A DNA stretch of 64,000 nt from Bdellovibrionales bacterium (GCA_965203275.1 OZ241865.1:960001-1024000); one strand, 5' to 3'; counted from the stretch's first letter, positions 1 through 64,000 are shown. Made by a program: numbers and translations. The notes: generated by a model from the letters alone, not told the origin.

Positions 1-170
1 ACGGTCATTGAAATTATTAAAACTTCAAAGGATTGAGTTTATCCAAAGAGGATGATATACGATAATTAATTTCTACTGTTGTAGATTTTAGTTAATGTTA
101 ATTGCTTATCTAAAGATATGAATTGATTCATAAGTGGATATGAAAACTAAAGTTTCCATGATTCCATATT

Positions 171-198
171 AAAAGAGGCCTTATGGTCTCTTTTTTTT
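171..198 (+). terminator. Rho-independent terminator
   Basis: AAAAGAGGCC-TTAT-GGTCTCTTTT hairpin followed by a T8 run. Confidence 0.75.
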
Positions 199-633
199 AG
201 ATGTTGCCCGTGTGCCACTCCACTCATCTTTCAATATGTCTCTTTTTGTTTAATTTAATTGATTTATCAAGTAATTTCAATGGTTTATAGCTGTAACCTT
301 TTTATCTATGGGCTTAATTGAGATTGTTTTTGACTTTTTGAGACATTAAGATATAAACCAAAGCTGTGTGATAAAAGGTATTTCTTGTTTGCTGAATTGT
401 TCAGGTATTTTATAGTTTTTAGGAGTTTTTCAAATCTCTATAAAACTTGCACAATCAAAAGTTTTTGTGGTTATAGTGTGTGAGATTTTTAAAGGAGTGT
501 TTCTTTTAAGACAATGACTTAAGTATACTTTTACAATTATTTTGAGCCTTTTATCTTTCTCATCAATAATACTTTGTCCATTATAATATCTGTATAACCT
601 TATCTTATTTAATTGAAAGGAGAGATAATTTTA

Positions 634-2163
634 ATGCATTTTAAAAACGTTTTAATAAGTGTATCTGATACAACAGGCATTGCAGAGACGGCTTTGAAGT
701 TATCTCAAAGTGGAGCGAGGATTGTGGCCACAAAAGGTACAAGCATATATCTTCAAAAAAAAGGCATCAAAGTGATTCCTGTCTCTGAACAGACAGGATT
801 CCCAGAAGTGATGAATGGCCGTGTTCGCACTTTACATCCTTATATTCATATCCCTTTATTAGCACGTCACAACAACCAGAATGATCAAAAACTTTTAAAA
901 TCAAAAAACTTACAAGCCTTTGATCTTCTGATATGCAATCTTTATCCTTTTGAAGATGCAGTTCAGCAAGGGGTGACTAAAGATATCAGTGAATACATTG
1001 ATATAGGAGGAGTGACACTGCTCCGAGCTGCTGCTAAAAACTTTGAATCTCTTGTTGTCATCTGCGATACAGAAGATTATGCACTGATATTTGATCAAAG
1101 CAGACTTTCTCTACAAAAAAGAAAATATCTTAGTAGCAAGGCTTTTCATCATGTGTCTTCCTATGACGCTGTCATTGCCCAAACACTTAGCATGGACTTT
1201 AATCGAGTTTTCCCTTACATGAGCTTTTCTGGTCAATATCAATCTTCATTAAGATATGGGGAAAATCCAACACAAAAAGGTTATTGGTTTAAACAAAGAG
1301 GAGAGAGCTGGGGATTACATCAAGCCCAAATACTGCAAGGCAAAACATTATCTTATAATAATATTTTAGATATTAATGCAGCAGTAAGAGTATTAAGGAT
1401 TTTTAAAGATCAAACAACTGTGGTTGCAGTCAAACATAATAACCCTTGTGGAATTGCCACAGATAAAGATTCTCTTAAAGCTCTAATGTTATCTTTATCA
1501 GCAGACCCCGTGAGTGTTTTTGGTGGTATTGTAGCTTTGAATGGACGAGTCACCCCAGAAATTGCAGAAAAACTAACTTCTCTTTTTTTAGAATGTGTCA
1601 TCACTTCTAAAGTCGAGCCTGAAGCTTACAAAATACTTCAAAAAAAGAGAAACTTAAGAGTGCTTGTTTGGAAACAAATGTGTGACCCAAGGGCTGATTT
1701 GTTTTCTATTAAAAGTGTTTTAGGAGGTTGGCTACTGCAATCAGAGGATGATGTGCAAGCTTGGTCAAAGCAGTGGCAAATAGTAGGTCAAAAGCCAGAT
1801 GAGCAGATACGTAAAGGAATAACCTTTGCATGGAAAACAGCTGCTTGCCTTAAAAGTAATGCGATAGCTATCACCAATGCAAAACAAACTTTAGGTTTAG
1901 GTATGGGGCAAACCAATCGCATAGATGCAGCAAATCATGCTATTCTAAGATGGAAAACACATCATCCTCACAAGCAAGAAAATGCTATTCTTGCAAGTGA
2001 TGCTTTTTTCCCTTTTACAGATGTGCTTGAAAGGGCATCTCAAGAAGGCATTAAGTGGATTATACAACCTGGAGGATCTATTAAAGATGCTCAAATAATT
2101 CAAAAAGCCAAAAAGCTAGGATTAAATATGATACTCACAGGGCAGAGACATTTTTTACACTAA
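634..2163 (+). CDS. purH: Bifunctional AICAR transformylase/IMP cyclohydrolase
   Basis: Motifs LISVSD, GRVRTLHP, IDIGG, LRYGENP, VKHNNPCG, ASDAFFPF, IIQPGGS, RHFLH; ATG at 634 after AAGGAG. Confidence 0.97.
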   Translation: MHFKNVLISVSDTTGIAETALKLSQSGARIVATKGTSIYLQKKGIKVIPVSEQTGFPEVMNGRVRTLHPYIHIPLLARHNNQNDQKLLKSKNLQAFDLLICNLYPFEDAVQQGVTKDISEYIDIGGVTLLRAAAKNFESLVVICDTEDYALIFDQSRLSLQKRKYLSSKAFHHVSSYDAVIAQTLSMDFNRVFPYMSFSGQYQSSLRYGENPTQKGYWFKQRGESWGLHQAQILQGKTLSYNNILDINAAVRVLRIFKDQTTVVAVKHNNPCGIATDKDSLKALMLSLSADPVSVFGGIVALNGRVTPEIAEKLTSLFLECVITSKVEPEAYKILQKKRNLRVLVWKQMCDPRADLFSIKSVLGGWLLQSEDDVQAWSKQWQIVGQKPDEQIRKGITFAWKTAACLKSNAIAITNAKQTLGLGMGQTNRIDAANHAILRWKTHHPHKQENAILASDAFFPFTDVLERASQEGIKWIIQPGGSIKDAQIIQKAKKLGLNMILTGQRHFLH

Positions 2164-2265
2164 AATAAAAAACTTATTGTATTAACAATAATAACCACTA
2201 CAAGAAACTACAAAAACTACAAGAAAAAGAATAAATTCATCATTAATAATAGAGGGGTATTAACT

Positions 2266-4065
2266 TTGAGCGATCAAGTTTGGATTATTAAAGAAGGTTT
2301 AGAAATTTTTGGTCCTTTTAATCAGGCAGAGATTATTGCTCATATCAATAATAAGGAGATACTAGAGACAGATCAAATTGCAGCACATCTTTCAAAGTTT
2401 CAATTTATGAAAAACTGTGAAGAATTTAGTCTTCTTTTTAGTGATGATGATGATGAAATACAAGGGGTTACTAAAACAGAACACACCACTGATATGGAAG
2501 ATATTAATCCTAGTGTCACAGGTTTTCTCGATGTCACTCTAGAAAAAACAAATCCTAGTCCTGAAAGGACAACTCTACCTGAAAGACTTCCTTTAAAAAC
2601 AAATTCTAAGCGAGTTCCTATTCAAAAGTCACAAACAACACATATAGATTCTAAAACTTTACCTGACACATCTGTTCTGGTTAAGAAAAAAAACAAATAC
2701 TTACAAGCAAGTATGTTTCTTGTAAGTGCAGTTATTGTAGCTGGATGTGTGTTTTATTACATGCAGTTTTTAAAACAAAATATAGAAAGCAAACAAGAAT
2801 TAGAACAAAGAACTTCCAACTACATTCAAAGACATTTGAAACTTGCTATTTTATCTAAAAAAAGTGGAGACCTTGAGGAATCTAAACAACAGTCAAAAAA
2901 TATCTTAAACATGAATCTCAATAATCCAAAAGCTTTTTTTAATTTGGTGGAGACATTCATTATGGAAAAAAACTATCAAGATGCAAGAGAAGAGTTAGAA
3001 AACAAATTACAAGATCATGCTATGTCTTCTATGCAACATGAAATTTATAATTACTTAGCATTGATCGACTTAGAAAATTCAAAACATTCACAAGCAGAGT
3101 CCAATCTAAAATCTGCACTTGCAAAACAACCTTCTTTTGTACCTGCCATTGTCAATCAAGGTACATTTTATTTTTTAAATGAAGCATACGATCAAGCAGA
3201 AGAAGCATATAAAAAAAGTATGACTTATGAGAATATTCCAAAAGGAATGATCCTACTCCATCGAGTTTCTAATGCTGTTGAAAAATATGGAAATTTAGAA
3301 AACAATTCTAGCTCTCTTGAGAAAAAAGGTCAGATTGATAAAAACTCTTTTGAGAAGGATCAAGTTATAGAAGCACTTATAAAGCTTTTACAAGAATATA
3401 GACAAAATGCATATAATTTTAAATTAGAGTCTATACTGGCATTGGCTTTATTGCATTACAAATTAGGTAATGAGGGTATTTCTGAAGATTTATTAAAAAG
3501 TATTTTAGAATTAGACCTTGATTTGACAGATAGACATTTTCAAGATGTGCGATATTTTCAAGAAGGATTGATTTGGGCGAACATAGAGTTTTGGTTTCAA
3601 GATTTTAATTGGAGTAGAGAAACAGAACTGCTTGCAGTGCAAGGATTCTTAATATTCAAAAGAGGAGATGAAGACAGAGGTATGCAGATTGTTGAAGAAG
3701 CACTTAAGCGAGAGTCTGGAAATTATAAAATCCAAACCTTACATGCCTATTTACTTTCAAAAAAAGGCTTTAGTTTTGATGAGGAATTAAAAGAAATGAG
3801 ATTAAAAGAGGTTAATTTCCCTCCACAATTATTATTATCTATGCGTATGTATATGAAAAAGGAAAACTGGACTGCTGTTCAAAATGACTTAAACTCTCTT
3901 CGATCTCTTGATGCTTTCCCCCTTCAGGTTCTCACTGGTTTAGCTCAAATGTATGAGGAGCAACCTGAACGTTCTATTGCTAAAAGATATTTTACAGAAG
4001 CTAAAAAGCTTTCTCAAGATTATAAACCTCTTTTATCCTTAGAAGCTAAATGGGCAAGTGAATAA
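2266..4065 (+). CDS. Membrane-anchored TPR protein with N-terminal GYF_2-like domain
   Basis: W..K....IFGPF....I N-terminus, one TM helix near aa 148-167, multiple TPR-like helices; TTG start after AGAGGGG. Confidence 0.7.
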   Translation: MSDQVWIIKEGLEIFGPFNQAEIIAHINNKEILETDQIAAHLSKFQFMKNCEEFSLLFSDDDDEIQGVTKTEHTTDMEDINPSVTGFLDVTLEKTNPSPERTTLPERLPLKTNSKRVPIQKSQTTHIDSKTLPDTSVLVKKKNKYLQASMFLVSAVIVAGCVFYYMQFLKQNIESKQELEQRTSNYIQRHLKLAILSKKSGDLEESKQQSKNILNMNLNNPKAFFNLVETFIMEKNYQDAREELENKLQDHAMSSMQHEIYNYLALIDLENSKHSQAESNLKSALAKQPSFVPAIVNQGTFYFLNEAYDQAEEAYKKSMTYENIPKGMILLHRVSNAVEKYGNLENNSSSLEKKGQIDKNSFEKDQVIEALIKLLQEYRQNAYNFKLESILALALLHYKLGNEGISEDLLKSILELDLDLTDRHFQDVRYFQEGLIWANIEFWFQDFNWSRETELLAVQGFLIFKRGDEDRGMQIVEEALKRESGNYKIQTLHAYLLSKKGFSFDEELKEMRLKEVNFPPQLLLSMRMYMKKENWTAVQNDLNSLRSLDAFPLQVLTGLAQMYEEQPERSIAKRYFTEAKKLSQDYKPLLSLEAKWASE

Positions 4066-4079
4066 TTAAGGACGTTAAA

Positions 4080-5223
4080 ATGGATCATTTAAAAAATTTG
4101 AGTCATTTATCTACGCAATTTCAAGATATTCAGAAGAGAGTTGAAAATCTTCGGAGGTGTCTTTGACTTACAACAAAAACAAAAACGTATTTCAGAAATA
4201 ACTCAAATGTTAGAAAATCCTAAAACTTGGCAGAATCCTTCTGCAATGCAAGACCTCAATAGAGAAAAATCTTTACTTGAAAAACCTATTCAAGAGTGGC
4301 AACAGCTCCAACCTCTTATAGAAAATACAGAAACTCTTTTAGAGATGATTCGTGAAGTTTCTATAGATACATCTCAAGCTAATCAAAAAGAGATCAATGA
4401 ACTATTTAAGGATTTGCATTTAGAGCTTCAAGCTTTGGAATCTTTGTTACAAAAATTAGATTTAAAAACTATATTAGGAGAGGACATAGATCGAAAGAAT
4501 AGTTATTTAGTCATCCATGCAGGAGCTGGTGGCACAGACGCTTGTGATTGGGTAAGTATATTGTTGCGTATGTATATAAAATGGGCTGATGCACAAGGTT
4601 ATAAAATAACTTATCAAGAAATGACCATGGGCGAAGAAGCTGGTATTAAATCAGTGACAGTGTTTATTCAAGGAGATTATGCGTATGGTTATCTTAAATG
4701 TGAAAAAGGGGTTCATCGGCTTGTGCGTATTTCTCCTTTTGATTCAAATGCTAGGCGACACACATCTTTTGCAGCTGTAGACGTTTACCCTGAAATAGAT
4801 GAAACGATCCATGTAGAGATCAAGCAAGAGGATTTACGAGTAGACACATACAAAGCTAGTGGTGCTGGAGGACAGCATGTGAATAAAACAGATTCTGCTG
4901 TACGCATCACTCATTGTCCAACAGGTGTAGTGGTTCAATGTCAAAGTGAACGTTCACAGCATTCTAATAGGGATCGAGCTATGAAAATGCTTAAGTCTGT
5001 TTTATATGATAAAGAACGTGCTAAAAGAAAAGCAGTAAAGGCACTAGAAAATGCAGAGAAAATGGCTAATGAGTGGGGGAGCCAAATTCGTTCTTATGTC
5101 ATGCATCCTTATCAAATGGTCAAAGATCATCGAACAAATTTTGAAGTAGGTGATGTCAATAGTGTACTTGATGGAAATATCACAGATTTTATCAATGCTT
5201 TTTTAAGAAGGTTGGCTCACTAA
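4080..5223 (+). CDS. prfB: Peptide chain release factor 2, programmed +1 frameshift
   Basis: ATG 4080 reads MDHLKN...LRRCL into CTT-TGA-C at 4161-4167; the +1 frame carries the SPF and GGQ motifs. Confidence 0.97.
4153..4167 (+). promoter_or_regulatory. prfB +1 ribosomal frameshift site
   Basis: GGAGGT internal Shine-Dalgarno then GT CTT TGA C, the canonical RF2 autoregulatory arrangement. Confidence 0.95.
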
Positions 5224-5815
5224 AAGTAAACTGACCTCTGGTCACTTTTGGGTTGCCAGCCGAAGGCTATTCGCCTTCTTAAATGCTGGCAACCTCAAAA
5301 GTCCGTTTACTTTTAGTAGGGAGTTAGTTGTTTCACTCAAAATGAGCCACACCTCTGGTGTGTTTTTGGGCATTGCTCTGACAGCTTACGCTGTCTAAAA
5401 AGAGCAATGCCGCAAAAAACTGCTCATTTTGAGTAGGGAGGATCTCCTCATTTTTTAACATAATGTTAGGGAAACAAGATGTTTATTTCATTTTGATATT
5501 TTGCCTTTGACAAAATAGGCAACACCTAAAAAATCCATTCATTTCAAGTAAGAAAGGATATCCTTGCCACTTAACACCATGTTAAGGAAACAAGATGTTT
5601 AGCCCGACGGCTCTCGCCGTCGATCAAAGGCTAACTGCCTAGAAAATCCATTTATTTTGAGTAGAGGAGGATCCTCTCGTCTCTTTACACGATGTTAGGG
5701 AAACAAGAGTTCTTTCTGATGCCTGTTTGCCGGATCCCAGATCCCGGATCCCAGATCCCAGATCCCGGAAAGAGAATCCTCTCATATTTTTATACCATGT
5801 TAAGGAAACAAGATT
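5217..5815 (+). repeat. Family A structured repeat cluster: one near-complete, one complete and three 5'-truncated copies, plus a GATCCCR heptamer array
   Basis: Unit CAC-P1-P4(CCTCTGG)-TTTTGG-P2-P3-P2'-CAAAA-P1'-AG..GGAT..CCTC..TTAACA..TGTTA(A/G)GGAAA at 5217 and 5330; partials at about 5500, 5598 and 5770; heptamers 5731-5768. Confidence 0.9.
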
Positions 5816-5821
5816 TCCTTT

Positions 5822-6037
5822 TTTTTGTTTTTTTATTTTTTTAGATTCTGCATAACTCTCAAACAAAAAATAATTAGGTGGAGGATGGGGCAGTGGGAGC
5901 CTGGAGATCTTCCGCAAATTGAGCTTGCTCTTTAAAAGCAAGCTCAATTGAGGACTTCGGAAGGCTCACACTGCCCTATCCTCAAGTAAAAACAAAATAG
6001 AAAAGCAGAATCGAAGGGTGGCGGGTGGGGTTAGGGG
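5822..6037 (+). repeat. Family B ~215-bp long-hairpin element
   Basis: Nested inverted repeats GATTCTGC/GCAGAATC, GAGGATGGGGCAGTG/CACTGCCCTATCCTC, CTTCCG/CGGAAG, AATTGAGCTTGCT/AGCAAGCTCAATT; near-identical inverted copy at 58014-58231. Confidence 0.9.
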
Positions 6038-6219
6038 TTTGTTTCACTAAAAGTGAACTGACCTCTGTTTCCCTCAAAGTGAAAGCTGTCTGATGGATAA
6101 AATGCCTAATCTATAAAAAATACCGACCCTACCTCGATCATTGTTTAATTTTTCTTCTGTTTTGCCGATAAAAAATAAAAATGTTTCTATAAAAATAAAT
6201 CTAAAGTCTAGGAAACTCA

Positions 6220-6771
6220 ATGAAAAACACTATTTTATGGCTTATAACTATCGTTTTAATATCAGTACCTTTCAATGGACTAGCTCAATCTAAAAATAAT
6301 AAAGTAAATGCACAAAAAGTTCAAAAAGCAAATAACTCTATTATACCTGATAGAAACTTTAGCTCTCGCTGGAAATTCAAAAGAGACTATGGTGATACCC
6401 TCATCTACACCTCATCGAATAAAGTGCAACTCACAGTCAAATATCAAACAACGCCTTTCAATAGCCATAATTTTACAAAACAGCTCATCTCAAAACAAAG
6501 GAGGCAAAAGAAAAGAATACTAGCTTCTATAGGCATCAAAAATTGGAAAGTCCATCAAAGTCATGTCAAAAAAGGCAAAGAAAAAACATATATTCATTTA
6601 CAAGGTTCTTATACAGATCCTTCTGGTCAAAAAGTATTATTTGTAGAACATCATTTTTATAGTGCTTTTCGACATCTTCAACTTCTTTTAACTCATAATA
6701 AATCTCAAACCCTCCTGAGGAGTTCAAGCTTAGCACATATCAAAGATTTTAGGATAAAATATGGATTTTAA
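6220..6771 (+). CDS. Secreted basic hypothetical protein
   Basis: 183-aa ORF with signal peptide; overlaps the start of the next gene. Confidence 0.75.
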   Translation: MKNTILWLITIVLISVPFNGLAQSKNNKVNAQKVQKANNSIIPDRNFSSRWKFKRDYGDTLIYTSSNKVQLTVKYQTTPFNSHNFTKQLISKQRRQKKRILASIGIKNWKVHQSHVKKGKEKTYIHLQGSYTDPSGQKVLFVEHHFYSAFRHLQLLLTHNKSQTLLRSSSLAHIKDFRIKYGF

Positions 6772-9199
6772 AATAGATTTCCTCAAGCCATTCCTCAAGC
6801 ATTTACTTGTCAGCATTTTATTGATGGCATCCATCGATGTCAATGCCCAAGTCAATGCCCAACAAACTCGTCCTCGCATAGAAATTCCACTTGAAGATAT
6901 AACTGTATCTGTAGATATGGAAGCTGCACGTAACTTTGATGCTAGTCAAATTTCCACTCAACGTCTTAATAATATTCAACACCTTTTAAACCTCCAACAA
7001 ACTGAAATCCAATCAGACCCCATCAAGGTAGAAGCTTTTATTGGACAATTAATGCATGATCGCCAAATTGAGATAGGATTTTTCTCTAAACCGACTATTG
7101 ATCTTTTTATGTCAATGTGTCCTTCAGTTTCTTTATCTGCCAATAGTGGATTGAATACTCTCTGTGAAGTGGTTAAAAATTCAGAAGTCTGTCAAGCTGT
7201 TGAACCAGACGATTTATTGAGTTGTGATGAATTGCATGCAGAGACAATGAGAAACCCTGTTGAATTTTTAGGAGGTTGTACAGAAGGACTATTGGATTCT
7301 GCAAGTCAAATTTTATCTTTTATATGGGATGCCCTCAAACATACTTTCAGTGCGATGATCAGTCCTATAGATACGGCTATTCAACAAAGTCAGGAAGTCT
7401 CTCAATATCTTGCATCTACAAAACTTTATCTTGCTAATGAATACGACAAAGCCTATCAAGAAGCCTCTCCACCTTTTCAAGCAATGAAAGCTGCCAGAGG
7501 TGTTGCTTCTAGTATTGCTAGTTTACTTATAAATAATATTCAAGAGTTTCTTCAAAGTCAGTATCAAGAATTTGGATGCTTAAATTTTCGAGCTAGAATG
7601 GAAACAACTTGTCTCATAGCAGGTGATCTACTGATTCCACCTATGTCGGCTATTCAATTACTTAAATATGGTCCAAAAGCAATCAAAGCATCTTCTCGAC
7701 TCAGTCAGATCATAGCAGAAAAGAAAAGAGTTATACAGACAAGAAGGCTTTCTCGGATAAAAGACCTAGCAGAAAGGAGCCTTAATAAGAGATTAACAAA
7801 TCAACAAGTTCAAGCGATACAGAATGCTCATCTTATAGGTAGAGGGCAACCAGGTGCAGATGGTAGCCCTGCACGTATTGGCAATTACACTTTAGCTCAA
7901 TTAAGAAGAAAAGCAGATATTTTAAAGCAAGCTGGTTTTTCTCCTGCTGAGATCAGAGAGCTTATGGAAGATGGTGTTGTCGGTATTTCTTCCACACGTT
8001 GGGGAAGGCTCATTCATTCCAATAGTTTAAATTATGATCATCGCCCTGAGTATGAGGCATTTCGAAAAGCATTTAATTCTAATAGTATAACGGGTGACAA
8101 TCGATATGTAGAGTTTAATGTTGGAACAGAAAGATTCATAGGTGAGGTCAAAAGCCTTAATCGAAGAAATTCAGAGGTAACCATTGAAACCTTTGACGGT
8201 CAAGTGTTTGAAGTAAAAGGAATAGATGAACTTGAAAAAATAAGTGTTAGTAGTCAGTCTAAATTTTATTTTAAAAGACTATTAGAACTTACAGGAGATA
8301 ATCCAGCAAGAGATGACTTTAGAATAAACTGGAATAGACTTAGCATTGATTATGAACATAATCGATATATTTCTTTTATGTCAGGAAATACGCGACTTCC
8401 TGGAAGAATTATCCAAATGGAAGAAAATAGACTTCTGATTGAGAATCCACAAGGTCAAAGATTTTATATTTCAGGTGATGGCCTTTTACATGTCCAGCAA
8501 AGTTCAAATGCAAGAGATCATTTTAAAAGTTCAGCTCCATCTCCTCTTCTTAATAGGGTTGAATATAATTTTGCAAGTAGAAAATTAAATGATTACCGAT
8601 GGCATGATGGTAGGCTGGTAGAAGTAGATATGCATTCACCTCGCTTGCAAAGATGGGTACGAACAGCAACAGATATTATTACAAAAGAAACAGGCATTCC
8701 TCCTAAGTTAAACAGAGAGCTTTCAACAGAAGAAAGGCATCGTTTGTATGAAGCCTATCTTCGTCGTATTGTACCCATGATCGAAAGTAAAGATAAAGCC
8801 AATTATGCCCAGAAAAGAGGCTGTATTATGCAAGGAGGTAGAGCTACTTTAAGTGAGATTCTTGATAGTCAAGCAGCTGTTTGTAGTGACTTAAGTATGT
8901 TTGCTTCAGTGCTATTATCAGAGTATAATGTAAGATCAAAGATAGTTACTGGAAGGACGAGGGCTGAAACTGCCCCTAGACGTAATGAAAGAGGAGAGGT
9001 TGTCATGGTAGAAGTATCTGAGAACCTCAATAGACATGCTTGGATTCAAATATATGACAGAAATAACAGACCTTTAGAAATTCTGGACAGTAATTACACA
9101 AGAAGTGTACATCCTAATTTTGAAGATTATAGTCAAAACATTAGAGGAGGTGTAAACAGCCATTCAGAACAAGCCTTAGTGAGACCCTTGACCCCTTGA
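6761..9199 (+). CDS. Large secreted protein with C-terminal transglutaminase-like (Cys-His-Asp) domain
   Basis: Signal peptide; C-terminal AVCSDLS...LL..YNVRSKIVTG...HAWIQI...EILDSN pattern. Confidence 0.7.
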   Translation: MDFKIDFLKPFLKHLLVSILLMASIDVNAQVNAQQTRPRIEIPLEDITVSVDMEAARNFDASQISTQRLNNIQHLLNLQQTEIQSDPIKVEAFIGQLMHDRQIEIGFFSKPTIDLFMSMCPSVSLSANSGLNTLCEVVKNSEVCQAVEPDDLLSCDELHAETMRNPVEFLGGCTEGLLDSASQILSFIWDALKHTFSAMISPIDTAIQQSQEVSQYLASTKLYLANEYDKAYQEASPPFQAMKAARGVASSIASLLINNIQEFLQSQYQEFGCLNFRARMETTCLIAGDLLIPPMSAIQLLKYGPKAIKASSRLSQIIAEKKRVIQTRRLSRIKDLAERSLNKRLTNQQVQAIQNAHLIGRGQPGADGSPARIGNYTLAQLRRKADILKQAGFSPAEIRELMEDGVVGISSTRWGRLIHSNSLNYDHRPEYEAFRKAFNSNSITGDNRYVEFNVGTERFIGEVKSLNRRNSEVTIETFDGQVFEVKGIDELEKISVSSQSKFYFKRLLELTGDNPARDDFRINWNRLSIDYEHNRYISFMSGNTRLPGRIIQMEENRLLIENPQGQRFYISGDGLLHVQQSSNARDHFKSSAPSPLLNRVEYNFASRKLNDYRWHDGRLVEVDMHSPRLQRWVRTATDIITKETGIPPKLNRELSTEERHRLYEAYLRRIVPMIESKDKANYAQKRGCIMQGGRATLSEILDSQAAVCSDLSMFASVLLSEYNVRSKIVTGRTRAETAPRRNERGEVVMVEVSENLNRHAWIQIYDRNNRPLEILDSNYTRSVHPNFEDYSQNIRGGVNSHSEQALVRPLTP

Positions 9200-9219
9200 T
9201 CATTTATCCTTAACCATTC

Positions 9220-10310
9220 TTTTCACTCAAAATGCATCATGCCTCTGTTTCCCTAAAATTGAACTAGCCTCTGGCTACTTTTGGGCAGTTAGCCCGACGA
9301 CTGTCGTCGTCGATCAAAGGCTAACTGCCTCAAAAGCTTGTTCAATTTTAGGAAGAAGGATGTCCTCATTTCTTAACACCATGTTAAGGAAAAAGATTTC
9401 CTTCTGATGTTTGTCTGACAGCTATCGCTGTCTAAAAAGAGCAATGCCTCAAAAATCCGCTCATTTTGAGTAGGGCGGATCTCCTTGCTTCTGACACCAT
9501 GTTAGGGAAACAAGATATGCTTCTATTTCACTCAAAATGCATCATGCCTCTGGCTACTTTTGGGCAGTTAGCCCGACGACTGTCGTCGTCGATCAAAGGC
9601 TAACTGCCTCAAAAGCTTGTTCAATTTTAGGAAGAAGGATGTCCTCATTTCTTAACACCATGTTAAGGAAAAAGATTTCCTTCTGATGTTTGTCTGACAG
9701 CTATCGCTGTCTAAAAAGAGCAATGCCTCAAAAATCCGCTCATTTTGAGTAGGGCGGATCTCCTTGCTTCTGACACCATGTTAGGGAAACAAGATATGCT
9801 TCTATTTCACTCAAAATGCATCATGCCTCTGGCTACTTTTGGGCAGTTAGCCCGACGACTGTCGTCGTCGATCAAAGGCTAACTGCCTCAAAAGCTTGTT
9901 CAATTTTAGGAAGAAGGATGTCCTCATTTCTTAACACCATGTTAAGGAAAAAGATTTCCTTCTGATGTTTGTCTGACAGCTATCGCTGTCTAAAAAGAGC
10001 AATGTCGTTCGTTCACTAAAAGTGGTCTAGCCTCTGGCTACTTTCTGGCAATGACCGCGTTTGTCTCACTAAAAATAAACCAGCCTCTGGCTGTTTTTGG
10101 ACAATCAGCCCGACGGCTCTCGCCGTCGATAAAAGGCTGATTGCCTCAAAAATCCGTTTATTTTTAGTAGGAAGAATCCTCTTGTCTCTTTACACGATGT
10201 TAAGGAAACAAGATGTTTACTTCACGTTGGCAAAATGGTCATTGCCTCAAAAATCCGCTCATTTTGAGTAGGGGAGGATATCCTCGTCTCTTGACCGCAT
10301 GTTAAGGAAA
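9220..10310 (+). repeat. Family A cluster including a 279-bp tandem repeat (~2.7 copies)
   Basis: CTGGCTACTTTTGGGCAGTTAGCCCGACGAC at 9271, 9550 and 9829; further copies at about 10012, 10065 and 10225. Confidence 0.92.
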
Positions 10311-10348
10311 ATGTGTCCATGTTGGCTTGCAGTATTGGAATGTTTAAC

Positions 10349-11494
10349 TTATATAGTTAAGGGTTGTTTAGTGGTATCTTTGAAATGCTTATTTGGAAGA
10401 CTTCCTTCAAATATGTTTAGAGTGATCACACCTTTATCTTTCGTAATAATATCAAATACAAAATGTAGCGGATTCATATCTTTGCTAATCCAACGCATTT
10501 TTAGAGACATAATAGAATCTGACACAAATTGAATATTATATTTGTAGTTGGTTGTATTGGATTTCCTTTTAAAATTTTGTATATCTTGCTCAAAATAAAA
10601 CATTAAAAATATCTTTTTGTTACCTTTATCTACAGCCGTCATATCAAATATCTCAAATATTTGAAAGTTTCCTTTTAAATCTAATTTGCCTTTGATGTAT
10701 GTTGTAAGATGTGTATGTCCTTTATTGAAAGAGTAGTAAGGCATGGACATCAAAGAACCAGGTTGGGAGTTATTCCAATACTTAAATCCATAAGTAATTT
10801 GCTTTGTTTTATTACCAAGTACTTTAGAGAGTTCGAGAGCCTGTTCAGACATTGTTTTTATAGAATGAAACGTAAATAGCCTTGGAGATGATGTTAGATT
10901 TAATGCAAGAAAAGCTTCTACTTGTGACTTATAATTTTTAAAGTCAATTTGTCTGCTACCATCCATAATGGCTTTTTTAATTTTACGAAACATATCCTTA
11001 GAGATTATATGAACTTCAGTTATTGATCCCTTATTCGTAAAAATGACTCTGAGCTGATCAGGAAGATCTTCTATGTCATCCTCCATATCTGACTGGGACG
11101 GAAGAATAAAGAATTTTTTTTGACCATCCATAACAAGAACTACGTCTTTTATTAAATATTGTTCCATTTCATCTAGAGTATTACTTTTATATGCTAAGTT
11201 TGGATATGCAGTGATTCTTTTATTACCATTATACATACCATACATAAAAAAGTTATTTTTTGTTTTTCGAGATACAGACCATTTAGAAACAATTTGGAAG
11301 TTTCTTCTTAATATATCCACATAGCTTATAATGAGTTTTTCATAGTTTCTTACAGATGTCTGAATGTTTCTAGATCTCAAATAATTTTTATTTTGCTCTT
11401 GAATGCTTTGATAAGATTGGAATCGAGATTTTGTTGTTGTACATCCAATAAAAAGTATCAAAAAAAACAAGAAATAATAATTCAATTTTTTCAT
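10349..11494 (-). CDS. Hypothetical lipoprotein
   Basis: 381-aa ORF, lipobox LFIGC, AAAGGA RBS. Confidence 0.75.
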   Translation of the reverse strand: MKKLNYYFLFFLILFIGCTTTKSRFQSYQSIQEQNKNYLRSRNIQTSVRNYEKLIISYVDILRRNFQIVSKWSVSRKTKNNFFMYGMYNGNKRITAYPNLAYKSNTLDEMEQYLIKDVVLVMDGQKKFFILPSQSDMEDDIEDLPDQLRVIFTNKGSITEVHIISKDMFRKIKKAIMDGSRQIDFKNYKSQVEAFLALNLTSSPRLFTFHSIKTMSEQALELSKVLGNKTKQITYGFKYWNNSQPGSLMSMPYYSFNKGHTHLTTYIKGKLDLKGNFQIFEIFDMTAVDKGNKKIFLMFYFEQDIQNFKRKSNTTNYKYNIQFVSDSIMSLKMRWISKDMNPLHFVFDIITKDKGVITLNIFEGSLPNKHFKDTTKQPLTI

Positions 11495-11580
11495 AATACA
11501 CTATCCTTTTTAAGATAACTTTTTTATCTTAACTTATCTTAACTTCAAGACATTGTCAATAACTGGTATAAGTTTTTCTT

Positions 11581-11667
11581 CCTGAGTTTGATAGCCTGAA
11601 AAAATAAAGTAAAAAATAAAGTTGTGAGATTTCAGTAAGTTATGAGTGCAATAAGATTTTGTGCCAC
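11581..11667 (+). repeat. Family C ~85-bp dispersed repeat
   Basis: CCTGAGTTTGATAGCC...AAAAATAAAGTTGTGAGATTTCA...AATAAGATTTTGTGCCAC; also at 24268, 25889 and (minus) 39955-40025. Confidence 0.85.
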
Positions 11668-11899
11668 GAATTTTTTTGTGAAAAAGTCTGTAGGATTTTT
11701 GACAAAATCTAAAATCCACTTACTCTTAATACCTATAAATAAAGCATTTTTTGTGAAAAAGATCACTAAAATCAATTGTCAAACTTAAGGCCAAAAACTG
11801 CTTCAGTATCACAGATTTTAGCACCACCAGAAACTTCGGCATTGCCATAGAATAATTTAGAAGCAGGTATCAGGGTTCACCATAGCGACAGACAGTGAC

Positions 11900-12520
11900 C
11901 TATAAGTTTGTGTCACGGACAACATCATTGCCATTAACTATAGTATCGGCAAGGAGTACAGCATTGCCAAAAACTTGAGCATAGCCATAGACCTGAGCAT
12001 TATAAGTAACTATAGCATTGCCCCAGACTCTAGCACTGCCAAAAACCTGAGCATTGACAAAGATGATAGCACTGCCAAAGACCATAGCATAGCCATAGAC
12101 CTGAGCCTTGCCAAAGACCTCAGCATCGCCAAAGACTTCAGCATTGTTATAAACCCTAGCACGGCCAAAGACCCCAGCATCGCCAAAGACTTCAGCATGG
12201 CCATAGACCCTAGCATAGTCAGAGACTATAGCATTGCCAGAAACCCTAGCATAACCATAGACCTTAGCATAACGAGAGACCTTAGCATTGTCAGAAACCT
12301 CAGCATGGCCAAAGACTTCAGCATAATCGCAAACAGTAACATTTGGCCCTACATAAGCTGTATCCGCTACATAAGCTGTATTTGCTACAAACCCACCACC
12401 ATTAGCATGGTAACGGCCTTCAATGCCTTCGCCACAAGGTGTGTCTGCTAAAGCAAATACACTTAACGACATACTCAATAAACATGTTGTGATCATCATA
12501 TTTGCATTTATAAAATTCAT
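11900..12520 (-). CDS. Secreted hexapeptide-repeat (left-handed beta-helix) protein
   Basis: More than 20 (V)[YFS]G[NDHY]A.V hexads after HANGGGFVA; ATG 12520 after AAAAGGAG; signal-like N-terminus. Confidence 0.85.
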   Translation of the reverse strand: MNFINANMMITTCLLSMSLSVFALADTPCGEGIEGRYHANGGGFVANTAYVADTAYVGPNVTVCDYAEVFGHAEVSDNAKVSRYAKVYGYARVSGNAIVSDYARVYGHAEVFGDAGVFGRARVYNNAEVFGDAEVFGKAQVYGYAMVFGSAIIFVNAQVFGSARVWGNAIVTYNAQVYGYAQVFGNAVLLADTIVNGNDVVRDTNL

Positions 12521-12574
12521 AAGTTCTCCTTTTTGTTCATGATTTAGAATTAGAAGCTTACACCTAATGAAAAG

Positions 12575-12740
12575 ATATCTTGTTTTCTTAATATTGTAAA
12601 GAAACAAGAGGATCCATTTTCCATGATCTGGGATCTGAGATCTGGGATCCGGCATCCCAGCAACAAGAAGAAAAGAGCTTTTTCCTTAACATTTCACTCA
12701 AAATAAATCATGCCAGAGGCATGATGCATTTTGAGTGAAA
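12575..12740 (-). repeat. Family A fragments, heptamer array and a minimal P1-P4-P1' hairpin
   Basis: GATCTGG repeats 12625-12660; TTTCACTCAAAATAAATCATGCC-AGA-GGCATGATGCATTTTGAGTGAAA at 12692-12740. Confidence 0.8.
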
Positions 12741-12838
12741 TTGAACCAGCTCAAATTAATAGTTTCTAGCTAAGGGTAGGAGGTGAATCTATTTCAAAAA
12801 ATTATTAAAAATTATTACTTTAGGAACATAAAAAGATT

Positions 12839-15859
<3,021 letters not shown>

Positions 15860-16133
15860 TAAAATTATGTACCTAAAATAATTACTTAAAAAATATTCCT
15901 CAGCTAGAAACTACCAATTTGAACTTTTTTTAATTCATAATTCATATTGGTAATTATTTTTCAAATAAAACCAAAGCAAAGTCATATATTTATTTTAAGT
16001 TGTTTACTTTAAGTTTTTTACTTAAAGTTTTTTACTTAAAGTTTCTTACTTAAAGTATGACTAAAAATAAATAAACCAAGCCATTGATTTTACTTGTACT
16101 TACAGACTATTCTCTTCAATTTTCAAAGAACAT

Positions 16134-16210
<77 letters not shown>

Positions 16211-16760
16211 CTCTTCCCTAAAAGCAGACTAACTAATTTAAAGAAGGATGACTCTCTTGCCCTTTTACAAAAGGAAACAAGTAGCCTTTCCCTTAACCTG
16301 TAACAGCTTTTTTCTTTAACAAAATAAGCAACACCTCATTTTGTTACCTCAAAAATTTATGCATTTTGAGTAATGAGGATATTCTTATCTTTTAAACCCT
16401 GTTACAGAAAATGACTTCCTATATCTGCCTTTTATTATAACATCATTTTCTATCAGTTGTGCCTAATAACTCAATAGCTATTTTTTATAATAATACTTCT
16501 TAAATTTTGTCTTTCCCTCAAAATGACCTAACCTCTTGCTATTAGAAAATATGCCAGAGATATGGTGCATTTTAAAGAAAATAAACTTCGCTCTTTCAAA
16601 CCTAAATAGCTAGCTATAATTTTGCCTGTGCAAAAAGGAGACACCTTAATATGAAAGAATTTCAAAATAAGGTGTATTGACCACAAGTCCTTTGTTTCAG
16701 CAAATAAACAATAGGAGGTAATACTTAAACTAAAACAAAGGCTTTTTAAAAGCTCCTTAG

Positions 16761-18284
<1,524 letters not shown>

Positions 18285-18662
18285 AAAAAAACAAAACTTC
18301 TCTTGCGAGAAGTGAAGTTTTTAAAAAATAAATCTTCTGCACAAGCTTTTTACAAACTAGCTATTTAGATTTCAAAGAACGAAAAAATTAACTTTTTAGC
18401 TAATTCTTTAGCCTAAAGTAAAAGAAAAATACAGTCAAACTTTAATTTTGAATAAAATTTAATGCACTGTGACTAGGAAAGAGAGTTTACTGATACAAGT
18501 TTTTGTGGTTTTAGCTTTCTTTTGTTTATTGTTTTATATTCCACATAAGCTTATAAAACTCAAAAAAGTCTAAGCTTACGCATTTGATCTCTTGAACGAA
18601 AAAATCCTCCTAAGGACAAAATGGATCAAGCAAGACAGAAATAAAAAACTCAATAAGGAAGC

Positions 18663-18908
18663 TTGCAAATGCTATCAGATAAAATCATTGATAAAAAAGG
18701 ATATTCTTTTAACAAAGTAACCGATAGCTTTTTTGATCTACAACCTCAGTTGACAACTCGATCGCCCTTACGTTATCCAGGAGGAAAGAGCCGAGCTGTG
18801 TCGGCTATCCTTCCTTATATACCAGCAGGTACAAAAAAAATCTGTTCTCCTTTTTTTGGTGGAGGTTCTTTAGAACTTGCTTTGATGAGTCGTGGCATGA
18901 CAATATAA
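18663..18908 (+). pseudogene. Truncated Dam/D12-class adenine methyltransferase
   Basis: SPLRYPGGKS and SPFFGGGS (motifs X and I) then a stop at 81 aa; no DPPY. Confidence 0.8.
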
Positions 18909-18938
18909 AGCTTTAAGACTTCTAATGTAATGTGAAAA

Positions 18939-19376
18939 TCATGTGGGCTTTTCTTTATCTTTAGCATGTTCTTTTTTCACGTCTTTACCTTTATTGATTA
19001 AAAGCCCATATAATTCATCGAACTTTCGGTCAAATTTCTCTTCCATGGCTTTTATCTGTGTAGGTATATGATTGTATACTTGCTCTCCGATAGGCTTAAT
19101 TGTAGCATCTATATATTCCCTCAAGTTACTCTCTGATTTGTTTACCAATTCTCTTAAGTTACTCTCTGATTTGTTTACTAATTCCCTTAAGTTACTCTCT
19201 GATTTGTTTACTAATTCCCTTAAGTTACTCTCTGATTTGTCGATCCGTTCATTAAAAGATCTAGTCGCTCTATCATAAAACATAAAGCCAATAACAAAGC
19301 CAATAATAGATAGACTTATAATTGTCATTAGGTCTGTAGTTTTAAGTATCTCTAAAATAAAAACTTGCCATCCCAT
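18939..19376 (-). CDS. TM-anchored coiled-coil protein with 33-bp (11-aa) tandem repeats
   Basis: KSESNLRE four times (unit KSESNLRELVN), N-terminal hydrophobic helix, TAGGAGG RBS. Confidence 0.85.
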   Translation of the reverse strand: MGWQVFILEILKTTDLMTIISLSIIGFVIGFMFYDRATRSFNERIDKSESNLRELVNKSESNLRELVNKSESNLRELVNKSESNLREYIDATIKPIGEQVYNHIPTQIKAMEEKFDRKFDELYGLLINKGKDVKKEHAKDKEKPT

Positions 19377-19694
19377 AAAGGACCTCCTATTTGTATCTTA
19401 ACATATATAATAAAAAAAGTTATAATAAAAAAAGTACATCATCATACATTATGATCTAAAGCTAAAGCTTGTCTAGCAAAAAACACAGGAACATACTATG
19501 CAAGGCTTAGTCTGATTAATCAAATTTTTATAGGGTTGGACTTATTCTGTAGCTTTGGCTCTTTAGCTTTAGCTTTGGCATTTAGCAATACCTTCGCAAT
19601 CTCAAGGTAGCCTTCCCATTCTCTGAAATATTCTTGACTTGATAGATGTATGAAATTAGATGATAAGAGATTCAAGGAGGGGAAATTGAAAAAA

Positions 19695-20151
19695 GGAACT
19701 TTTTCCTTAACATGGTATTTATCCGGGATCCGGGATCCGGCAATCAGGCAGACAGGCAAGGATAAGGCGAACTGCTTGTTTCCTTAACATTGTGTAAAAA
19801 AACGAAGAGATCCTTTCTACTAAAAGTGGTCAGGCTTTTGAGGTGATGACCATTTTATCGACGGCGTGAGCCGTCGTGGTCATCACCCAAAAGTGACCAG
19901 AGGTCAGTTTACTTTTAGTGCAAATCAAATGAGGCAATGACCATTTTGTCAAAGGCGAAAAAAGTGAAATAAATAGCTTTTTCCTTAACATCGTGTTAAA
20001 AGAGGAAATGATCCTCCTTACTAAAAGTAAACGGATTTTTGAGGCAATCAGCCTTTGATCGACGGCGTGAGCCGTCGGGCTGATTGCCCAAAAACAGCCA
20101 GAGGCTGGTTTACTTTTAGTGAAACAGAGGTCAGACCACTTTTAGTGAAAA
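19695..20151 (-). repeat. Family A cluster (two full copies, partials, heptamers)
   Basis: Full copies at about 19775-19920 and 19978-20125, P3 loops CGACGGC-GTGA-GCCGTCG. Confidence 0.9.
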
Positions 20152-20207
20152 TAGAATACGTACGGGTAGCCGAAAATCATCGAAATTAGACAATAAAAGG
20201 CCCAAAT

Positions 20208-20894
20208 ATGCAAGTGACAGGTCTTTCTTATACTTATAAAAAGCATTTTAGTTTAAGAGATGTTGATTTAGAGTTAAAGCAAGGACAAGTGGCTTTTCTT
20301 TTTGGTCGCAATGGAAGTGGAAAAACCACTCTCTTTAACTTAATCGCAGGTATTTTAAGGCCTTTATCAGGAGATATCCAAGTTTCTTTAGAATCACTAT
20401 TTTATTTACCTGCTTCTCCTTATTTAGACAATGGTCTTTTAGTCAATGATGTTTATGATATTTTAGGTTGTAATCAAAGTCTTACAAAACAAAATGGAGA
20501 ATGTTTAAAGACAGAGACTTTGCGTTTTAAGTCCATCTCACAAATTTCTTCTGGTGAATACAAGCGAGTTTGGTTGGTGGCTGCTTTAAGTTCAGGTTGC
20601 CAAGTGTTATTACTAGATGAGCCTTTGGTCTATTTAGATTGGCCTTTTCAAAATATTTTGCAAAAATTATTGATTGAAAGATCCCAACAAGGACAGTCTT
20701 TTCTCATTACGACACATAATTTTAATTGGTCTTTAGGCTTTCCAGAGGCTTATGCATGGATTTTGCCCCCTCCCCTCCATAAGTACAGGATGATCGATGC
20801 ATTAAAAAGCAATAAATTTAAAAAAACTTTCCAGTCTGAAACAAAAATAGCCGATAACCCTTTAAACGGGAAAAAAATCCTTATTTTATCTTAA
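20208..20894 (+). CDS. ABC transporter ATP-binding protein
   Basis: GRNGSGKT Walker A, SSGEYKR signature, LLLDEP Walker B, H-switch TTH. Confidence 0.9.
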   Translation: MQVTGLSYTYKKHFSLRDVDLELKQGQVAFLFGRNGSGKTTLFNLIAGILRPLSGDIQVSLESLFYLPASPYLDNGLLVNDVYDILGCNQSLTKQNGECLKTETLRFKSISQISSGEYKRVWLVAALSSGCQVLLLDEPLVYLDWPFQNILQKLLIERSQQGQSFLITTHNFNWSLGFPEAYAWILPPPLHKYRMIDALKSNKFKKTFQSETKIADNPLNGKKILILS

Positions 20895-20969
20895 GTCCTT
20901 AAGTCATCTTTAAGATAGCTTTGTAGGATGTTATTAGGTCATTAAAGGTAAGAAAAGGTAGGAAAGGCT

Positions 20970-22199
20970 ATGTATCAAAATCATCGTAATATGAATAAAA
21001 AAATATTAGGCTTTATTGTATTCTCCATTGCACTGCATGCTTTGATGATCTATGTTATTGCGGAGCAGAATGCTCCTCAGCAGAATATAGAACCTATTGA
21101 GTTTATTGAAAGTCCAGCTCAGGATTTAGTTGAAAAAGAACCTCCTATGAACCCAAAGCTTCAACAGCCTCAAAAAGCAATCCAGAAAAAACCACAACCT
21201 CGATCTTATAAGCCAAAACCTCCTGTCGCTAAACTCCCTCAAAGGCAAAAAGTTCCTCAAAAAAAACAACCCCCTCCACCTCCTCCAAAGACAAATATTT
21301 TAGCTAAATCACCTGCTGTAAAAGTAAAAAGCTCATCAGATATAAAAAAAACTGTGACTCAGACAGAGAATGCTCATTTGGCCAATAAATCTCTTCCTGT
21401 GGAATCAGAGCCTCAACAGATGAACAATGTTTTAGATGAGTTACCTGCTGTCCCTTTAGAGCAGAAAGCTGTGACCCAAACAGACAAATCTATTCCTAGT
21501 GAAGTGATTTCAAACGAGGTTGCTCAATCTGCACCAGATGTACCAGATGAATCTGTAACAGATGCATCTCATTTAGAAGATTCATCTGTGGTTAGAGAAG
21601 AAATACAACAAGCAGAGGAAGAAGCTATGAAAGGTGTAGGCGGACCTGTTCAATATAGTCAAAGTGATATAAACTCTCAAGATCCCAATATGATGGAAAG
21701 TAGAGATTCTCAATTAGAGGCCAAACAAGTAACTTCAAGAGATCGACAAAATAATAGACAAAATAATATAGGATCTTTACAGCCGTCTCATCAACGCCCT
21801 ATACAAAGGACACAAAGACAAAATCTCCCTCACAAAGCTGTGTCTTCAAAAGGTGTTCCATCGCAGTGGAAGGGGCAATCCACAGGTCAACAGCCTTCTC
21901 AAATCAATATTTTAAAGCCTACGAGCTTTAAATATCCTACTGTAAGTCGCCGTTTAAAAGAGGAAGGGAGTGCTGTTTTACGTATATTATTTGATGAACG
22001 AGGGCAACCTCAAAGAGTCGATATTATAGAGTCCACAGGTTCTAATAACCTAGATAGAGCTGCCTTACAAGGTATACGTACCTTAAGAATAAAACCCCTA
22101 GGTCATCCCTTTATTTATGAACTACCCGTTCGTTTTCAGTTAGACTTAAGCGATCATGATCTGAATCAATCGGTCTTTCTGAATGCCAATAATTTCTAA
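20970..22199 (+). CDS. tonB: Energy transducer TonB
   Basis: N-terminal TM with S..LH, Pro/Gln-rich linker, C-terminal YP..SRRLKEEG...LD.AAL TonB_C domain. Confidence 0.88.
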   Translation: MYQNHRNMNKKILGFIVFSIALHALMIYVIAEQNAPQQNIEPIEFIESPAQDLVEKEPPMNPKLQQPQKAIQKKPQPRSYKPKPPVAKLPQRQKVPQKKQPPPPPPKTNILAKSPAVKVKSSSDIKKTVTQTENAHLANKSLPVESEPQQMNNVLDELPAVPLEQKAVTQTDKSIPSEVISNEVAQSAPDVPDESVTDASHLEDSSVVREEIQQAEEEAMKGVGGPVQYSQSDINSQDPNMMESRDSQLEAKQVTSRDRQNNRQNNIGSLQPSHQRPIQRTQRQNLPHKAVSSKGVPSQWKGQSTGQQPSQINILKPTSFKYPTVSRRLKEEGSAVLRILFDERGQPQRVDIIESTGSNNLDRAALQGIRTLRIKPLGHPFIYELPVRFQLDLSDHDLNQSVFLNANNF

Positions 22200-22253
22200 A
22201 AAAATCTAAAAGCCCTTGCTTATGTTATAAAATGGTATTATAATATAATTACT

Positions 22254-22874
22254 ATGAAGTTTTTAATTTTAATATTCTTAAGCATTTTCTTCTGCTCTAC
22301 TTTATCATTTGCAGAAAGCACATTGTTGAAAGTTGTAGGAGTGTCTGCGGGCCATGTTGTGACCAACAGAGACATTGAAATAGACACAATAGTAGAATCT
22401 GTCTTATTTAATACCACTTCTGATGTTATAAATGCTACACCAGCTTATAGAAACCAAGTTTTATTAGAATGGGCTGCCTATACAGAAGCCCACACTTTTG
22501 CTTTAAGTCGAGTTCCTACCTCAGAGGTCAATTCTCAAATGAGAACATTTCTTGCAAAAGTAAAATCAAATGAAAATTTGCATACTCGATGGACAAATCT
22601 ACAACCTTCAAGCTTTGAAATGAGATCTCTTATGAAAAGAAAGCTACGTGCTAAAAAATTTATGCAGTTTAAAGAGCAATCATCCCTAGTACCAACCACA
22701 GATGAAGAGGCTTTAAACTATTATCAAAGACATAAGAATCAATATGAGGACGCTGATTTTTCAGAAGTGAGTGATCAAATAAAGACCATGTTAAGCCAAC
22801 AAAGAGCTAAAAACAGAATAGAGCAGTGGCATCAAACTATGAAAAGTAAACATAAAATACGCTATGGGCTTTAA
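22254..22874 (+). CDS. Secreted protein, SurA/PrsA N-terminal-like
   Basis: Signal peptide, VVT.RDI and TDEEALNYY...F.EV..QIK pattern. Confidence 0.6.
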   Translation: MKFLILIFLSIFFCSTLSFAESTLLKVVGVSAGHVVTNRDIEIDTIVESVLFNTTSDVINATPAYRNQVLLEWAAYTEAHTFALSRVPTSEVNSQMRTFLAKVKSNENLHTRWTNLQPSSFEMRSLMKRKLRAKKFMQFKEQSSLVPTTDEEALNYYQRHKNQYEDADFSEVSDQIKTMLSQQRAKNRIEQWHQTMKSKHKIRYGL

Positions 22875-23065
22875 AATAAAAGATTCTCTTGTATTTTATT
22901 TTCATGGTGAGTATTTTTTACAATGAGAAAATTTATATTTTTGAAAATTTTGACAATGATCATCAAATTTGACTTGTATTATAAAAAAGAGTGTGCTTTT
23001 ATACTATATTGATGTATTATTAAAGTAAGTTCATTCAACAATAACCAATAGGAAGGAATACCATT

Positions 23066-23599
23066 ATGAAAACAAAACCTGCAAAAAAGAAAACAACAAA
23101 AGCAACTGCTAAGAAAACTGAGCAACAGAAGCCTTTGAAAAATCAACTGCAAGATCAACTAAAGGTAAGAAGTGCAGAGCAAAATATTTCTCGTCAAATA
23201 AAAGAAATCACTGCAAAAATTACCCAAATATCTAAAGAAAATCATTGGGAGTATTTACTAGATCATTTAGCCCATGATGAATTGGTACCTCTTTTAAGAG
23301 AGAGAGGCATTAAAGTAAGAAAGGCTTGGATACACTGTCAAGACAGAAAGAAAGAGAGAAGATGGGATATTGATATCTTGACGTATGGCAAAGCAGATAT
23401 GGTTGCAATCAATCTCTATCCTACTTTAGAAGTTGAAGATGTGGACAATTTTATAGATATGATCAAACAATTTCGTAAAGGATCTTCCTTATGTGCTGAT
23501 AGGGCTTTGTATGGGGGAGTGGCTTACTTTTCAACTTATAGACATGTAGAAGTTTATGCAGAAGAACAAGGTTTATTTGTCATACGTGTTCCAGGTTAG
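23066..23599 (+). CDS. DUF3782-like PD-(D/E)xK-fold protein with degenerate active site
   Basis: DIDIL...TLEVEDVDNF...LYGGVAY...YAEEQGLFVIR family pattern. Confidence 0.7.
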   Translation: MKTKPAKKKTTKATAKKTEQQKPLKNQLQDQLKVRSAEQNISRQIKEITAKITQISKENHWEYLLDHLAHDELVPLLRERGIKVRKAWIHCQDRKKERRWDIDILTYGKADMVAINLYPTLEVEDVDNFIDMIKQFRKGSSLCADRALYGGVAYFSTYRHVEVYAEEQGLFVIRVPG

Positions 23600-23634
23600 G
23601 CTTTATCTTATTTAGAAGAAAGGGGAGGTTAAAC

Positions 23635-24255
23635 ATGAAACATTTTGTTTTTTATGCCTTTCTCATGTTGACTTTATCTGGTTGTATGATGGGACTGCGG
23701 ACAAGAGAGCAGATCAAAGATACATCGCAATCCAATCAAGCTTCCTTAGAAGCTAAAAAGTATCAAAAACCAAGTGTTCAAACACAAATTTCTGAATTAG
23801 AAAGCAATATGCGAGAATTTAACGGAAAGCTTGAAACTCTTGAATATAATCTACAAAAACAAAAACAACAACCTACATCTATTTCAAAAGATATTATTGC
23901 TGAAATACGCCAGATCAAATCTCAAATAAGGCAAATTTCTGACAAAGTAGCTACTTTAGAGAAAAATATGTTTATCGCAACAAAAACATCTCCTCAAACC
24001 TTCCATTACTTAGAAGGGGAAGACCTTTTTAAGAAAAGACAATGGCAAGATGCTATTTTAGCTTATCAAAAATATAGAGATCAAAACCCTAATGGAACAC
24101 ACTGGCCTGATGCTACCCTCAAAATTGCCATTTGTTTTCAAGAACTCACATTGATTGAAGAATCTAAAGCTTTCTATACAGAATTAATCAATAAAAAACC
24201 TCAGAGTTCAGAAGCTCAAAAAGCTCAACGACGTCTCCAGCAACTGAAGCTATAG
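23635..24255 (+). CDS. cpoB: Tol-Pal-associated YbgF/CpoB-like TPR lipoprotein
   Basis: Lipobox LSGC, coiled coil, TPR AILAYQKY...P.G...PDA.LK. Confidence 0.8.
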   Translation: MKHFVFYAFLMLTLSGCMMGLRTREQIKDTSQSNQASLEAKKYQKPSVQTQISELESNMREFNGKLETLEYNLQKQKQQPTSISKDIIAEIRQIKSQIRQISDKVATLEKNMFIATKTSPQTFHYLEGEDLFKKRQWQDAILAYQKYRDQNPNGTHWPDATLKIAICFQELTLIEESKAFYTELINKKPQSSEAQKAQRRLQQLKL

Positions 24256-24267
24256 GTTTTACTCAAT

Positions 24268-24555
24268 CCTGAGTTTGGTAGCCTGGCCTGCAAAAGTCTG
24301 CAAAAATAAAGTTGTGAGATTTCAATAGGTTATAAGCACAATAAGATTTTGTGCCACTAGAGGAATATCCCTTCATTTTTTATGTTTATTCCTGGGATCC
24401 GGGATCTGATGCCGGGTTGCCAGATCCCGGATCCCGGATCCCAGATCCCCGATCCCGGATCCCAGACCCCAGATCCCAGATCCCAGATCCCGGATCCCGG
24501 ATCCCAGAGGATCCCAGATCCCGGATCCCAGATCCCGGATCCCAGATTCCCAGAT
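24268..24555 (+). repeat. Family C repeat fused to the largest GATCCCR heptamer array (~18 units)
   Basis: C copy 24268-24360; array 24423-24553. Confidence 0.92.
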
Positions 24556-24582
24556 AGACTCCAGTTCGTTGTTTTATTTTTT

Positions 24583-24798
24583 ATGTCACCATTACAGATC
24601 ACAAGAGAAAGATTATTACAAAAAGGCCTGCAAGAGAGATTGCAAGAAGGATTGCAAAAAGGGCGACAGGAAGAAAAACAAAGTGTCATCTTAAAAATGC
24701 TTAAAAATAATATGGATATTTCGACTATTGCAAAAATCACAGAGTCCACAGAGAACAAAATACGAGAAATACAGAAAAAACTAAACAACCTAAACTAA
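24583..24798 (+). pseudogene. C-terminal remnant of an Rpn/YhgA-like protein
   Basis: QKGLQE.LQEGLQKGRQEEK...KMLK.NMDISTIAKIT tail typical of the Rpn family; no nuclease domain upstream. Confidence 0.65.
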
Positions 24799-25041
24799 AT
24801 ATTATTGTTTGTTGGACAATCTGAAAACATTTACCTCCGAGTTTGTGAATACCTGTAGAGCATGTTATTTCTTTTTTGATTTCTGAAAACATTTACTCTT
24901 CGAGGTTTTGAATAAGGAAAATCCACTGAACCCTTAGTGACAACTGTCTCCTGACCAATATCAAACAACCTAGATATTCACTTATTCTTAATTCACCATT
25001 TATATTCTGTGGAAGATCAGGACACCAGTCTAATTCATAAG

Positions 25042-25704
25042 TTATCTTAAAAGCATCCTTGTCCCTGAATATTTAAGATGAATAATACATTCTTTTTCTA
25101 AATAATCACCCGTTTGTCTATCAAGGAGTGTATAAATAAACCGCTTTCTGTTATCTCTATCAAAATATCCCCCAGAACCCCATTCATTACTCTTACTTAC
25201 TGAAAATAACATAGCGTGATATCCAATAAGTAGAAAAGATGTAAGACCTCCAACTCCTAAAAGGACCCCTACTGTCTCTGCTCCAACAAATGCCACAAAA
25301 GGGGCAGCGATAAAAACTATGGCACCACCAGCTATAAAGGTTGTATAGATCGCATAGATAGCTTTAGGTGTATGAAAAGAAAACGGATATCCTAAATCAA
25401 ACTGACCTGCAAAATGATCTTGAATAATAGGGTTTAAATTTTCGTATATATCCTCTTCCAAGGCATTTCGTATGTTTTCTGTTATTATTAACTCTCTAAC
25501 TACTTGTCGCCGTATTTGTTCTTCTTGTATTGCTATTTCTCTTTTTTCTTCTGGAGTAATCTCACGAGGCTGAGGGAACCAAGGTACATAACCAAACTGT
25601 GCGTATGCATCTTGATATATAAAAATACTGAACATCAAAATAACTACATTGTTTATGTTTATTATTTGTTTAAAAGTTGACTTTTTATTCTTGAAATTTT
25701 TCAT
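25042..25704 (-). CDS. Hypothetical membrane protein, possibly frameshifted near its 3' end
   Basis: 220-aa ORF with signal-like and TM segments; another frame stays open past the stop. Confidence 0.6.
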   Translation of the reverse strand: MKNFKNKKSTFKQIININNVVILMFSIFIYQDAYAQFGYVPWFPQPREITPEEKREIAIQEEQIRRQVVRELIITENIRNALEEDIYENLNPIIQDHFAGQFDLGYPFSFHTPKAIYAIYTTFIAGGAIVFIAAPFVAFVGAETVGVLLGVGGLTSFLLIGYHAMLFSVSKSNEWGSGGYFDRDNRKRFIYTLLDRQTGDYLEKECIIHLKYSGTRMLLR

Positions 25705-25888
25705 TTATTTATCCTTCTTAAAATTACTCTTAAAATGACAGCCCCTACAAATCTTTGTTTTTCTAGTAATTCTGATGCAATCAATTGCATTGCTTTTTTA
25801 TTGATGTTTTTAGATTTTTTATAAACGTACTAAACGAGCCTTTAACTTTTGTCAAGGATATTTGATAAAGTTTTTTTGACTTATAAAT

Positions 25889-26066
25889 CCTGAGCTTGAT
25901 AGCCAGCAAAAATAAAGTTGTGAGATTTCAGCAGGTTATGAGCGTAATAAGATTTTGTGCCACTAGAGGAATATCCCTTCATTTTTTATGTTTATTCCCG
26001 GGTTCCGGGATCTGATGCCGGGTTGCCGGATCCCAGATCCCAGATAAACATCGTGTTAAGGAAAAA
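25889..26066 (+). repeat. Family C repeat plus heptamers and family A right end
   Basis: Direct repeat of about 24268-24430; ends in AACATCGTGTTAAGGAAAAA. Confidence 0.85.
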
Positions 26067-26241
26067 TTTCTTTCTTACACCTTTCGAGTACAATGGCTTT
26101 CACCATTGACAAAATGTATAAATAAAAAGTATTTTATAAACAAAATTAAAAATGATTGTGTTTACCAATTTTTATTAACAATAAGCATATTTTATGACAT
26201 GATACCTTAAAAACCAAAAAGTTAGAAACAGTTAGAGTGAA

Positions 26242-27390
26242 ATGCAGATGAATATAATAAAATCATTAGAAAATATGAATTGGGATTTCGTAGAAAGTAA
26301 AACAAATACTTTCACAAATACAATACACCCTTATCCTGCTAAATTCATCCCACAAATTCCTCATCATTTTATAAAAAAACTTTCAAAAAAAAAAGACATT
26401 ATTTATGAACCTTTTTTAGGAAGTGGCACAACAGCTCTTGAATCTAATATACAGGGGAGGAACGCTATTGGAAATGATATCAATCCACTAGCAGTTTTGA
26501 TTTCTAAAGTCAAAACAACTCCTATTTCTAACAAAAAGCTCTTATCCTTAAATAATTTAATGGATAAAATATATGCTCAAATTCATCTATTTTATACTGG
26601 TAAGAAACAAAATATTACAGAACCTCAGATTGTAAGGCTACATAGTTGGTTTGAAGATTTTGTAATAAATGAGCTTGTCATTATTCAAGAAGAAGTTAAG
26701 AAGATTAAAGATCAAAATCTGATTGATTTTTGTTTAGTCATTCTCTCTAGTATTATTATCAATGTTTCAAGACAAGATAGTGATACTCGATATGTCAGAG
26801 TATCTAAAAATATCAAGCCATTGGATGTTTTTCGTAAGTTTTCAAAACAACTTTATAAAATGAGAAAAATGATAACAGATTCTAATGATTTTATTAAAAA
26901 AGGTCAATCTGTTTTTAAGGTTGCTGATACAAGAAATCCTAATATCTTTTCAGAAAATATTGCTGACTTAGCCATCACATCTCCACCATATCCTAACGCC
27001 TATGATTACTACTTATACCACAAGTATCGCCTTTTTTGGCTAGGAATGGACACTTCTCAACTAAGAAAAAATGAAATTGGCTCTCATGCAGATTATTCAA
27101 AAAAGAATGGTTTAAATGAATTTCATTTTATGCAAGATATGAAAAAATGCTTTTTAAACACCAGTAAAATTCTTAAAACTAACTCTTATTTTATACTTGT
27201 TATTGGCAATTCTATTATAAAGGGCAGAAAGATTCAAAATAATAAAATTTTAAAGCAAACTGCACAAAATACACCCTTTCAATACATTACAGAATTTACA
27301 CGAAACCTCAATTTGAATAGAAAATCATTTAATCCTAAAATAGGTCGTATTAAGATAGAAAAAATTTTAATATTCAAAAATATGAAATAA
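26242..27390 (+). CDS. DNA amino-methyltransferase (probably N4-cytosine)
   Basis: HPYPAKF, EPFLGSGTT (motif I), TSPPY (motif IV). Confidence 0.9.
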   Translation: MQMNIIKSLENMNWDFVESKTNTFTNTIHPYPAKFIPQIPHHFIKKLSKKKDIIYEPFLGSGTTALESNIQGRNAIGNDINPLAVLISKVKTTPISNKKLLSLNNLMDKIYAQIHLFYTGKKQNITEPQIVRLHSWFEDFVINELVIIQEEVKKIKDQNLIDFCLVILSSIIINVSRQDSDTRYVRVSKNIKPLDVFRKFSKQLYKMRKMITDSNDFIKKGQSVFKVADTRNPNIFSENIADLAITSPPYPNAYDYYLYHKYRLFWLGMDTSQLRKNEIGSHADYSKKNGLNEFHFMQDMKKCFLNTSKILKTNSYFILVIGNSIIKGRKIQNNKILKQTAQNTPFQYITEFTRNLNLNRKSFNPKIGRIKIEKILIFKNMK

Positions 27391-27393
27391 ACT

Positions 27394-28941
27394 ATGTATA
27401 ACTATCAGGTCAATTTTTCAAAATATAAATTACGAGATTATGAAAAGAATCTCGCCATTAAAGAATTTGAAAATCAATTTCCATTTGTAACGAATAAATC
27501 AATTAATAATAAGGGCATTTCTTTTACGACACATAAAATCCTTGATGAATTTAAACTTAAAAGATTAACTTTTTATAGTGAATTTCAAAACTCTCAACTT
27601 CAGAAATCAAGTGTTTTGACAAACCAGGTCATTTTAGAAAATTATCAAAAATCTACATTACTTCCTCACTCCTCAAGAGATATTCGCTATTTAACTCATT
27701 CTTTCCATGAATATAAAGGAAGATTTTATCCTCAATTAGCTAAAGCTCTTATGAACTATGCAGGCCTTAAAAAAGGAGATGTTCTTTTAGACCCTTTTTG
27801 TGGAAGCGGAACCACATTAGTAGAAAGCCTCCTTTTTGGAGTTGACGCTATAGGTATTGATATAAATCCATTAGCATATATTCTCACCAAAACAAAAATT
27901 AAAAGTCTTATTTTAAAAGATAAAGACTTCATATTTATTCAGAGAACATTTGATAATATCCAAAATAATTATGAATGGAAAGATATAAAATTTGAAAATT
28001 ATAATAATACCTTAGATATAGAATATTTAAAAAAATGGTTTCCAGAAAACAATCTTAAGAAAATAATATTTATTCAAAATATTATTCACCAGTTACCTTA
28101 TGAAACATCACAACTTTTTTCAAAAGTTATTTTAAGTAATCTTTTAAGAGAATTTTCTTTTCAAGAACCAAAACAATTAAGAGTTAGAAGAAGAACAGAT
28201 ATACCTGCTCAAAATTTAATTGAAACTTTCCAAGAAAATCTTTTATTTCAAATTGAAAGTCTTAAAAAGTTTCAATCTCTTAATATTTTTAATTTAGATT
28301 CAAAAATTGAAGTCTACTTAAGTGATATAAGAAAACTTATGAAAGATATAAATATTAAAGAAAATTCTATTGATGCAGTGATCACCTCACCGCCTTATGG
28401 AACAGCTTTACCTTATATAGATACAGATCGACTTTCATTATTTGCCTTTGGATTAGCTAATAGAAGAAAAATAAAAAAAATAGAGGATACTCTGATAGGC
28501 CATCGTGAAATAACTAAGTCACAAAGACTCTTATTAGAAGATGAACTTAAAAAAAACTTTAGAAAGTCTATCTTACCTAGAGATATTATAAAGTTATTGA
28601 AAAAAATTTATTTACTTAATAAAAATTCAGATGTAGGCTTTAGAAGAAAAAATACAGCAGCTTTATTATATAAGTATTTTCTTGATATGCACACAGGAAT
28701 AAATCAAATTTCCAAAGTTTTAAAAAAGAATAAACTAGCTTTTTTTGTTATAGGTAGCAATAGAACTATTGCAGGTGGTGAGGCAATAAATATTCTAACA
28801 GATGATCTAATTGCTTTGATTGCTCAAGTAAATGGTTTTAAACTTATTGAAAAAATTAACATGACTGTTCAAAAGAGCTATATGATTCATTCTAAAAATT
28901 CTATTAATAAAGAATCTATTTTGGTATTACAAAAAATATGA
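27394..28941 (+). CDS. Second DNA amino-methyltransferase (probably N4-cytosine)
   Basis: HEYKGRF, DPFCGSGTT, TSPPY. Confidence 0.9.
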   Translation: MYNYQVNFSKYKLRDYEKNLAIKEFENQFPFVTNKSINNKGISFTTHKILDEFKLKRLTFYSEFQNSQLQKSSVLTNQVILENYQKSTLLPHSSRDIRYLTHSFHEYKGRFYPQLAKALMNYAGLKKGDVLLDPFCGSGTTLVESLLFGVDAIGIDINPLAYILTKTKIKSLILKDKDFIFIQRTFDNIQNNYEWKDIKFENYNNTLDIEYLKKWFPENNLKKIIFIQNIIHQLPYETSQLFSKVILSNLLREFSFQEPKQLRVRRRTDIPAQNLIETFQENLLFQIESLKKFQSLNIFNLDSKIEVYLSDIRKLMKDINIKENSIDAVITSPPYGTALPYIDTDRLSLFAFGLANRRKIKKIEDTLIGHREITKSQRLLLEDELKKNFRKSILPRDIIKLLKKIYLLNKNSDVGFRRKNTAALLYKYFLDMHTGINQISKVLKKNKLAFFVIGSNRTIAGGEAINILTDDLIALIAQVNGFKLIEKINMTVQKSYMIHSKNSINKESILVLQKI

Positions 28942-29309
28942 AAATTACACTCTTAACTCATCAAAACCATATAGGACAAGCAATTGCTGAAGCACTAAAG
29001 AGTAAAAAGTACTCTTATTTTAAAATCATTGTAGCCTATTTACGATATTCTGGTATAGGTCGTATTTACAATGAACTCAGTAAGTTTATTGAAGATGGTG
29101 GAAAAATATCTGCCATTGTAGGTATAGATCAAGGGAATACTTCCTATCAAGCATTAATAAATATGAAAACTTTTGCTAAAGATAAGCTTTTTCTTTGTCA
29201 TCATAAAAATTTCAACATCACATTTCATCCTAAAGCTTATTTATTTGGCAATAAGCATATTGAGAAAGTATTTATAGGCTCATCTAATTTGACTACAGGT
29301 GGACTTTAA
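28938..29309 (+). pseudogene. Truncated PLD-family (HxK) restriction endonuclease
   Basis: VAYLRYSG, VGID, FHPKAYLF, IGSSNLT.GGL then a stop at 123 aa; ATGA overlap with the MTase. Confidence 0.8.
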
Positions 29310-29315
29310 ATGTAA

Positions 29316-29726
29316 TTATTTGTTGAGGTTGTTGAAAAATTGAATCTCCCTAGCAGCTGCTTGAGGACTATCACTACCGTGGACGGCATTTTCTCCCACA
29401 CTATCACCATATAATTTTCTGATTGTACCAGGGTCTGCCATAGCTGGATCAGTAGCCCCCATAACTTCCCTTGCCTTAACAACAGCATTTTCCCCTGATA
29501 AAATCATTAATAAAACACGGCGAGAGGACATAAACTCTACAAGCTCTGAGAAAAACCCGCGTTCCTTATGTTCTGCATAAAATTCCTGACATTGTTCTTC
29601 GGTGAGCTGGATTAACTGCACATCAGATAACTGCAATTGGTTTTCTTCAAATTTCTGTATGATGGCTCCAATGACATTCTTCTTTATGGCATTGGGCTTA
29701 ATAATGACGAGCGTTGATTCTAACAT
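29316..29726 (-). CDS. ndk: Nucleoside diphosphate kinase
   Basis: TLVIIKP, FYAEH, GTIR, NAVHGSDS; ATG 29726 after AAGGAG. Confidence 0.97.
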   Translation of the reverse strand: MLESTLVIIKPNAIKKNVIGAIIQKFEENQLQLSDVQLIQLTEEQCQEFYAEHKERGFFSELVEFMSSRRVLLMILSGENAVVKAREVMGATDPAMADPGTIRKLYGDSVGENAVHGSDSPQAAAREIQFFNNLNK

Positions 29727-29908
29727 ATTTATTTTCTCCTTTTTATTATAGAAACCATAAAAACTATTTAAAACACATACTTTACAAAATAATAACTTTT
29801 CATTTGCTGTATAGCAACTAAAAAACACTTTTCTTTCTATAAAGATTTTCTATACGGACTTATCCAAGGCAACTGGTTAAATTTCTAAAGTTAGAAATCA
29901 TAAAATAA

Positions 29909-31606
29909 TTATTTTTTAATGTAATTATAAAAGGCCAATAAGCTTAAAAATAAAGCCATAGCAAAGCCAATACCACTAACTAGCGGCAATCCTAGAAAGC
30001 TTTGAGATGAAGGGGTATTAAAAGACAATGCCAAAGAAGAAGCTATAATCATTCCACTAATAATTAATCCAAGAAAAAATAATTTAGAAGAATTATCAAT
30101 AGTACGTCTTAAATGCTTTATTTCATTTATTTCCACAGGAAACTTATAAGTAGGTGATCCTATTTTTTTAATCCACTGTCTAGTTTGTCCTGGAGCCTCT
30201 ACTAAAAACCCAATAGTATCTTGCAAAAAGTACCTTATTTCTGTGAATTGAGCATCTATGTTATTATATTTTGATTTAATAATCTCTTCTGATGCCTCCG
30301 TAATCTCTTGTATTAAGTCAAAATCTTTAGATATTCTACGTCCCATTCCATCTATAGTCACAATAGACTTAAAAAACATCACTAACTCCACAGGCACTTT
30401 AATATGATGTTTTGCTGCCAAACCTGTCGCACTCATTAAAAGATGACCACTATTGATATGCAGACCACTAAGACCAAAATAAGGAGCAATGAGATCTCTT
30501 AATTGTCTGGCAAACTGAGTAATATGAATTTTTTCATTATAAGGAGCTAAATCCACAAATTGATAGGCTAACCTGTCGTAATCTTCATTAATAAGGGCTA
30601 TACACATACTAGCAATAGCCTGTTTGAGAGGTTTACTTAACCGACCTACCATACCAAAATCCACAAGTCCTATTTTGTTATCTGGCAAAACAAAAATATT
30701 ACCAGCATGTAAGTCTCCATGAAAAAAAGAATCAGAAAAAACCATTTTTACAAACATTTTCACACTGTTTTTTAAAAAAAGCTGTGTGTTAATTTTCTCT
30801 CGCTTAAAAGCCTGTTGATTATTTAGAGGAATACCTTTGATCTCTTCCATCACTAGAATATGCTTGCATGATAAGTCTACAAATACTTGTGGTATTTTGA
30901 GATATGGACTGTCTTGAAAGTTCTTTTGAAATCTGAGCGTATTGCCTGCTTCAAAGATAAAATTTGTCTCTAATTCCATAGCTTTAAAAAACTCATCTAC
31001 CATTTGATGAGGATTATAAACACGAGACTCAGGAATGTATCTTTCTAATAAAACAGCTAGAGTATCTAAAGCATTTAAATCATTAGCTATGGTCTCTACA
31101 ATGCCAGGTCTTCTGATCTTTACAACAACCTCTTTTTGACCTTCTTTTAAAGTCGCTCTATGTACTTGGGACATACTAGCTGAAGCAAATGGTTTTTTAT
31201 CAAAAAAACTAAAAGTGTCGTTTAATTTTCCAAAATGAACTATCAACGAATCTTCGAGGTCTTCAAAACTCACAGGTTGCACTTGGCTTTGTAATTTTTT
31301 TAATTCTTCTGCTAAGTCTGGAGGGATCAAGTCTGGACGGGTTGAAAGCATTTGTCCTAATTTAACAAAAGTTGGCCCTAGCTGTTCAAAGCTCATGCGT
31401 ATTCTTTGAGGTACAGAAAATTCTGCTAGGTCTTTGTTTTGAGCAAGCCATTTAAAAGACAATCTATCTAAAATTTGACGGCCAATACCAGCTTGTCTTA
31501 GTATATCTTGAAATCCATGTCGAGCTAGAACAAGAATAATCTCTCTGAGTCGCCTGGCACTTTTGATATTTTTTGCTAGTCTTTTGCTTTTTTCTAAAAG
31601 TCCCAT
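29909..31606 (-). CDS. ubiB: UbiB/AarF (ABC1) family kinase
   Basis: LGPTFVKLGQ, ASASMSQVH, VVVK, FFHGDLHAGN, DFG, two C-terminal TM helices. Confidence 0.9.
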   Translation of the reverse strand: MGLLEKSKRLAKNIKSARRLREIILVLARHGFQDILRQAGIGRQILDRLSFKWLAQNKDLAEFSVPQRIRMSFEQLGPTFVKLGQMLSTRPDLIPPDLAEELKKLQSQVQPVSFEDLEDSLIVHFGKLNDTFSFFDKKPFASASMSQVHRATLKEGQKEVVVKIRRPGIVETIANDLNALDTLAVLLERYIPESRVYNPHQMVDEFFKAMELETNFIFEAGNTLRFQKNFQDSPYLKIPQVFVDLSCKHILVMEEIKGIPLNNQQAFKREKINTQLFLKNSVKMFVKMVFSDSFFHGDLHAGNIFVLPDNKIGLVDFGMVGRLSKPLKQAIASMCIALINEDYDRLAYQFVDLAPYNEKIHITQFARQLRDLIAPYFGLSGLHINSGHLLMSATGLAAKHHIKVPVELVMFFKSIVTIDGMGRRISKDFDLIQEITEASEEIIKSKYNNIDAQFTEIRYFLQDTIGFLVEAPGQTRQWIKKIGSPTYKFPVEINEIKHLRRTIDNSSKLFFLGLIISGMIIASSLALSFNTPSSQSFLGLPLVSGIGFAMALFLSLLAFYNYIKK

Positions 31607-31631
31607 GTTTTTCCTTTTTTTTTGAGATTTT

Positions 31632-33155
31632 TTAGGGAAGGATAAAGCTAATTTTTCCAGACTGAATCTCTATTTTACTGATCACAACCTTGATGCTATC
31701 TCCTACGTAATAAACTTTATTACTTTTACAACTAGAAAGATACAAATAATTTTTATCAAAGGTAAAGGAGCTTTTTTTCCCTAACCTGGAAAGTTTCAAC
31801 AGACCATCCACATCACATTCTGGCAATAAAATAAAAAGACCAAAGCGAGTGATAGAAGTAATGATACCTTTGAACTCCTGTCCAAGAGCCTTCCTCATAA
31901 ACTTTGCTTTTTCAATTGTCATAATTTGCCTTTCAGCTTTGACAGAACGTTGCTCACAAGCGGATAAATGCTGACCTATAGAAGCTAAGTTTCTTTTTTT
32001 GTTTAAACGTTCAAGTCCTAGATGTTCTTTTAATTGTCTATGGATGATCAAATCGGCATATCTTCTAATAGGAGATGTGAAATGAACATAATCAGAAAAG
32101 CCTAATCCAAAATGACCTATTGTTTTAGGCATATAACAAGCTTGTTTCATAGTTCTTAAAACCATGATATTTAAAATAGGTTCATATTGGGTTGATTTAA
32201 AACGCTTCAAAATAGGGTTGATTTGTTGGTTGAAGCGAGCTTTACGGATCCTTTTACGGCAACCTAAGTGTTTTAAAAAATTATTCAAATGATCAATGTT
32301 TTCATTGTCTGGATTTTCATGCACACGATAGAGGACAGGCTTCTTGCTTTTTTTTAAAAATCGAGCAACAGCTAGGTTGGCCAAGAGCATTAATTCTTCA
32401 ATGATTTGATGAGAAAAAAGCCTTCTTTTTTGTATCACATCAATGGTATAGCCTGCATCATCCACAATAACTTGCGCTTCTGCTAGGTCTATGTTGAGTG
32501 ATTTTTTTGCTATTCTTTGAGATAAAAGGATTTGAGCTATATGACTTGCTCGAAAAACCATTTTCTTAATAGAAGTTATTGTTTCCTTGTGAAGATCTTT
32601 TTTTATAGGCAAAGACAGATGATCTAAAAGAGATTGTATTTCTTCATAAGTAGTTCTAGCTATTGTTTTAACGACGGCCTCGTAGAAATCAGATGAGATG
32701 ACCTTTCCCTTATGATCGAGCTTGATATCTACTACAAAAGCTAATCTTTCAACATGGGGATTTAAGGAGCAAATGCCATGGCTGAGTTTTTTATGTAGCA
32801 TAGGGATAACATAATTAGGAAAATAAGTACTATTGCCCCTTTGATAGGCACATTGATCAAGCAAGGTATTGGGTTTGACATAATGACTCACGTCGGCAAT
32901 AGCCATTAAAACATTGAATCCATGACGTGTTGTGTTGACATAAATGGCATCATCAAAATCCCTAGCTGTAACCCCATCAATGGTAATAAATGGCAGAGAT
33001 GTGAGGTCTTTACGTTGGAGTTTTTCTTCTGCTGTGACATGGACAGGGATGCAAGAAAGCTCTTTTTGGATATTCTTATGAAATTTATCGGGAATGCGAT
33101 GTTCATAAGCTACCCTTTTTATATCATAAAAAGGATCACCTGATGATATTTTCAC
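31632..33155 (-). CDS. rnr: RNase R/RNB-family exoribonuclease (RNB + S1 only)
   Basis: TIDG..ARDFDDA, IADVS, RGNSTYFP, HFTSPIRRYADL, C-terminal S1; GTG start. Confidence 0.88.
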   Translation of the reverse strand: MKISSGDPFYDIKRVAYEHRIPDKFHKNIQKELSCIPVHVTAEEKLQRKDLTSLPFITIDGVTARDFDDAIYVNTTRHGFNVLMAIADVSHYVKPNTLLDQCAYQRGNSTYFPNYVIPMLHKKLSHGICSLNPHVERLAFVVDIKLDHKGKVISSDFYEAVVKTIARTTYEEIQSLLDHLSLPIKKDLHKETITSIKKMVFRASHIAQILLSQRIAKKSLNIDLAEAQVIVDDAGYTIDVIQKRRLFSHQIIEELMLLANLAVARFLKKSKKPVLYRVHENPDNENIDHLNNFLKHLGCRKRIRKARFNQQINPILKRFKSTQYEPILNIMVLRTMKQACYMPKTIGHFGLGFSDYVHFTSPIRRYADLIIHRQLKEHLGLERLNKKRNLASIGQHLSACEQRSVKAERQIMTIEKAKFMRKALGQEFKGIITSITRFGLFILLPECDVDGLLKLSRLGKKSSFTFDKNYLYLSSCKSNKVYYVGDSIKVVISKIEIQSGKISFILP

Positions 33156-33279
33156 TTAAAAACTCCATTTTTGATATTTTTGATTGCATACTTTATTTGT
33201 AAATGTTAAGGGCTATCATAAACACTTGCAAGAAATATCACTTTATCAATCGTTGTATATAAATAAAAGGGATATCTTA

Positions 33280-34005
33280 ATGGAAAACTATCAACATGTA
33301 AGTCTTTCATCTAAAAACCGCTCTATTGATTTGATTGATTCTTGGAAAGACATACTCATCGAGGAGTTTGATCAAGATTATATGAAGGACTTAAAATCCT
33401 TTCTGCTGACAAGATATGCATCTGGAAGGACCATATATCCTAAAAAAAGTGAGATTTTCAATGCTCTAAATACAACTTCTTTTGAGGAGGTCAAAGTGGT
33501 TATTTTAGGGCAGGATCCTTACCATGCTCCTCAACAGGCTCATGGATTAAGCTTTTCTGTTAATAATAATGTCCCCTTGCCTCCTTCTCTGCAAAATATC
33601 TTTCAAGAGTTAAAAGGTGATCTAGGAATTGACAATGGCAGATGTGGGAACCTTTCCACCTGGGCAAGGCAAGGTGTCTTTCTACTCAATGCCACTTTAA
33701 CAGTTGAAAGAGGCTGTCCTGGCTCACACCAAAACAAAGGATGGGAAAGATTTACAGATGCGATCATTCAAAAACTAAATGAGAAAAAAGAACATTTGGT
33801 GTTTCTATTGTGGGGAAGTTATGCAACACAAAAAGGACAGTTTATCGATCGAGATAGACATTTGGTGGTCCAGTCTTCACATCCTTCACCTTTTTCTGCT
33901 CATAGAGGTTTTTTTGGATCGAAGCCTTTTTCAAAAACCAATACTTACTTAGAACAACATCAATACAAGCCCATTGACTGGCATACAAAGAATGTCATTA
34001 CATGA
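33280..34005 (+). CDS. ung: Uracil-DNA glycosylase (family 1)
   Basis: GQDPYH, HGLSFS, LLNATLTV, HPSPFS. Confidence 0.97.
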   Translation: MENYQHVSLSSKNRSIDLIDSWKDILIEEFDQDYMKDLKSFLLTRYASGRTIYPKKSEIFNALNTTSFEEVKVVILGQDPYHAPQQAHGLSFSVNNNVPLPPSLQNIFQELKGDLGIDNGRCGNLSTWARQGVFLLNATLTVERGCPGSHQNKGWERFTDAIIQKLNEKKEHLVFLLWGSYATQKGQFIDRDRHLVVQSSHPSPFSAHRGFFGSKPFSKTNTYLEQHQYKPIDWHTKNVIT

Positions 34006-34227
34006 ATGAAGTGTAGCAGATTATAAAAGCATAAATCACAAAATCATGGAGCTTATATATTTTTTTTATTTTTTTTATTAAATTGACAAATTTTAGCTTG
34101 CCTTATATATATAATTTCTAGTATCTATATATCTATGTTATATTTATGCAAAGCTTAGGGTGTGAACTTTTATGTTCATATTATGTATTATGATAAATAA
34201 ATCAACTCAAAATATTAGGAGGTTAAT

Positions 34228-34521
34228 GTGAGACATTTTAATTTTTTAAAGATGATATCTTTTCTGCCTTTATTTTTAGTTGTGTTGACTTTGGTTCTTG
34301 GTTGTACCAGAAGAGAAGAAGACGCAGCTCCAGAAGAAGTTATGGAAGAAACCACTACCACAACAGACGCTGTGATGGAAGAGGAAGCTGTTGAAATAGA
34401 AACAGCACCAGATCAGATGCCTGCTGAAGTACCTGTTGAAGAAGCTCCAGCAGATGAAAATGCACAAGATGGAGAGGGGGAAAATACAGAAGAAGCAAGT
34501 GAAGAAACCAAAGAAGAATAA
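34228..34521 (+). CDS. Small acidic low-complexity lipoprotein
   Basis: TAGGAGG RBS, lipobox VLGC, Glu-rich tail. Confidence 0.75.
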   Translation: MRHFNFLKMISFLPLFLVVLTLVLGCTRREEDAAPEEVMEETTTTTDAVMEEEAVEIETAPDQMPAEVPVEEAPADENAQDGEGENTEEASEETKEE

Positions 34522-34566
34522 ATATAGCCTATAGCCTAATAGATTGATATCTCATCTATACTTATG

Positions 34567-34606
34567 ATGCTACTTGTACATTGTACAAGTAGCATGTCGC
34601 TTTTTA
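34567..34606. terminator. Probable terminator between convergent genes
   Basis: Perfect palindrome ATGCTACTTGTACA-T-TGTACAAGTAGCAT followed by a T-rich tract. Confidence 0.6.
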
Positions 34607-35341
34607 TTATTGAAAGTAAATATGCCCAAAATCTTCTGTTGAAATTAAATTTACACTGTGTATTTTTAAAAGCTTTTGAATAAAAGGATGTGGATGTCCA
34701 TATCTTTTTCTCCTAGCACTACTAATAGCTGTGCTACCTTTTTTCATAAACTGTAAGAGTTCCTTAGATGTCCCTGTCTTAGACCCATGATGTGCTAGCA
34801 CTAAGTAGTGAGTTGTTTTGTTCAAGGGCAACTGTTTTAATAAATGAAGCCATTTTTTATCTGTCTTTTTTGAACCATCCCCTGGGATAATAACACGATA
34901 GTTTAGAAAAACACGTGACCAGTTATTACTTGTTTTGATTGAGCCTCTTGGAGAATAAACAGTTAAAGGCATAGAAGTGTTTTTTTTGCAAGGATACAAC
35001 GCAGAGAGAAATCTTTCTTTGTATATATTAGTTGGTCCGTTGGGAGGGTACAAAAGGCAAGAATATAAAACCAACCTTTTTAATTTACGGGTGAGATTAA
35101 TGTGATCCCAGTCCCAATGGGAAAAAGAAAATACATTGTACTTATCTTGACAATGCTTTTTAAACTTTTTATCGTCAAAAAACTCTCCACCTGCATCAAA
35201 ATGATAGCAAGTAAAACTATCAACATAAGACACCCATTGACCCTGCCCCACATTCCATACAATCCAGAAAGGCAAAAGGCCGTTGTTGACCTTTTGACAA
35301 AAACAAAGAATATAAAGAGTTATAAGGAAAAAATACTTCAT
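34607..35341 (-). CDS. ComEC-type metallo-beta-lactamase domain protein
   Basis: NVGQG, DAG, SHWDWDH, GD, HHGS, YGHPH. Confidence 0.85.
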   Translation of the reverse strand: MKYFFLITLYILCFCQKVNNGLLPFWIVWNVGQGQWVSYVDSFTCYHFDAGGEFFDDKKFKKHCQDKYNVFSFSHWDWDHINLTRKLKRLVLYSCLLYPPNGPTNIYKERFLSALYPCKKNTSMPLTVYSPRGSIKTSNNWSRVFLNYRVIIPGDGSKKTDKKWLHLLKQLPLNKTTHYLVLAHHGSKTGTSKELLQFMKKGSTAISSARRKRYGHPHPFIQKLLKIHSVNLISTEDFGHIYFQ

Positions 35342-36228
35342 AATGTTCTCCTTTGAATTAAACCCTGTCGAACTATCAAAGTGTGAATAAAAATGGAAAA
35401 GTGCAAAAACAACAAATAAAAAATGCCATGTTCTGTGTGTAAGTAAAATGTGGGTTTAAAAAGAGGTATTTCCCCCGCTAAGGTCTCCAAACATTGTAGC
35501 AGAAAAAACCACAAATGATCTCCCACAAAAGTCAGAGGTGGAAAGACAACACTTAAAAGTATCAAAGGGAAAAAAATAGTGCCGAATAAAGGTAAAAATA
35601 CAGTATTGATCAAAATGCTCATCGGATGAGGATTGCTAATGCTTCCTAAAAGAGGTGCCATAATCACATAAACTATTATGTTTTTAGTTAAGAGGGTTTG
35701 ATTTTTCCCTAGTGCTAAGGCTAAAGAAGCTGCCCAGCTGAGCAGAAAAGAAAAGGAATCATACCAAGGGGCAAAAAACAAAAGAGCTGTCAACGAAACA
35801 TGCCAAACAGAGATTGTTTGGTCCCATTGTAGTGCAAATTTTTCTTTAATGAATCTTAAACAAAGGGAAAACCAAGCTCTGACGACAGGTGGATTTAAGG
35901 CGGTTGCTAGAGCATAAAAAGCTAAAAGAATGACTTGTAAGCTAAAAGGCACTTTGATTTTTGAAAGCACTTTGTGGATACCACTTAAGTGCATACCTGA
36001 TACAACGAAAATATGCATCAATCCAGTAGAGGCTAATGTATGACGCAAATCGTTATCATCCAATCTTTTGCCACAAACAAGTGCCTCGTATATCTCAGGA
36101 GATGAACTTGAAGGCAGTAAAGATAGACAGCCTCCATGGATAGAGGCTATATATGTTTTCAGCAAGCTATGTGCATCTATTTGCAAAAAATAGAGTGATA
36201 TAAGAAACAACAAAAAGCTTAATTGCAT
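35338..36228 (-). CDS. comEC: ComEC/Rec2 membrane (Competence) domain protein
   Basis: GLMHIFVVSGMH, P.VRA, SF.LS; many TM helices; overlaps the MBL gene. Confidence 0.85.
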   Translation of the reverse strand: MQLSFLLFLISLYFLQIDAHSLLKTYIASIHGGCLSLLPSSSSPEIYEALVCGKRLDDNDLRHTLASTGLMHIFVVSGMHLSGIHKVLSKIKVPFSLQVILLAFYALATALNPPVVRAWFSLCLRFIKEKFALQWDQTISVWHVSLTALLFFAPWYDSFSFLLSWAASLALALGKNQTLLTKNIIVYVIMAPLLGSISNPHPMSILINTVFLPLFGTIFFPLILLSVVFPPLTFVGDHLWFFLLQCLETLAGEIPLFKPTFYLHTEHGIFYLLFLHFSIFIHTLIVRQGLIQRRTL

Positions 36229-36327
36229 TGTATTTAAGCATAAGCAAATGGTGTGCCAATTAAAACTGTGTTTTCTTGTGTTTCATTTCCAGAATTTGAA
36301 CTTTCTGCCGGATTTTACACGTTTTGG

Positions 36328-36870
36328 GTTCACTCAAAATGAGCCACACCTCTGGTGTGTTTTTGGGCATTGCTCTGACAGCTATCGCTGTCTAAAAAGA
36401 GCAATGCCGCAAAAAACTGCTCATTTTGAGTAGGGAGGATCTCCTCGTCTCTTAACCACATGTTAAGGAAACAGAGTTTCATTTGTAAACCCGCTTGCTC
36501 CTGAGATAATAAAAGAAATTTTCCCTAACATGGCGTAAAGGAATAAAAGGATCCTTCTCTACTCAAAATGAACAAGCTTTTGAGGATAATAAAAGAAATT
36601 TTCCCTAACATGGCGTAAAGGAATAAAAGGATCCTTCTCTACTCAAAATGAACAAGCTTTTGAGGTAGCCAGCTTTTTACGACGGCGTGAGCCGTCGGGC
36701 TGGCTACCCAAAAGTGGCCAGAGGCCAGTTCATTTTGAGTGAAATGTTAAGGAAACAGAGTTTTATTCGCAAACTGCTTGCTCCTGAGGTAATAAAAGAA
36801 ATTTTCCTTAACATGGTGTAAAAGAATAAAAGGATCCTCTCTACTCAAAATGCATAGATTTTTGAGGCTA
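36328..36870. repeat. Family A cluster in both orientations, with an 80-bp tandem duplication
   Basis: Plus copy 36330-36472, minus copy 36598-36744; ATAATAAAAGAAATTTTCCCTAAC at 36506 and 36586. Confidence 0.9.
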
Positions 36871-36964
36871 AAAACCTACTTTCATAAAAATCCTTTACTT
36901 TTAATTCAAAAGGTTTATAATAATACTAAAGGAATATTTACAATAATATGAAAGGTAGGTTAAA

Positions 36965-37264
36965 ATGTTTAAGGATGTGAAGGATACAGCTATATTTATA
37001 ATTGGTATTTTTAGTGTTGTAGCAAGCTTATTTTTTATAGGTGATATGTTGAATGACCCTATCCAAATACAAATAAATCATATTGAAGAAAAGATTGACA
37101 CACTTGAAGAAAAGATTGATACAAAGGTAGGCGGACTTGAAGAAAAGATTGATACAAAGGTAGGCGGACTTGAAGAAAAGATTGATAATATGGCTGAACA
37201 AAACAAAATTATAATACAAGCATTAAAGATTAAAGGCATTCATATTACTAAAGCCGGTCAATAA
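36965..37264 (+). CDS. TM-anchored coiled-coil protein with 33-bp repeats
   Basis: LEEKIDTKVGG repeats, N-terminal TM, AAGGTAGG RBS. Confidence 0.8.
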   Translation: MFKDVKDTAIFIIGIFSVVASLFFIGDMLNDPIQIQINHIEEKIDTLEEKIDTKVGGLEEKIDTKVGGLEEKIDNMAEQNKIIIQALKIKGIHITKAGQ

Positions 37265-37402
37265 CAATTAATTTTATAAGCACATCTTATAAGCAAAAGC
37301 CTCCAAACTGGCCAGAGCATATCCAAAATCTACTATTTTAATAATATTTGCTTCTATTTAAAATCCCACAACCTCCAAGCCAGTATATAATTAATAACTT
37401 CT

Positions 37403-38052
37403 GTTGTTTCACTAAATTCACTAAAAGTGGTCTTTTTCACTAAAAGTGGTCTGACCTCTGTCTCACTAAAAGTAAACCAACCTCTGGTTGCTTTTGGACA
37501 TTGCTCTGACAGCTCACGCTGTCTAAAAAGAGCAATGTCTCAAAAGTCCGTTTACTTTTAGTAGGGAAGGATCTCCTCGTTTTTTAACAACATGTTAAGG
37601 GTTTGTTTCACTCAAAATGCATCATGCCTCTGTTTCCCTAAAATTGAACTAGCCTCTGGCTACTTTTGGGCAGTTAGCCCGACGACTGTCGTCGTCGATC
37701 AAAGGCTAACTCCCTCAAAAGCTTGTTCAATTTTAGGAAGAAGGATCTCCTCGTCTCTTGACCACATGTTAAGGAAAATATCCTTTTAATACCAGTTAGC
37801 CCAACGGCTTATCGCCGTTGATCAAAGGCTAACTGCCTAGAAAATCCATTTATTTTGAGTAGGGAGGATCCTTTTTTTTTCTTAATACCATGTTAAGGAA
37901 AAAGTTCTTTTTAAACCCGCCAAGGGCTCAGGAGGAAATTTTTTAGATGCAAAAATTCATTACGATTAATCTTCTAGAACCTGACTGCCGGGTTGCCGGT
38001 TGCCGGATCCCGGATCCCAGATCCCGGATAAACACAATGTTAAGGAAAAAGA
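37403..38052 (+). repeat. Family A cluster with stuttered starts and heptamers
   Basis: Full copies 37462-37600 and 37632-37778; partial 37790-37900; heptamers 38003-38029. Confidence 0.9.
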
Positions 38053-38234
38053 GTTTTGATTCTATCATATTTAATGCCACCTCCACTGAATTTTTGGCCG
38101 CCGTGCCAGCTTGTTGTGATTTTTTGAGCAGAAATATATATTTCTTTTTTTAGAAAATAAGGTTTAAGGATCTGATTTACAAAAGCCTCTTCTGTTTTTC
38201 CTTCAACAATAAATTTGAGTCTTAAAGGATTCAT
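38040..38234 (-). pseudogene. DUF4276-like (TOPRIM-related) gene truncated by a repeat end
   Basis: FIVEGKTEEAFV..IL.PYF...GGG motif; ATGA coupling to the ATPase; stop comes from the family A terminus. Confidence 0.75.
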
Positions 38235-39447
38235 GAGGAAGGTCCTGTGCTGTAAGGTTTTCCACCAATAACATTCTTTTCCCAAAGCTCCACAAGTGTG
38301 TAGTCTTCAAGCCAATTTTTAAGATCTTCTTCTTTGAACTTTGAAAATACAGATTGACCATCTTTTCTATCTACCACAATAAGATTATCAACTTTAAATT
38401 GATCTACAAGAATATCAGATTGAGTAGATATAATCACTTGAGTATTGGTAGATACACTCTCTAGCATGCTAGCAAGCAAGCTTAAAGCATCAGGATGTAA
38501 CCCTAATTCTGGTTCATCAATAATAATAGTAGAAGGTAGATCAGGTTGCATGAAAAAACAGACTAATAGAGTGGTCAAGCAAATAAAGCGAAGGGTCCCA
38601 TCAGAAATTTGCCCAGGGATAAAAGTTTGATCCACGCCTTCACTTTGCCATCTTAACTGCATAGAGTCTTGATTTTCTGGAGTTTTTTCAAGCACAAAGT
38701 CTTTAAAAAAGGAGCAACTCTTTGAATAGTTTTAACAATCATTTTATAATGAGAATTATTAGCTTGTTGAAACTTATAAAGCATAGCCGTTAAATTCCCT
38801 CCATCACTATGGAAAGATATATTATCTCCTACAAGACATGTTTGCTTTACTCTCGCTACTGGACTTGTATCATGGAAATGATACACTTTTAGATTGTTAA
38901 ATGTGGATTTAATTTGCGGGCTAAAAAAATCTGCAATGTTTTTTTTGCTTTCTTGATTGGTATTTTCTGATACTTCAATATTTTTTTGACTATTGTTCTT
39001 CAATATTTTGATGATGTCTTCTTTTTTAAAAACTTCACTTTTTGACATCCAAGGAGTTTCTTGATTTTCTGATGAGGAAAGATCAATAGTTAATTCCTTA
39101 GAATTGCTTTTTTGTTTTCGCATCTTTAAATCAAAAACATCAGGATCGCAACGATTCAATTGAAAAGCATAACCGTAAGAGCTATGATCAAAGTAAATAC
39201 TAGAAGCAATTTGTTCAGTTACCTTTGACCCATTATGTAGAATTCGATTTGCTCCACCAAGTTTTTTAGTACTACCTTCTAAACTTTCATTAACAATATC
39301 ATTAAGAAATTTAAAAAAGCTTAAAAAATTACTTTTCCCTGAACCATTCGCTCCTATGAGAACATTAAGCCCTGGTGATAACTCTAAATTGTTGAGGTTT
39401 TTGATAGATTTGAATCCCTCAATAGATATTGATTGTATTTTGGGCAT
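38231..39447 (-). pseudogene. AAA_21/AbiEii-like ATPase with a single frameshift
   Basis: GANGSGKS in 38653-39447; SDGT signature, IDEPELGLHP and STQS in 38231-38695; frames switch at the A6 run 38705-38710. Confidence 0.85.
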
Positions 39448-39486
39448 AACTTTAGTCCTTATTTATAAAGTTGCTTTGAAAACAAA

Positions 39487-39726
39487 TTAAGCATTAATAA
39501 TATCTTGTCGAATATTTTCTGGTCTTATTTGAAATTCTTGAAACCATTGATGCCATTCGTTAACTTTATAACCACCTATAATAGATTTTAACAATCTAAT
39601 AGCATGAAAGATACAGGATTTCCCGCAACCATTAGGTCCTGCAATTAAGACAGTATCTGTAAGGTCATTTAGCTCCATGTACTTGATAGCTCTAAAATTT
39701 TCAATCTTTAGGCTCTTGATCTTCAT
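39487..39726 (-). pseudogene. Truncated ABC/AAA ATPase (N-terminal Walker A only)
   Basis: MKIKSLKIENFRAI...GPNGCGKS, stop at 79 aa. Confidence 0.8.
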
Positions 39727-39954
39727 AATATTTACTTTACTCCTTTGTATTTCACAAAACTATAATATTCTTTTGAACTTGCTTTGCCACTATTTTCCAC
39801 TCACAACACTAATCCATATAATAAGTCATTTTACAACATAAAGCAAGCCCTTATAGATTTGCTCTTGCTCCCACTAAGCAACAGGTAGGTAGCATGGCGA
39901 AGACAGGGCAGGTGGCATGACACAACCTACAACAAGACATTAAAGCTCACATTG

Positions 39955-40025
39955 TAGTGGCACAAAATCTCTTTCGACTCATAACCTACTGCTCAACTTT
40001 ATTTTTGCAGGCTATCAAACTCAGG
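39955..40025 (-). repeat. Family C repeat
   Basis: Reverse complement CCTGAGTTTGATAGCCTGCAAAAATAAAGTTGAG...GATTTTGTGCCACTA. Confidence 0.8.
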
Positions 40026-40082
40026 TATTTGTGTGTTGTTATGTAGATTGAAAAATTAGAAAGTTTATAAGTTAAGATAAGG

Positions 40083-42161
40083 CTAAGGAATGATCTCTTC
40101 ACATGTATCTCCCATACACTCCATCATTTCACCTGGGCAATGCTCGCGCCTTGTACACTCTACACATCGACCTCCTGAACATCCTCCGGGGCAATCTAAG
40201 TCATCTACACACTCTACACATCGGCCTCTATCACATTTCTCAGGACACTCCGAGTCATCTGTACACCCACTTTGGCTTGATGTTGCCGATGCTGTTGGTG
40301 TTGCCGATGTTGTTGTTGTCGGTGTTGTTGTTGTCGGTGTTGTCCGTGGTGTCGATGGTCCTGGGGGTGATGTTGGTCCTCCAGCCGTTGGTGTTGCTTT
40401 TTTACACGTTTCTGAATCATCACCTCCATTGATCCCCCTACATACCCATTGAAAATACATAGGATTATCTTCAATAACTTCTACATCTGATTCTATCCTA
40501 CATCCATTTTTAGTATTCTCGTCACATACTCCATCCACAGGACCTAAGTCATCTAGGCTTGCACCTGGTCTTGGATATAGCCATCGACCGATGCTACCCT
40601 TTTGACAGGTTTCATCTGTGACGTCAGTCCATGCAGGCGTTGGAGTATTTCTTCCTGCTCCTGCCAAAAAATCAATAATTTGAACATCTGTACTGTTATT
40701 AGGATTTCCTTCACCACGATAATAAGCTAAAGCATCTGCGGAAATGCGATTACAATCTCCTCTGACACAGTTATAGCCAAACCTGTCATCTATGCGATGT
40801 AACTCATTCACAACTAAATCCAAAAATCTATAATCCTCCGTATACTCTGAACCATCCCATACAGCCTTATAAGCTGCATCATTTGCAGTGGCAAGTCTTT
40901 GTACCACGTGTTCCATGGTCCTAGCTGGTTTGTTTTTAGATGGAGAATTAGGAGAATTACAAGTGAGGTGATTAGGATCACCACCTGGGTCGCCATTTAG
41001 GCGACCATCAGAATAGTCACCTAACATACCTCCACCTGTGCCGTCTGTTTTGGGCAATCTATAAAGTTGCACATTGGTTCTTTTACGTACATTAGGTCTT
41101 GTATTGCTATGTCTTGCAAAGCCTGAAACCATAAAGCCTACGACTTCTCCAGGTCTTGCGACCCATTGTTTTAAAGGAGATAGCCTGATATGCCCTCTCC
41201 ATGCACTACTATAGACTTTACTTAAAGGAGATGTATTAGGAGGGATACCAAACTTACAATATTGGGTTGGTCGAAGCCATTCGTATGTTGCAGCATAATA
41301 GCGACCACTGATTTTAACAAATACCCAGGGATTACCCACTAGTTGAGTACCATCACCTAAAGGATCCCCTGTAGGCCATCGGCCTCTTTCTGTATAGTCA
41401 GTGCAAATTTGTCCATTGCTTTTCACTTGAACAGAAGTTATGCGGGAGCTTTCAGTCCATCCACTTACGTTTTGATCAAGCCAAGTGACTTTTGAAAAAT
41501 TAAAATCAGAAAAGTTACTATTTCCTCCAGGTCCAGAACAGGTGGCGGAACTAAAACACGATGTAGGAGGTAATGGATAACCAGGGATATGAGGGGGAGT
41601 ATCCTTATTTCTAAGGTAAATCCAAGTCCCTTGCATATCTGATCGTCGCTTCCAAACAAATTGAGGAGGATTGCTGTCACAATTGCTAATAATTTCATAA
41701 ACAACTATATTACTACTTCCTTGACGTTCTGCAGGGTTTCTGCCTTTATAGTAAGCAATATGAGCTGTTGAGATTTGATCTGGTTCATTAATGCAATTCT
41801 TTCCCCTTGGACAGTAATATCCATAACGCCAATATATGCTATGCTCACTATTATTCCTTAAAGCATGTAGTTGATTATCTAAAGAATCATAATCATCACA
41901 AGCATCCTCACCAGGTGGTGGTGGGGGATCTGACCCTCCGGGATCTAATGGAGTTGGAGTGTTATCTGGATCTGGTGGTGATGGAGGATAGGGTGGATTT
42001 TCATTATTTCCATTATTGCCACTATTGCCATTATCTTGTGGGGTGACAGAAAGCATTTTAATAGGGTTATCTACTTGTCCACAATTGTTAAATTGCAAAC
42101 TCAATAGAGTTAAAAATGCCATAATAACAATAAAAGAAAATTTCTTATTTATTATTTTCAT
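40083..42161 (-). CDS. Modular Cys-rich secreted lipoprotein, paralog 1 (A-B-C-Cys tail)
   Basis: LQFNNC lipobox-like motif, Pro linkers, domains shared with the next two genes. Confidence 0.85.
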   Translation of the reverse strand: MKIINKKFSFIVIMAFLTLLSLQFNNCGQVDNPIKMLSVTPQDNGNSGNNGNNENPPYPPSPPDPDNTPTPLDPGGSDPPPPPGEDACDDYDSLDNQLHALRNNSEHSIYWRYGYYCPRGKNCINEPDQISTAHIAYYKGRNPAERQGSSNIVVYEIISNCDSNPPQFVWKRRSDMQGTWIYLRNKDTPPHIPGYPLPPTSCFSSATCSGPGGNSNFSDFNFSKVTWLDQNVSGWTESSRITSVQVKSNGQICTDYTERGRWPTGDPLGDGTQLVGNPWVFVKISGRYYAATYEWLRPTQYCKFGIPPNTSPLSKVYSSAWRGHIRLSPLKQWVARPGEVVGFMVSGFARHSNTRPNVRKRTNVQLYRLPKTDGTGGGMLGDYSDGRLNGDPGGDPNHLTCNSPNSPSKNKPARTMEHVVQRLATANDAAYKAVWDGSEYTEDYRFLDLVVNELHRIDDRFGYNCVRGDCNRISADALAYYRGEGNPNNSTDVQIIDFLAGAGRNTPTPAWTDVTDETCQKGSIGRWLYPRPGASLDDLGPVDGVCDENTKNGCRIESDVEVIEDNPMYFQWVCRGINGGDDSETCKKATPTAGGPTSPPGPSTPRTTPTTTTPTTTTSATPTASATSSQSGCTDDSECPEKCDRGRCVECVDDLDCPGGCSGGRCVECTRREHCPGEMMECMGDTCEEIIP

Positions 42162-42548
42162 CTTATTTATTTTTATCTTTATTATTAAGTTTTAAGATTC
42201 TCTCTAAATGATTTATCGGCAGATATTATTTAAAACTTGAGTTTCATTGGTGAATATCTTTTCAAAGTGAATGGATAGAACCTAAAAACAGTAAAGAAAT
42301 AAAGCCATCTAGTAGCAGGCTAACTTATCTATGACAGCTAATGAGTTGATTGCTTAAAAAGCATTGTAAAGGTAGTTAAAAGATCAAAAATTTGCTCATA
42401 AAGTTATTATAGTAAGGCTTGTTTTATTTAGTTCATGATGATGAACAATACATATTTATAATATAAAACGGCTATACTGTCAGCTATGTTGTTTGGAGGC
42501 TCATCTGTTTAAGGTGAACTATAATCAAAAGCAATGTTTCCTCTCATT

Positions 42549-45134
42549 CTATACTGAACCATACTCAGGACCAGTGTCTCCTTCTCCTCCGTCTATGTTT
42601 GAGTCTGGTGGGTTGGGGCTTGCTCCTCCTCCTCCGTCACCACCACCGGGTCTTGGCCGTGCTGATCTTGTATTTGATGGCTGTGAGTCTGCTGGAGGAT
42701 TTTTCTTTTTTCTACACACTCCTGACCTTTCACCTCCATTGATCCCATCACACCGCCATTGATAATAATGATCTGTATCTTCTTCAGCTGCAGCATTTTG
42801 TAAACCAGAGGAACATCCACTCTCCGTGCTATTATCACACTTTCCATTCTCAGAAACTGTATTAGTTGATTTTATTTGGTGACAGGCGTCTTCTTGCCTA
42901 CAACCACAGCTAGGAATATACTCAAATGGAATATTACGGCAGGTCCAGCGATAGAAGTTGTTATTCTCGCCTGGATGTGGGCTATATGTTCCAGCCTTAC
43001 ATTTAAGATTGTGAGTGTTAGCACACCTTCCACATGTAATGTTATCGACCTTTGATAAGTCTATGCCATTTGAGTCTGAACAGTCACCAGAACCTGAGTC
43101 ATCTGGGCTGACTGCTGTGTCTGGGCCACCTCCATCTGGGACTGAACCACCTCCACCAGAACCACCTGAACTTGGACTTGCACCTGGTCTTGGATATAGC
43201 CATCGACCGATGCTACCCTTTTGACAGGTTTCATCTGTGACATCAATCCATGCAGGCGTTGGAGTATTTCTTCCTGCTCCTCTTAAAAAATCAATAATTA
43301 TAACATCTGCACTATTATTAGGACTTCCTTCACCACGATAATAAGCTAAAGCATCTGCGGAAATGCGATTACAATCTCCTCTGACACAGTTATAGCCAAA
43401 CCTCTCGTCTATGCGATGTAATTCATTCACAACTAAATCCAAAAATCTATAATCCTCCGTATACTCTGAACCATCCCACACAGCCTTATAAGCTGCATCA
43501 TTTGCAGTGGCAAGCTTTTGTACCACGTGTTGCATGGTCCTAGCTGGTTTGTTTTTTTTAGATGGAGAATTACAAGTAGAGTAACCACCACCTGTGTCGC
43601 CACTTAGGCGACCATCAGTATAGGTACCTAATGTAGCTCCGCCTGTGCCATCTGCGGCTGGCAACCTATAAAACTGTACATTAGTTCTTTTACGTACATT
43701 TCTCACATTATTTCTTGCAAGCCCTGAGACCATAAACCCCACGATTTCTCCAGGTTTTGGTATCCATCGATCTAAAGGAGATTTTTTAATATGCCGTCCC
43801 CATGCATTATTATAGACTTTACTTAAAGGTTTTGTGTTCTCATGACCAAACTTACAATATTGATTTGGTCGAAGCCATTCGTATGTTGCCGCATAATAGC
43901 GACCACTGATTTTAACAAACACCCAGGGATTACCCACTAGTTGAGTACCATTACCTAAAGGCTCCCCTGCAGGCCACTGACCTTTTTCTGTATAGTCAGT
44001 ACAAATTTGTCCACCGCTTTTCACCTGAACAGAAGTTATGTGGGAGCTTTCAGTCCATCCACTCACATCGTAGTGAAGCCAGGTGACTTTTGAAAAATCA
44101 AAATCAGAAAAATCACTATCAGGAACAACCGCTCCACCTGTCCTTGGATATTTCCAATAACCATTTGCTGGGTTAGCTCTATCTTTGTGTCTTTCGTGGC
44201 TTGTGTCGTCCCACTGAACTCGACAACTTGAAGATATAATATCCACAAAACGCAGATTGCTACTTCTATTTCCATTGCCACTTCCACAATAATAAGCAAT
44301 GGCATCCTTTGATGCATGATTAAGGTTATGTTGTGTCCTGTGGTAATAACCCCATCTGGTATCTGTTTTTCTCAGCTCTACAAGGACCTTCTCTAAAAAA
44401 TCATAATTACCAGGCTTAGTACAATTATTAGAATTTCTAAGTAAGCTATGATGCTCTCTTGCAACTTTTGATACAATAGAGAGTCTATCTGGAACAGAGC
44501 ATTGTCCAAGAGGTGTATAACCTGGTGTTGGTGTTCCACTTGTAGTGGGAGGGGGAGATGTACAAGTAGGGGGAGGAGGAGGATATGAGTCATCTCTAAG
44601 GTAAATCCAAGTCCCTTGCATATTAGGTTGTGGATTCCAATCCAATTGAGGAGGATTGTTGCCACAATTGTTAAGAATTTCTATAACATCTATCTCACTG
44701 CTTCCCTGACGTTCTGCAGGATTTCTGCCTTTATAGTAAGCAATATGCACTTTTGAGAGGTCATCTTTGTTCTCAATACAATTTTGACCCATTGGGCAGT
44801 AATGTCCGTAACGCCAAGACCTGTGACAATCACTATTCTTCTTTCTTAATCTATATAATGACTCATCTATAAAATTATAATCATCACAAGCATTCTTACC
44901 AGGTGTTGGATTTTCAGGATCTTCAGGATCTATTGGAGGTGGAATGTCATCTGGTACTCGTGGTGGTGGATAGGGTAGATTTTCATTATTTCCATTATTG
45001 TCATTATTTTGTTGGGTGATAGGAGGCAGTTTAATAGGGTTATCTACTTGTCCACAATTGTTAAATTGCAAACTCAATAGAGTTATGAATGCCATGATAA
45101 CAATAAAAGAAAATTTCTTATTTATTATCTTCAT
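42549..45134 (-). CDS. Modular Cys-rich secreted lipoprotein, paralog 2 (A-D-B-C-Cys tail)
   Basis: Near-identical signal peptide to paralog 1, with an extra D domain. Confidence 0.85.
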   Translation of the reverse strand: MKIINKKFSFIVIMAFITLLSLQFNNCGQVDNPIKLPPITQQNNDNNGNNENLPYPPPRVPDDIPPPIDPEDPENPTPGKNACDDYNFIDESLYRLRKKNSDCHRSWRYGHYCPMGQNCIENKDDLSKVHIAYYKGRNPAERQGSSEIDVIEILNNCGNNPPQLDWNPQPNMQGTWIYLRDDSYPPPPPTCTSPPPTTSGTPTPGYTPLGQCSVPDRLSIVSKVAREHHSLLRNSNNCTKPGNYDFLEKVLVELRKTDTRWGYYHRTQHNLNHASKDAIAYYCGSGNGNRSSNLRFVDIISSSCRVQWDDTSHERHKDRANPANGYWKYPRTGGAVVPDSDFSDFDFSKVTWLHYDVSGWTESSHITSVQVKSGGQICTDYTEKGQWPAGEPLGNGTQLVGNPWVFVKISGRYYAATYEWLRPNQYCKFGHENTKPLSKVYNNAWGRHIKKSPLDRWIPKPGEIVGFMVSGLARNNVRNVRKRTNVQFYRLPAADGTGGATLGTYTDGRLSGDTGGGYSTCNSPSKKNKPARTMQHVVQKLATANDAAYKAVWDGSEYTEDYRFLDLVVNELHRIDERFGYNCVRGDCNRISADALAYYRGEGSPNNSADVIIIDFLRGAGRNTPTPAWIDVTDETCQKGSIGRWLYPRPGASPSSGGSGGGGSVPDGGGPDTAVSPDDSGSGDCSDSNGIDLSKVDNITCGRCANTHNLKCKAGTYSPHPGENNNFYRWTCRNIPFEYIPSCGCRQEDACHQIKSTNTVSENGKCDNSTESGCSSGLQNAAAEEDTDHYYQWRCDGINGGERSGVCRKKKNPPADSQPSNTRSARPRPGGGDGGGGASPNPPDSNIDGGEGDTGPEYGSV

Positions 45135-45361
45135 CTTATTTATTTTTATCTTTATTATTAAGTTTTAAGATTCTCTCTAAATGATTTATCGGCAGATATT
45201 ATTTTAAACTTGAGTTTCATTGGTGAATATCTTTTCAAAGTGAATGGATAGAACCTAAAAACAGTAAAGAAATAAAGCCATCTAGTAGCAGGCTAACTTA
45301 TCTATTTGTGTGCTGTTATGTAGATTGAAAAAAGATAGAAAGTTTATAAGCGAAGGTAAGG

Positions 45362-47740
45362 CTAAGGAATGATCTCAATACATTCGCCTCCCAGACATTG
45401 CATCATTGCACTATCTGTGCAATCTAAGTCTGTTTGACACTCATCTTCAGTATCATCATCATCTGAATCTGGAGTTGAGCCTATACCCGGACCTGGACTT
45501 GCTGGTACGTTTGTTTTTTCCCCTCTGACACAACACACTCCTAACTTTGGAGGAATAATTTCTTCTATCCCTCTATTTGTCACTTTTGTGAATCTATAAA
45601 CATCATAAAATATAAAGTCTTTCCAATCTGTGTGACCATGGAGATCTAACTCCTCACAAGATGTGTGTTTACCAGAAAAAATATGAGGATCATCTACTGT
45701 TCCTTCTTTTTGGTCTGCTCCATAGCTCCCCCATCCTGCAAAGTAAGCAGCCATTCCACAGCTAGGATAACAGTTCGTCACATTTTGATAAGTTCTCAGC
45801 GAATAATGAGGTTGAGGACATATTTTTTTAGAAGATCTTCTGCAACAGGTTTGAGCATCATGGACTTTGCTTGTGATTTGTTGGATGTTATAATTTTGAG
45901 TGTCTTGGCATTCTGCATCTTTAGCAGTTTCCAGACCAGGTAAATTATTTTTTGGTAAAAAGTAAGCACAAGGAGGCAGACAAGCATTATCTACAGTTTT
46001 AAAGTTTTCTTTGAGCTGCTCTGCTGTACATGCGTTTTTTGTATTTGTTTTAGGTGCTTCACAACGTTTTTCGCCTGTACTACGAGGTTTATTACGACAT
46101 GTCCAAAGGTATTTATCTGCTGTATCCTCAGGATGATTGTGAAAGTCTCCTTTTGCACACGTATTGGGTGTTGGACCACATTGTCCTATCACTGTGCTAC
46201 CACCTGTATCACCGGTACTGCCTGTGCCACCACCTTTGCTAGAGTAACTACCTAACATAGCCCCACCTGTGCCATTTGTTTTTGGCAATCTATAAAACTG
46301 CACATTACTTCTCTTACGTACATTATTTCTCACTCTATGCCTTGCAAGCCCTGAAATCATAAAGCCTACGACTTCTCCAGCTTTTGGTACCCATCGATTT
46401 AAAGGATGTTTGTTGATATGCCCTCTCCATGCACTACTATAGACTTTACTTAAAGGCTTTGTGTTCTCATGACCAAATTTACATATTTGTCCTGGTCGAA
46501 GCCATTCGTATGTTGCACCATAATAGCGACCTTTGATTTTAACGAATACCCAGGGATTGCCATCTAGCTGACCGCTACCTAAGGGGTTCCCTGTAGGCCA
46601 TCGACCTCTCTCTGTATCATTAATACAAATTTGTCCACCGCTTTTCACTTGAACAGAAGTTATGCGAGAAGTTTCAGCCCATCCACTCACATTTTGGTGA
46701 AGCCAAGTCACTTTTGAAAAATTAAAATCAGAAAAGGCATGTTCTTTGTTTGAGTTTCCTCTACTTGAACCTGTCCTTGGATATTTCCATCGACCGATAG
46801 CATTACGTTCACATGTTTCATTTGTGACATCAGTCCATGCAGGTAGCGGAGTATTAGCTCCTGCTCCTCTTAAAAAATCAATAATTTGAACGTCTGCACT
46901 ATTATTAGGACTTCCTTCACCACGAAAATAGGCCACAGCATCTGCGGAAATGCGATTACAATTTCCTCTGACACAGTTATAGCCAAACCTGTCGTCTATT
47001 TCTCTAAACCTGGCCACAACTAAATCCAAAAATCTATGATCATTTGTATACCTTGAACCATCCCATACAGCCCTATAAGCTGCTGGATGGGCAGTAGCTA
47101 ATTTTTGTACCTCACGTTGTAAGTTAGGTGGCCGTCTTGTAGATCGAGAATTACAAGTAGATACAGCACTGGAAGCTGTGTCGCTGTCTGAATTTGTGTT
47201 TGAGCTTGTGTCTGAGTTTGTGTTTGAGTTTGTCCTTGGATACTTCCAATAACCCTTTGCTGGATTAGCCCTGCCTTCGTGTCCTGTGTGACCCCAATAA
47301 ACTTGACATCTTGAAGATATGATGTCTATAAAACGCAGATCGCTACTTCTATTTCCGTTGCCACTTCCACAATAGTAAGCAATGGCATCATAAGATGCAT
47401 AGTTAAGGTTATGTTGTGTCCTGTGGTAATAGCCCCATTTGCTATCTGTTTTTCTCAGCTCTACAAGGACTTTCTCTAAAAAATCATAGTTACCAGAATC
47501 AGAACAATTATTAGAATTTCTGAGTAAGTTGGGATGATCTCTTGCGACTTCTTGTACAGTAGAGAGTCTATTGGGAGCAGAGCATTGTCCAAGAGATGTG
47601 CTACGATCTGATGTTCTATCGGTTTCGGTCGCGGAGATTTCTCTTGAGGCTAGACTACCAGCATCATTCTCTTTTGCACAGCTAATCATTTGAAAAGAAA
47701 TAACAAATATAATAATAAATTTTAAATAATATTTTTTCAT
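45362..47740 (-). CDS. Modular Cys-rich secreted lipoprotein, paralog 3 (D-C-B-Cys tail)
   Basis: MKKYYLKF...MISC lipobox; the same domains in a different order. Confidence 0.85.
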   Translation of the reverse strand: MKKYYLKFIIIFVISFQMISCAKENDAGSLASREISATETDRTSDRSTSLGQCSAPNRLSTVQEVARDHPNLLRNSNNCSDSGNYDFLEKVLVELRKTDSKWGYYHRTQHNLNYASYDAIAYYCGSGNGNRSSDLRFIDIISSRCQVYWGHTGHEGRANPAKGYWKYPRTNSNTNSDTSSNTNSDSDTASSAVSTCNSRSTRRPPNLQREVQKLATAHPAAYRAVWDGSRYTNDHRFLDLVVARFREIDDRFGYNCVRGNCNRISADAVAYFRGEGSPNNSADVQIIDFLRGAGANTPLPAWTDVTNETCERNAIGRWKYPRTGSSRGNSNKEHAFSDFNFSKVTWLHQNVSGWAETSRITSVQVKSGGQICINDTERGRWPTGNPLGSGQLDGNPWVFVKIKGRYYGATYEWLRPGQICKFGHENTKPLSKVYSSAWRGHINKHPLNRWVPKAGEVVGFMISGLARHRVRNNVRKRSNVQFYRLPKTNGTGGAMLGSYSSKGGGTGSTGDTGGSTVIGQCGPTPNTCAKGDFHNHPEDTADKYLWTCRNKPRSTGEKRCEAPKTNTKNACTAEQLKENFKTVDNACLPPCAYFLPKNNLPGLETAKDAECQDTQNYNIQQITSKVHDAQTCCRRSSKKICPQPHYSLRTYQNVTNCYPSCGMAAYFAGWGSYGADQKEGTVDDPHIFSGKHTSCEELDLHGHTDWKDFIFYDVYRFTKVTNRGIEEIIPPKLGVCCVRGEKTNVPASPGPGIGSTPDSDDDDTEDECQTDLDCTDSAMMQCLGGECIEIIP

Positions 47741-47876
47741 AAAAATCTCTTTTGTTTTGTTATTGTTGTTTTGTTTTATTGCTTTGTTATTATGCACTTA
47801 TATATTTATCGACAAAAATGACTTTCACTTAAATATACTTTTCTTTTTCTTTTTCAAATTTAGCTAAAAGTCATAG

Positions 47877-48154
47877 TTTTCCCTAAAATTGAACTAGCCT
47901 CTGGCTACTTTTGGGCAGTTAGCCCGACGACTTTCGTCGTCGATCAAAGGCTAACTGCCAGAAAACATGCCAGAGGCATGATTTATTTTGAGTGAAACAA
48001 ACATCTTGTTTCCTTAACATCGTGTAAAGAGACGAGAGGATCCTCCTCTACTCAAAATGAGCGGATTTTTGAGGCATTGCTCTTTTTAGACAGCGATAGC
48101 TGTCAGAGCAATGCCCAAAAACACACCAGAGGTGTGGCTCATTTTGAGTGAAAC
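47877..48154. repeat. Family A cluster (plus partial, minus full copy)
   Basis: Minus copy 48005-48154 with P3 GACAGC-GATA-GCTGTC and P4 CACACC-AGA-GGTGTG. Confidence 0.9.
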
Positions 48155-48269
48155 AAATGAAAACTTGCAGATCAAAGATATAAAGTTTAAAATCTTTACT
48201 TAGACTTTTAAAAATAAAAGCTTATATTTAAAAATAAAAACTTATATAATGACATATAAGGAGAATATA

Positions 48270-48941
48270 ATGAATTCACAATACATGATGCTACTCGTTC
48301 AATTTAGTTTGTTTATTGTTCCTTTTTTGTTTGCTATTTGCTTCCATGAATGGGCCCATGGATGGACAGCTAAAAAAAAAGGCGACAACACAGCAGAAAT
48401 TTTAGGACGTTTAACTCTCAACCCCGCAGCACATATTGATATACTCGGCACATTGGTTATACCCTCATTGGCTTTATGGTTTGGATGGCCTCTTTTTGGA
48501 TGGGCTAAGCCTGTCCCCGTCAATCCTAGAAATCTTAAAAATGTCAAAAATGATATGTTCTGGATTGCAGCAGCAGGACCACTTTCTAATATCTTATTGG
48601 CTTTTGTAGGATCTGGCGTTTTATATCTTTTACTCCATGCTCCATTTCCAGCAAAAACTGATACTCTTATGAATTATTATCAACCTCTTTCCATGATGTT
48701 AGTTTTTTTTATAAAAATTAATTTAGTATTGGCTTTTTTTAATTTACTCCCTTTGCATCCATTAGATGGAGGTAAAATACTTGCTCGATTTTTGCCTACT
48801 CATGTCAATCACTATTTAGAAAACCATCAAGGTACAAGTGCCATAGTTCTGCTCTGTTTAGCTGTAACAGGAGGTCTCACTTTTATATATTTCCCGGTCA
48901 ATTGGCTTGCTAGCTTAATGATACCAGAAAGATTTTTATAA
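48270..48941 (+). CDS. Site-2 protease (M50) family protein
   Basis: HEWAH, GRLTLNP, AAAGP.SN, FNLLPLHPLDG. Confidence 0.93.
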   Translation: MNSQYMMLLVQFSLFIVPFLFAICFHEWAHGWTAKKKGDNTAEILGRLTLNPAAHIDILGTLVIPSLALWFGWPLFGWAKPVPVNPRNLKNVKNDMFWIAAAGPLSNILLAFVGSGVLYLLLHAPFPAKTDTLMNYYQPLSMMLVFFIKINLVLAFFNLLPLHPLDGGKILARFLPTHVNHYLENHQGTSAIVLLCLAVTGGLTFIYFPVNWLASLMIPERFL

Positions 48942-48966
48942 CATATTAAAAAGGTTGAAAATCAAA

Positions 48967-49980
48967 ATGAAACAATCAAAAGAAAAGCAAATATTAATGA
49001 GTGGAATGCGGACCACAGGGACTTTGCATTTAGGTAATTATTTTGGTGCATTAAAGCATTGGATACAAAATCAAGATCAATACACTTGTTTTTTTGGAGC
49101 TATGGATTGGCATGCCATGACAGATGCCTATAAAGATTCAAAAGCAATGGACGAGAATGTACGTATTATGTTTGCAGAATGGATTGCTTGGGGGATTGAC
49201 CCTCATAAGTCTACTTTATTTGTTCAAAGTCGAGTACCACAACATTTAGAGTTTTTTATTATTTTAGCAAACTTAACACCTATGGGTTGGTTAGAAAGAG
49301 TCCCTACATGGAAAGAAGTTATTAACGAACTGAAATCTTGTGATGCTTATAACTTAGGTCGCTTTGCTTATCCTGTTTTGCAAACTGCTGATATTGCTCT
49401 TTATAAAGGGGGAGTGGTCCCTGTAGGTCAAGACCAAGTTGTACACATTGAACTTTCAAGAGAAATCATTCGTAAATTTAATCGTATTTATCATACAAAT
49501 ATTTTAATAGAACCTCAAGTGCTATTGACCCAGACACCTTTATTGCTTGGAATAGATGGTACTAAAATGTCTAAATCCAAAAATAATGTATTTCCTTTAT
49601 TGGCTGAAAAGTCTCAGGTTGTAAAACTTTGCCAAAAAATGATCACGGATCCTCAAAGAGCTAGGCGAGAAGACAAAGGCAACCCCAACGTATGTTATGT
49701 ACATACTATGCATAAGCTTTTTTCCAGCTTGGAAGATTTATCTTGGGTTTGGAATGGTTGCACCACTGCGGGGATTGGGTGTGGAGATTGCAAAGCAAAA
49801 CTTGCAGAAAATATTAATCAACAGATGGAAGAACCTCTTGAAAAAAAGAAGACCCTTTTATCAAAAACCAAAGAGTTAGATGAGATTATTGAAGATGGAT
49901 GCCAGCGTGCCAGATGTGTTGCTAAAGAAACTTTAGATCAAGTTCATCAAGTGATGTCTTTTAAACAAAATAAGGAATAA
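48967..49980 (+). CDS. trpS: Tryptophanyl-tRNA synthetase
   Basis: HLGN, YPVLQTADI, VPVGQDQ, KMSKS; Cys-rich C-terminus CGDCK. Confidence 0.96.
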   Translation: MKQSKEKQILMSGMRTTGTLHLGNYFGALKHWIQNQDQYTCFFGAMDWHAMTDAYKDSKAMDENVRIMFAEWIAWGIDPHKSTLFVQSRVPQHLEFFIILANLTPMGWLERVPTWKEVINELKSCDAYNLGRFAYPVLQTADIALYKGGVVPVGQDQVVHIELSREIIRKFNRIYHTNILIEPQVLLTQTPLLLGIDGTKMSKSKNNVFPLLAEKSQVVKLCQKMITDPQRARREDKGNPNVCYVHTMHKLFSSLEDLSWVWNGCTTAGIGCGDCKAKLAENINQQMEEPLEKKKTLLSKTKELDEIIEDGCQRARCVAKETLDQVHQVMSFKQNKE

Positions 49981-49986
49981 GCCTAA

Positions 49987-50751
49987 ATGAGTATAGATGT
50001 ACATTTAGAGCGATTTGAAGGTCCCTTAAGTTTATTGTTATATCTTATCAAGCGAGAAGAGATAGATATTTACAATATCCCTATCCATGAAATCACAAGG
50101 CAATACATGAAGGAGTTAGAGATCATGCCTCAATGTGATTTAGAAGTGGCTGGAGATTTTATTGCTATGGCAGCCACCCTTTTACAAATCAAATCCAGGA
50201 TGTTATTACCTATAGAGAGTTCTGAAGATGAGGAAGAATTAGAAGATCCTAGAAAGTCTCTTGTACAACAGCTTTTAGTTTATCAGGCTTATAAAGATGT
50301 AGCACACTCTCTTGATCAGCTACCTTTGCTAGGTAGAGACCTTTGGACAAGAGGAGTCAGAGGTATTTTACCTCAAACAGATCAAAAAATACTTGTAGAT
50401 GAAAATAGTCTTTTTATTTTGATTGCAGCTTATAAAAGAGCTTTTAATCTTTACAAAAAAAGAAATCATAAAGTCACAGTAGAAGAAATCACCCTAGCCT
50501 CTTGTATTTTAGATTTAAAAGAAAAACTAATTCTAGGTGAAAGAAAAACCTTTAAACAGCTTATAGATAGAACAAAGAATACAAAACCTCAAGTGGTGAT
50601 TGTGTTGCTATCTGTTTTAGAGTTAAGTCGTATGGGATTTTTGTCTCTCTTTCAGGCAGATGCAACTTGTGAGATTTACATTGAGACAAAAGCTCCTATC
50701 CAAAAAAATATTATGTCATTTATCCATCAAAATTATGAATATACAATCTAA
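49987..50751 (+). CDS. scpA: Segregation and condensation protein A
   Basis: FEGPL.LLL.LI, MAATLLQIKSRMLLP, EDPR, LELSR. Confidence 0.95.
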   Translation: MSIDVHLERFEGPLSLLLYLIKREEIDIYNIPIHEITRQYMKELEIMPQCDLEVAGDFIAMAATLLQIKSRMLLPIESSEDEEELEDPRKSLVQQLLVYQAYKDVAHSLDQLPLLGRDLWTRGVRGILPQTDQKILVDENSLFILIAAYKRAFNLYKKRNHKVTVEEITLASCILDLKEKLILGERKTFKQLIDRTKNTKPQVVIVLLSVLELSRMGFLSLFQADATCEIYIETKAPIQKNIMSFIHQNYEYTI

Positions 50752-50819
50752 TGCTACAAAGTGTTTAACAGAAAAGTAGAAACAAATGAGTAAAAATGAG
50801 CCTTAGATTTTATTCAATG

Positions 50820-51630
50820 TTGTTTCACTAAAAGTAAACTAACCTCTGGCTACTTTTGGGTTGCCAGCCGAAGGCTATTCGCCTTCTCAAATGCTGGCAA
50901 CCTCAAAAGTCCGTTTACTTTTAGTAGGAAGGATCTCATCGTCTCTTAACCACATGTTAAGGAGTTGTTTCACTAAAAGTGAACTGACCTCTGGTCACTT
51001 TTGGGCGATGACCGCAAAGGCTTTCGCCTTTGACAAAATGGTCATCGCCTCAAAAGCCTGTTCACTTTGAGTAAGGAGGATCCTCTCGTCTCTTAACTAC
51101 ATGTTAAGGAGTTGTTTCACTAAAAGTGAACTGACCTCTGGTCACTTTTGGGCGATGACCGCAAAGGCTTTCGCCTTTGACAAAATGGTCATCGCCTCAA
51201 AAGCCTGTTCACTTTGAGTAAGGAGGATCCTCTCGTCTCTTAACTACATGTTAAGGAGTTGTTTCACTAAAAGTGAACTGACCTCTGGTCACTTTTGGGC
51301 GATGACCGCAAAGGCTTTCGCCTTTGACAAAATGGTCATCGCCTCAAAAGCCTGTTCACTTTGAGTAAGGAGGATCCTCTCGTCTCTTAACTACATGTTA
51401 AGGAGTTGTTTCACTAAAAGTGAACTGACCTCTGGTCACTTTTGGGCGATGACCGCAAAGGCTTTCGCCTTTGACAAAATGGTCATCGCCTCAAAAGCCT
51501 GTTCACTTTGAGTAAGGAGGATCCTCTCGTCTCTTAACTACATGTTAAGGAAACAAGATATTCACTCCCGGGATCTGGGATCCGGCAATCTGGCATCCCG
51601 GGATCTGATGCCGGGTTGCCGGATCCCAGA
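50820..51630 (+). repeat. Family A tandem array: one variant plus four identical 147-bp copies, then heptamers
   Basis: CACTAAAAG starts at 50826, 50971, 51118, 51265 and 51412. Confidence 0.95.
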
Positions 51631-51637
51631 CAATGTT

Positions 51638-53860
51638 TTATAGTGGATTGTTTTTATAATATTGGAGAAGCCATTCCTGGACAATAGTAGGAGGAATTCC
51701 CAATCGCTCTGCTACCTTTTCATAACCTTCCCTACGAGCTAATCGCACTGCATTCTCTCTTTCTTTTAAAGTGTAATTCCGCTTGCTTTGAGATTGCTGA
51801 ACCCATTCCTCTAAAGTGGCAACTGGAATCTCCAATTGCTTTGACGCCATTGCATAACCTTCCTTACGAACTAATTGCACTGCTTTATCCTTTTGTTCTA
51901 GGGTGTAGTGTCTTTTAAGAATTTCATTTTTCTTTTTTTTGTCTTCTTGAACCTGGTATCCCTCAGCAACAAGAAGAATCCCTAATTGCTCCCTTACCTT
52001 TTTACTGCCCACCTTTGTCCTTTTATCGCCCACCCTACGAGCTAATCGCACTGCATTCTCTCTTTCTTTTAAAGTGTAATTCCGCTTGCTTTGAGATTGC
52101 TGAACCCATCCCTCTACAATAGCAAGTAAAGTGGCAATAGGAATCTCCAATTGCTTTGACGCCATTGCATAACCTTCCTTACGAACTAATTGCACTGCTT
52201 TATCCTTTTGTTCTGGGGTGTAGTGTCTTTTAAGAATTTCATTTTTCTTTTTTTTGTCTTCTTGAACCCGGTATCCCTCAGCAACAAGAAGAATCCCTAA
52301 TTGCTCCATTACCTTTTTACTGCCCACCTTTGTCCTTTTACCGCCCACTCTACGAGCTAATCGCACTGCATTCTCTCTTTCTTTTAAAGTGTAATTCCGC
52401 TTGCTTTGAGATTGCTGAATCCATCCCTCTACAATAGCAAGTAAAGTGGCCATAGGAATCTCCAATTGCTTTGACGCCATTGCATAACCTTCCTTACGAA
52501 CTAATTGCACTGCTTTATCCTTTTGTTCTAGGGTGTAGTGTCTTTTAATAATTTCATTTTTCTTTTTTCTGTCTTCTTGAACCCGGTATCCCTCAGCAAC
52601 AAGAAGAATCCCTAATTGCTCCATTACCTTTTTACTGTTCACCCTTAGCTTTTTACCGCCCACTCCGCCCACTCTACGAGCTAATCGCACTGCATTCTCT
52701 CTTTCCTTTAAAGTGTAATTCCGCTTGCTTTGAGATTGCTGAACCCATCCCTCTACAATAGCAAGTAAAGTGGCCATAGGAATCTCCAATTGCTTTGATG
52801 CCATTGCATAACCTTTCTTAAGAACTAATCGCACTACATCTTCTTTTTCTCTTAAAGTGTAATTCTGCCTGCTTTGAAATTGCTGAACCCATTCCTCTAC
52901 ACTAGCAACAGGAATCCCCAATCGCCCTGCTACCTTTTTATTGCCTAACATATAAGCTAATTGCACTACTTCGTCTCTTTGTTCTAGAGTGTATTTTTTC
53001 TGGCTTCGCACAGGTTTGTTCTTCTGTTTTTTATCTTCATAAACCCATGGATATAAAATGCCAGGATTTATATTTAATATCTCTACTACCTTTTTAACAT
53101 TACCTATCTGACGAACTAATTGCACTGCTCTGTTTTTTGTTTCTTGAGAGTAATAAGGTTTTTTTCTTTTTGATATGCTTAATAATGTTTGTCTTGCTTG
53201 CTTAATTTTATGAGAAAAATCTTCTACAATCTCTATATGAGGTTTATTTAAAAGCTCTGATACAAAATGGCTTGTATCCATCCTTAAAGCCTCTAAAAAG
53301 AAATGATCTATAGATATCGGATATGTTGCATTTGCTTTCTCAACATTTTTTTTCATAATAATAACTTTTTCTAATAAGGCATTTGCACTTTCATCATAAT
53401 CAAGGGCAGGTATGAAAGAGATATCTTCTAAATGAAGAATAAGTAAATCATTATCTCTTAACTCAAATAAAATAGGATTATGGACCTGAACATTTAACTG
53501 ACTTAAGAGGAATTCTTGAACTTCTCTTAAAATATTAAATTCTTTCAAAGTAATAACTAAAGAATTAAAATTAAGATGGCCGTCTATGTCTGTAAAGTGC
53601 AAGCGATTGATCTCTTTGTTTGAAGATTCAACTCTTGTCAAAATTGCCATAATAATATGATTTGCACTCACTGTTTGAGACTCAGAAGCATAAGCTATTA
53701 ATGAAGCTATAGATAACATATCTTGAGAGCTAGGAGTAAGCTTTCTTAATCTGGTGTCATCATGTTGATTTTGTGGCATAAGGCTTTCAGCACAAGCCCA
53801 TAGAGAATCACTGGCAATAAGCAAAACAATAAATAAAATAAAAATATATTTTTTCGGCAT
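51638..53860 (-). CDS. Secreted protein with Clp-N-like domain and ~10 tandem HTH_Tnp_1-like repeats
   Basis: Signal peptide; LTPSSQ..L..A...A.......HIIMAIL; repeats Y[ST]..[EQ][KR]..AV.L....G....A..L.IP.......WV; DNA repeats of 303-324 bp. Confidence 0.8.
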   Translation of the reverse strand: MPKKYIFILFIVLLIASDSLWACAESLMPQNQHDDTRLRKLTPSSQDMLSIASLIAYASESQTVSANHIIMAILTRVESSNKEINRLHFTDIDGHLNFNSLVITLKEFNILREVQEFLLSQLNVQVHNPILFELRDNDLLILHLEDISFIPALDYDESANALLEKVIIMKKNVEKANATYPISIDHFFLEALRMDTSHFVSELLNKPHIEIVEDFSHKIKQARQTLLSISKRKKPYYSQETKNRAVQLVRQIGNVKKVVEILNINPGILYPWVYEDKKQKNKPVRSQKKYTLEQRDEVVQLAYMLGNKKVAGRLGIPVASVEEWVQQFQSRQNYTLREKEDVVRLVLKKGYAMASKQLEIPMATLLAIVEGWVQQSQSKRNYTLKERENAVRLARRVGGVGGKKLRVNSKKVMEQLGILLVAEGYRVQEDRKKKNEIIKRHYTLEQKDKAVQLVRKEGYAMASKQLEIPMATLLAIVEGWIQQSQSKRNYTLKERENAVRLARRVGGKRTKVGSKKVMEQLGILLVAEGYRVQEDKKKKNEILKRHYTPEQKDKAVQLVRKEGYAMASKQLEIPIATLLAIVEGWVQQSQSKRNYTLKERENAVRLARRVGDKRTKVGSKKVREQLGILLVAEGYQVQEDKKKKNEILKRHYTLEQKDKAVQLVRKEGYAMASKQLEIPVATLEEWVQQSQSKRNYTLKERENAVRLARREGYEKVAERLGIPPTIVQEWLLQYYKNNPL

Positions 53861-54063
53861 TTCTTAACTCTTTACACCATTTTAAGGAAAAAGTTCCTTT
53901 TCCTTTTGACCTGATGCTAGGTTGCCGGATCCCGGACCTTTAGATAAACTTAGGGAAACAACGCAGGAAATAAGGCATTCACTTTTTTATTCTTTTAAAG
54001 TCTAAAAGATTATGGTTCTACAAATGTTGCATTGTTGCTTTCAAATTCAAAAATAGAGGTCAC

Positions 54064-55014
54064 CTAATCACTCTGTGTTTGTGTTTCTGTTGGTTCAGCT
54101 TGATGAGATGACTGGGTATAAAGAGCATTAGTGATATTCAATAAAACTTCTATAACCTCTTTTGAGGCATTAACTACAAATCTTGCAGGTGTGGCCCCAT
54201 CTATGTCAGGATTTTCTTCTAAATATATATAGCCAGATATCCCTATAGTAGCTCCTGCAAATAGAGTAGAGATTGTTCTTATTGGTCTTGGTATTGTTGT
54301 ACGCCATAAATAATATAGCTCCCTTAAGTAACTTCGGTTCCTTTGAAAGAAAGCTCCATATATTCGTTTCTTCTCTAATGGAGGTATTTCCATTTGTTGT
54401 TTTCTTAGCATTGCAAAATCATCTACACTTGTCGTGTCGCCAGGCTTTACTCCATGAGCTTCTAAAAGCTCCTTAGGATAATGATTTTTGGGAGTAGTAG
54501 GCTGATCATTATAAGGGAACAGTGAATTTTCTACATTAACAAGGGCCTCAGAATTTTTAATTTTTGTAGCAGGAGCAATAGCTTCTTTAGCTACCTGGCC
54601 TGGACGATCTACTATTTGAGCAGTATGCCTTAAACCCTTGAAGAAAGAACGTGACAATGCTCCAAATAAAACAGCATTTTCATATTGAAAAACATCAGCT
54701 GCATCTTGAAACAGAGTTATGATATTGGCTTCTTCTTCTGATAGCTCTATGGAGTATGTTCCCTCTTCTGTGATATAAGTGCCATCCTCTGCCATAGCTT
54801 CTTTATGATCTTCTGCTACTGCTATTAATTTAGCTCTTAAGTTTTCTAAAATCATTTGATCGATGCTCATTAAATGTTCAAGTACTTCTTGTTTGGCGAT
54901 AGCTTGATCTAGATGAGAAAAGTTTTGTGATTGTGCATTAAGTGTCATACTCAATATTAAAGTTAAAAGAAAACTCATTATACCACTTAAAATCTTTGTC
55001 TGATTTTGTTTCAT
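54064..55014 (-). CDS. Secreted hypothetical protein, paralog of 55477-57279
   Basis: Near-identical first ~115 aa and a shared YLEENPDIDGA.PARFVVN segment. Confidence 0.8.
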   Translation of the reverse strand: MKQNQTKILSGIMSFLLTLILSMTLNAQSQNFSHLDQAIAKQEVLEHLMSIDQMILENLRAKLIAVAEDHKEAMAEDGTYITEEGTYSIELSEEEANIITLFQDAADVFQYENAVLFGALSRSFFKGLRHTAQIVDRPGQVAKEAIAPATKIKNSEALVNVENSLFPYNDQPTTPKNHYPKELLEAHGVKPGDTTSVDDFAMLRKQQMEIPPLEKKRIYGAFFQRNRSYLRELYYLWRTTIPRPIRTISTLFAGATIGISGYIYLEENPDIDGATPARFVVNASKEVIEVLLNITNALYTQSSHQAEPTETQTQSD

Positions 55015-55378
55015 AATAATCACCTTCTTGCTCTCGCTTGATTTTTTTAGTTTTTAGTTACTTTTAGTCAGTTCATTTTATTTTTATTATTTTATTAAAA
55101 GCATTTAGTACTTAAAATAAAACCACTTTTACTACTCCCTCTTTTCCCTCTTTATTCAATTCACATCCCTCTTTTTTATTCCAGCGATTTTAACTTTAAT
55201 TTTAATGCAATGCAATAAAAAAATATTATTTTTCATGGAAAACTTCCTAAGTACTCTTTGAAGTCTTAATAAATACAATTGATTTCAAAAACTTATATAT
55301 TGATGCTATGCGTTATATTGTTTCGGATCAGTTGTGGGTGTATATTTTTGAAAGAATAAGTGACCATCCTTGTGTTCA

Positions 55379-55465
55379 TCCGGGATCGGGGATCCGGGAT
55401 CTGGGGATCTGGGATCTGGGGATCCGGGATCCGGCATCGCCTCAAAAATCTATGCATTTTGAGTG
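55379..55465. repeat. Heptamer/octamer GGGATC(C/T)G array plus family A fragment
   Basis: CCGGGATCGGGGATCCGGGATCTGGGGATCTGGG...CATCGCCTCAAAAATCTATGCATTTTGAGT. Confidence 0.8.
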
Positions 55466-55476
55466 ACAAACGAATG

Positions 55477-57279
55477 CTATCTTTGTGGTTCTGGTACTAC
55501 TGGAATAGGTAGAATAGGTCTTGTAATTGGAGGAGATTCTCCATCTTCATTAGATTCAGTGGCAACGGTAGCATTAGCAACAGAGTCTTCTTCATTATTT
55601 GTAGTAGTAGTGACAGAGTCATCGACAACAGGGGCAACATCAACAGGCTCAGTTTCAATTTCAGGTTCAGTGGTAACAATAGTTTCAGCGAAAGGGCTAC
55701 TTATTGTTTCAGTGGTATCAACAGGTTCAGGGCCAACAGAAGCAACAGGTTCAGGGTCAACAGGAGCAACAGGTTCAACAAATTCTAGCGGTAGACCTCT
55801 TTCTGGTTCTGATAATTGCTGAAATGGTTGTTCTACAGTTGTTGTATTTTCTTGTATTTCGAGTTGAGATTGAACTGTAGATTGAAGAAAAGATAGAACA
55901 GAATTGGTAGCATTCAATAAAATTTCTACAGCCCCTTTTGAAACATTGACTACAAACCTTGCAGGTGCAGCTCCATCTATATCAGGATTTTCTTCTAAGT
56001 ATTTATAGCTAGATACTCCCATAATAACCGATACCGTTATCATAAAGGTTGTTCTTACTGGTTTTGGTGTTACCGTATACCATAAAGACTTAAGCCCTCT
56101 TGATAATGCAAGAAAAGCACGTTTCAGCATACCTTTTTGGTTACTAGGGGATGTTGGAATATTGTCAACCGCACTTTTTAGTTGCATTGTTGGCTCATCT
56201 AGTGGTGACTTTGGGGTTTCTGACCTTACAAAAACATTAGCAACAGGGTCTACAGGGTCTACTTTTCTTGTAAAATTAGAGGTATCAGGAGCCGGGGGAG
56301 TAGCAGGAGGAGTAGCGGGAGCTGGAGGGGTAACAGGCTTTAACCCTTTTAAGCCCCTTATTTCCGCTTGAGGAACTTGAGCAGCAATAGCAGGGGGGGT
56401 AGCAGGAGCTGGAGGGGTAACAGGCTTTAACCCTTTTAAGCCCCTTATTTCCGCTTGAGGAACTTGAGCAGCAATAGCAGGGGGGGTATCAAGAGCTGGA
56501 GGAGTAGCAGGTTTGGAGGCTGTAGCAGGAGGAGTATCAGGAGCCGGGGGAGTAGCAGGTTTGGAGGCTGTAGCAGGGGGAGTATCAGGAGCCGGGGGAG
56601 TAGCAGGAGGGGTAGCAGGTTTAGAGGGAGTAGCAGGATCTGGGCTGATGCCAGAATCGATCCTCGGGGCTTGTACTGTAATGCCAGAATCGATCCTCGG
56701 GGCTTGTACTGTAGCAGGTTTGGAGGCTACAGCAGGGGGAGTATCAGGAGCCGGAGGAGTAGCAGATTTGCCTGGTCGTGGTTCATTGGCATCATCAGCC
56801 AGTTTTCCAGCGGCTACTCCAGTAGCTGTATGAGCTCCAGCTATCTGATCTGTATTTGTATGACTTCTGGTAGTATCTTCTTTTGATATTGAAGCTCCCC
56901 TTAAAGAATTGATAAAGAAAGGTAACGTGGAAACAGCATTTTCATATTGAAAAACATCAGCTACATCTTGAAATAGAGTTATTATATTGGCTTCTTCCTC
57001 TGATAGCTCTATGGAGTATGTTCCATCTTCTGTGATATAAGTGCCATCTTCTGCCATAGCTCCTTCATGATCTTCTGCTACTGCTAGTAATTTAGCTCTT
57101 AAGTTTTCTAAAATCATTTGATCGATGCTCATTAAATGTTCAAGTACTTCTTGTTCAGCGATAGCTTGATCTAGATGAGAAAAGCTTTGTGATTGTGCAT
57201 TAAGTGTCATACTCAATATTAAAGTTAAAAGAAAACTCACTAAACCACTTATTAAAAATTTTATCTGATTTTGTTTCAT
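55477..57279 (-). CDS. Secreted Pro/Ala-rich repeat protein
   Basis: Signal peptide; repeats PATPPAPDTPPATASK, TVQAPRIDSGI and AQVPQAEIRGLKGLKPVTPP; TM segment; acidic tail. Confidence 0.82.
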   Translation of the reverse strand: MKQNQIKFLISGLVSFLLTLILSMTLNAQSQSFSHLDQAIAEQEVLEHLMSIDQMILENLRAKLLAVAEDHEGAMAEDGTYITEDGTYSIELSEEEANIITLFQDVADVFQYENAVSTLPFFINSLRGASISKEDTTRSHTNTDQIAGAHTATGVAAGKLADDANEPRPGKSATPPAPDTPPAVASKPATVQAPRIDSGITVQAPRIDSGISPDPATPSKPATPPATPPAPDTPPATASKPATPPAPDTPPATASKPATPPALDTPPAIAAQVPQAEIRGLKGLKPVTPPAPATPPAIAAQVPQAEIRGLKGLKPVTPPAPATPPATPPAPDTSNFTRKVDPVDPVANVFVRSETPKSPLDEPTMQLKSAVDNIPTSPSNQKGMLKRAFLALSRGLKSLWYTVTPKPVRTTFMITVSVIMGVSSYKYLEENPDIDGAAPARFVVNVSKGAVEILLNATNSVLSFLQSTVQSQLEIQENTTTVEQPFQQLSEPERGLPLEFVEPVAPVDPEPVASVGPEPVDTTETISSPFAETIVTTEPEIETEPVDVAPVVDDSVTTTTNNEEDSVANATVATESNEDGESPPITRPILPIPVVPEPQR

Positions 57280-57557
57280 AATAATTACCTCTTTGGTTGA
57301 CTTAAGTTACTTAAATTTTATTTATTAAAATAAAATTATTTATAAAATTATTTCTGTTCCGTTACCCTCTTTCTTTTACCCTCTTTGGACCTCTTTAAAA
57401 CTTTAAATTTTAAACAATCCAGCAATTTTGATTTTAACTGTATATATAACAAAAAAATATTATTTTCAAGGTAAACTTTCTAAGTACTTTTAAAAACATC
57501 ATAAATAAATATGATTTCAATAATTTATAAATTGACGCTATGCATTATATTGTTTCA

Positions 57558-58386
57558 GGTCAGTTTACTTTTAGTGAAACAGAAGGATTATCCCTAACCC
57601 CACCCGCCACCCTTCGATTCTGCTTTTTTATCTTATTTATATATGAGTGGAATGCGGGGTCAGGCTTCCGAAGTCCTCAATTTTTTTCACTCAAAATGAA
57701 CTGGCCTCAGGCAATATTGGATCTAGAATTTGTTGGTTGTATGGAATTAGTAAAACAAGCTGATAAATTAGGAGCTTATTTATACAAGTTGTGTAAAAAC
57801 ACTTAAAGTCAAATTTGATCTTTTCCGGGATCCGGGATCCGGGAACCCGGCATCAGAAGGAAATCTTTTTCCTTAACATGAAGTAAAAAAATGAAGGGAT
57901 CCTCATTACTAAAAGTGGTCAGGCTTTCTAGGTTGCCAGCATTTAAGAAGGCGAAAGCCTTCGGCTGGCAACCAGAAAGTGACCAGAGGTCAGACCACTT
58001 TTAGTGAACAAACTCCCTAACCCCACCCGCCACCCTTCGATTCTGCTTTTTCATTTTGTTTTTACTTGAGGATAGGGCAGTGTGAGCCTTCCGAAGTCCT
58101 CAATTGAGCTTGCTTTTAAAGAGCAAGCTCAATTTGCGGAAGATCTTCAGGCTCTCACTGCCCCATCCTCCATCTAATTACTTCTTTTTTGAAGGTTACG
58201 CAGAATCTAAAAAAAATAAAAAAACAAAAAGAAAGGAACTTTTTCCTTAACATGTAGTCAAAAAACGAAGGTTTCCTTCCTACTAAAAGTAAACGGACTT
58301 TTGAGGTAGCCAGCCTTTGATCGACGGCGGTAGCCGTCGGGCTGGCTACCCAAAAGCAACCAGAGGTTGGTTTACTTTTAGTGAAA
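57558..58386 (-). repeat. Composite of family A, family B and heptamer modules
   Basis: Partial B 57591-57680; heptamers 57826-57850; A 57866-58008; B 58014-58231; A 58240-58386. Confidence 0.9.
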
Positions 58387-58496
58387 AAAATTGCTTGACT
58401 TTGAAAACTTATAACAACAAAATGACTGAAAATATAAAGCAATATGAAATAGTTAAACTAAAAAATTAAAATATAACAAAAAGGAGAACACAAAAT

Positions 58497-58880
58497 ATGG
58501 CTAATATTGTTGAAGGATACTATTACACAAAAAATCATGAATGGATCCATGTAGACGAAACAACTGCAACTATAGGCATTACAGCTTATGCACAAGAACA
58601 AATGGGTGAAATTGTTTATGTGGACCTCCCCGATGAAGGGCAAAAGGTAGTACAAAATGAACCTTTTGGAGCTATTGAAAGTGTCAAAGCTGCTTCTGAT
58701 TTGTATTCTCCTGTGTCAGGAACTATTTTGGAAGTCAATACCATTGCTGAAGATATAGGTATGCTCAATGATGATCCTATGGATGAGGGATGGATTATTC
58801 GAGTAGAAATAGACAACGAAAGAGAACTTGCCAATTTAATGAAATCTACTGAATATAAAAAATATCTTAAAGAACAATAA
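58497..58880 (+). CDS. gcvH: Glycine cleavage system H protein
   Basis: HEWI, IGIT.YAQ, lipoyl motif ESVKAASD, SPVSG. Confidence 0.96.
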   Translation: MANIVEGYYYTKNHEWIHVDETTATIGITAYAQEQMGEIVYVDLPDEGQKVVQNEPFGAIESVKAASDLYSPVSGTILEVNTIAEDIGMLNDDPMDEGWIIRVEIDNERELANLMKSTEYKKYLKEQ

Positions 58881-58889
58881 CATTGAATG

Positions 58890-61022
58890 CTATAAATATT
58901 GTTTGAGTTTCTTTTTAGCTTTCTTATAATACTTTCCGTAACGAACATCTAAATTCACAATATCTTTCCACTTCTTTTTAGCATCTTCAATATTGCCTAA
59001 GCTTTCTTCTAAAACACTCTCTGCATATAAATCCTTCATTTGCTTGGTGAGCTTATCCGAATATTCTGCCATTTTCTTCTTAGATGACACTAAAGTAGGA
59101 TCTAAATCTAAACTCTTTTTCAAAAGTAAAATCGCCGTTCTATAATCTTTGGCTTCTATCTTTTCATTGGCCTTATCATGGTAAAAGTCAATTTTGACAT
59201 TAACAATTTGACGAATTTTATCTATGGATTCTTCAGATTTTTCTTTTAATTTATCCGGATCTGGATACTTTGACTTAATATGCTTTTGATAAGCATCAAT
59301 GGCATCTAATAATTGCTTGTCATCATGTAAAGCCTTTGCAGCCTCATAGAGCTTTTTACCTGACTGCACACTTGCCAAATATCTTCTTCTATTTTGTTCT
59401 TTTGTTTTTGATTCAGCAATTTTTTGCTTCATTTCTTCTAATAAAATCTGTATACGAGCATTTTCTGGATCCAGCTCAAGGGCAGGGTCAAGACAGGTCT
59501 GTAATCTGTCTATATCTGTATGTGTTTTAGCTTCTTTAGTACACAGATCAATAACATTTGTTACTTCCTTTACAAGTTGTTCTTGTCTTTCCGTTGCTTG
59601 TCTTATTTCATCGTTTTTTTTGATAGTATCAAGAGCTGCTATAGAAAACTTCTCAAGATCTCTAGAGTCCTTATAAGCAGATATTATCTCATGAAGTTTT
59701 TGTAACTCATTCAAAGCAATATTAAATTTACCTTGATCATACATTTGCTTTGCAGCACGATGACTATTATCCACTACAGTTTTCTGTTGAGGAGTTAGAT
59801 TGTTGAACTCATTATCCTCTTCTAATAACACCTTTTCTTTCTGAGATGTATCTTCCGCAGGTTCTTCAGATAATGACATAGCTACAAAGACAAACACCAA
59901 TCCTATGAGGGCTATACGTATAAACTTTTTCTTTTTCTTGCCAGAATCCGCAATAGGAGAAGGAATGCGTACCACCCCTTCTGATGATTTTTCTTGAGTA
60001 GCAAGATCTATTTGTGCTGTTGATAAATTCAATGGCAAAGAGGAGTTACTAGATGCTTTATGTTCTTCAAGCTCTAAAATTTCAAGCTTTTTTTCCAACT
60101 CTACATTGCAAATTTCAAAACAAAATATTAAATCTTCTATATTGATTCGATCGCTTGAATGTAAAAGTGTAGGCTTGAGATGAGTAATTTTTGTCCCATT
60201 CAGATGTGTTCCGTTAGAACTTTTTAAATCTTTGATATAATATTCATCTTGCGAATAGGTGATTTCAAAGTGCATACGACTGACCTTAGGATGATTCAAA
60301 GTGATCTCACAATCTTCTGATCGTCCAATAACCCATTTTGTCCCATGCAACACAAAGACATCTTCTTGGCCCATTTTCCTTAAAACTTTTAATCTAGCTT
60401 CTAGCTGGGCAGCATGCAATCCTTGTTGCACAAACTGTGTTTGATCAGGATCAGGCTCAGACTCAGGATCATGCTCATCCATGTCGTTTGCTATTTCATT
60501 TGGAGAATCATTTATAGGCATTAGAGAAGTCCTATTGGGATCCTCTTCTTCTGTTGAAGGAATACCTTCTAAATGGTTTTCATTCATATCTTCTGGAGTG
60601 TCTTGCTCTGGTAGTGAATCCTGAAGTTCGGCATCTTGCCCTTCTAAAACCATAAGAGAAGTATTATTATGAGACATAGCTTCTTGATTTTCAGCTCCAT
60701 CAGCTCCATCTGCTCCATTTGCTCCATCTAAGGATATATATATTCTATAATCTCCCATCCAACATTCAAATGGCTCCTCTGAGTTAATTTCTTTTTGAGA
60801 AAAACTATGACCACTCCCGTCTTTTAATTGACTAAAACGTGCAAGACATTTGATCTGCCACTGATCATTTTTAAAAGAGCATTGAAAGTGTCTACGAGAA
60901 ATGAGTTGGTCATCAATGACAAGATGACAGCTTTTATCTCGACCAATAACAATCTCTTGATCTGTGTTCATTTCACATTCTGCAATCTTTTCATTTAAGC
61001 GATAGAGAGTCAGCATTCTCAT
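58890..61022 (-). CDS. Two FHA domains, TM helix, periplasmic TPR protein
   Basis: IGR...ISRRH and IGRS...VSRMH...DLKSSNGT; TM; TPR helices. Confidence 0.9.
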   Translation of the reverse strand: MRMLTLYRLNEKIAECEMNTDQEIVIGRDKSCHLVIDDQLISRRHFQCSFKNDQWQIKCLARFSQLKDGSGHSFSQKEINSEEPFECWMGDYRIYISLDGANGADGADGAENQEAMSHNNTSLMVLEGQDAELQDSLPEQDTPEDMNENHLEGIPSTEEEDPNRTSLMPINDSPNEIANDMDEHDPESEPDPDQTQFVQQGLHAAQLEARLKVLRKMGQEDVFVLHGTKWVIGRSEDCEITLNHPKVSRMHFEITYSQDEYYIKDLKSSNGTHLNGTKITHLKPTLLHSSDRINIEDLIFCFEICNVELEKKLEILELEEHKASSNSSLPLNLSTAQIDLATQEKSSEGVVRIPSPIADSGKKKKKFIRIALIGLVFVFVAMSLSEEPAEDTSQKEKVLLEEDNEFNNLTPQQKTVVDNSHRAAKQMYDQGKFNIALNELQKLHEIISAYKDSRDLEKFSIAALDTIKKNDEIRQATERQEQLVKEVTNVIDLCTKEAKTHTDIDRLQTCLDPALELDPENARIQILLEEMKQKIAESKTKEQNRRRYLASVQSGKKLYEAAKALHDDKQLLDAIDAYQKHIKSKYPDPDKLKEKSEESIDKIRQIVNVKIDFYHDKANEKIEAKDYRTAILLLKKSLDLDPTLVSSKKKMAEYSDKLTKQMKDLYAESVLEESLGNIEDAKKKWKDIVNLDVRYGKYYKKAKKKLKQYL

Positions 61023-61045
61023 AAAATAATATCCTCTATATAAAA

Positions 61046-62026
61046 TTATAAATAACGTTGCATAATGGCTCTACATTCATCCCGTCGTCCTTGGGCTTCT
61101 CTATATATTTTATTATTCTTATCCCCAACCAATACTAAAATTTGCTCATAACTAGCGGCAGCTTGACGGTATTGTTTGTGTTCATAATATTTATTGGCTT
61201 CTAATAGTTTATGTTGTATCAATTGATCTTGTTTGGTTTTAGATTGTTGCAAATATCTCTGTGACAGAATATGACTAGGAAATAAAGCCAAAGCTCCACT
61301 AAAATAATCCATAGCTCTCACATAATTTCTTTCCCTATAATCTCTTAGTCCTTGAATAAAAAGTGCTTTAGCTTCCCTATATTGAGGTGTATTGCGACCT
61401 GTTTGTTGAAACTCTCTGTGAATAGCTGTACTCTTTTCTTCAATGGAAGATATATGTCTTTCTTGTTCCTCGTCTGTGATCAAATGAGTTACTTCTTCTT
61501 CTTCTTTATTTCCTGAAAGTAATAAAAACAAAACAACAGCGACACATCCTACAATAGTATAAAACTTTTTTTTAGATTGTCCCTGAGTGCTACCCATTTG
61601 AAAGTCATCTACACTAGACTTAGAAGGATCTTTAGATAAGGAAGAAGGTGAAGCTAATGTAGGAAGCTGGCTTTGCTGTGTGATTTTAAGTTTTGTTTTA
61701 CCTATCAAGACAACAGAAGGTAGCTCTAAAATGGCATTGAATATTTCTTTTTTACCTACCATGACTTTTCTATCTTTATTGATACGAATGATTTGAAGAC
61801 CTTGAGGAGTAGCCTGTAATGTGGCGTGCTGTCTTGAAACCCTAAGATCATTTAAAACAATGTCATTGCCTTGAGATCGACCAATAGATATCTTTTGAGA
61901 GACCATTTGAAATCTAGCCCCTTTATCTTTACCATTCATAATTTCAATAAAGAAGGGTCCACTTGTACTTGCTGGATTGTTGATATGAGCATGAGTAAAA
62001 TGAGATGGAACAGGAGGTAAAGTCAT
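61046..62026 (-). CDS. FHA-TM-TPR protein
   Basis: IGRSQGND...VSRQHA; TM; C-terminal TPRs. Confidence 0.88.
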   Translation of the reverse strand: MTLPPVPSHFTHAHINNPASTSGPFFIEIMNGKDKGARFQMVSQKISIGRSQGNDIVLNDLRVSRQHATLQATPQGLQIIRINKDRKVMVGKKEIFNAILELPSVVLIGKTKLKITQQSQLPTLASPSSLSKDPSKSSVDDFQMGSTQGQSKKKFYTIVGCVAVVLFLLLSGNKEEEEVTHLITDEEQERHISSIEEKSTAIHREFQQTGRNTPQYREAKALFIQGLRDYRERNYVRAMDYFSGALALFPSHILSQRYLQQSKTKQDQLIQHKLLEANKYYEHKQYRQAAASYEQILVLVGDKNNKIYREAQGRRDECRAIMQRYL

Positions 62027-63660
62027 CAGAAGTCACCTCCTGCTTCTTGTCCAGAAAAAGTCACTACAATAAACTTAGGATTTTGTGTATCTAAAATACA
62101 AGTCGCTTCAATGATGTAGTTGACACCAGAAAACTCAAGTTCATTGCTTGCTGCTTGACCATATTGAGAGAGTACTTTTTGGAAAAGGTCTTGTAAATTA
62201 AGCTGTAAGGCTTGATCTGAAATATCATTGATATTTCTGTTCAACATTGTGCCGTGATCTGAAATGAGATGATCACATTCAGAATTAATAGCAATAATAG
62301 TTCCTTCTGCATCTAAAACCAATCCTGCAGTTTTAATAACTTGAATGAGACTTTGTGCCTCCTCCTCTGGGCTTATTTGTGGAGCAGTCGAATCAACATC
62401 GTCATCTTCTTGTTTGATTCGAGATAAGGCTGAATTAATATTTGTAGATAGTTTCTGAATTTCAGGGTAATTAAAATCAATGCTAATTTCGTTATTGCCT
62501 TTTTTGAGTGCTTGATCCATCTGGATATTCATTTGTCTGATAGGATATTCAATCAAACGATAGAATAAAATAAATAAAATAAATCCTATTGAAAGAGCAA
62601 AAGCTAAAACTTGTACAAACAATCTAATCACATCTTCAAACTTCAAAACACTTACGTTATAAATCAATACAGAAAAAGCTTTGATAAAACTTTCTCCGTC
62701 AGGATCAATGCTACGGATAGGAATACTAACCCCAATGGTATTGTTTTGAAGTTGCTCTATACTCAAGATGCTTTTCTTTCTAGCTCGATGAATAAATGGT
62801 ACGTCAGCATGACTGCCAATTTTTCTTGCAGGAGCTAAAATATGCCCGTCATTCGCTGCAATAATCATGGCTGTATCTACACCTTCGAGGCGTTCTTCTC
62901 TTACGACAAATGTTGAAGATAGTCCCTGGTTAATAGCTGACCTATAGCGTTGTGCAAGACCTTTAGCAATTTCCACAGCTCTGAGTTGGCTTTCTTTTAA
63001 GATTCTTTCTTCTGAAATTTGCATCAACGGGAAGACAGCTAACAAAGTGACCAATAGAATGTAAATTAAAATAAAAGCTCCTAAAATCCATTTAAACTCT
63101 GCCCATTGAGCCAATTGATAAATCCCAGGCATGACCACTGTTTCAAAATAATCTTGTATATTGGTAAAAAAAGATTTGTTGGTTGTTTCAGCAGGTGGAG
63201 AATGCTCATCTATTTCTGGTGTAGCTAAGGTAGAGGGTGTTGCCTGTGGTTGAAAGGCTAAATTGCCATGAACATTCATCATATCTTCTGAAGCATTAAA
63301 ATCAGATGTAGGAGGAGGTTGTTGATGATGTTGCTGAGGGCCGTTGGATATAGAAGGCAAAGACTTAAGGTAATCCATGCGATGAAATTCAAAGATCATG
63401 TTATTACATGAAATTTTATCTCCAGCACTTAAAACAATCCTTTTAACTAAAACACCATTGACAAATGTACCATTGACAGAGTTAAGGTCTCTTAAGATCA
63501 CTATATTTTCTTTAATAGTGATTTGAAAATGTTTTCGAGATATACCAGGATGAGATACAGGAATATCACAAGCTTCGCTTCGACCTACAACATTATTGCC
63601 ATTTTTAAGCTCATTGACCTGCCCTGTTTGCAAGCCAGATACAATTTTAATGCCCCACAT
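62026..63660 (-). CDS. FHA domain membrane protein with sensor-like, HAMP-like and PAS-like regions
   Basis: VGRS...ISRKH...DLNSVNGTFVNG; two TM helices; ATG at 63660. Confidence 0.85.
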   Translation of the reverse strand: MWGIKIVSGLQTGQVNELKNGNNVVGRSEACDIPVSHPGISRKHFQITIKENIVILRDLNSVNGTFVNGVLVKRIVLSAGDKISCNNMIFEFHRMDYLKSLPSISNGPQQHHQQPPPTSDFNASEDMMNVHGNLAFQPQATPSTLATPEIDEHSPPAETTNKSFFTNIQDYFETVVMPGIYQLAQWAEFKWILGAFILIYILLVTLLAVFPLMQISEERILKESQLRAVEIAKGLAQRYRSAINQGLSSTFVVREERLEGVDTAMIIAANDGHILAPARKIGSHADVPFIHRARKKSILSIEQLQNNTIGVSIPIRSIDPDGESFIKAFSVLIYNVSVLKFEDVIRLFVQVLAFALSIGFILFILFYRLIEYPIRQMNIQMDQALKKGNNEISIDFNYPEIQKLSTNINSALSRIKQEDDDVDSTAPQISPEEEAQSLIQVIKTAGLVLDAEGTIIAINSECDHLISDHGTMLNRNINDISDQALQLNLQDLFQKVLSQYGQAASNELEFSGVNYIIEATCILDTQNPKFIVVTFSGQEAGGDF

Positions 63661-63994
63661 ATAACTGATCCCCCTTTGCAATGTTTGTTTTTTTGATAAC
63701 CCCTGACGAAAATTCAAAAACAGAAGATGCTCCCCATACAGGTAAGATCACTCGCCTAGGAGGAATATTGTTATATATAGATTTTACGATGAGGTGTTTG
63801 TTGACAAAGACAACATCAATAGAAAACTGCATAAAAAAAGTGTGAATACTATTGCAGTTAGAAATCCAAAGTGTGTGATGTGGATCGAGATGTGATCTTC
63901 CAATCAAGCCTTTTATTCTGTCTAGCAAGTTTGTAGCTTGCTCTACGTGACTTGCTAAGATGGTTTTACGTGTGAGGTTTTGAAGTGTTGTCAT
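63647..63994 (-). CDS. DUF192 family protein
   Basis: R.KGL.GR, CNSIHTFFM.F.IDVVF motif. Confidence 0.85.
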   Translation of the reverse strand: MTTLQNLTRKTILASHVEQATNLLDRIKGLIGRSHLDPHHTLWISNCNSIHTFFMQFSIDVVFVNKHLIVKSIYNNIPPRRVILPVWGASSVFEFSSGVIKKTNIAKGDQLYVGH

Positions 63995-64000
63995 ATTAGG

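Follow-up and report, generated by a model that had tools for sequence, protein, structure and literature searches.

The window, a 64,000-nt stretch of the genome of a Bdellovibrionales bacterium, holds many copies of a non-coding DNA repeat (family A) of 147-165 bases that folds as a three-armed hairpin. The unit consists of a Y-shaped body of 104 nt and a loosely linked tail. In the body, helix P1 closes a three-way junction bearing a small hairpin, P4, whose loop is TCT, together with a long arm built from J1/J2, P2 and P3; the tail comprises a weak hairpin (P5), the conserved word ..ATGTTAAGGAAA and a small terminal hairpin. The sequence runs from TTTCAC.. on the left to ..GTTAAGGAAA on the right, and the unit mostly extends beyond GGAAA into a small hairpin, AAGGAAA-loop-TTTCCTT. 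A search profile made from eight window copies and run with nhmmer at E<=1e-3 returned 32 matches in the window. The initial annotation had claimed more than 20 copies, and all 18 that it listed (15 places, one counted four times) were recovered by the profile within 5 nt.

Positions are those of the window, and copies were located by nhmmer unless another source is given. The plus strand first carries a Y-shaped body lacking a tail (5215..5324; profile positions 2-111; nhmmer and reading of the sequence), a full copy (5330..5478), two 3' partial copies (5501..5706; profile positions 58-147 and 42-147), and an orphan 26-nt head, composed of TTTC, P1, the 5' arm of P4 and CCTCT, that is joined to the start of another head (6042..6067; repeat family D14). 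A further orphan 26-nt head (9220..9246; repeat search) meets the next copy at a CCTCT^G joint, the caret marking the point of joining. That full copy (9247..9395) opens a 279-nt composite (repeat family D4) made of a full copy, a linker and a partial copy, which is repeated three times from 9247 to ~10057. The composite includes partial copies at 9407..9514, following the linker AAAAAGATTTCCTTCTGATGTTTG, and at 9686..9793 (both profile positions 40-148), a full-length chimeric copy at 9526..9674, a second and identical chimera at 9805..9953, and a 5' fragment at 10012..10057 (profile positions 3-48). The chimera at 9526..9674 combines a head allele (P1 ..ATGCAT, P4 CATGCC) with a GGCTAC-allele body, the two meeting at the P4 loop, so its P1 and P4 are mismatched. 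The same strand then bears a full copy (10063..10212), a 3' fragment (10231..10312; profile positions 66-146), and a weak 3' fragment (16343..16411; profile positions 76-145; 22.8 bits) that is antisense to the rRNA operon and lies in its 16S-23S spacer. Full copies on the minus strand at 19776..19921 and 19978..20125 are followed by a plus-strand full copy (36328..36474, also folded as ssDNA) and by a minus-strand group of a 3' fragment (36519..36586; profile positions 79-145), a full copy (36599..36744) and a second 3' fragment (36802..36872; profile positions 75-145). Two orphan 26-nt heads on the plus strand (37434..37459 and 37606..37631; both repeat family D14), each with a CCTCT^G joint, directly precede a copy covering profile positions 1-141 (37460..37600) and a full copy (37632..37779), with a partial copy beyond them (37794..37903; profile positions 41-146). 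A degenerate plus-strand copy (47878..48029) overlaps an inverted, minus-strand fragment (47882-47998), next to a minus-strand full copy (48005..48154). Downstream of scpA, five plus-strand copies stand in tandem at a 147-nt period (50822..51557). Two full copies occupy the minus strand at 57865..58008, with the tail towards a heptamer array and a broken 23S-IVS-protein-family gene, and at 58239..58386 (also folded as ssDNA).

The same profile and threshold gave 1333 matches in the 2.57-Mb genome, covering 158,414 nt or 6.2% of it, and a separate repeat search made with no profile found the same repeat families. The assembly is a single contig with completeness estimated at 90%, and the GC skew of the genome is flat. 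The matches form 418 clusters, 101 of which consist of a single match, and they occupy 337 of 1450 intergenic gaps and ~22% of intergenic DNA by crude gene calls; only 2 of the 1333 fall within ORFs of >=120 aa. Relative to flanking co-directional genes, 344 lie in the same orientation and 372 in the opposite one. Copies are clustered, and about half of the matches are truncated, nested or chimeric. Among 695 full copies the median identity to the nearest copy is 96.6%, 97 have a recent, identical copy more than 5 kb away, and 68 inverted tail-to-tail pairs occur. Family A is restricted to one genus, none having been found outside it in ~190 genomes searched, and its occupancy differs by lineage: the rpsQ-rplN gap is empty in this genome and holds four copies in the congener G001, and the gap after scpA, with its five copies here, has none in G001, where the orthologous gap measures 14 nt.

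The stems of family A change sequence yet stay paired. RNAalifold, applied to 17 window copies, gave 39 pairs, 23 of them changed on both sides. When 65 matches (62 of them distinct), drawn from the window and two other genome bins, were aligned with a covariance model, 95.7% of 2775 cells were paired, compared with 81.7% after shuffling and a level reached by 0 of 500 shuffles; double changes were present at 31 of 45 pairs (414 cells), and one-sided changes (G-U intermediates) were nearly absent. The covariation score of 0.431, also reached by none of the 500 shuffles, compares with 0.172 for shuffled alignments and with at most 0.071 when partners were slid by 1-3 columns. Compensatory change had initially been claimed for four stems. 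That change is real, but the TTTTGG/C(T)CAAAA helix, with its alternative allele TTTCTG/CTAGAAA, covaries too, so that the covarying helices number five: P1, P4, the J1/J2 extension, P2 and P3, all far above the shuffled and slid controls. The small hairpins proposed in addition to the junction fared unevenly. P4 covaries, and P5 is a weak hairpin (folding below -1 kcal/mol in 56% of 288 distinct segments, versus 21% of shuffles). P6 (TTAAC..GTTAA) is a conserved sequence with no supported stem, having a double change at only 1 of 6 pairs and one pair unpaired in 24 of 62 cells.

Covariation of this strength could also arise if the copies were structured RNA genes or modules (small RNAs, ribozymes, or elements that stabilise or terminate mRNAs, for example) in which the RNA fold is selected. 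Intergenic copies would often be co-transcribed, and the minus-strand P3 loop is G-N-N-A in 451 of 490 parsed copies, the predominance initially reported and a pattern of stable tetraloops; G-N-N-A loops, however, are very stable also as DNA. We regard the RNA reading as improbable. Of 8125 P1 cells, 7832 are Watson-Crick pairs and the two mismatches are equally rare (G:T, the G:U type, 69; A:C 83), with hardly any one-sided changes. The two strands fold alike: three copies folded as ssDNA on both strands gave the same Y shape in 6 of 6 cases, at -40 to -45 kcal/mol (z -8.5 to -12). Gene orientation is not preferred, truncation and nesting are common, and Rfam held no family matching at the gathering threshold, the best result at E<=1 being a chance-level 24 bits, in keeping with the initial failure to recognise the family. 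These features favour DNA over structured RNA. The proposal of a structured mobile RNA/ssDNA element is thus favoured on its ssDNA side and disfavoured on its RNA side, and the simplest account of family A is a single-stranded fold under selection.

Each stem has 7-8 major alleles, which are discrete and are recombined among copies as had been proposed. Adjusted mutual information is high within helices (P1a-P1b 0.70, P4a-P4b 0.87, J1-J2 0.58, P2a-P2b 0.70, P3 0.98), lower between linear neighbours (J1-P2a 0.27, J2-P2b 0.25), and at most 0.18 between tail and body. Allele linkage therefore tracks helices rather than linear distance.

The junctions carry a record of how copies have been joined. 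P4 is intact in 738 of 948 heads, ~39 bear a 3' arm from another allele, and ~140 are orphan 26-nt heads that end at CCTCT and run straight into G[TG]TTC[AC]CT; this joint in the P4 loop is exact and recurs with different allele pairs. Fragments derived from family A upstream of full copies share their orientation in 184 of 189 cases. In 54 nested cases with a readable downstream P1', 17 pair with the upstream orphan head, versus 6 randomly, and simple nested insertion therefore accounts for a minority. Comparison of filled and empty paralogous sites revealed clean insertions of 148-166 nt (cases 20, 88, 139, 151 and 551) with no target duplication at such clean pairs; cases 151 and 20 lie within otherwise unique or unrelated sequence, and cases 88 and 139 at a solo tail. 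Only the left flank bears a conserved short word, T-Y-T preceding GTTTCAC. On the right the junction varies, many filled sites lose 5-34 nt of target, and many begin with the end of the previous unit (..TTAAGGAGTT^G).

Some of these observations would be expected if no dedicated enzyme existed and host DNA metabolism spread and diversified the hairpin-forming DNA. Replication would stall, slip and switch template at hairpins, host nucleases would cut hairpin loops, and breaks would be repaired through short homology from any of ~1300 ectopic copies, with perfect stems kept by copying or repair within the hairpin instead of by selection for transposition. Clustering is indeed strong (418 clusters, with 337 gaps occupied against ~870 expected for 1333 random events among 1450), break points lie at or near loops and joints, and target loss and short homologies (e.g. 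TAGGGAG, GTT) are frequent at junctions. Double changes with hardly any one-sided intermediates are as expected of templated correction, transposases of the kinds tested have no link to family A, and in the G001 tandem array every unit carries ~50 nt of the rpsQ 3' end, so that this array looks like slippage or duplication, not transposition. Against such an origin, 418 separate loci are occupied, 101 by a single match, clean unit-length insertions occur in unique or unrelated sequence, and the CCTCT^G joint recurs exactly with varied allele pairs. No case is known to us in which host processes alone scattered a unit of 150 nt over hundreds of loci, and we consider this reading unlikely, though it is the one among the alternatives to be taken most seriously.

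Domain searches found no match in this genome to Y1_Tnp (including RAYT), RVT_1 or the IS110 DEDD domain, so that the search for a TnpA/RAYT, IS110 or reverse transcriptase mover, proposed at the outset, came up empty here; relaxase, Rep_trans and TrwC had no match in this genome or in G001. The only Y1 gene of G001 encodes an ordinary IS200 TnpA; its element has hairpin ends of its own, and family A copies are absent within 1.5 kb. An active DDE transposase is present, in seven identical copies of an IS256-like element, and the ends of family A share a short inverted match, TTGTTTC..GAAACAA, as might befit a miniature inverted-repeat element moved by an IS256-like or IS4-like DDE transposase. 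Yet the ends of the IS256-like element (GAGCATGTCC..) are unrelated to family A, it makes 8-bp target duplications whereas the clean filled and empty pairs have none, the GAAACAA end occurs on only about one third of copies, where it marks the junction with heptamer arrays, and no IS4 or resolvase genes lie near family A copies. The DDE reading is already contradicted by the features tested and is very improbable.

We give equally little credence to the units serving a tyrosine recombinase as folded-strand recombination sites, in the manner of integron attC or Xer-dependent elements. Structure is kept and sequence free, as in attC, the inverted pair CTTAAC..GTTAAG of the tail resembles the attC R''/R' boxes, and the unit-length insertions at a solo tail (cases 88 and 139) resemble circle integration. 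However, this genome encodes no integron integrase. Its only two tyrosine recombinase genes, one XerD/XerC-like (307 aa) and the other split, score 55 and 54 bits against the integron-integrase model, for which the cut-off is 265; cassette arrays are absent, both orientations occur genome-wide, the best dif-like site bears no resemblance to the tail, and P6 lacks covariation.

A different kind of neighbour is the hairpin-armed heptamer array with 23S-IVS-protein (PF05635) genes, which has ATGTTAAGGAAA and the small terminal hairpin in common with family A. Such an array lies just upstream of 143 of 303 solo tail words, and all 15 PF05635-family genes lie <=300 nt from a family A copy. Unlike family A, the array and its PF05635 gene form a separate module bearing a gene; of 41 related genomes, 20 have PF05635 genes, and most of these lack family A. 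It therefore appears that the modules take family A tails as landing sites and are not movers of family A.

Among known repeats, several 100-150-nt intergenic kinds (Correia, RUP, BOX, ERIC, RPE) reach tens to hundreds of copies; BOX is modular, and some are predicted to fold. We know of none with a conserved three-way junction and allele-swapping stems, and of none that makes up 6% of a genome. Where the mover of such a repeat is known, the repeat has inverted repeats at its ends and duplicates its target, unlike family A. The attC sites, at 57-141 bp, are similar in size to family A, owe their identity as recombination sites to the folding of a single strand and not to sequence, and carry inverted core words at their base; their fold is a single imperfect hairpin and that of family A is branched, with neither integron integrase nor cassette arrays and with both orientations genome-wide. 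IS200/IS605 elements and palindrome-associated miniatures share with family A the absence of the usual terminal inverted repeats and target duplication. IS200/IS605 elements also have subterminal hairpins and a short word conserved solely on the left flank, and their single-strand mechanism would fix the insertion orientation in a given target, as in the 184 of 189 cases above. They differ in having TnpA, absent from this genome and in the congener associated with unrelated ends and no nearby copies, and family A has in addition a variable right end and frequent target loss.

The closest likeness is to REP/BIME/REPIN sequences, which are high-copy extragenic palindromic DNA with inverted tail-to-tail pairs; BIMEs are mosaic arrangements of modules. 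For REPINs, passages of PMC3116915 describe compensatory change in hairpins and tandem or ordered clusters, both also seen in family A. RAYT-type transposases, according to parts of PMC8266576, recognise a folded ssDNA hairpin and cut at a CT step beside it, and the recurrent family A joint falls directly after CCTCT. Family A differs in several respects: a REP/REPIN is a 20-40-nt single hairpin or doublet, whereas the body of family A measures 104 nt and branches at a three-way junction, with five covarying helices, discrete, exchangeable stem alleles and copies inserted into their own hairpin loop; a GTAG lies 5' of P5 in 507 of 682 copies, but half of this motif is inside the P1 stem; and a RAYT or other Y1 gene is absent from this genome. 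The initial claim of covariation beyond known repeat kinds thus holds for the junction, the five helices and the discrete alleles, but REPIN compensatory change and mosaic build have already been described, so the excess is a matter of degree.

On balance, family A is probably a mobile DNA repeat that is non-coding, non-autonomous and dependent on structure, of the general type of REP/BIME/REPIN elements and hairpin-ended miniature transposons. We propose that its copying passes through a single-stranded DNA form, in which a trans-acting nuclease or recombinase would read the structure and cut and join at a pyrimidine-T^G step. Two places have this step, the left end (..T^GTTTCAC) and the P4 loop (CCTCT^GG), and new copies would therefore prefer sites in or beside older ones. 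The left junction would be exact, and the right one loosely resolved, often via short homology with loss of 5-34 nt of target. Only copies with pairing arms would be copied again, making the stems covary, and exchange between conserved joints would shuffle alleles as whole hairpin modules. A single active strand is hinted at by the G-N-N-A loops of the minus strand; the conserved left flank, read in terms of an IS608-type model, would point to the opposite strand. A dedicated enzyme, if one acts, would belong to none of the usual families. The usual mover enzymes are not encoded in the genome, and family A behaves like a selfish repeat of the REP kind.

Family A, a 147-165-nt non-coding repeat, is scattered through the whole of the single 2,567,810-bp contig (about 35% G+C) of which the window forms positions 960001-1024000. 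Of 1333 genomic matches at E<=1e-3 to a profile built from eight window copies, 32 fall in the window; plus-strand matches number 652 and minus-strand ones 681, and together they come to 158,414 nt or 6.2% of the genome. The initial annotation had described an abundant repeat; that repeat is real, with a higher copy number than was stated there, and its 18 named copies were all recovered, each no more than 5 nt from its given start. An independent repeat search found the same families, among them the tandem array of 147-nt period at 50822-51557 and the composite of 279 nt that recurs across 9255-10091. About half of the genomic profile matches are truncated, and the 1333 group into 418 clusters, 101 of which consist of one match each. 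They occupy 337 of 1450 intergenic gaps, or about 22% of intergenic DNA. In keeping with high-copy extragenic palindromic DNA, only two of the 1333 lie inside ORFs of at least 120 aa, a count that rests on crude in-house gene calls from which repeat-derived ORFs had been removed beforehand and that is thereby biased toward few overlaps. Within gaps between co-directional genes, copies run with transcription in 344 cases and against it in 372. The cumulative GC skew of the genome is flat, and replichores were therefore not definable for a test of strand bias. Family A breaks short-read assemblies and yields spurious ORFs; its 147-nt period is divisible by three, and repeats gave rise to 267 of the ORF calls. 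In Rfam, a search of the whole window at the gathering threshold returned the rRNA operon and one tRNA only, and a search of window 9200-10330 at E<=1 returned one match, of 24 bits, whose family has a gathering score of 43; no family reaches its gathering score for family A.

The repeat folds into a Y, in which helix P1 closes a three-way junction, P4 is a small hairpin with a TCT loop, J1/J2, P2 and P3 form a long arm, and P5 and P6 lie in a loosely linked tail. Alignment of 17 window copies (MAFFT/RNAalifold) gave a consensus of 39 pairs, 23 of them with both sides changed. A covariance model that included P1, P4, the J1/J2 extension, P2, P3 and P6 was then used to align 65 matches, drawn from the window, from the genome of a congener, G001, and from contigs of a more distant relative's bin, G004. 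Pairing was kept in 95.7% of 2775 cells as compared to 81.7% after shuffling (none of 500 shuffles reached the observed value), double changes occurred in 31 of 45 pairs (414 cells), and the covariation score was 0.431, versus 0.172 when shuffled and at most 0.071 when partners were slid. Fitting this alignment to the covariance model biases it in favour of structure; the model-independent consensus and the folds of single copies agree with the covariation found. Single-stranded DNA folding of three copies on both strands converged on one Y shape, with energies of -40 to -45 kcal/mol and z scores of -8.5 to -12. The word TTTTGG pairs with C(T)CAAAA as a helix with a bulged T, and covaries with TTTCTG/CTAGAAA. 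The proposal that the stems change while pairing is kept is borne out far above both controls, and that of two additional small hairpins only in part: P5 is a weak purine/pyrimidine hairpin around GATC, folding below -1 kcal/mol in 56% of 288 distinct segments as compared to 21% of shuffles, and P6 does not covary, with a double change in one of six pairs and one pair left unpaired in 24 of 62 rows. The more than 600 distinct full copies amount to a natural mutational scan of a DNA three-way junction, which shows that P1, P4, J1/J2, P2 and P3 are required to pair and that the words TTTCAC, CCTCTGG, TTTTGG, CTCAAAA and ATGTTAAGGAAA have to be conserved.

Structured RNA normally tolerates G-U pairs on its own strand. 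In P1, 7832 of 8125 cells are Watson-Crick, and G:T (69) and A:C (83) are equally rare; across helices 1-7 there are a handful of one-sided changes versus more than 400 double changes. The pairing of family A favours neither strand, unlike that of structured RNA. The sole strand-specific feature is the P3 loop. A regular-expression parse succeeded on 575 of 649 distinct full copies, 490 of them with a single inner hairpin, and in 451 of these 490 the loop reads T-N-N-C on the plus strand, which is the G-N-N-A that had been noticed on the minus strand. Loops of this kind are highly stable, whether in DNA or in RNA. Among 13 public runs, none of RNA contains the region. Of the earlier interpretation as an RNA or single-stranded DNA element, the structured single-stranded DNA element stands and the RNA part does not.

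The stems occur as discrete alleles: 19 for P1 (eight common), nine for P4 (seven common), 19 for P3 and three for J1. Linkage among them, expressed as adjusted mutual information, tracks helices and not linear distance along the DNA. The two arms of a helix are strongly associated in P1 (0.70, across 86 nt), P4 (0.87), J1-J2 (0.58), P2 (0.70) and P3 (0.98), whereas the adjacent segments J1 and P2a reach 0.27, J2 and P2b 0.25, and P1a and P3 0.26; the tail (P5, P6 and end type) is linked to the body by no more than 0.18. Because linkage follows helices and the tail is weakly linked, the combinatorial mixing of stem alleles reported initially holds true, as a mixing of nested modules. Most simply, modules would be exchanged between conserved joints, and only recombinants whose arms still pair would then be copied.

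The 26-nt 5' piece of the repeat, its head (TTTC, P1, the 5' arm of P4 and CCTCT), was found by pattern 948 times. It continues into the matching P4 3' arm in 738 cases and bears the P4 3' arm of a different allele in about 39; in 140 it ends exactly after CCTCT, where another copy begins with G[TG]TTC[AC]CT. Fragments just upstream of full copies are co-oriented with them in 184 of 189 cases, and those downstream in 268 of 350, with 68 tail-to-tail. The left flank is T-Y-T ahead of GTTTCAC (64%, 83% and 77%). The right end is not sharp: after ..ATGTTAAGG a few recurrent continuations close a small hairpin, AAGGAAA-loop-TTTCCTT, and finish in CT[TG]A[CT].., or in CAAGAT.. where a heptamer array comes next, and within arrays the end is [AG]GTT/GTTT followed by the next unit. 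Simple insertion of one copy into another, as a general rule, predicts that an orphan head will pair with a P1 3' arm further downstream. A P1 3' arm could be read before any new head in 54 of 90 nested cases, and the head pairs with it in 17, as compared to six expected at random. Clean nesting is thus enriched, yet it is not the rule, and many nested structures are further rearranged.

Family A has copied itself recently. Among 695 full copies, 97 have an identical partner more than 5 kb away and 183 have a partner at 98% identity or above, and the median identity to the nearest copy is 96.6%. Filled and empty sites were sought as copies whose family-A-free flanks adjoin each other elsewhere in the genome, and the 29 candidates were re-aligned and judged by eye, with some cases sharing one ancestral event. 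Five of them (cases 20, 88, 139, 151 and 551) are clean single gaps of 148-166 nt with no target duplication. In case 151, TGTTTCAC...AAGGAAAAAGTTCTTCTATC is inserted between unrelated words. In cases 88 and 139, exactly one unit is inserted at a solo tail word, matching the outcome that integration of a circular or multimeric unit would give. At other filled sites the copy replaces 5-34 nt of target; these include four palindromes of a second repeat, family B, and two sites ahead of a 23S-IVS-protein gene. Some inserts open with the terminal bases of a previous unit (..TTAAGGAGTT|G), and short homologies such as TAGGGAG and GTT occur at several joints. Family B itself occupies 247 nt at window 5821-6067 and 57984-58230, with 91% complementarity between the two places, and has a central hairpin (..CCGAAGTCCTCAA..GAGCAAGC..); in several of its genomic copies a family A insertion replaces one arm.

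Comparison with the congener G001 shows differences in occupancy. The rpsQ-rplN gap is empty in the genome studied here and holds four units in G001, each with about 50 nt of the rpsQ end, and after scpA five units stand here where G001 has a gap of 14 nt. A candidate orthologous copy upstream of an M50 peptidase gene was discarded, its flanks being unalignable and its alleles different. Short-read contigs of four public runs compared with window 18501-38500 stop at the repeats, and none bridges a copy, so that filled/empty polymorphism is unreadable from those runs. Contigs at least 85% alike pile up on the repeat-bearing bins in three runs, which only shows that the repeat is not peculiar to this assembly.

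The known range of family A is narrow. In a BLAST search of 40 relatives, matches occurred only in G001 and G004; the covariance model gave at least 150 matches in G001, 12 in G004 and none in two other relatives, G002 and G003, the latter a congener of G004. A further 150 genomes sampled across the phylum held no match. A pattern scan of 185,579 species' genomes found at least 22 loci; among the loci listed, 14 lie on the chromosome of one Bdellovibrionales bacterium MAG, and eight single loci in other phyla all fail the covariance model at E<=1. G004 would make a second carrier genus. Two of its three copy-bearing contigs, C4 and C11 (loci L030 and L032; the third is C1), were compared for identity and are 84-90% identical to G001 and about 70% to G003. 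Since they are far closer to G001 than to G003, we take the copy-bearing contigs to be G001-like DNA in that bin, and C4 and C11 look mis-binned. No description of family A was found in the literature, with search terms that were not aimed at every synonym.

The mover was sought by six-frame family searches. The TnpA/RAYT, IS110 recombinase or reverse transcriptase anticipated in the initial annotation did not appear: Y1_Tnp (PF01797; Y1 HUH, RAYT), whose control gave matches in six of 14 genomes, RVT_1 and the IS110 DEDD domain had no match in the genome, and Relaxase, Rep_trans and TrwC had none here or in G001. G001 has one Y1 gene, typed as IS200 (NF033573, 140.9 bits). Its TnpA is ordinary and has its own hairpins, its 3.4-kb locus contains no family A copy, and its end sequences, read directly, are unrelated to family A; this gene is plain IS200 and not a RAYT. 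The two tyrosine recombinase genes, of which one is XerD/XerC-like and the other split, score 55 and 54 bits with the model for integron integrases, below its cut-off of 265, and neither encodes such an enzyme. A search with a dif consensus gave no convincing site, and its best candidate does not resemble the tail. The genome has seven identical IS256-like (Mutator-family) insertion sequences with 8-bp target duplications, as at C1:1028650-1029885, and two of them are inserted in family A copies; their ends are unrelated to family A. The resolvase and IS4 genes lie away from family A copies. A PF07282 match that might have been a TnpB is a 1325-aa Cas12a3 homologue, encoded outside the window at C1:238802-242779 (PDB 21we, E 1e-71); no array of direct repeats lies within about 2 kb of it. 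The HTH_Tnp_1-repeat protein next to the array of five copies was considered as a transposase. It is a 740-aa ORF at window 51638-53860 (minus strand) with a signal-peptide-like start and about ten tandem units of about 50 aa that match transposase-type helix-turn-helix domains (HTH_Tnp_1, HTH_SB), with one full-length paralogue at 55% identity and other, partial matches, and it looks like a repeat protein that is secreted, not a transposase.

Three tandem paralogous genes of 692-861 aa at window 40083-47797 (minus strand), without a Pfam match and with internal 2.6-kb repeats in common, belong to a seven-member family. The genome has very large paralogue families, one single-linkage cluster holding 103 ORFs with an ankyrin-repeat protein as its longest member, as well as 74 ORFs of about 170-190 aa without a Pfam match and 36 pilin-like (N_methyl) ORFs. 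The window also contains an ORF with an 18-nt periodic repeat (YdcK beta-solenoid; 11900-12655, minus strand), a 23S rRNA match of 3017 nt against a 2925-position model, with about 90 extra bases (12841-15857, minus strand), and a pair of neighbouring N6_N4_Mtase DNA methyltransferase genes with a small PLD-like ORF after them (26242-28941, plus strand).

Family A is tightly linked to genes of the 23S-IVS-protein family (PF05635). All 15 of these genes (14 by family search) lie within 300 nt of a family A copy, as compared to 30% of all genes; at 14 of the 15 an opposite-oriented copy begins within about 100 nt downstream, and a heptamer array lies between gene and copy wherever the sequence was read. 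Such an array also stands just upstream of 143 of 303 solo tail words. PF05635 genes occur in 20 of 41 relatives, most of them without family A, and were therefore rejected as the mover; we regard the PF05635 cassette as a second module, one that either has the tail word in common with family A or targets it. The heptamer arrays (GGATCCC/AGATCCC and complements) form hairpins and occur at window 5715-5783, 24384-24560, 25990-26065, 37981-38035, 51560-51630 and 57825-57860. They adjoin family A tails at ..GGAAACAAGAT or ..TTTCCTTCTGATGCC, and genome-wide they bracket nine near-identical 306-nt 23S-IVS-protein genes. At window 57540-57806, the 3' part of a broken 23S-IVS-protein gene is fused to an orphan family A head and to a fragment of a different repeat.

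By analogy, family A appears to work like REP/BIME/REPIN and IS200-type hairpin elements. It does not belong to them, because a cognate enzyme is lacking and the unit differs. REP/REPIN systems have a cognate single-copy RAYT (Y1 HUH), usually flanked by REPs, whereas this genome has none. REPINs replicate as an inverted doublet that folds into one long hairpin, whereas the unit of family A is a single branched fold, and only 68 tail-to-tail pairs occur among the 695 full copies. The REP/RAYT reaction cleaves folded single-stranded DNA at CT beside a hairpin, and the joint after CCTCT would be compatible with this. One account gives GTAG as the REP hallmark (PMC8266576). In family A, GTAG lies 5' of P5 in 507 of 682 copies, an observation made post hoc; its G and T are the last P1 pairs, so that it overlaps the stem, and we give it little weight. 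A MITE of a DDE transposon would have terminal inverted repeats matching a resident IS and a fixed-length target duplication; family A has neither, since the IS256 ends are unrelated and the clean pairs are without duplication. A miniature IS200/IS605 element would have ends like the hairpins of a resident LE and RE, but no such IS is present here and the IS200 ends in G001 are unrelated. Integron attC sites come with an integrase and are co-oriented and separated by cassettes, whereas here there is no integrase and copies lie on both strands.

REP-type hairpin repeats are the commonest non-coding repeats in bacteria, and their mover, the RAYT, is known. Family A is an unusually elaborate hairpin repeat that accounts for 6% of a reduced genome, has its own hairpin loop as a target and looks mobile, yet the genome encodes no known single-strand transposase. 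This makes it a definite starting point in the search for a novel activity that cuts and joins DNA, or for spread without an enzyme. Our tentative proposal, which as a whole we think possible and rather unlikely, is that family A would be moved by an enzyme of a type so far unconnected with hairpin repeats, or would depend solely on the replication and repair of its host; that the three-way junction would be a platform for recognition and cutting, nicked at T|G within the P4 loop; and that the swappable stems would act as compatibility modules. If true, family A would not be a variant of REP; it would represent a new class of structured, self-homing DNA replicator.
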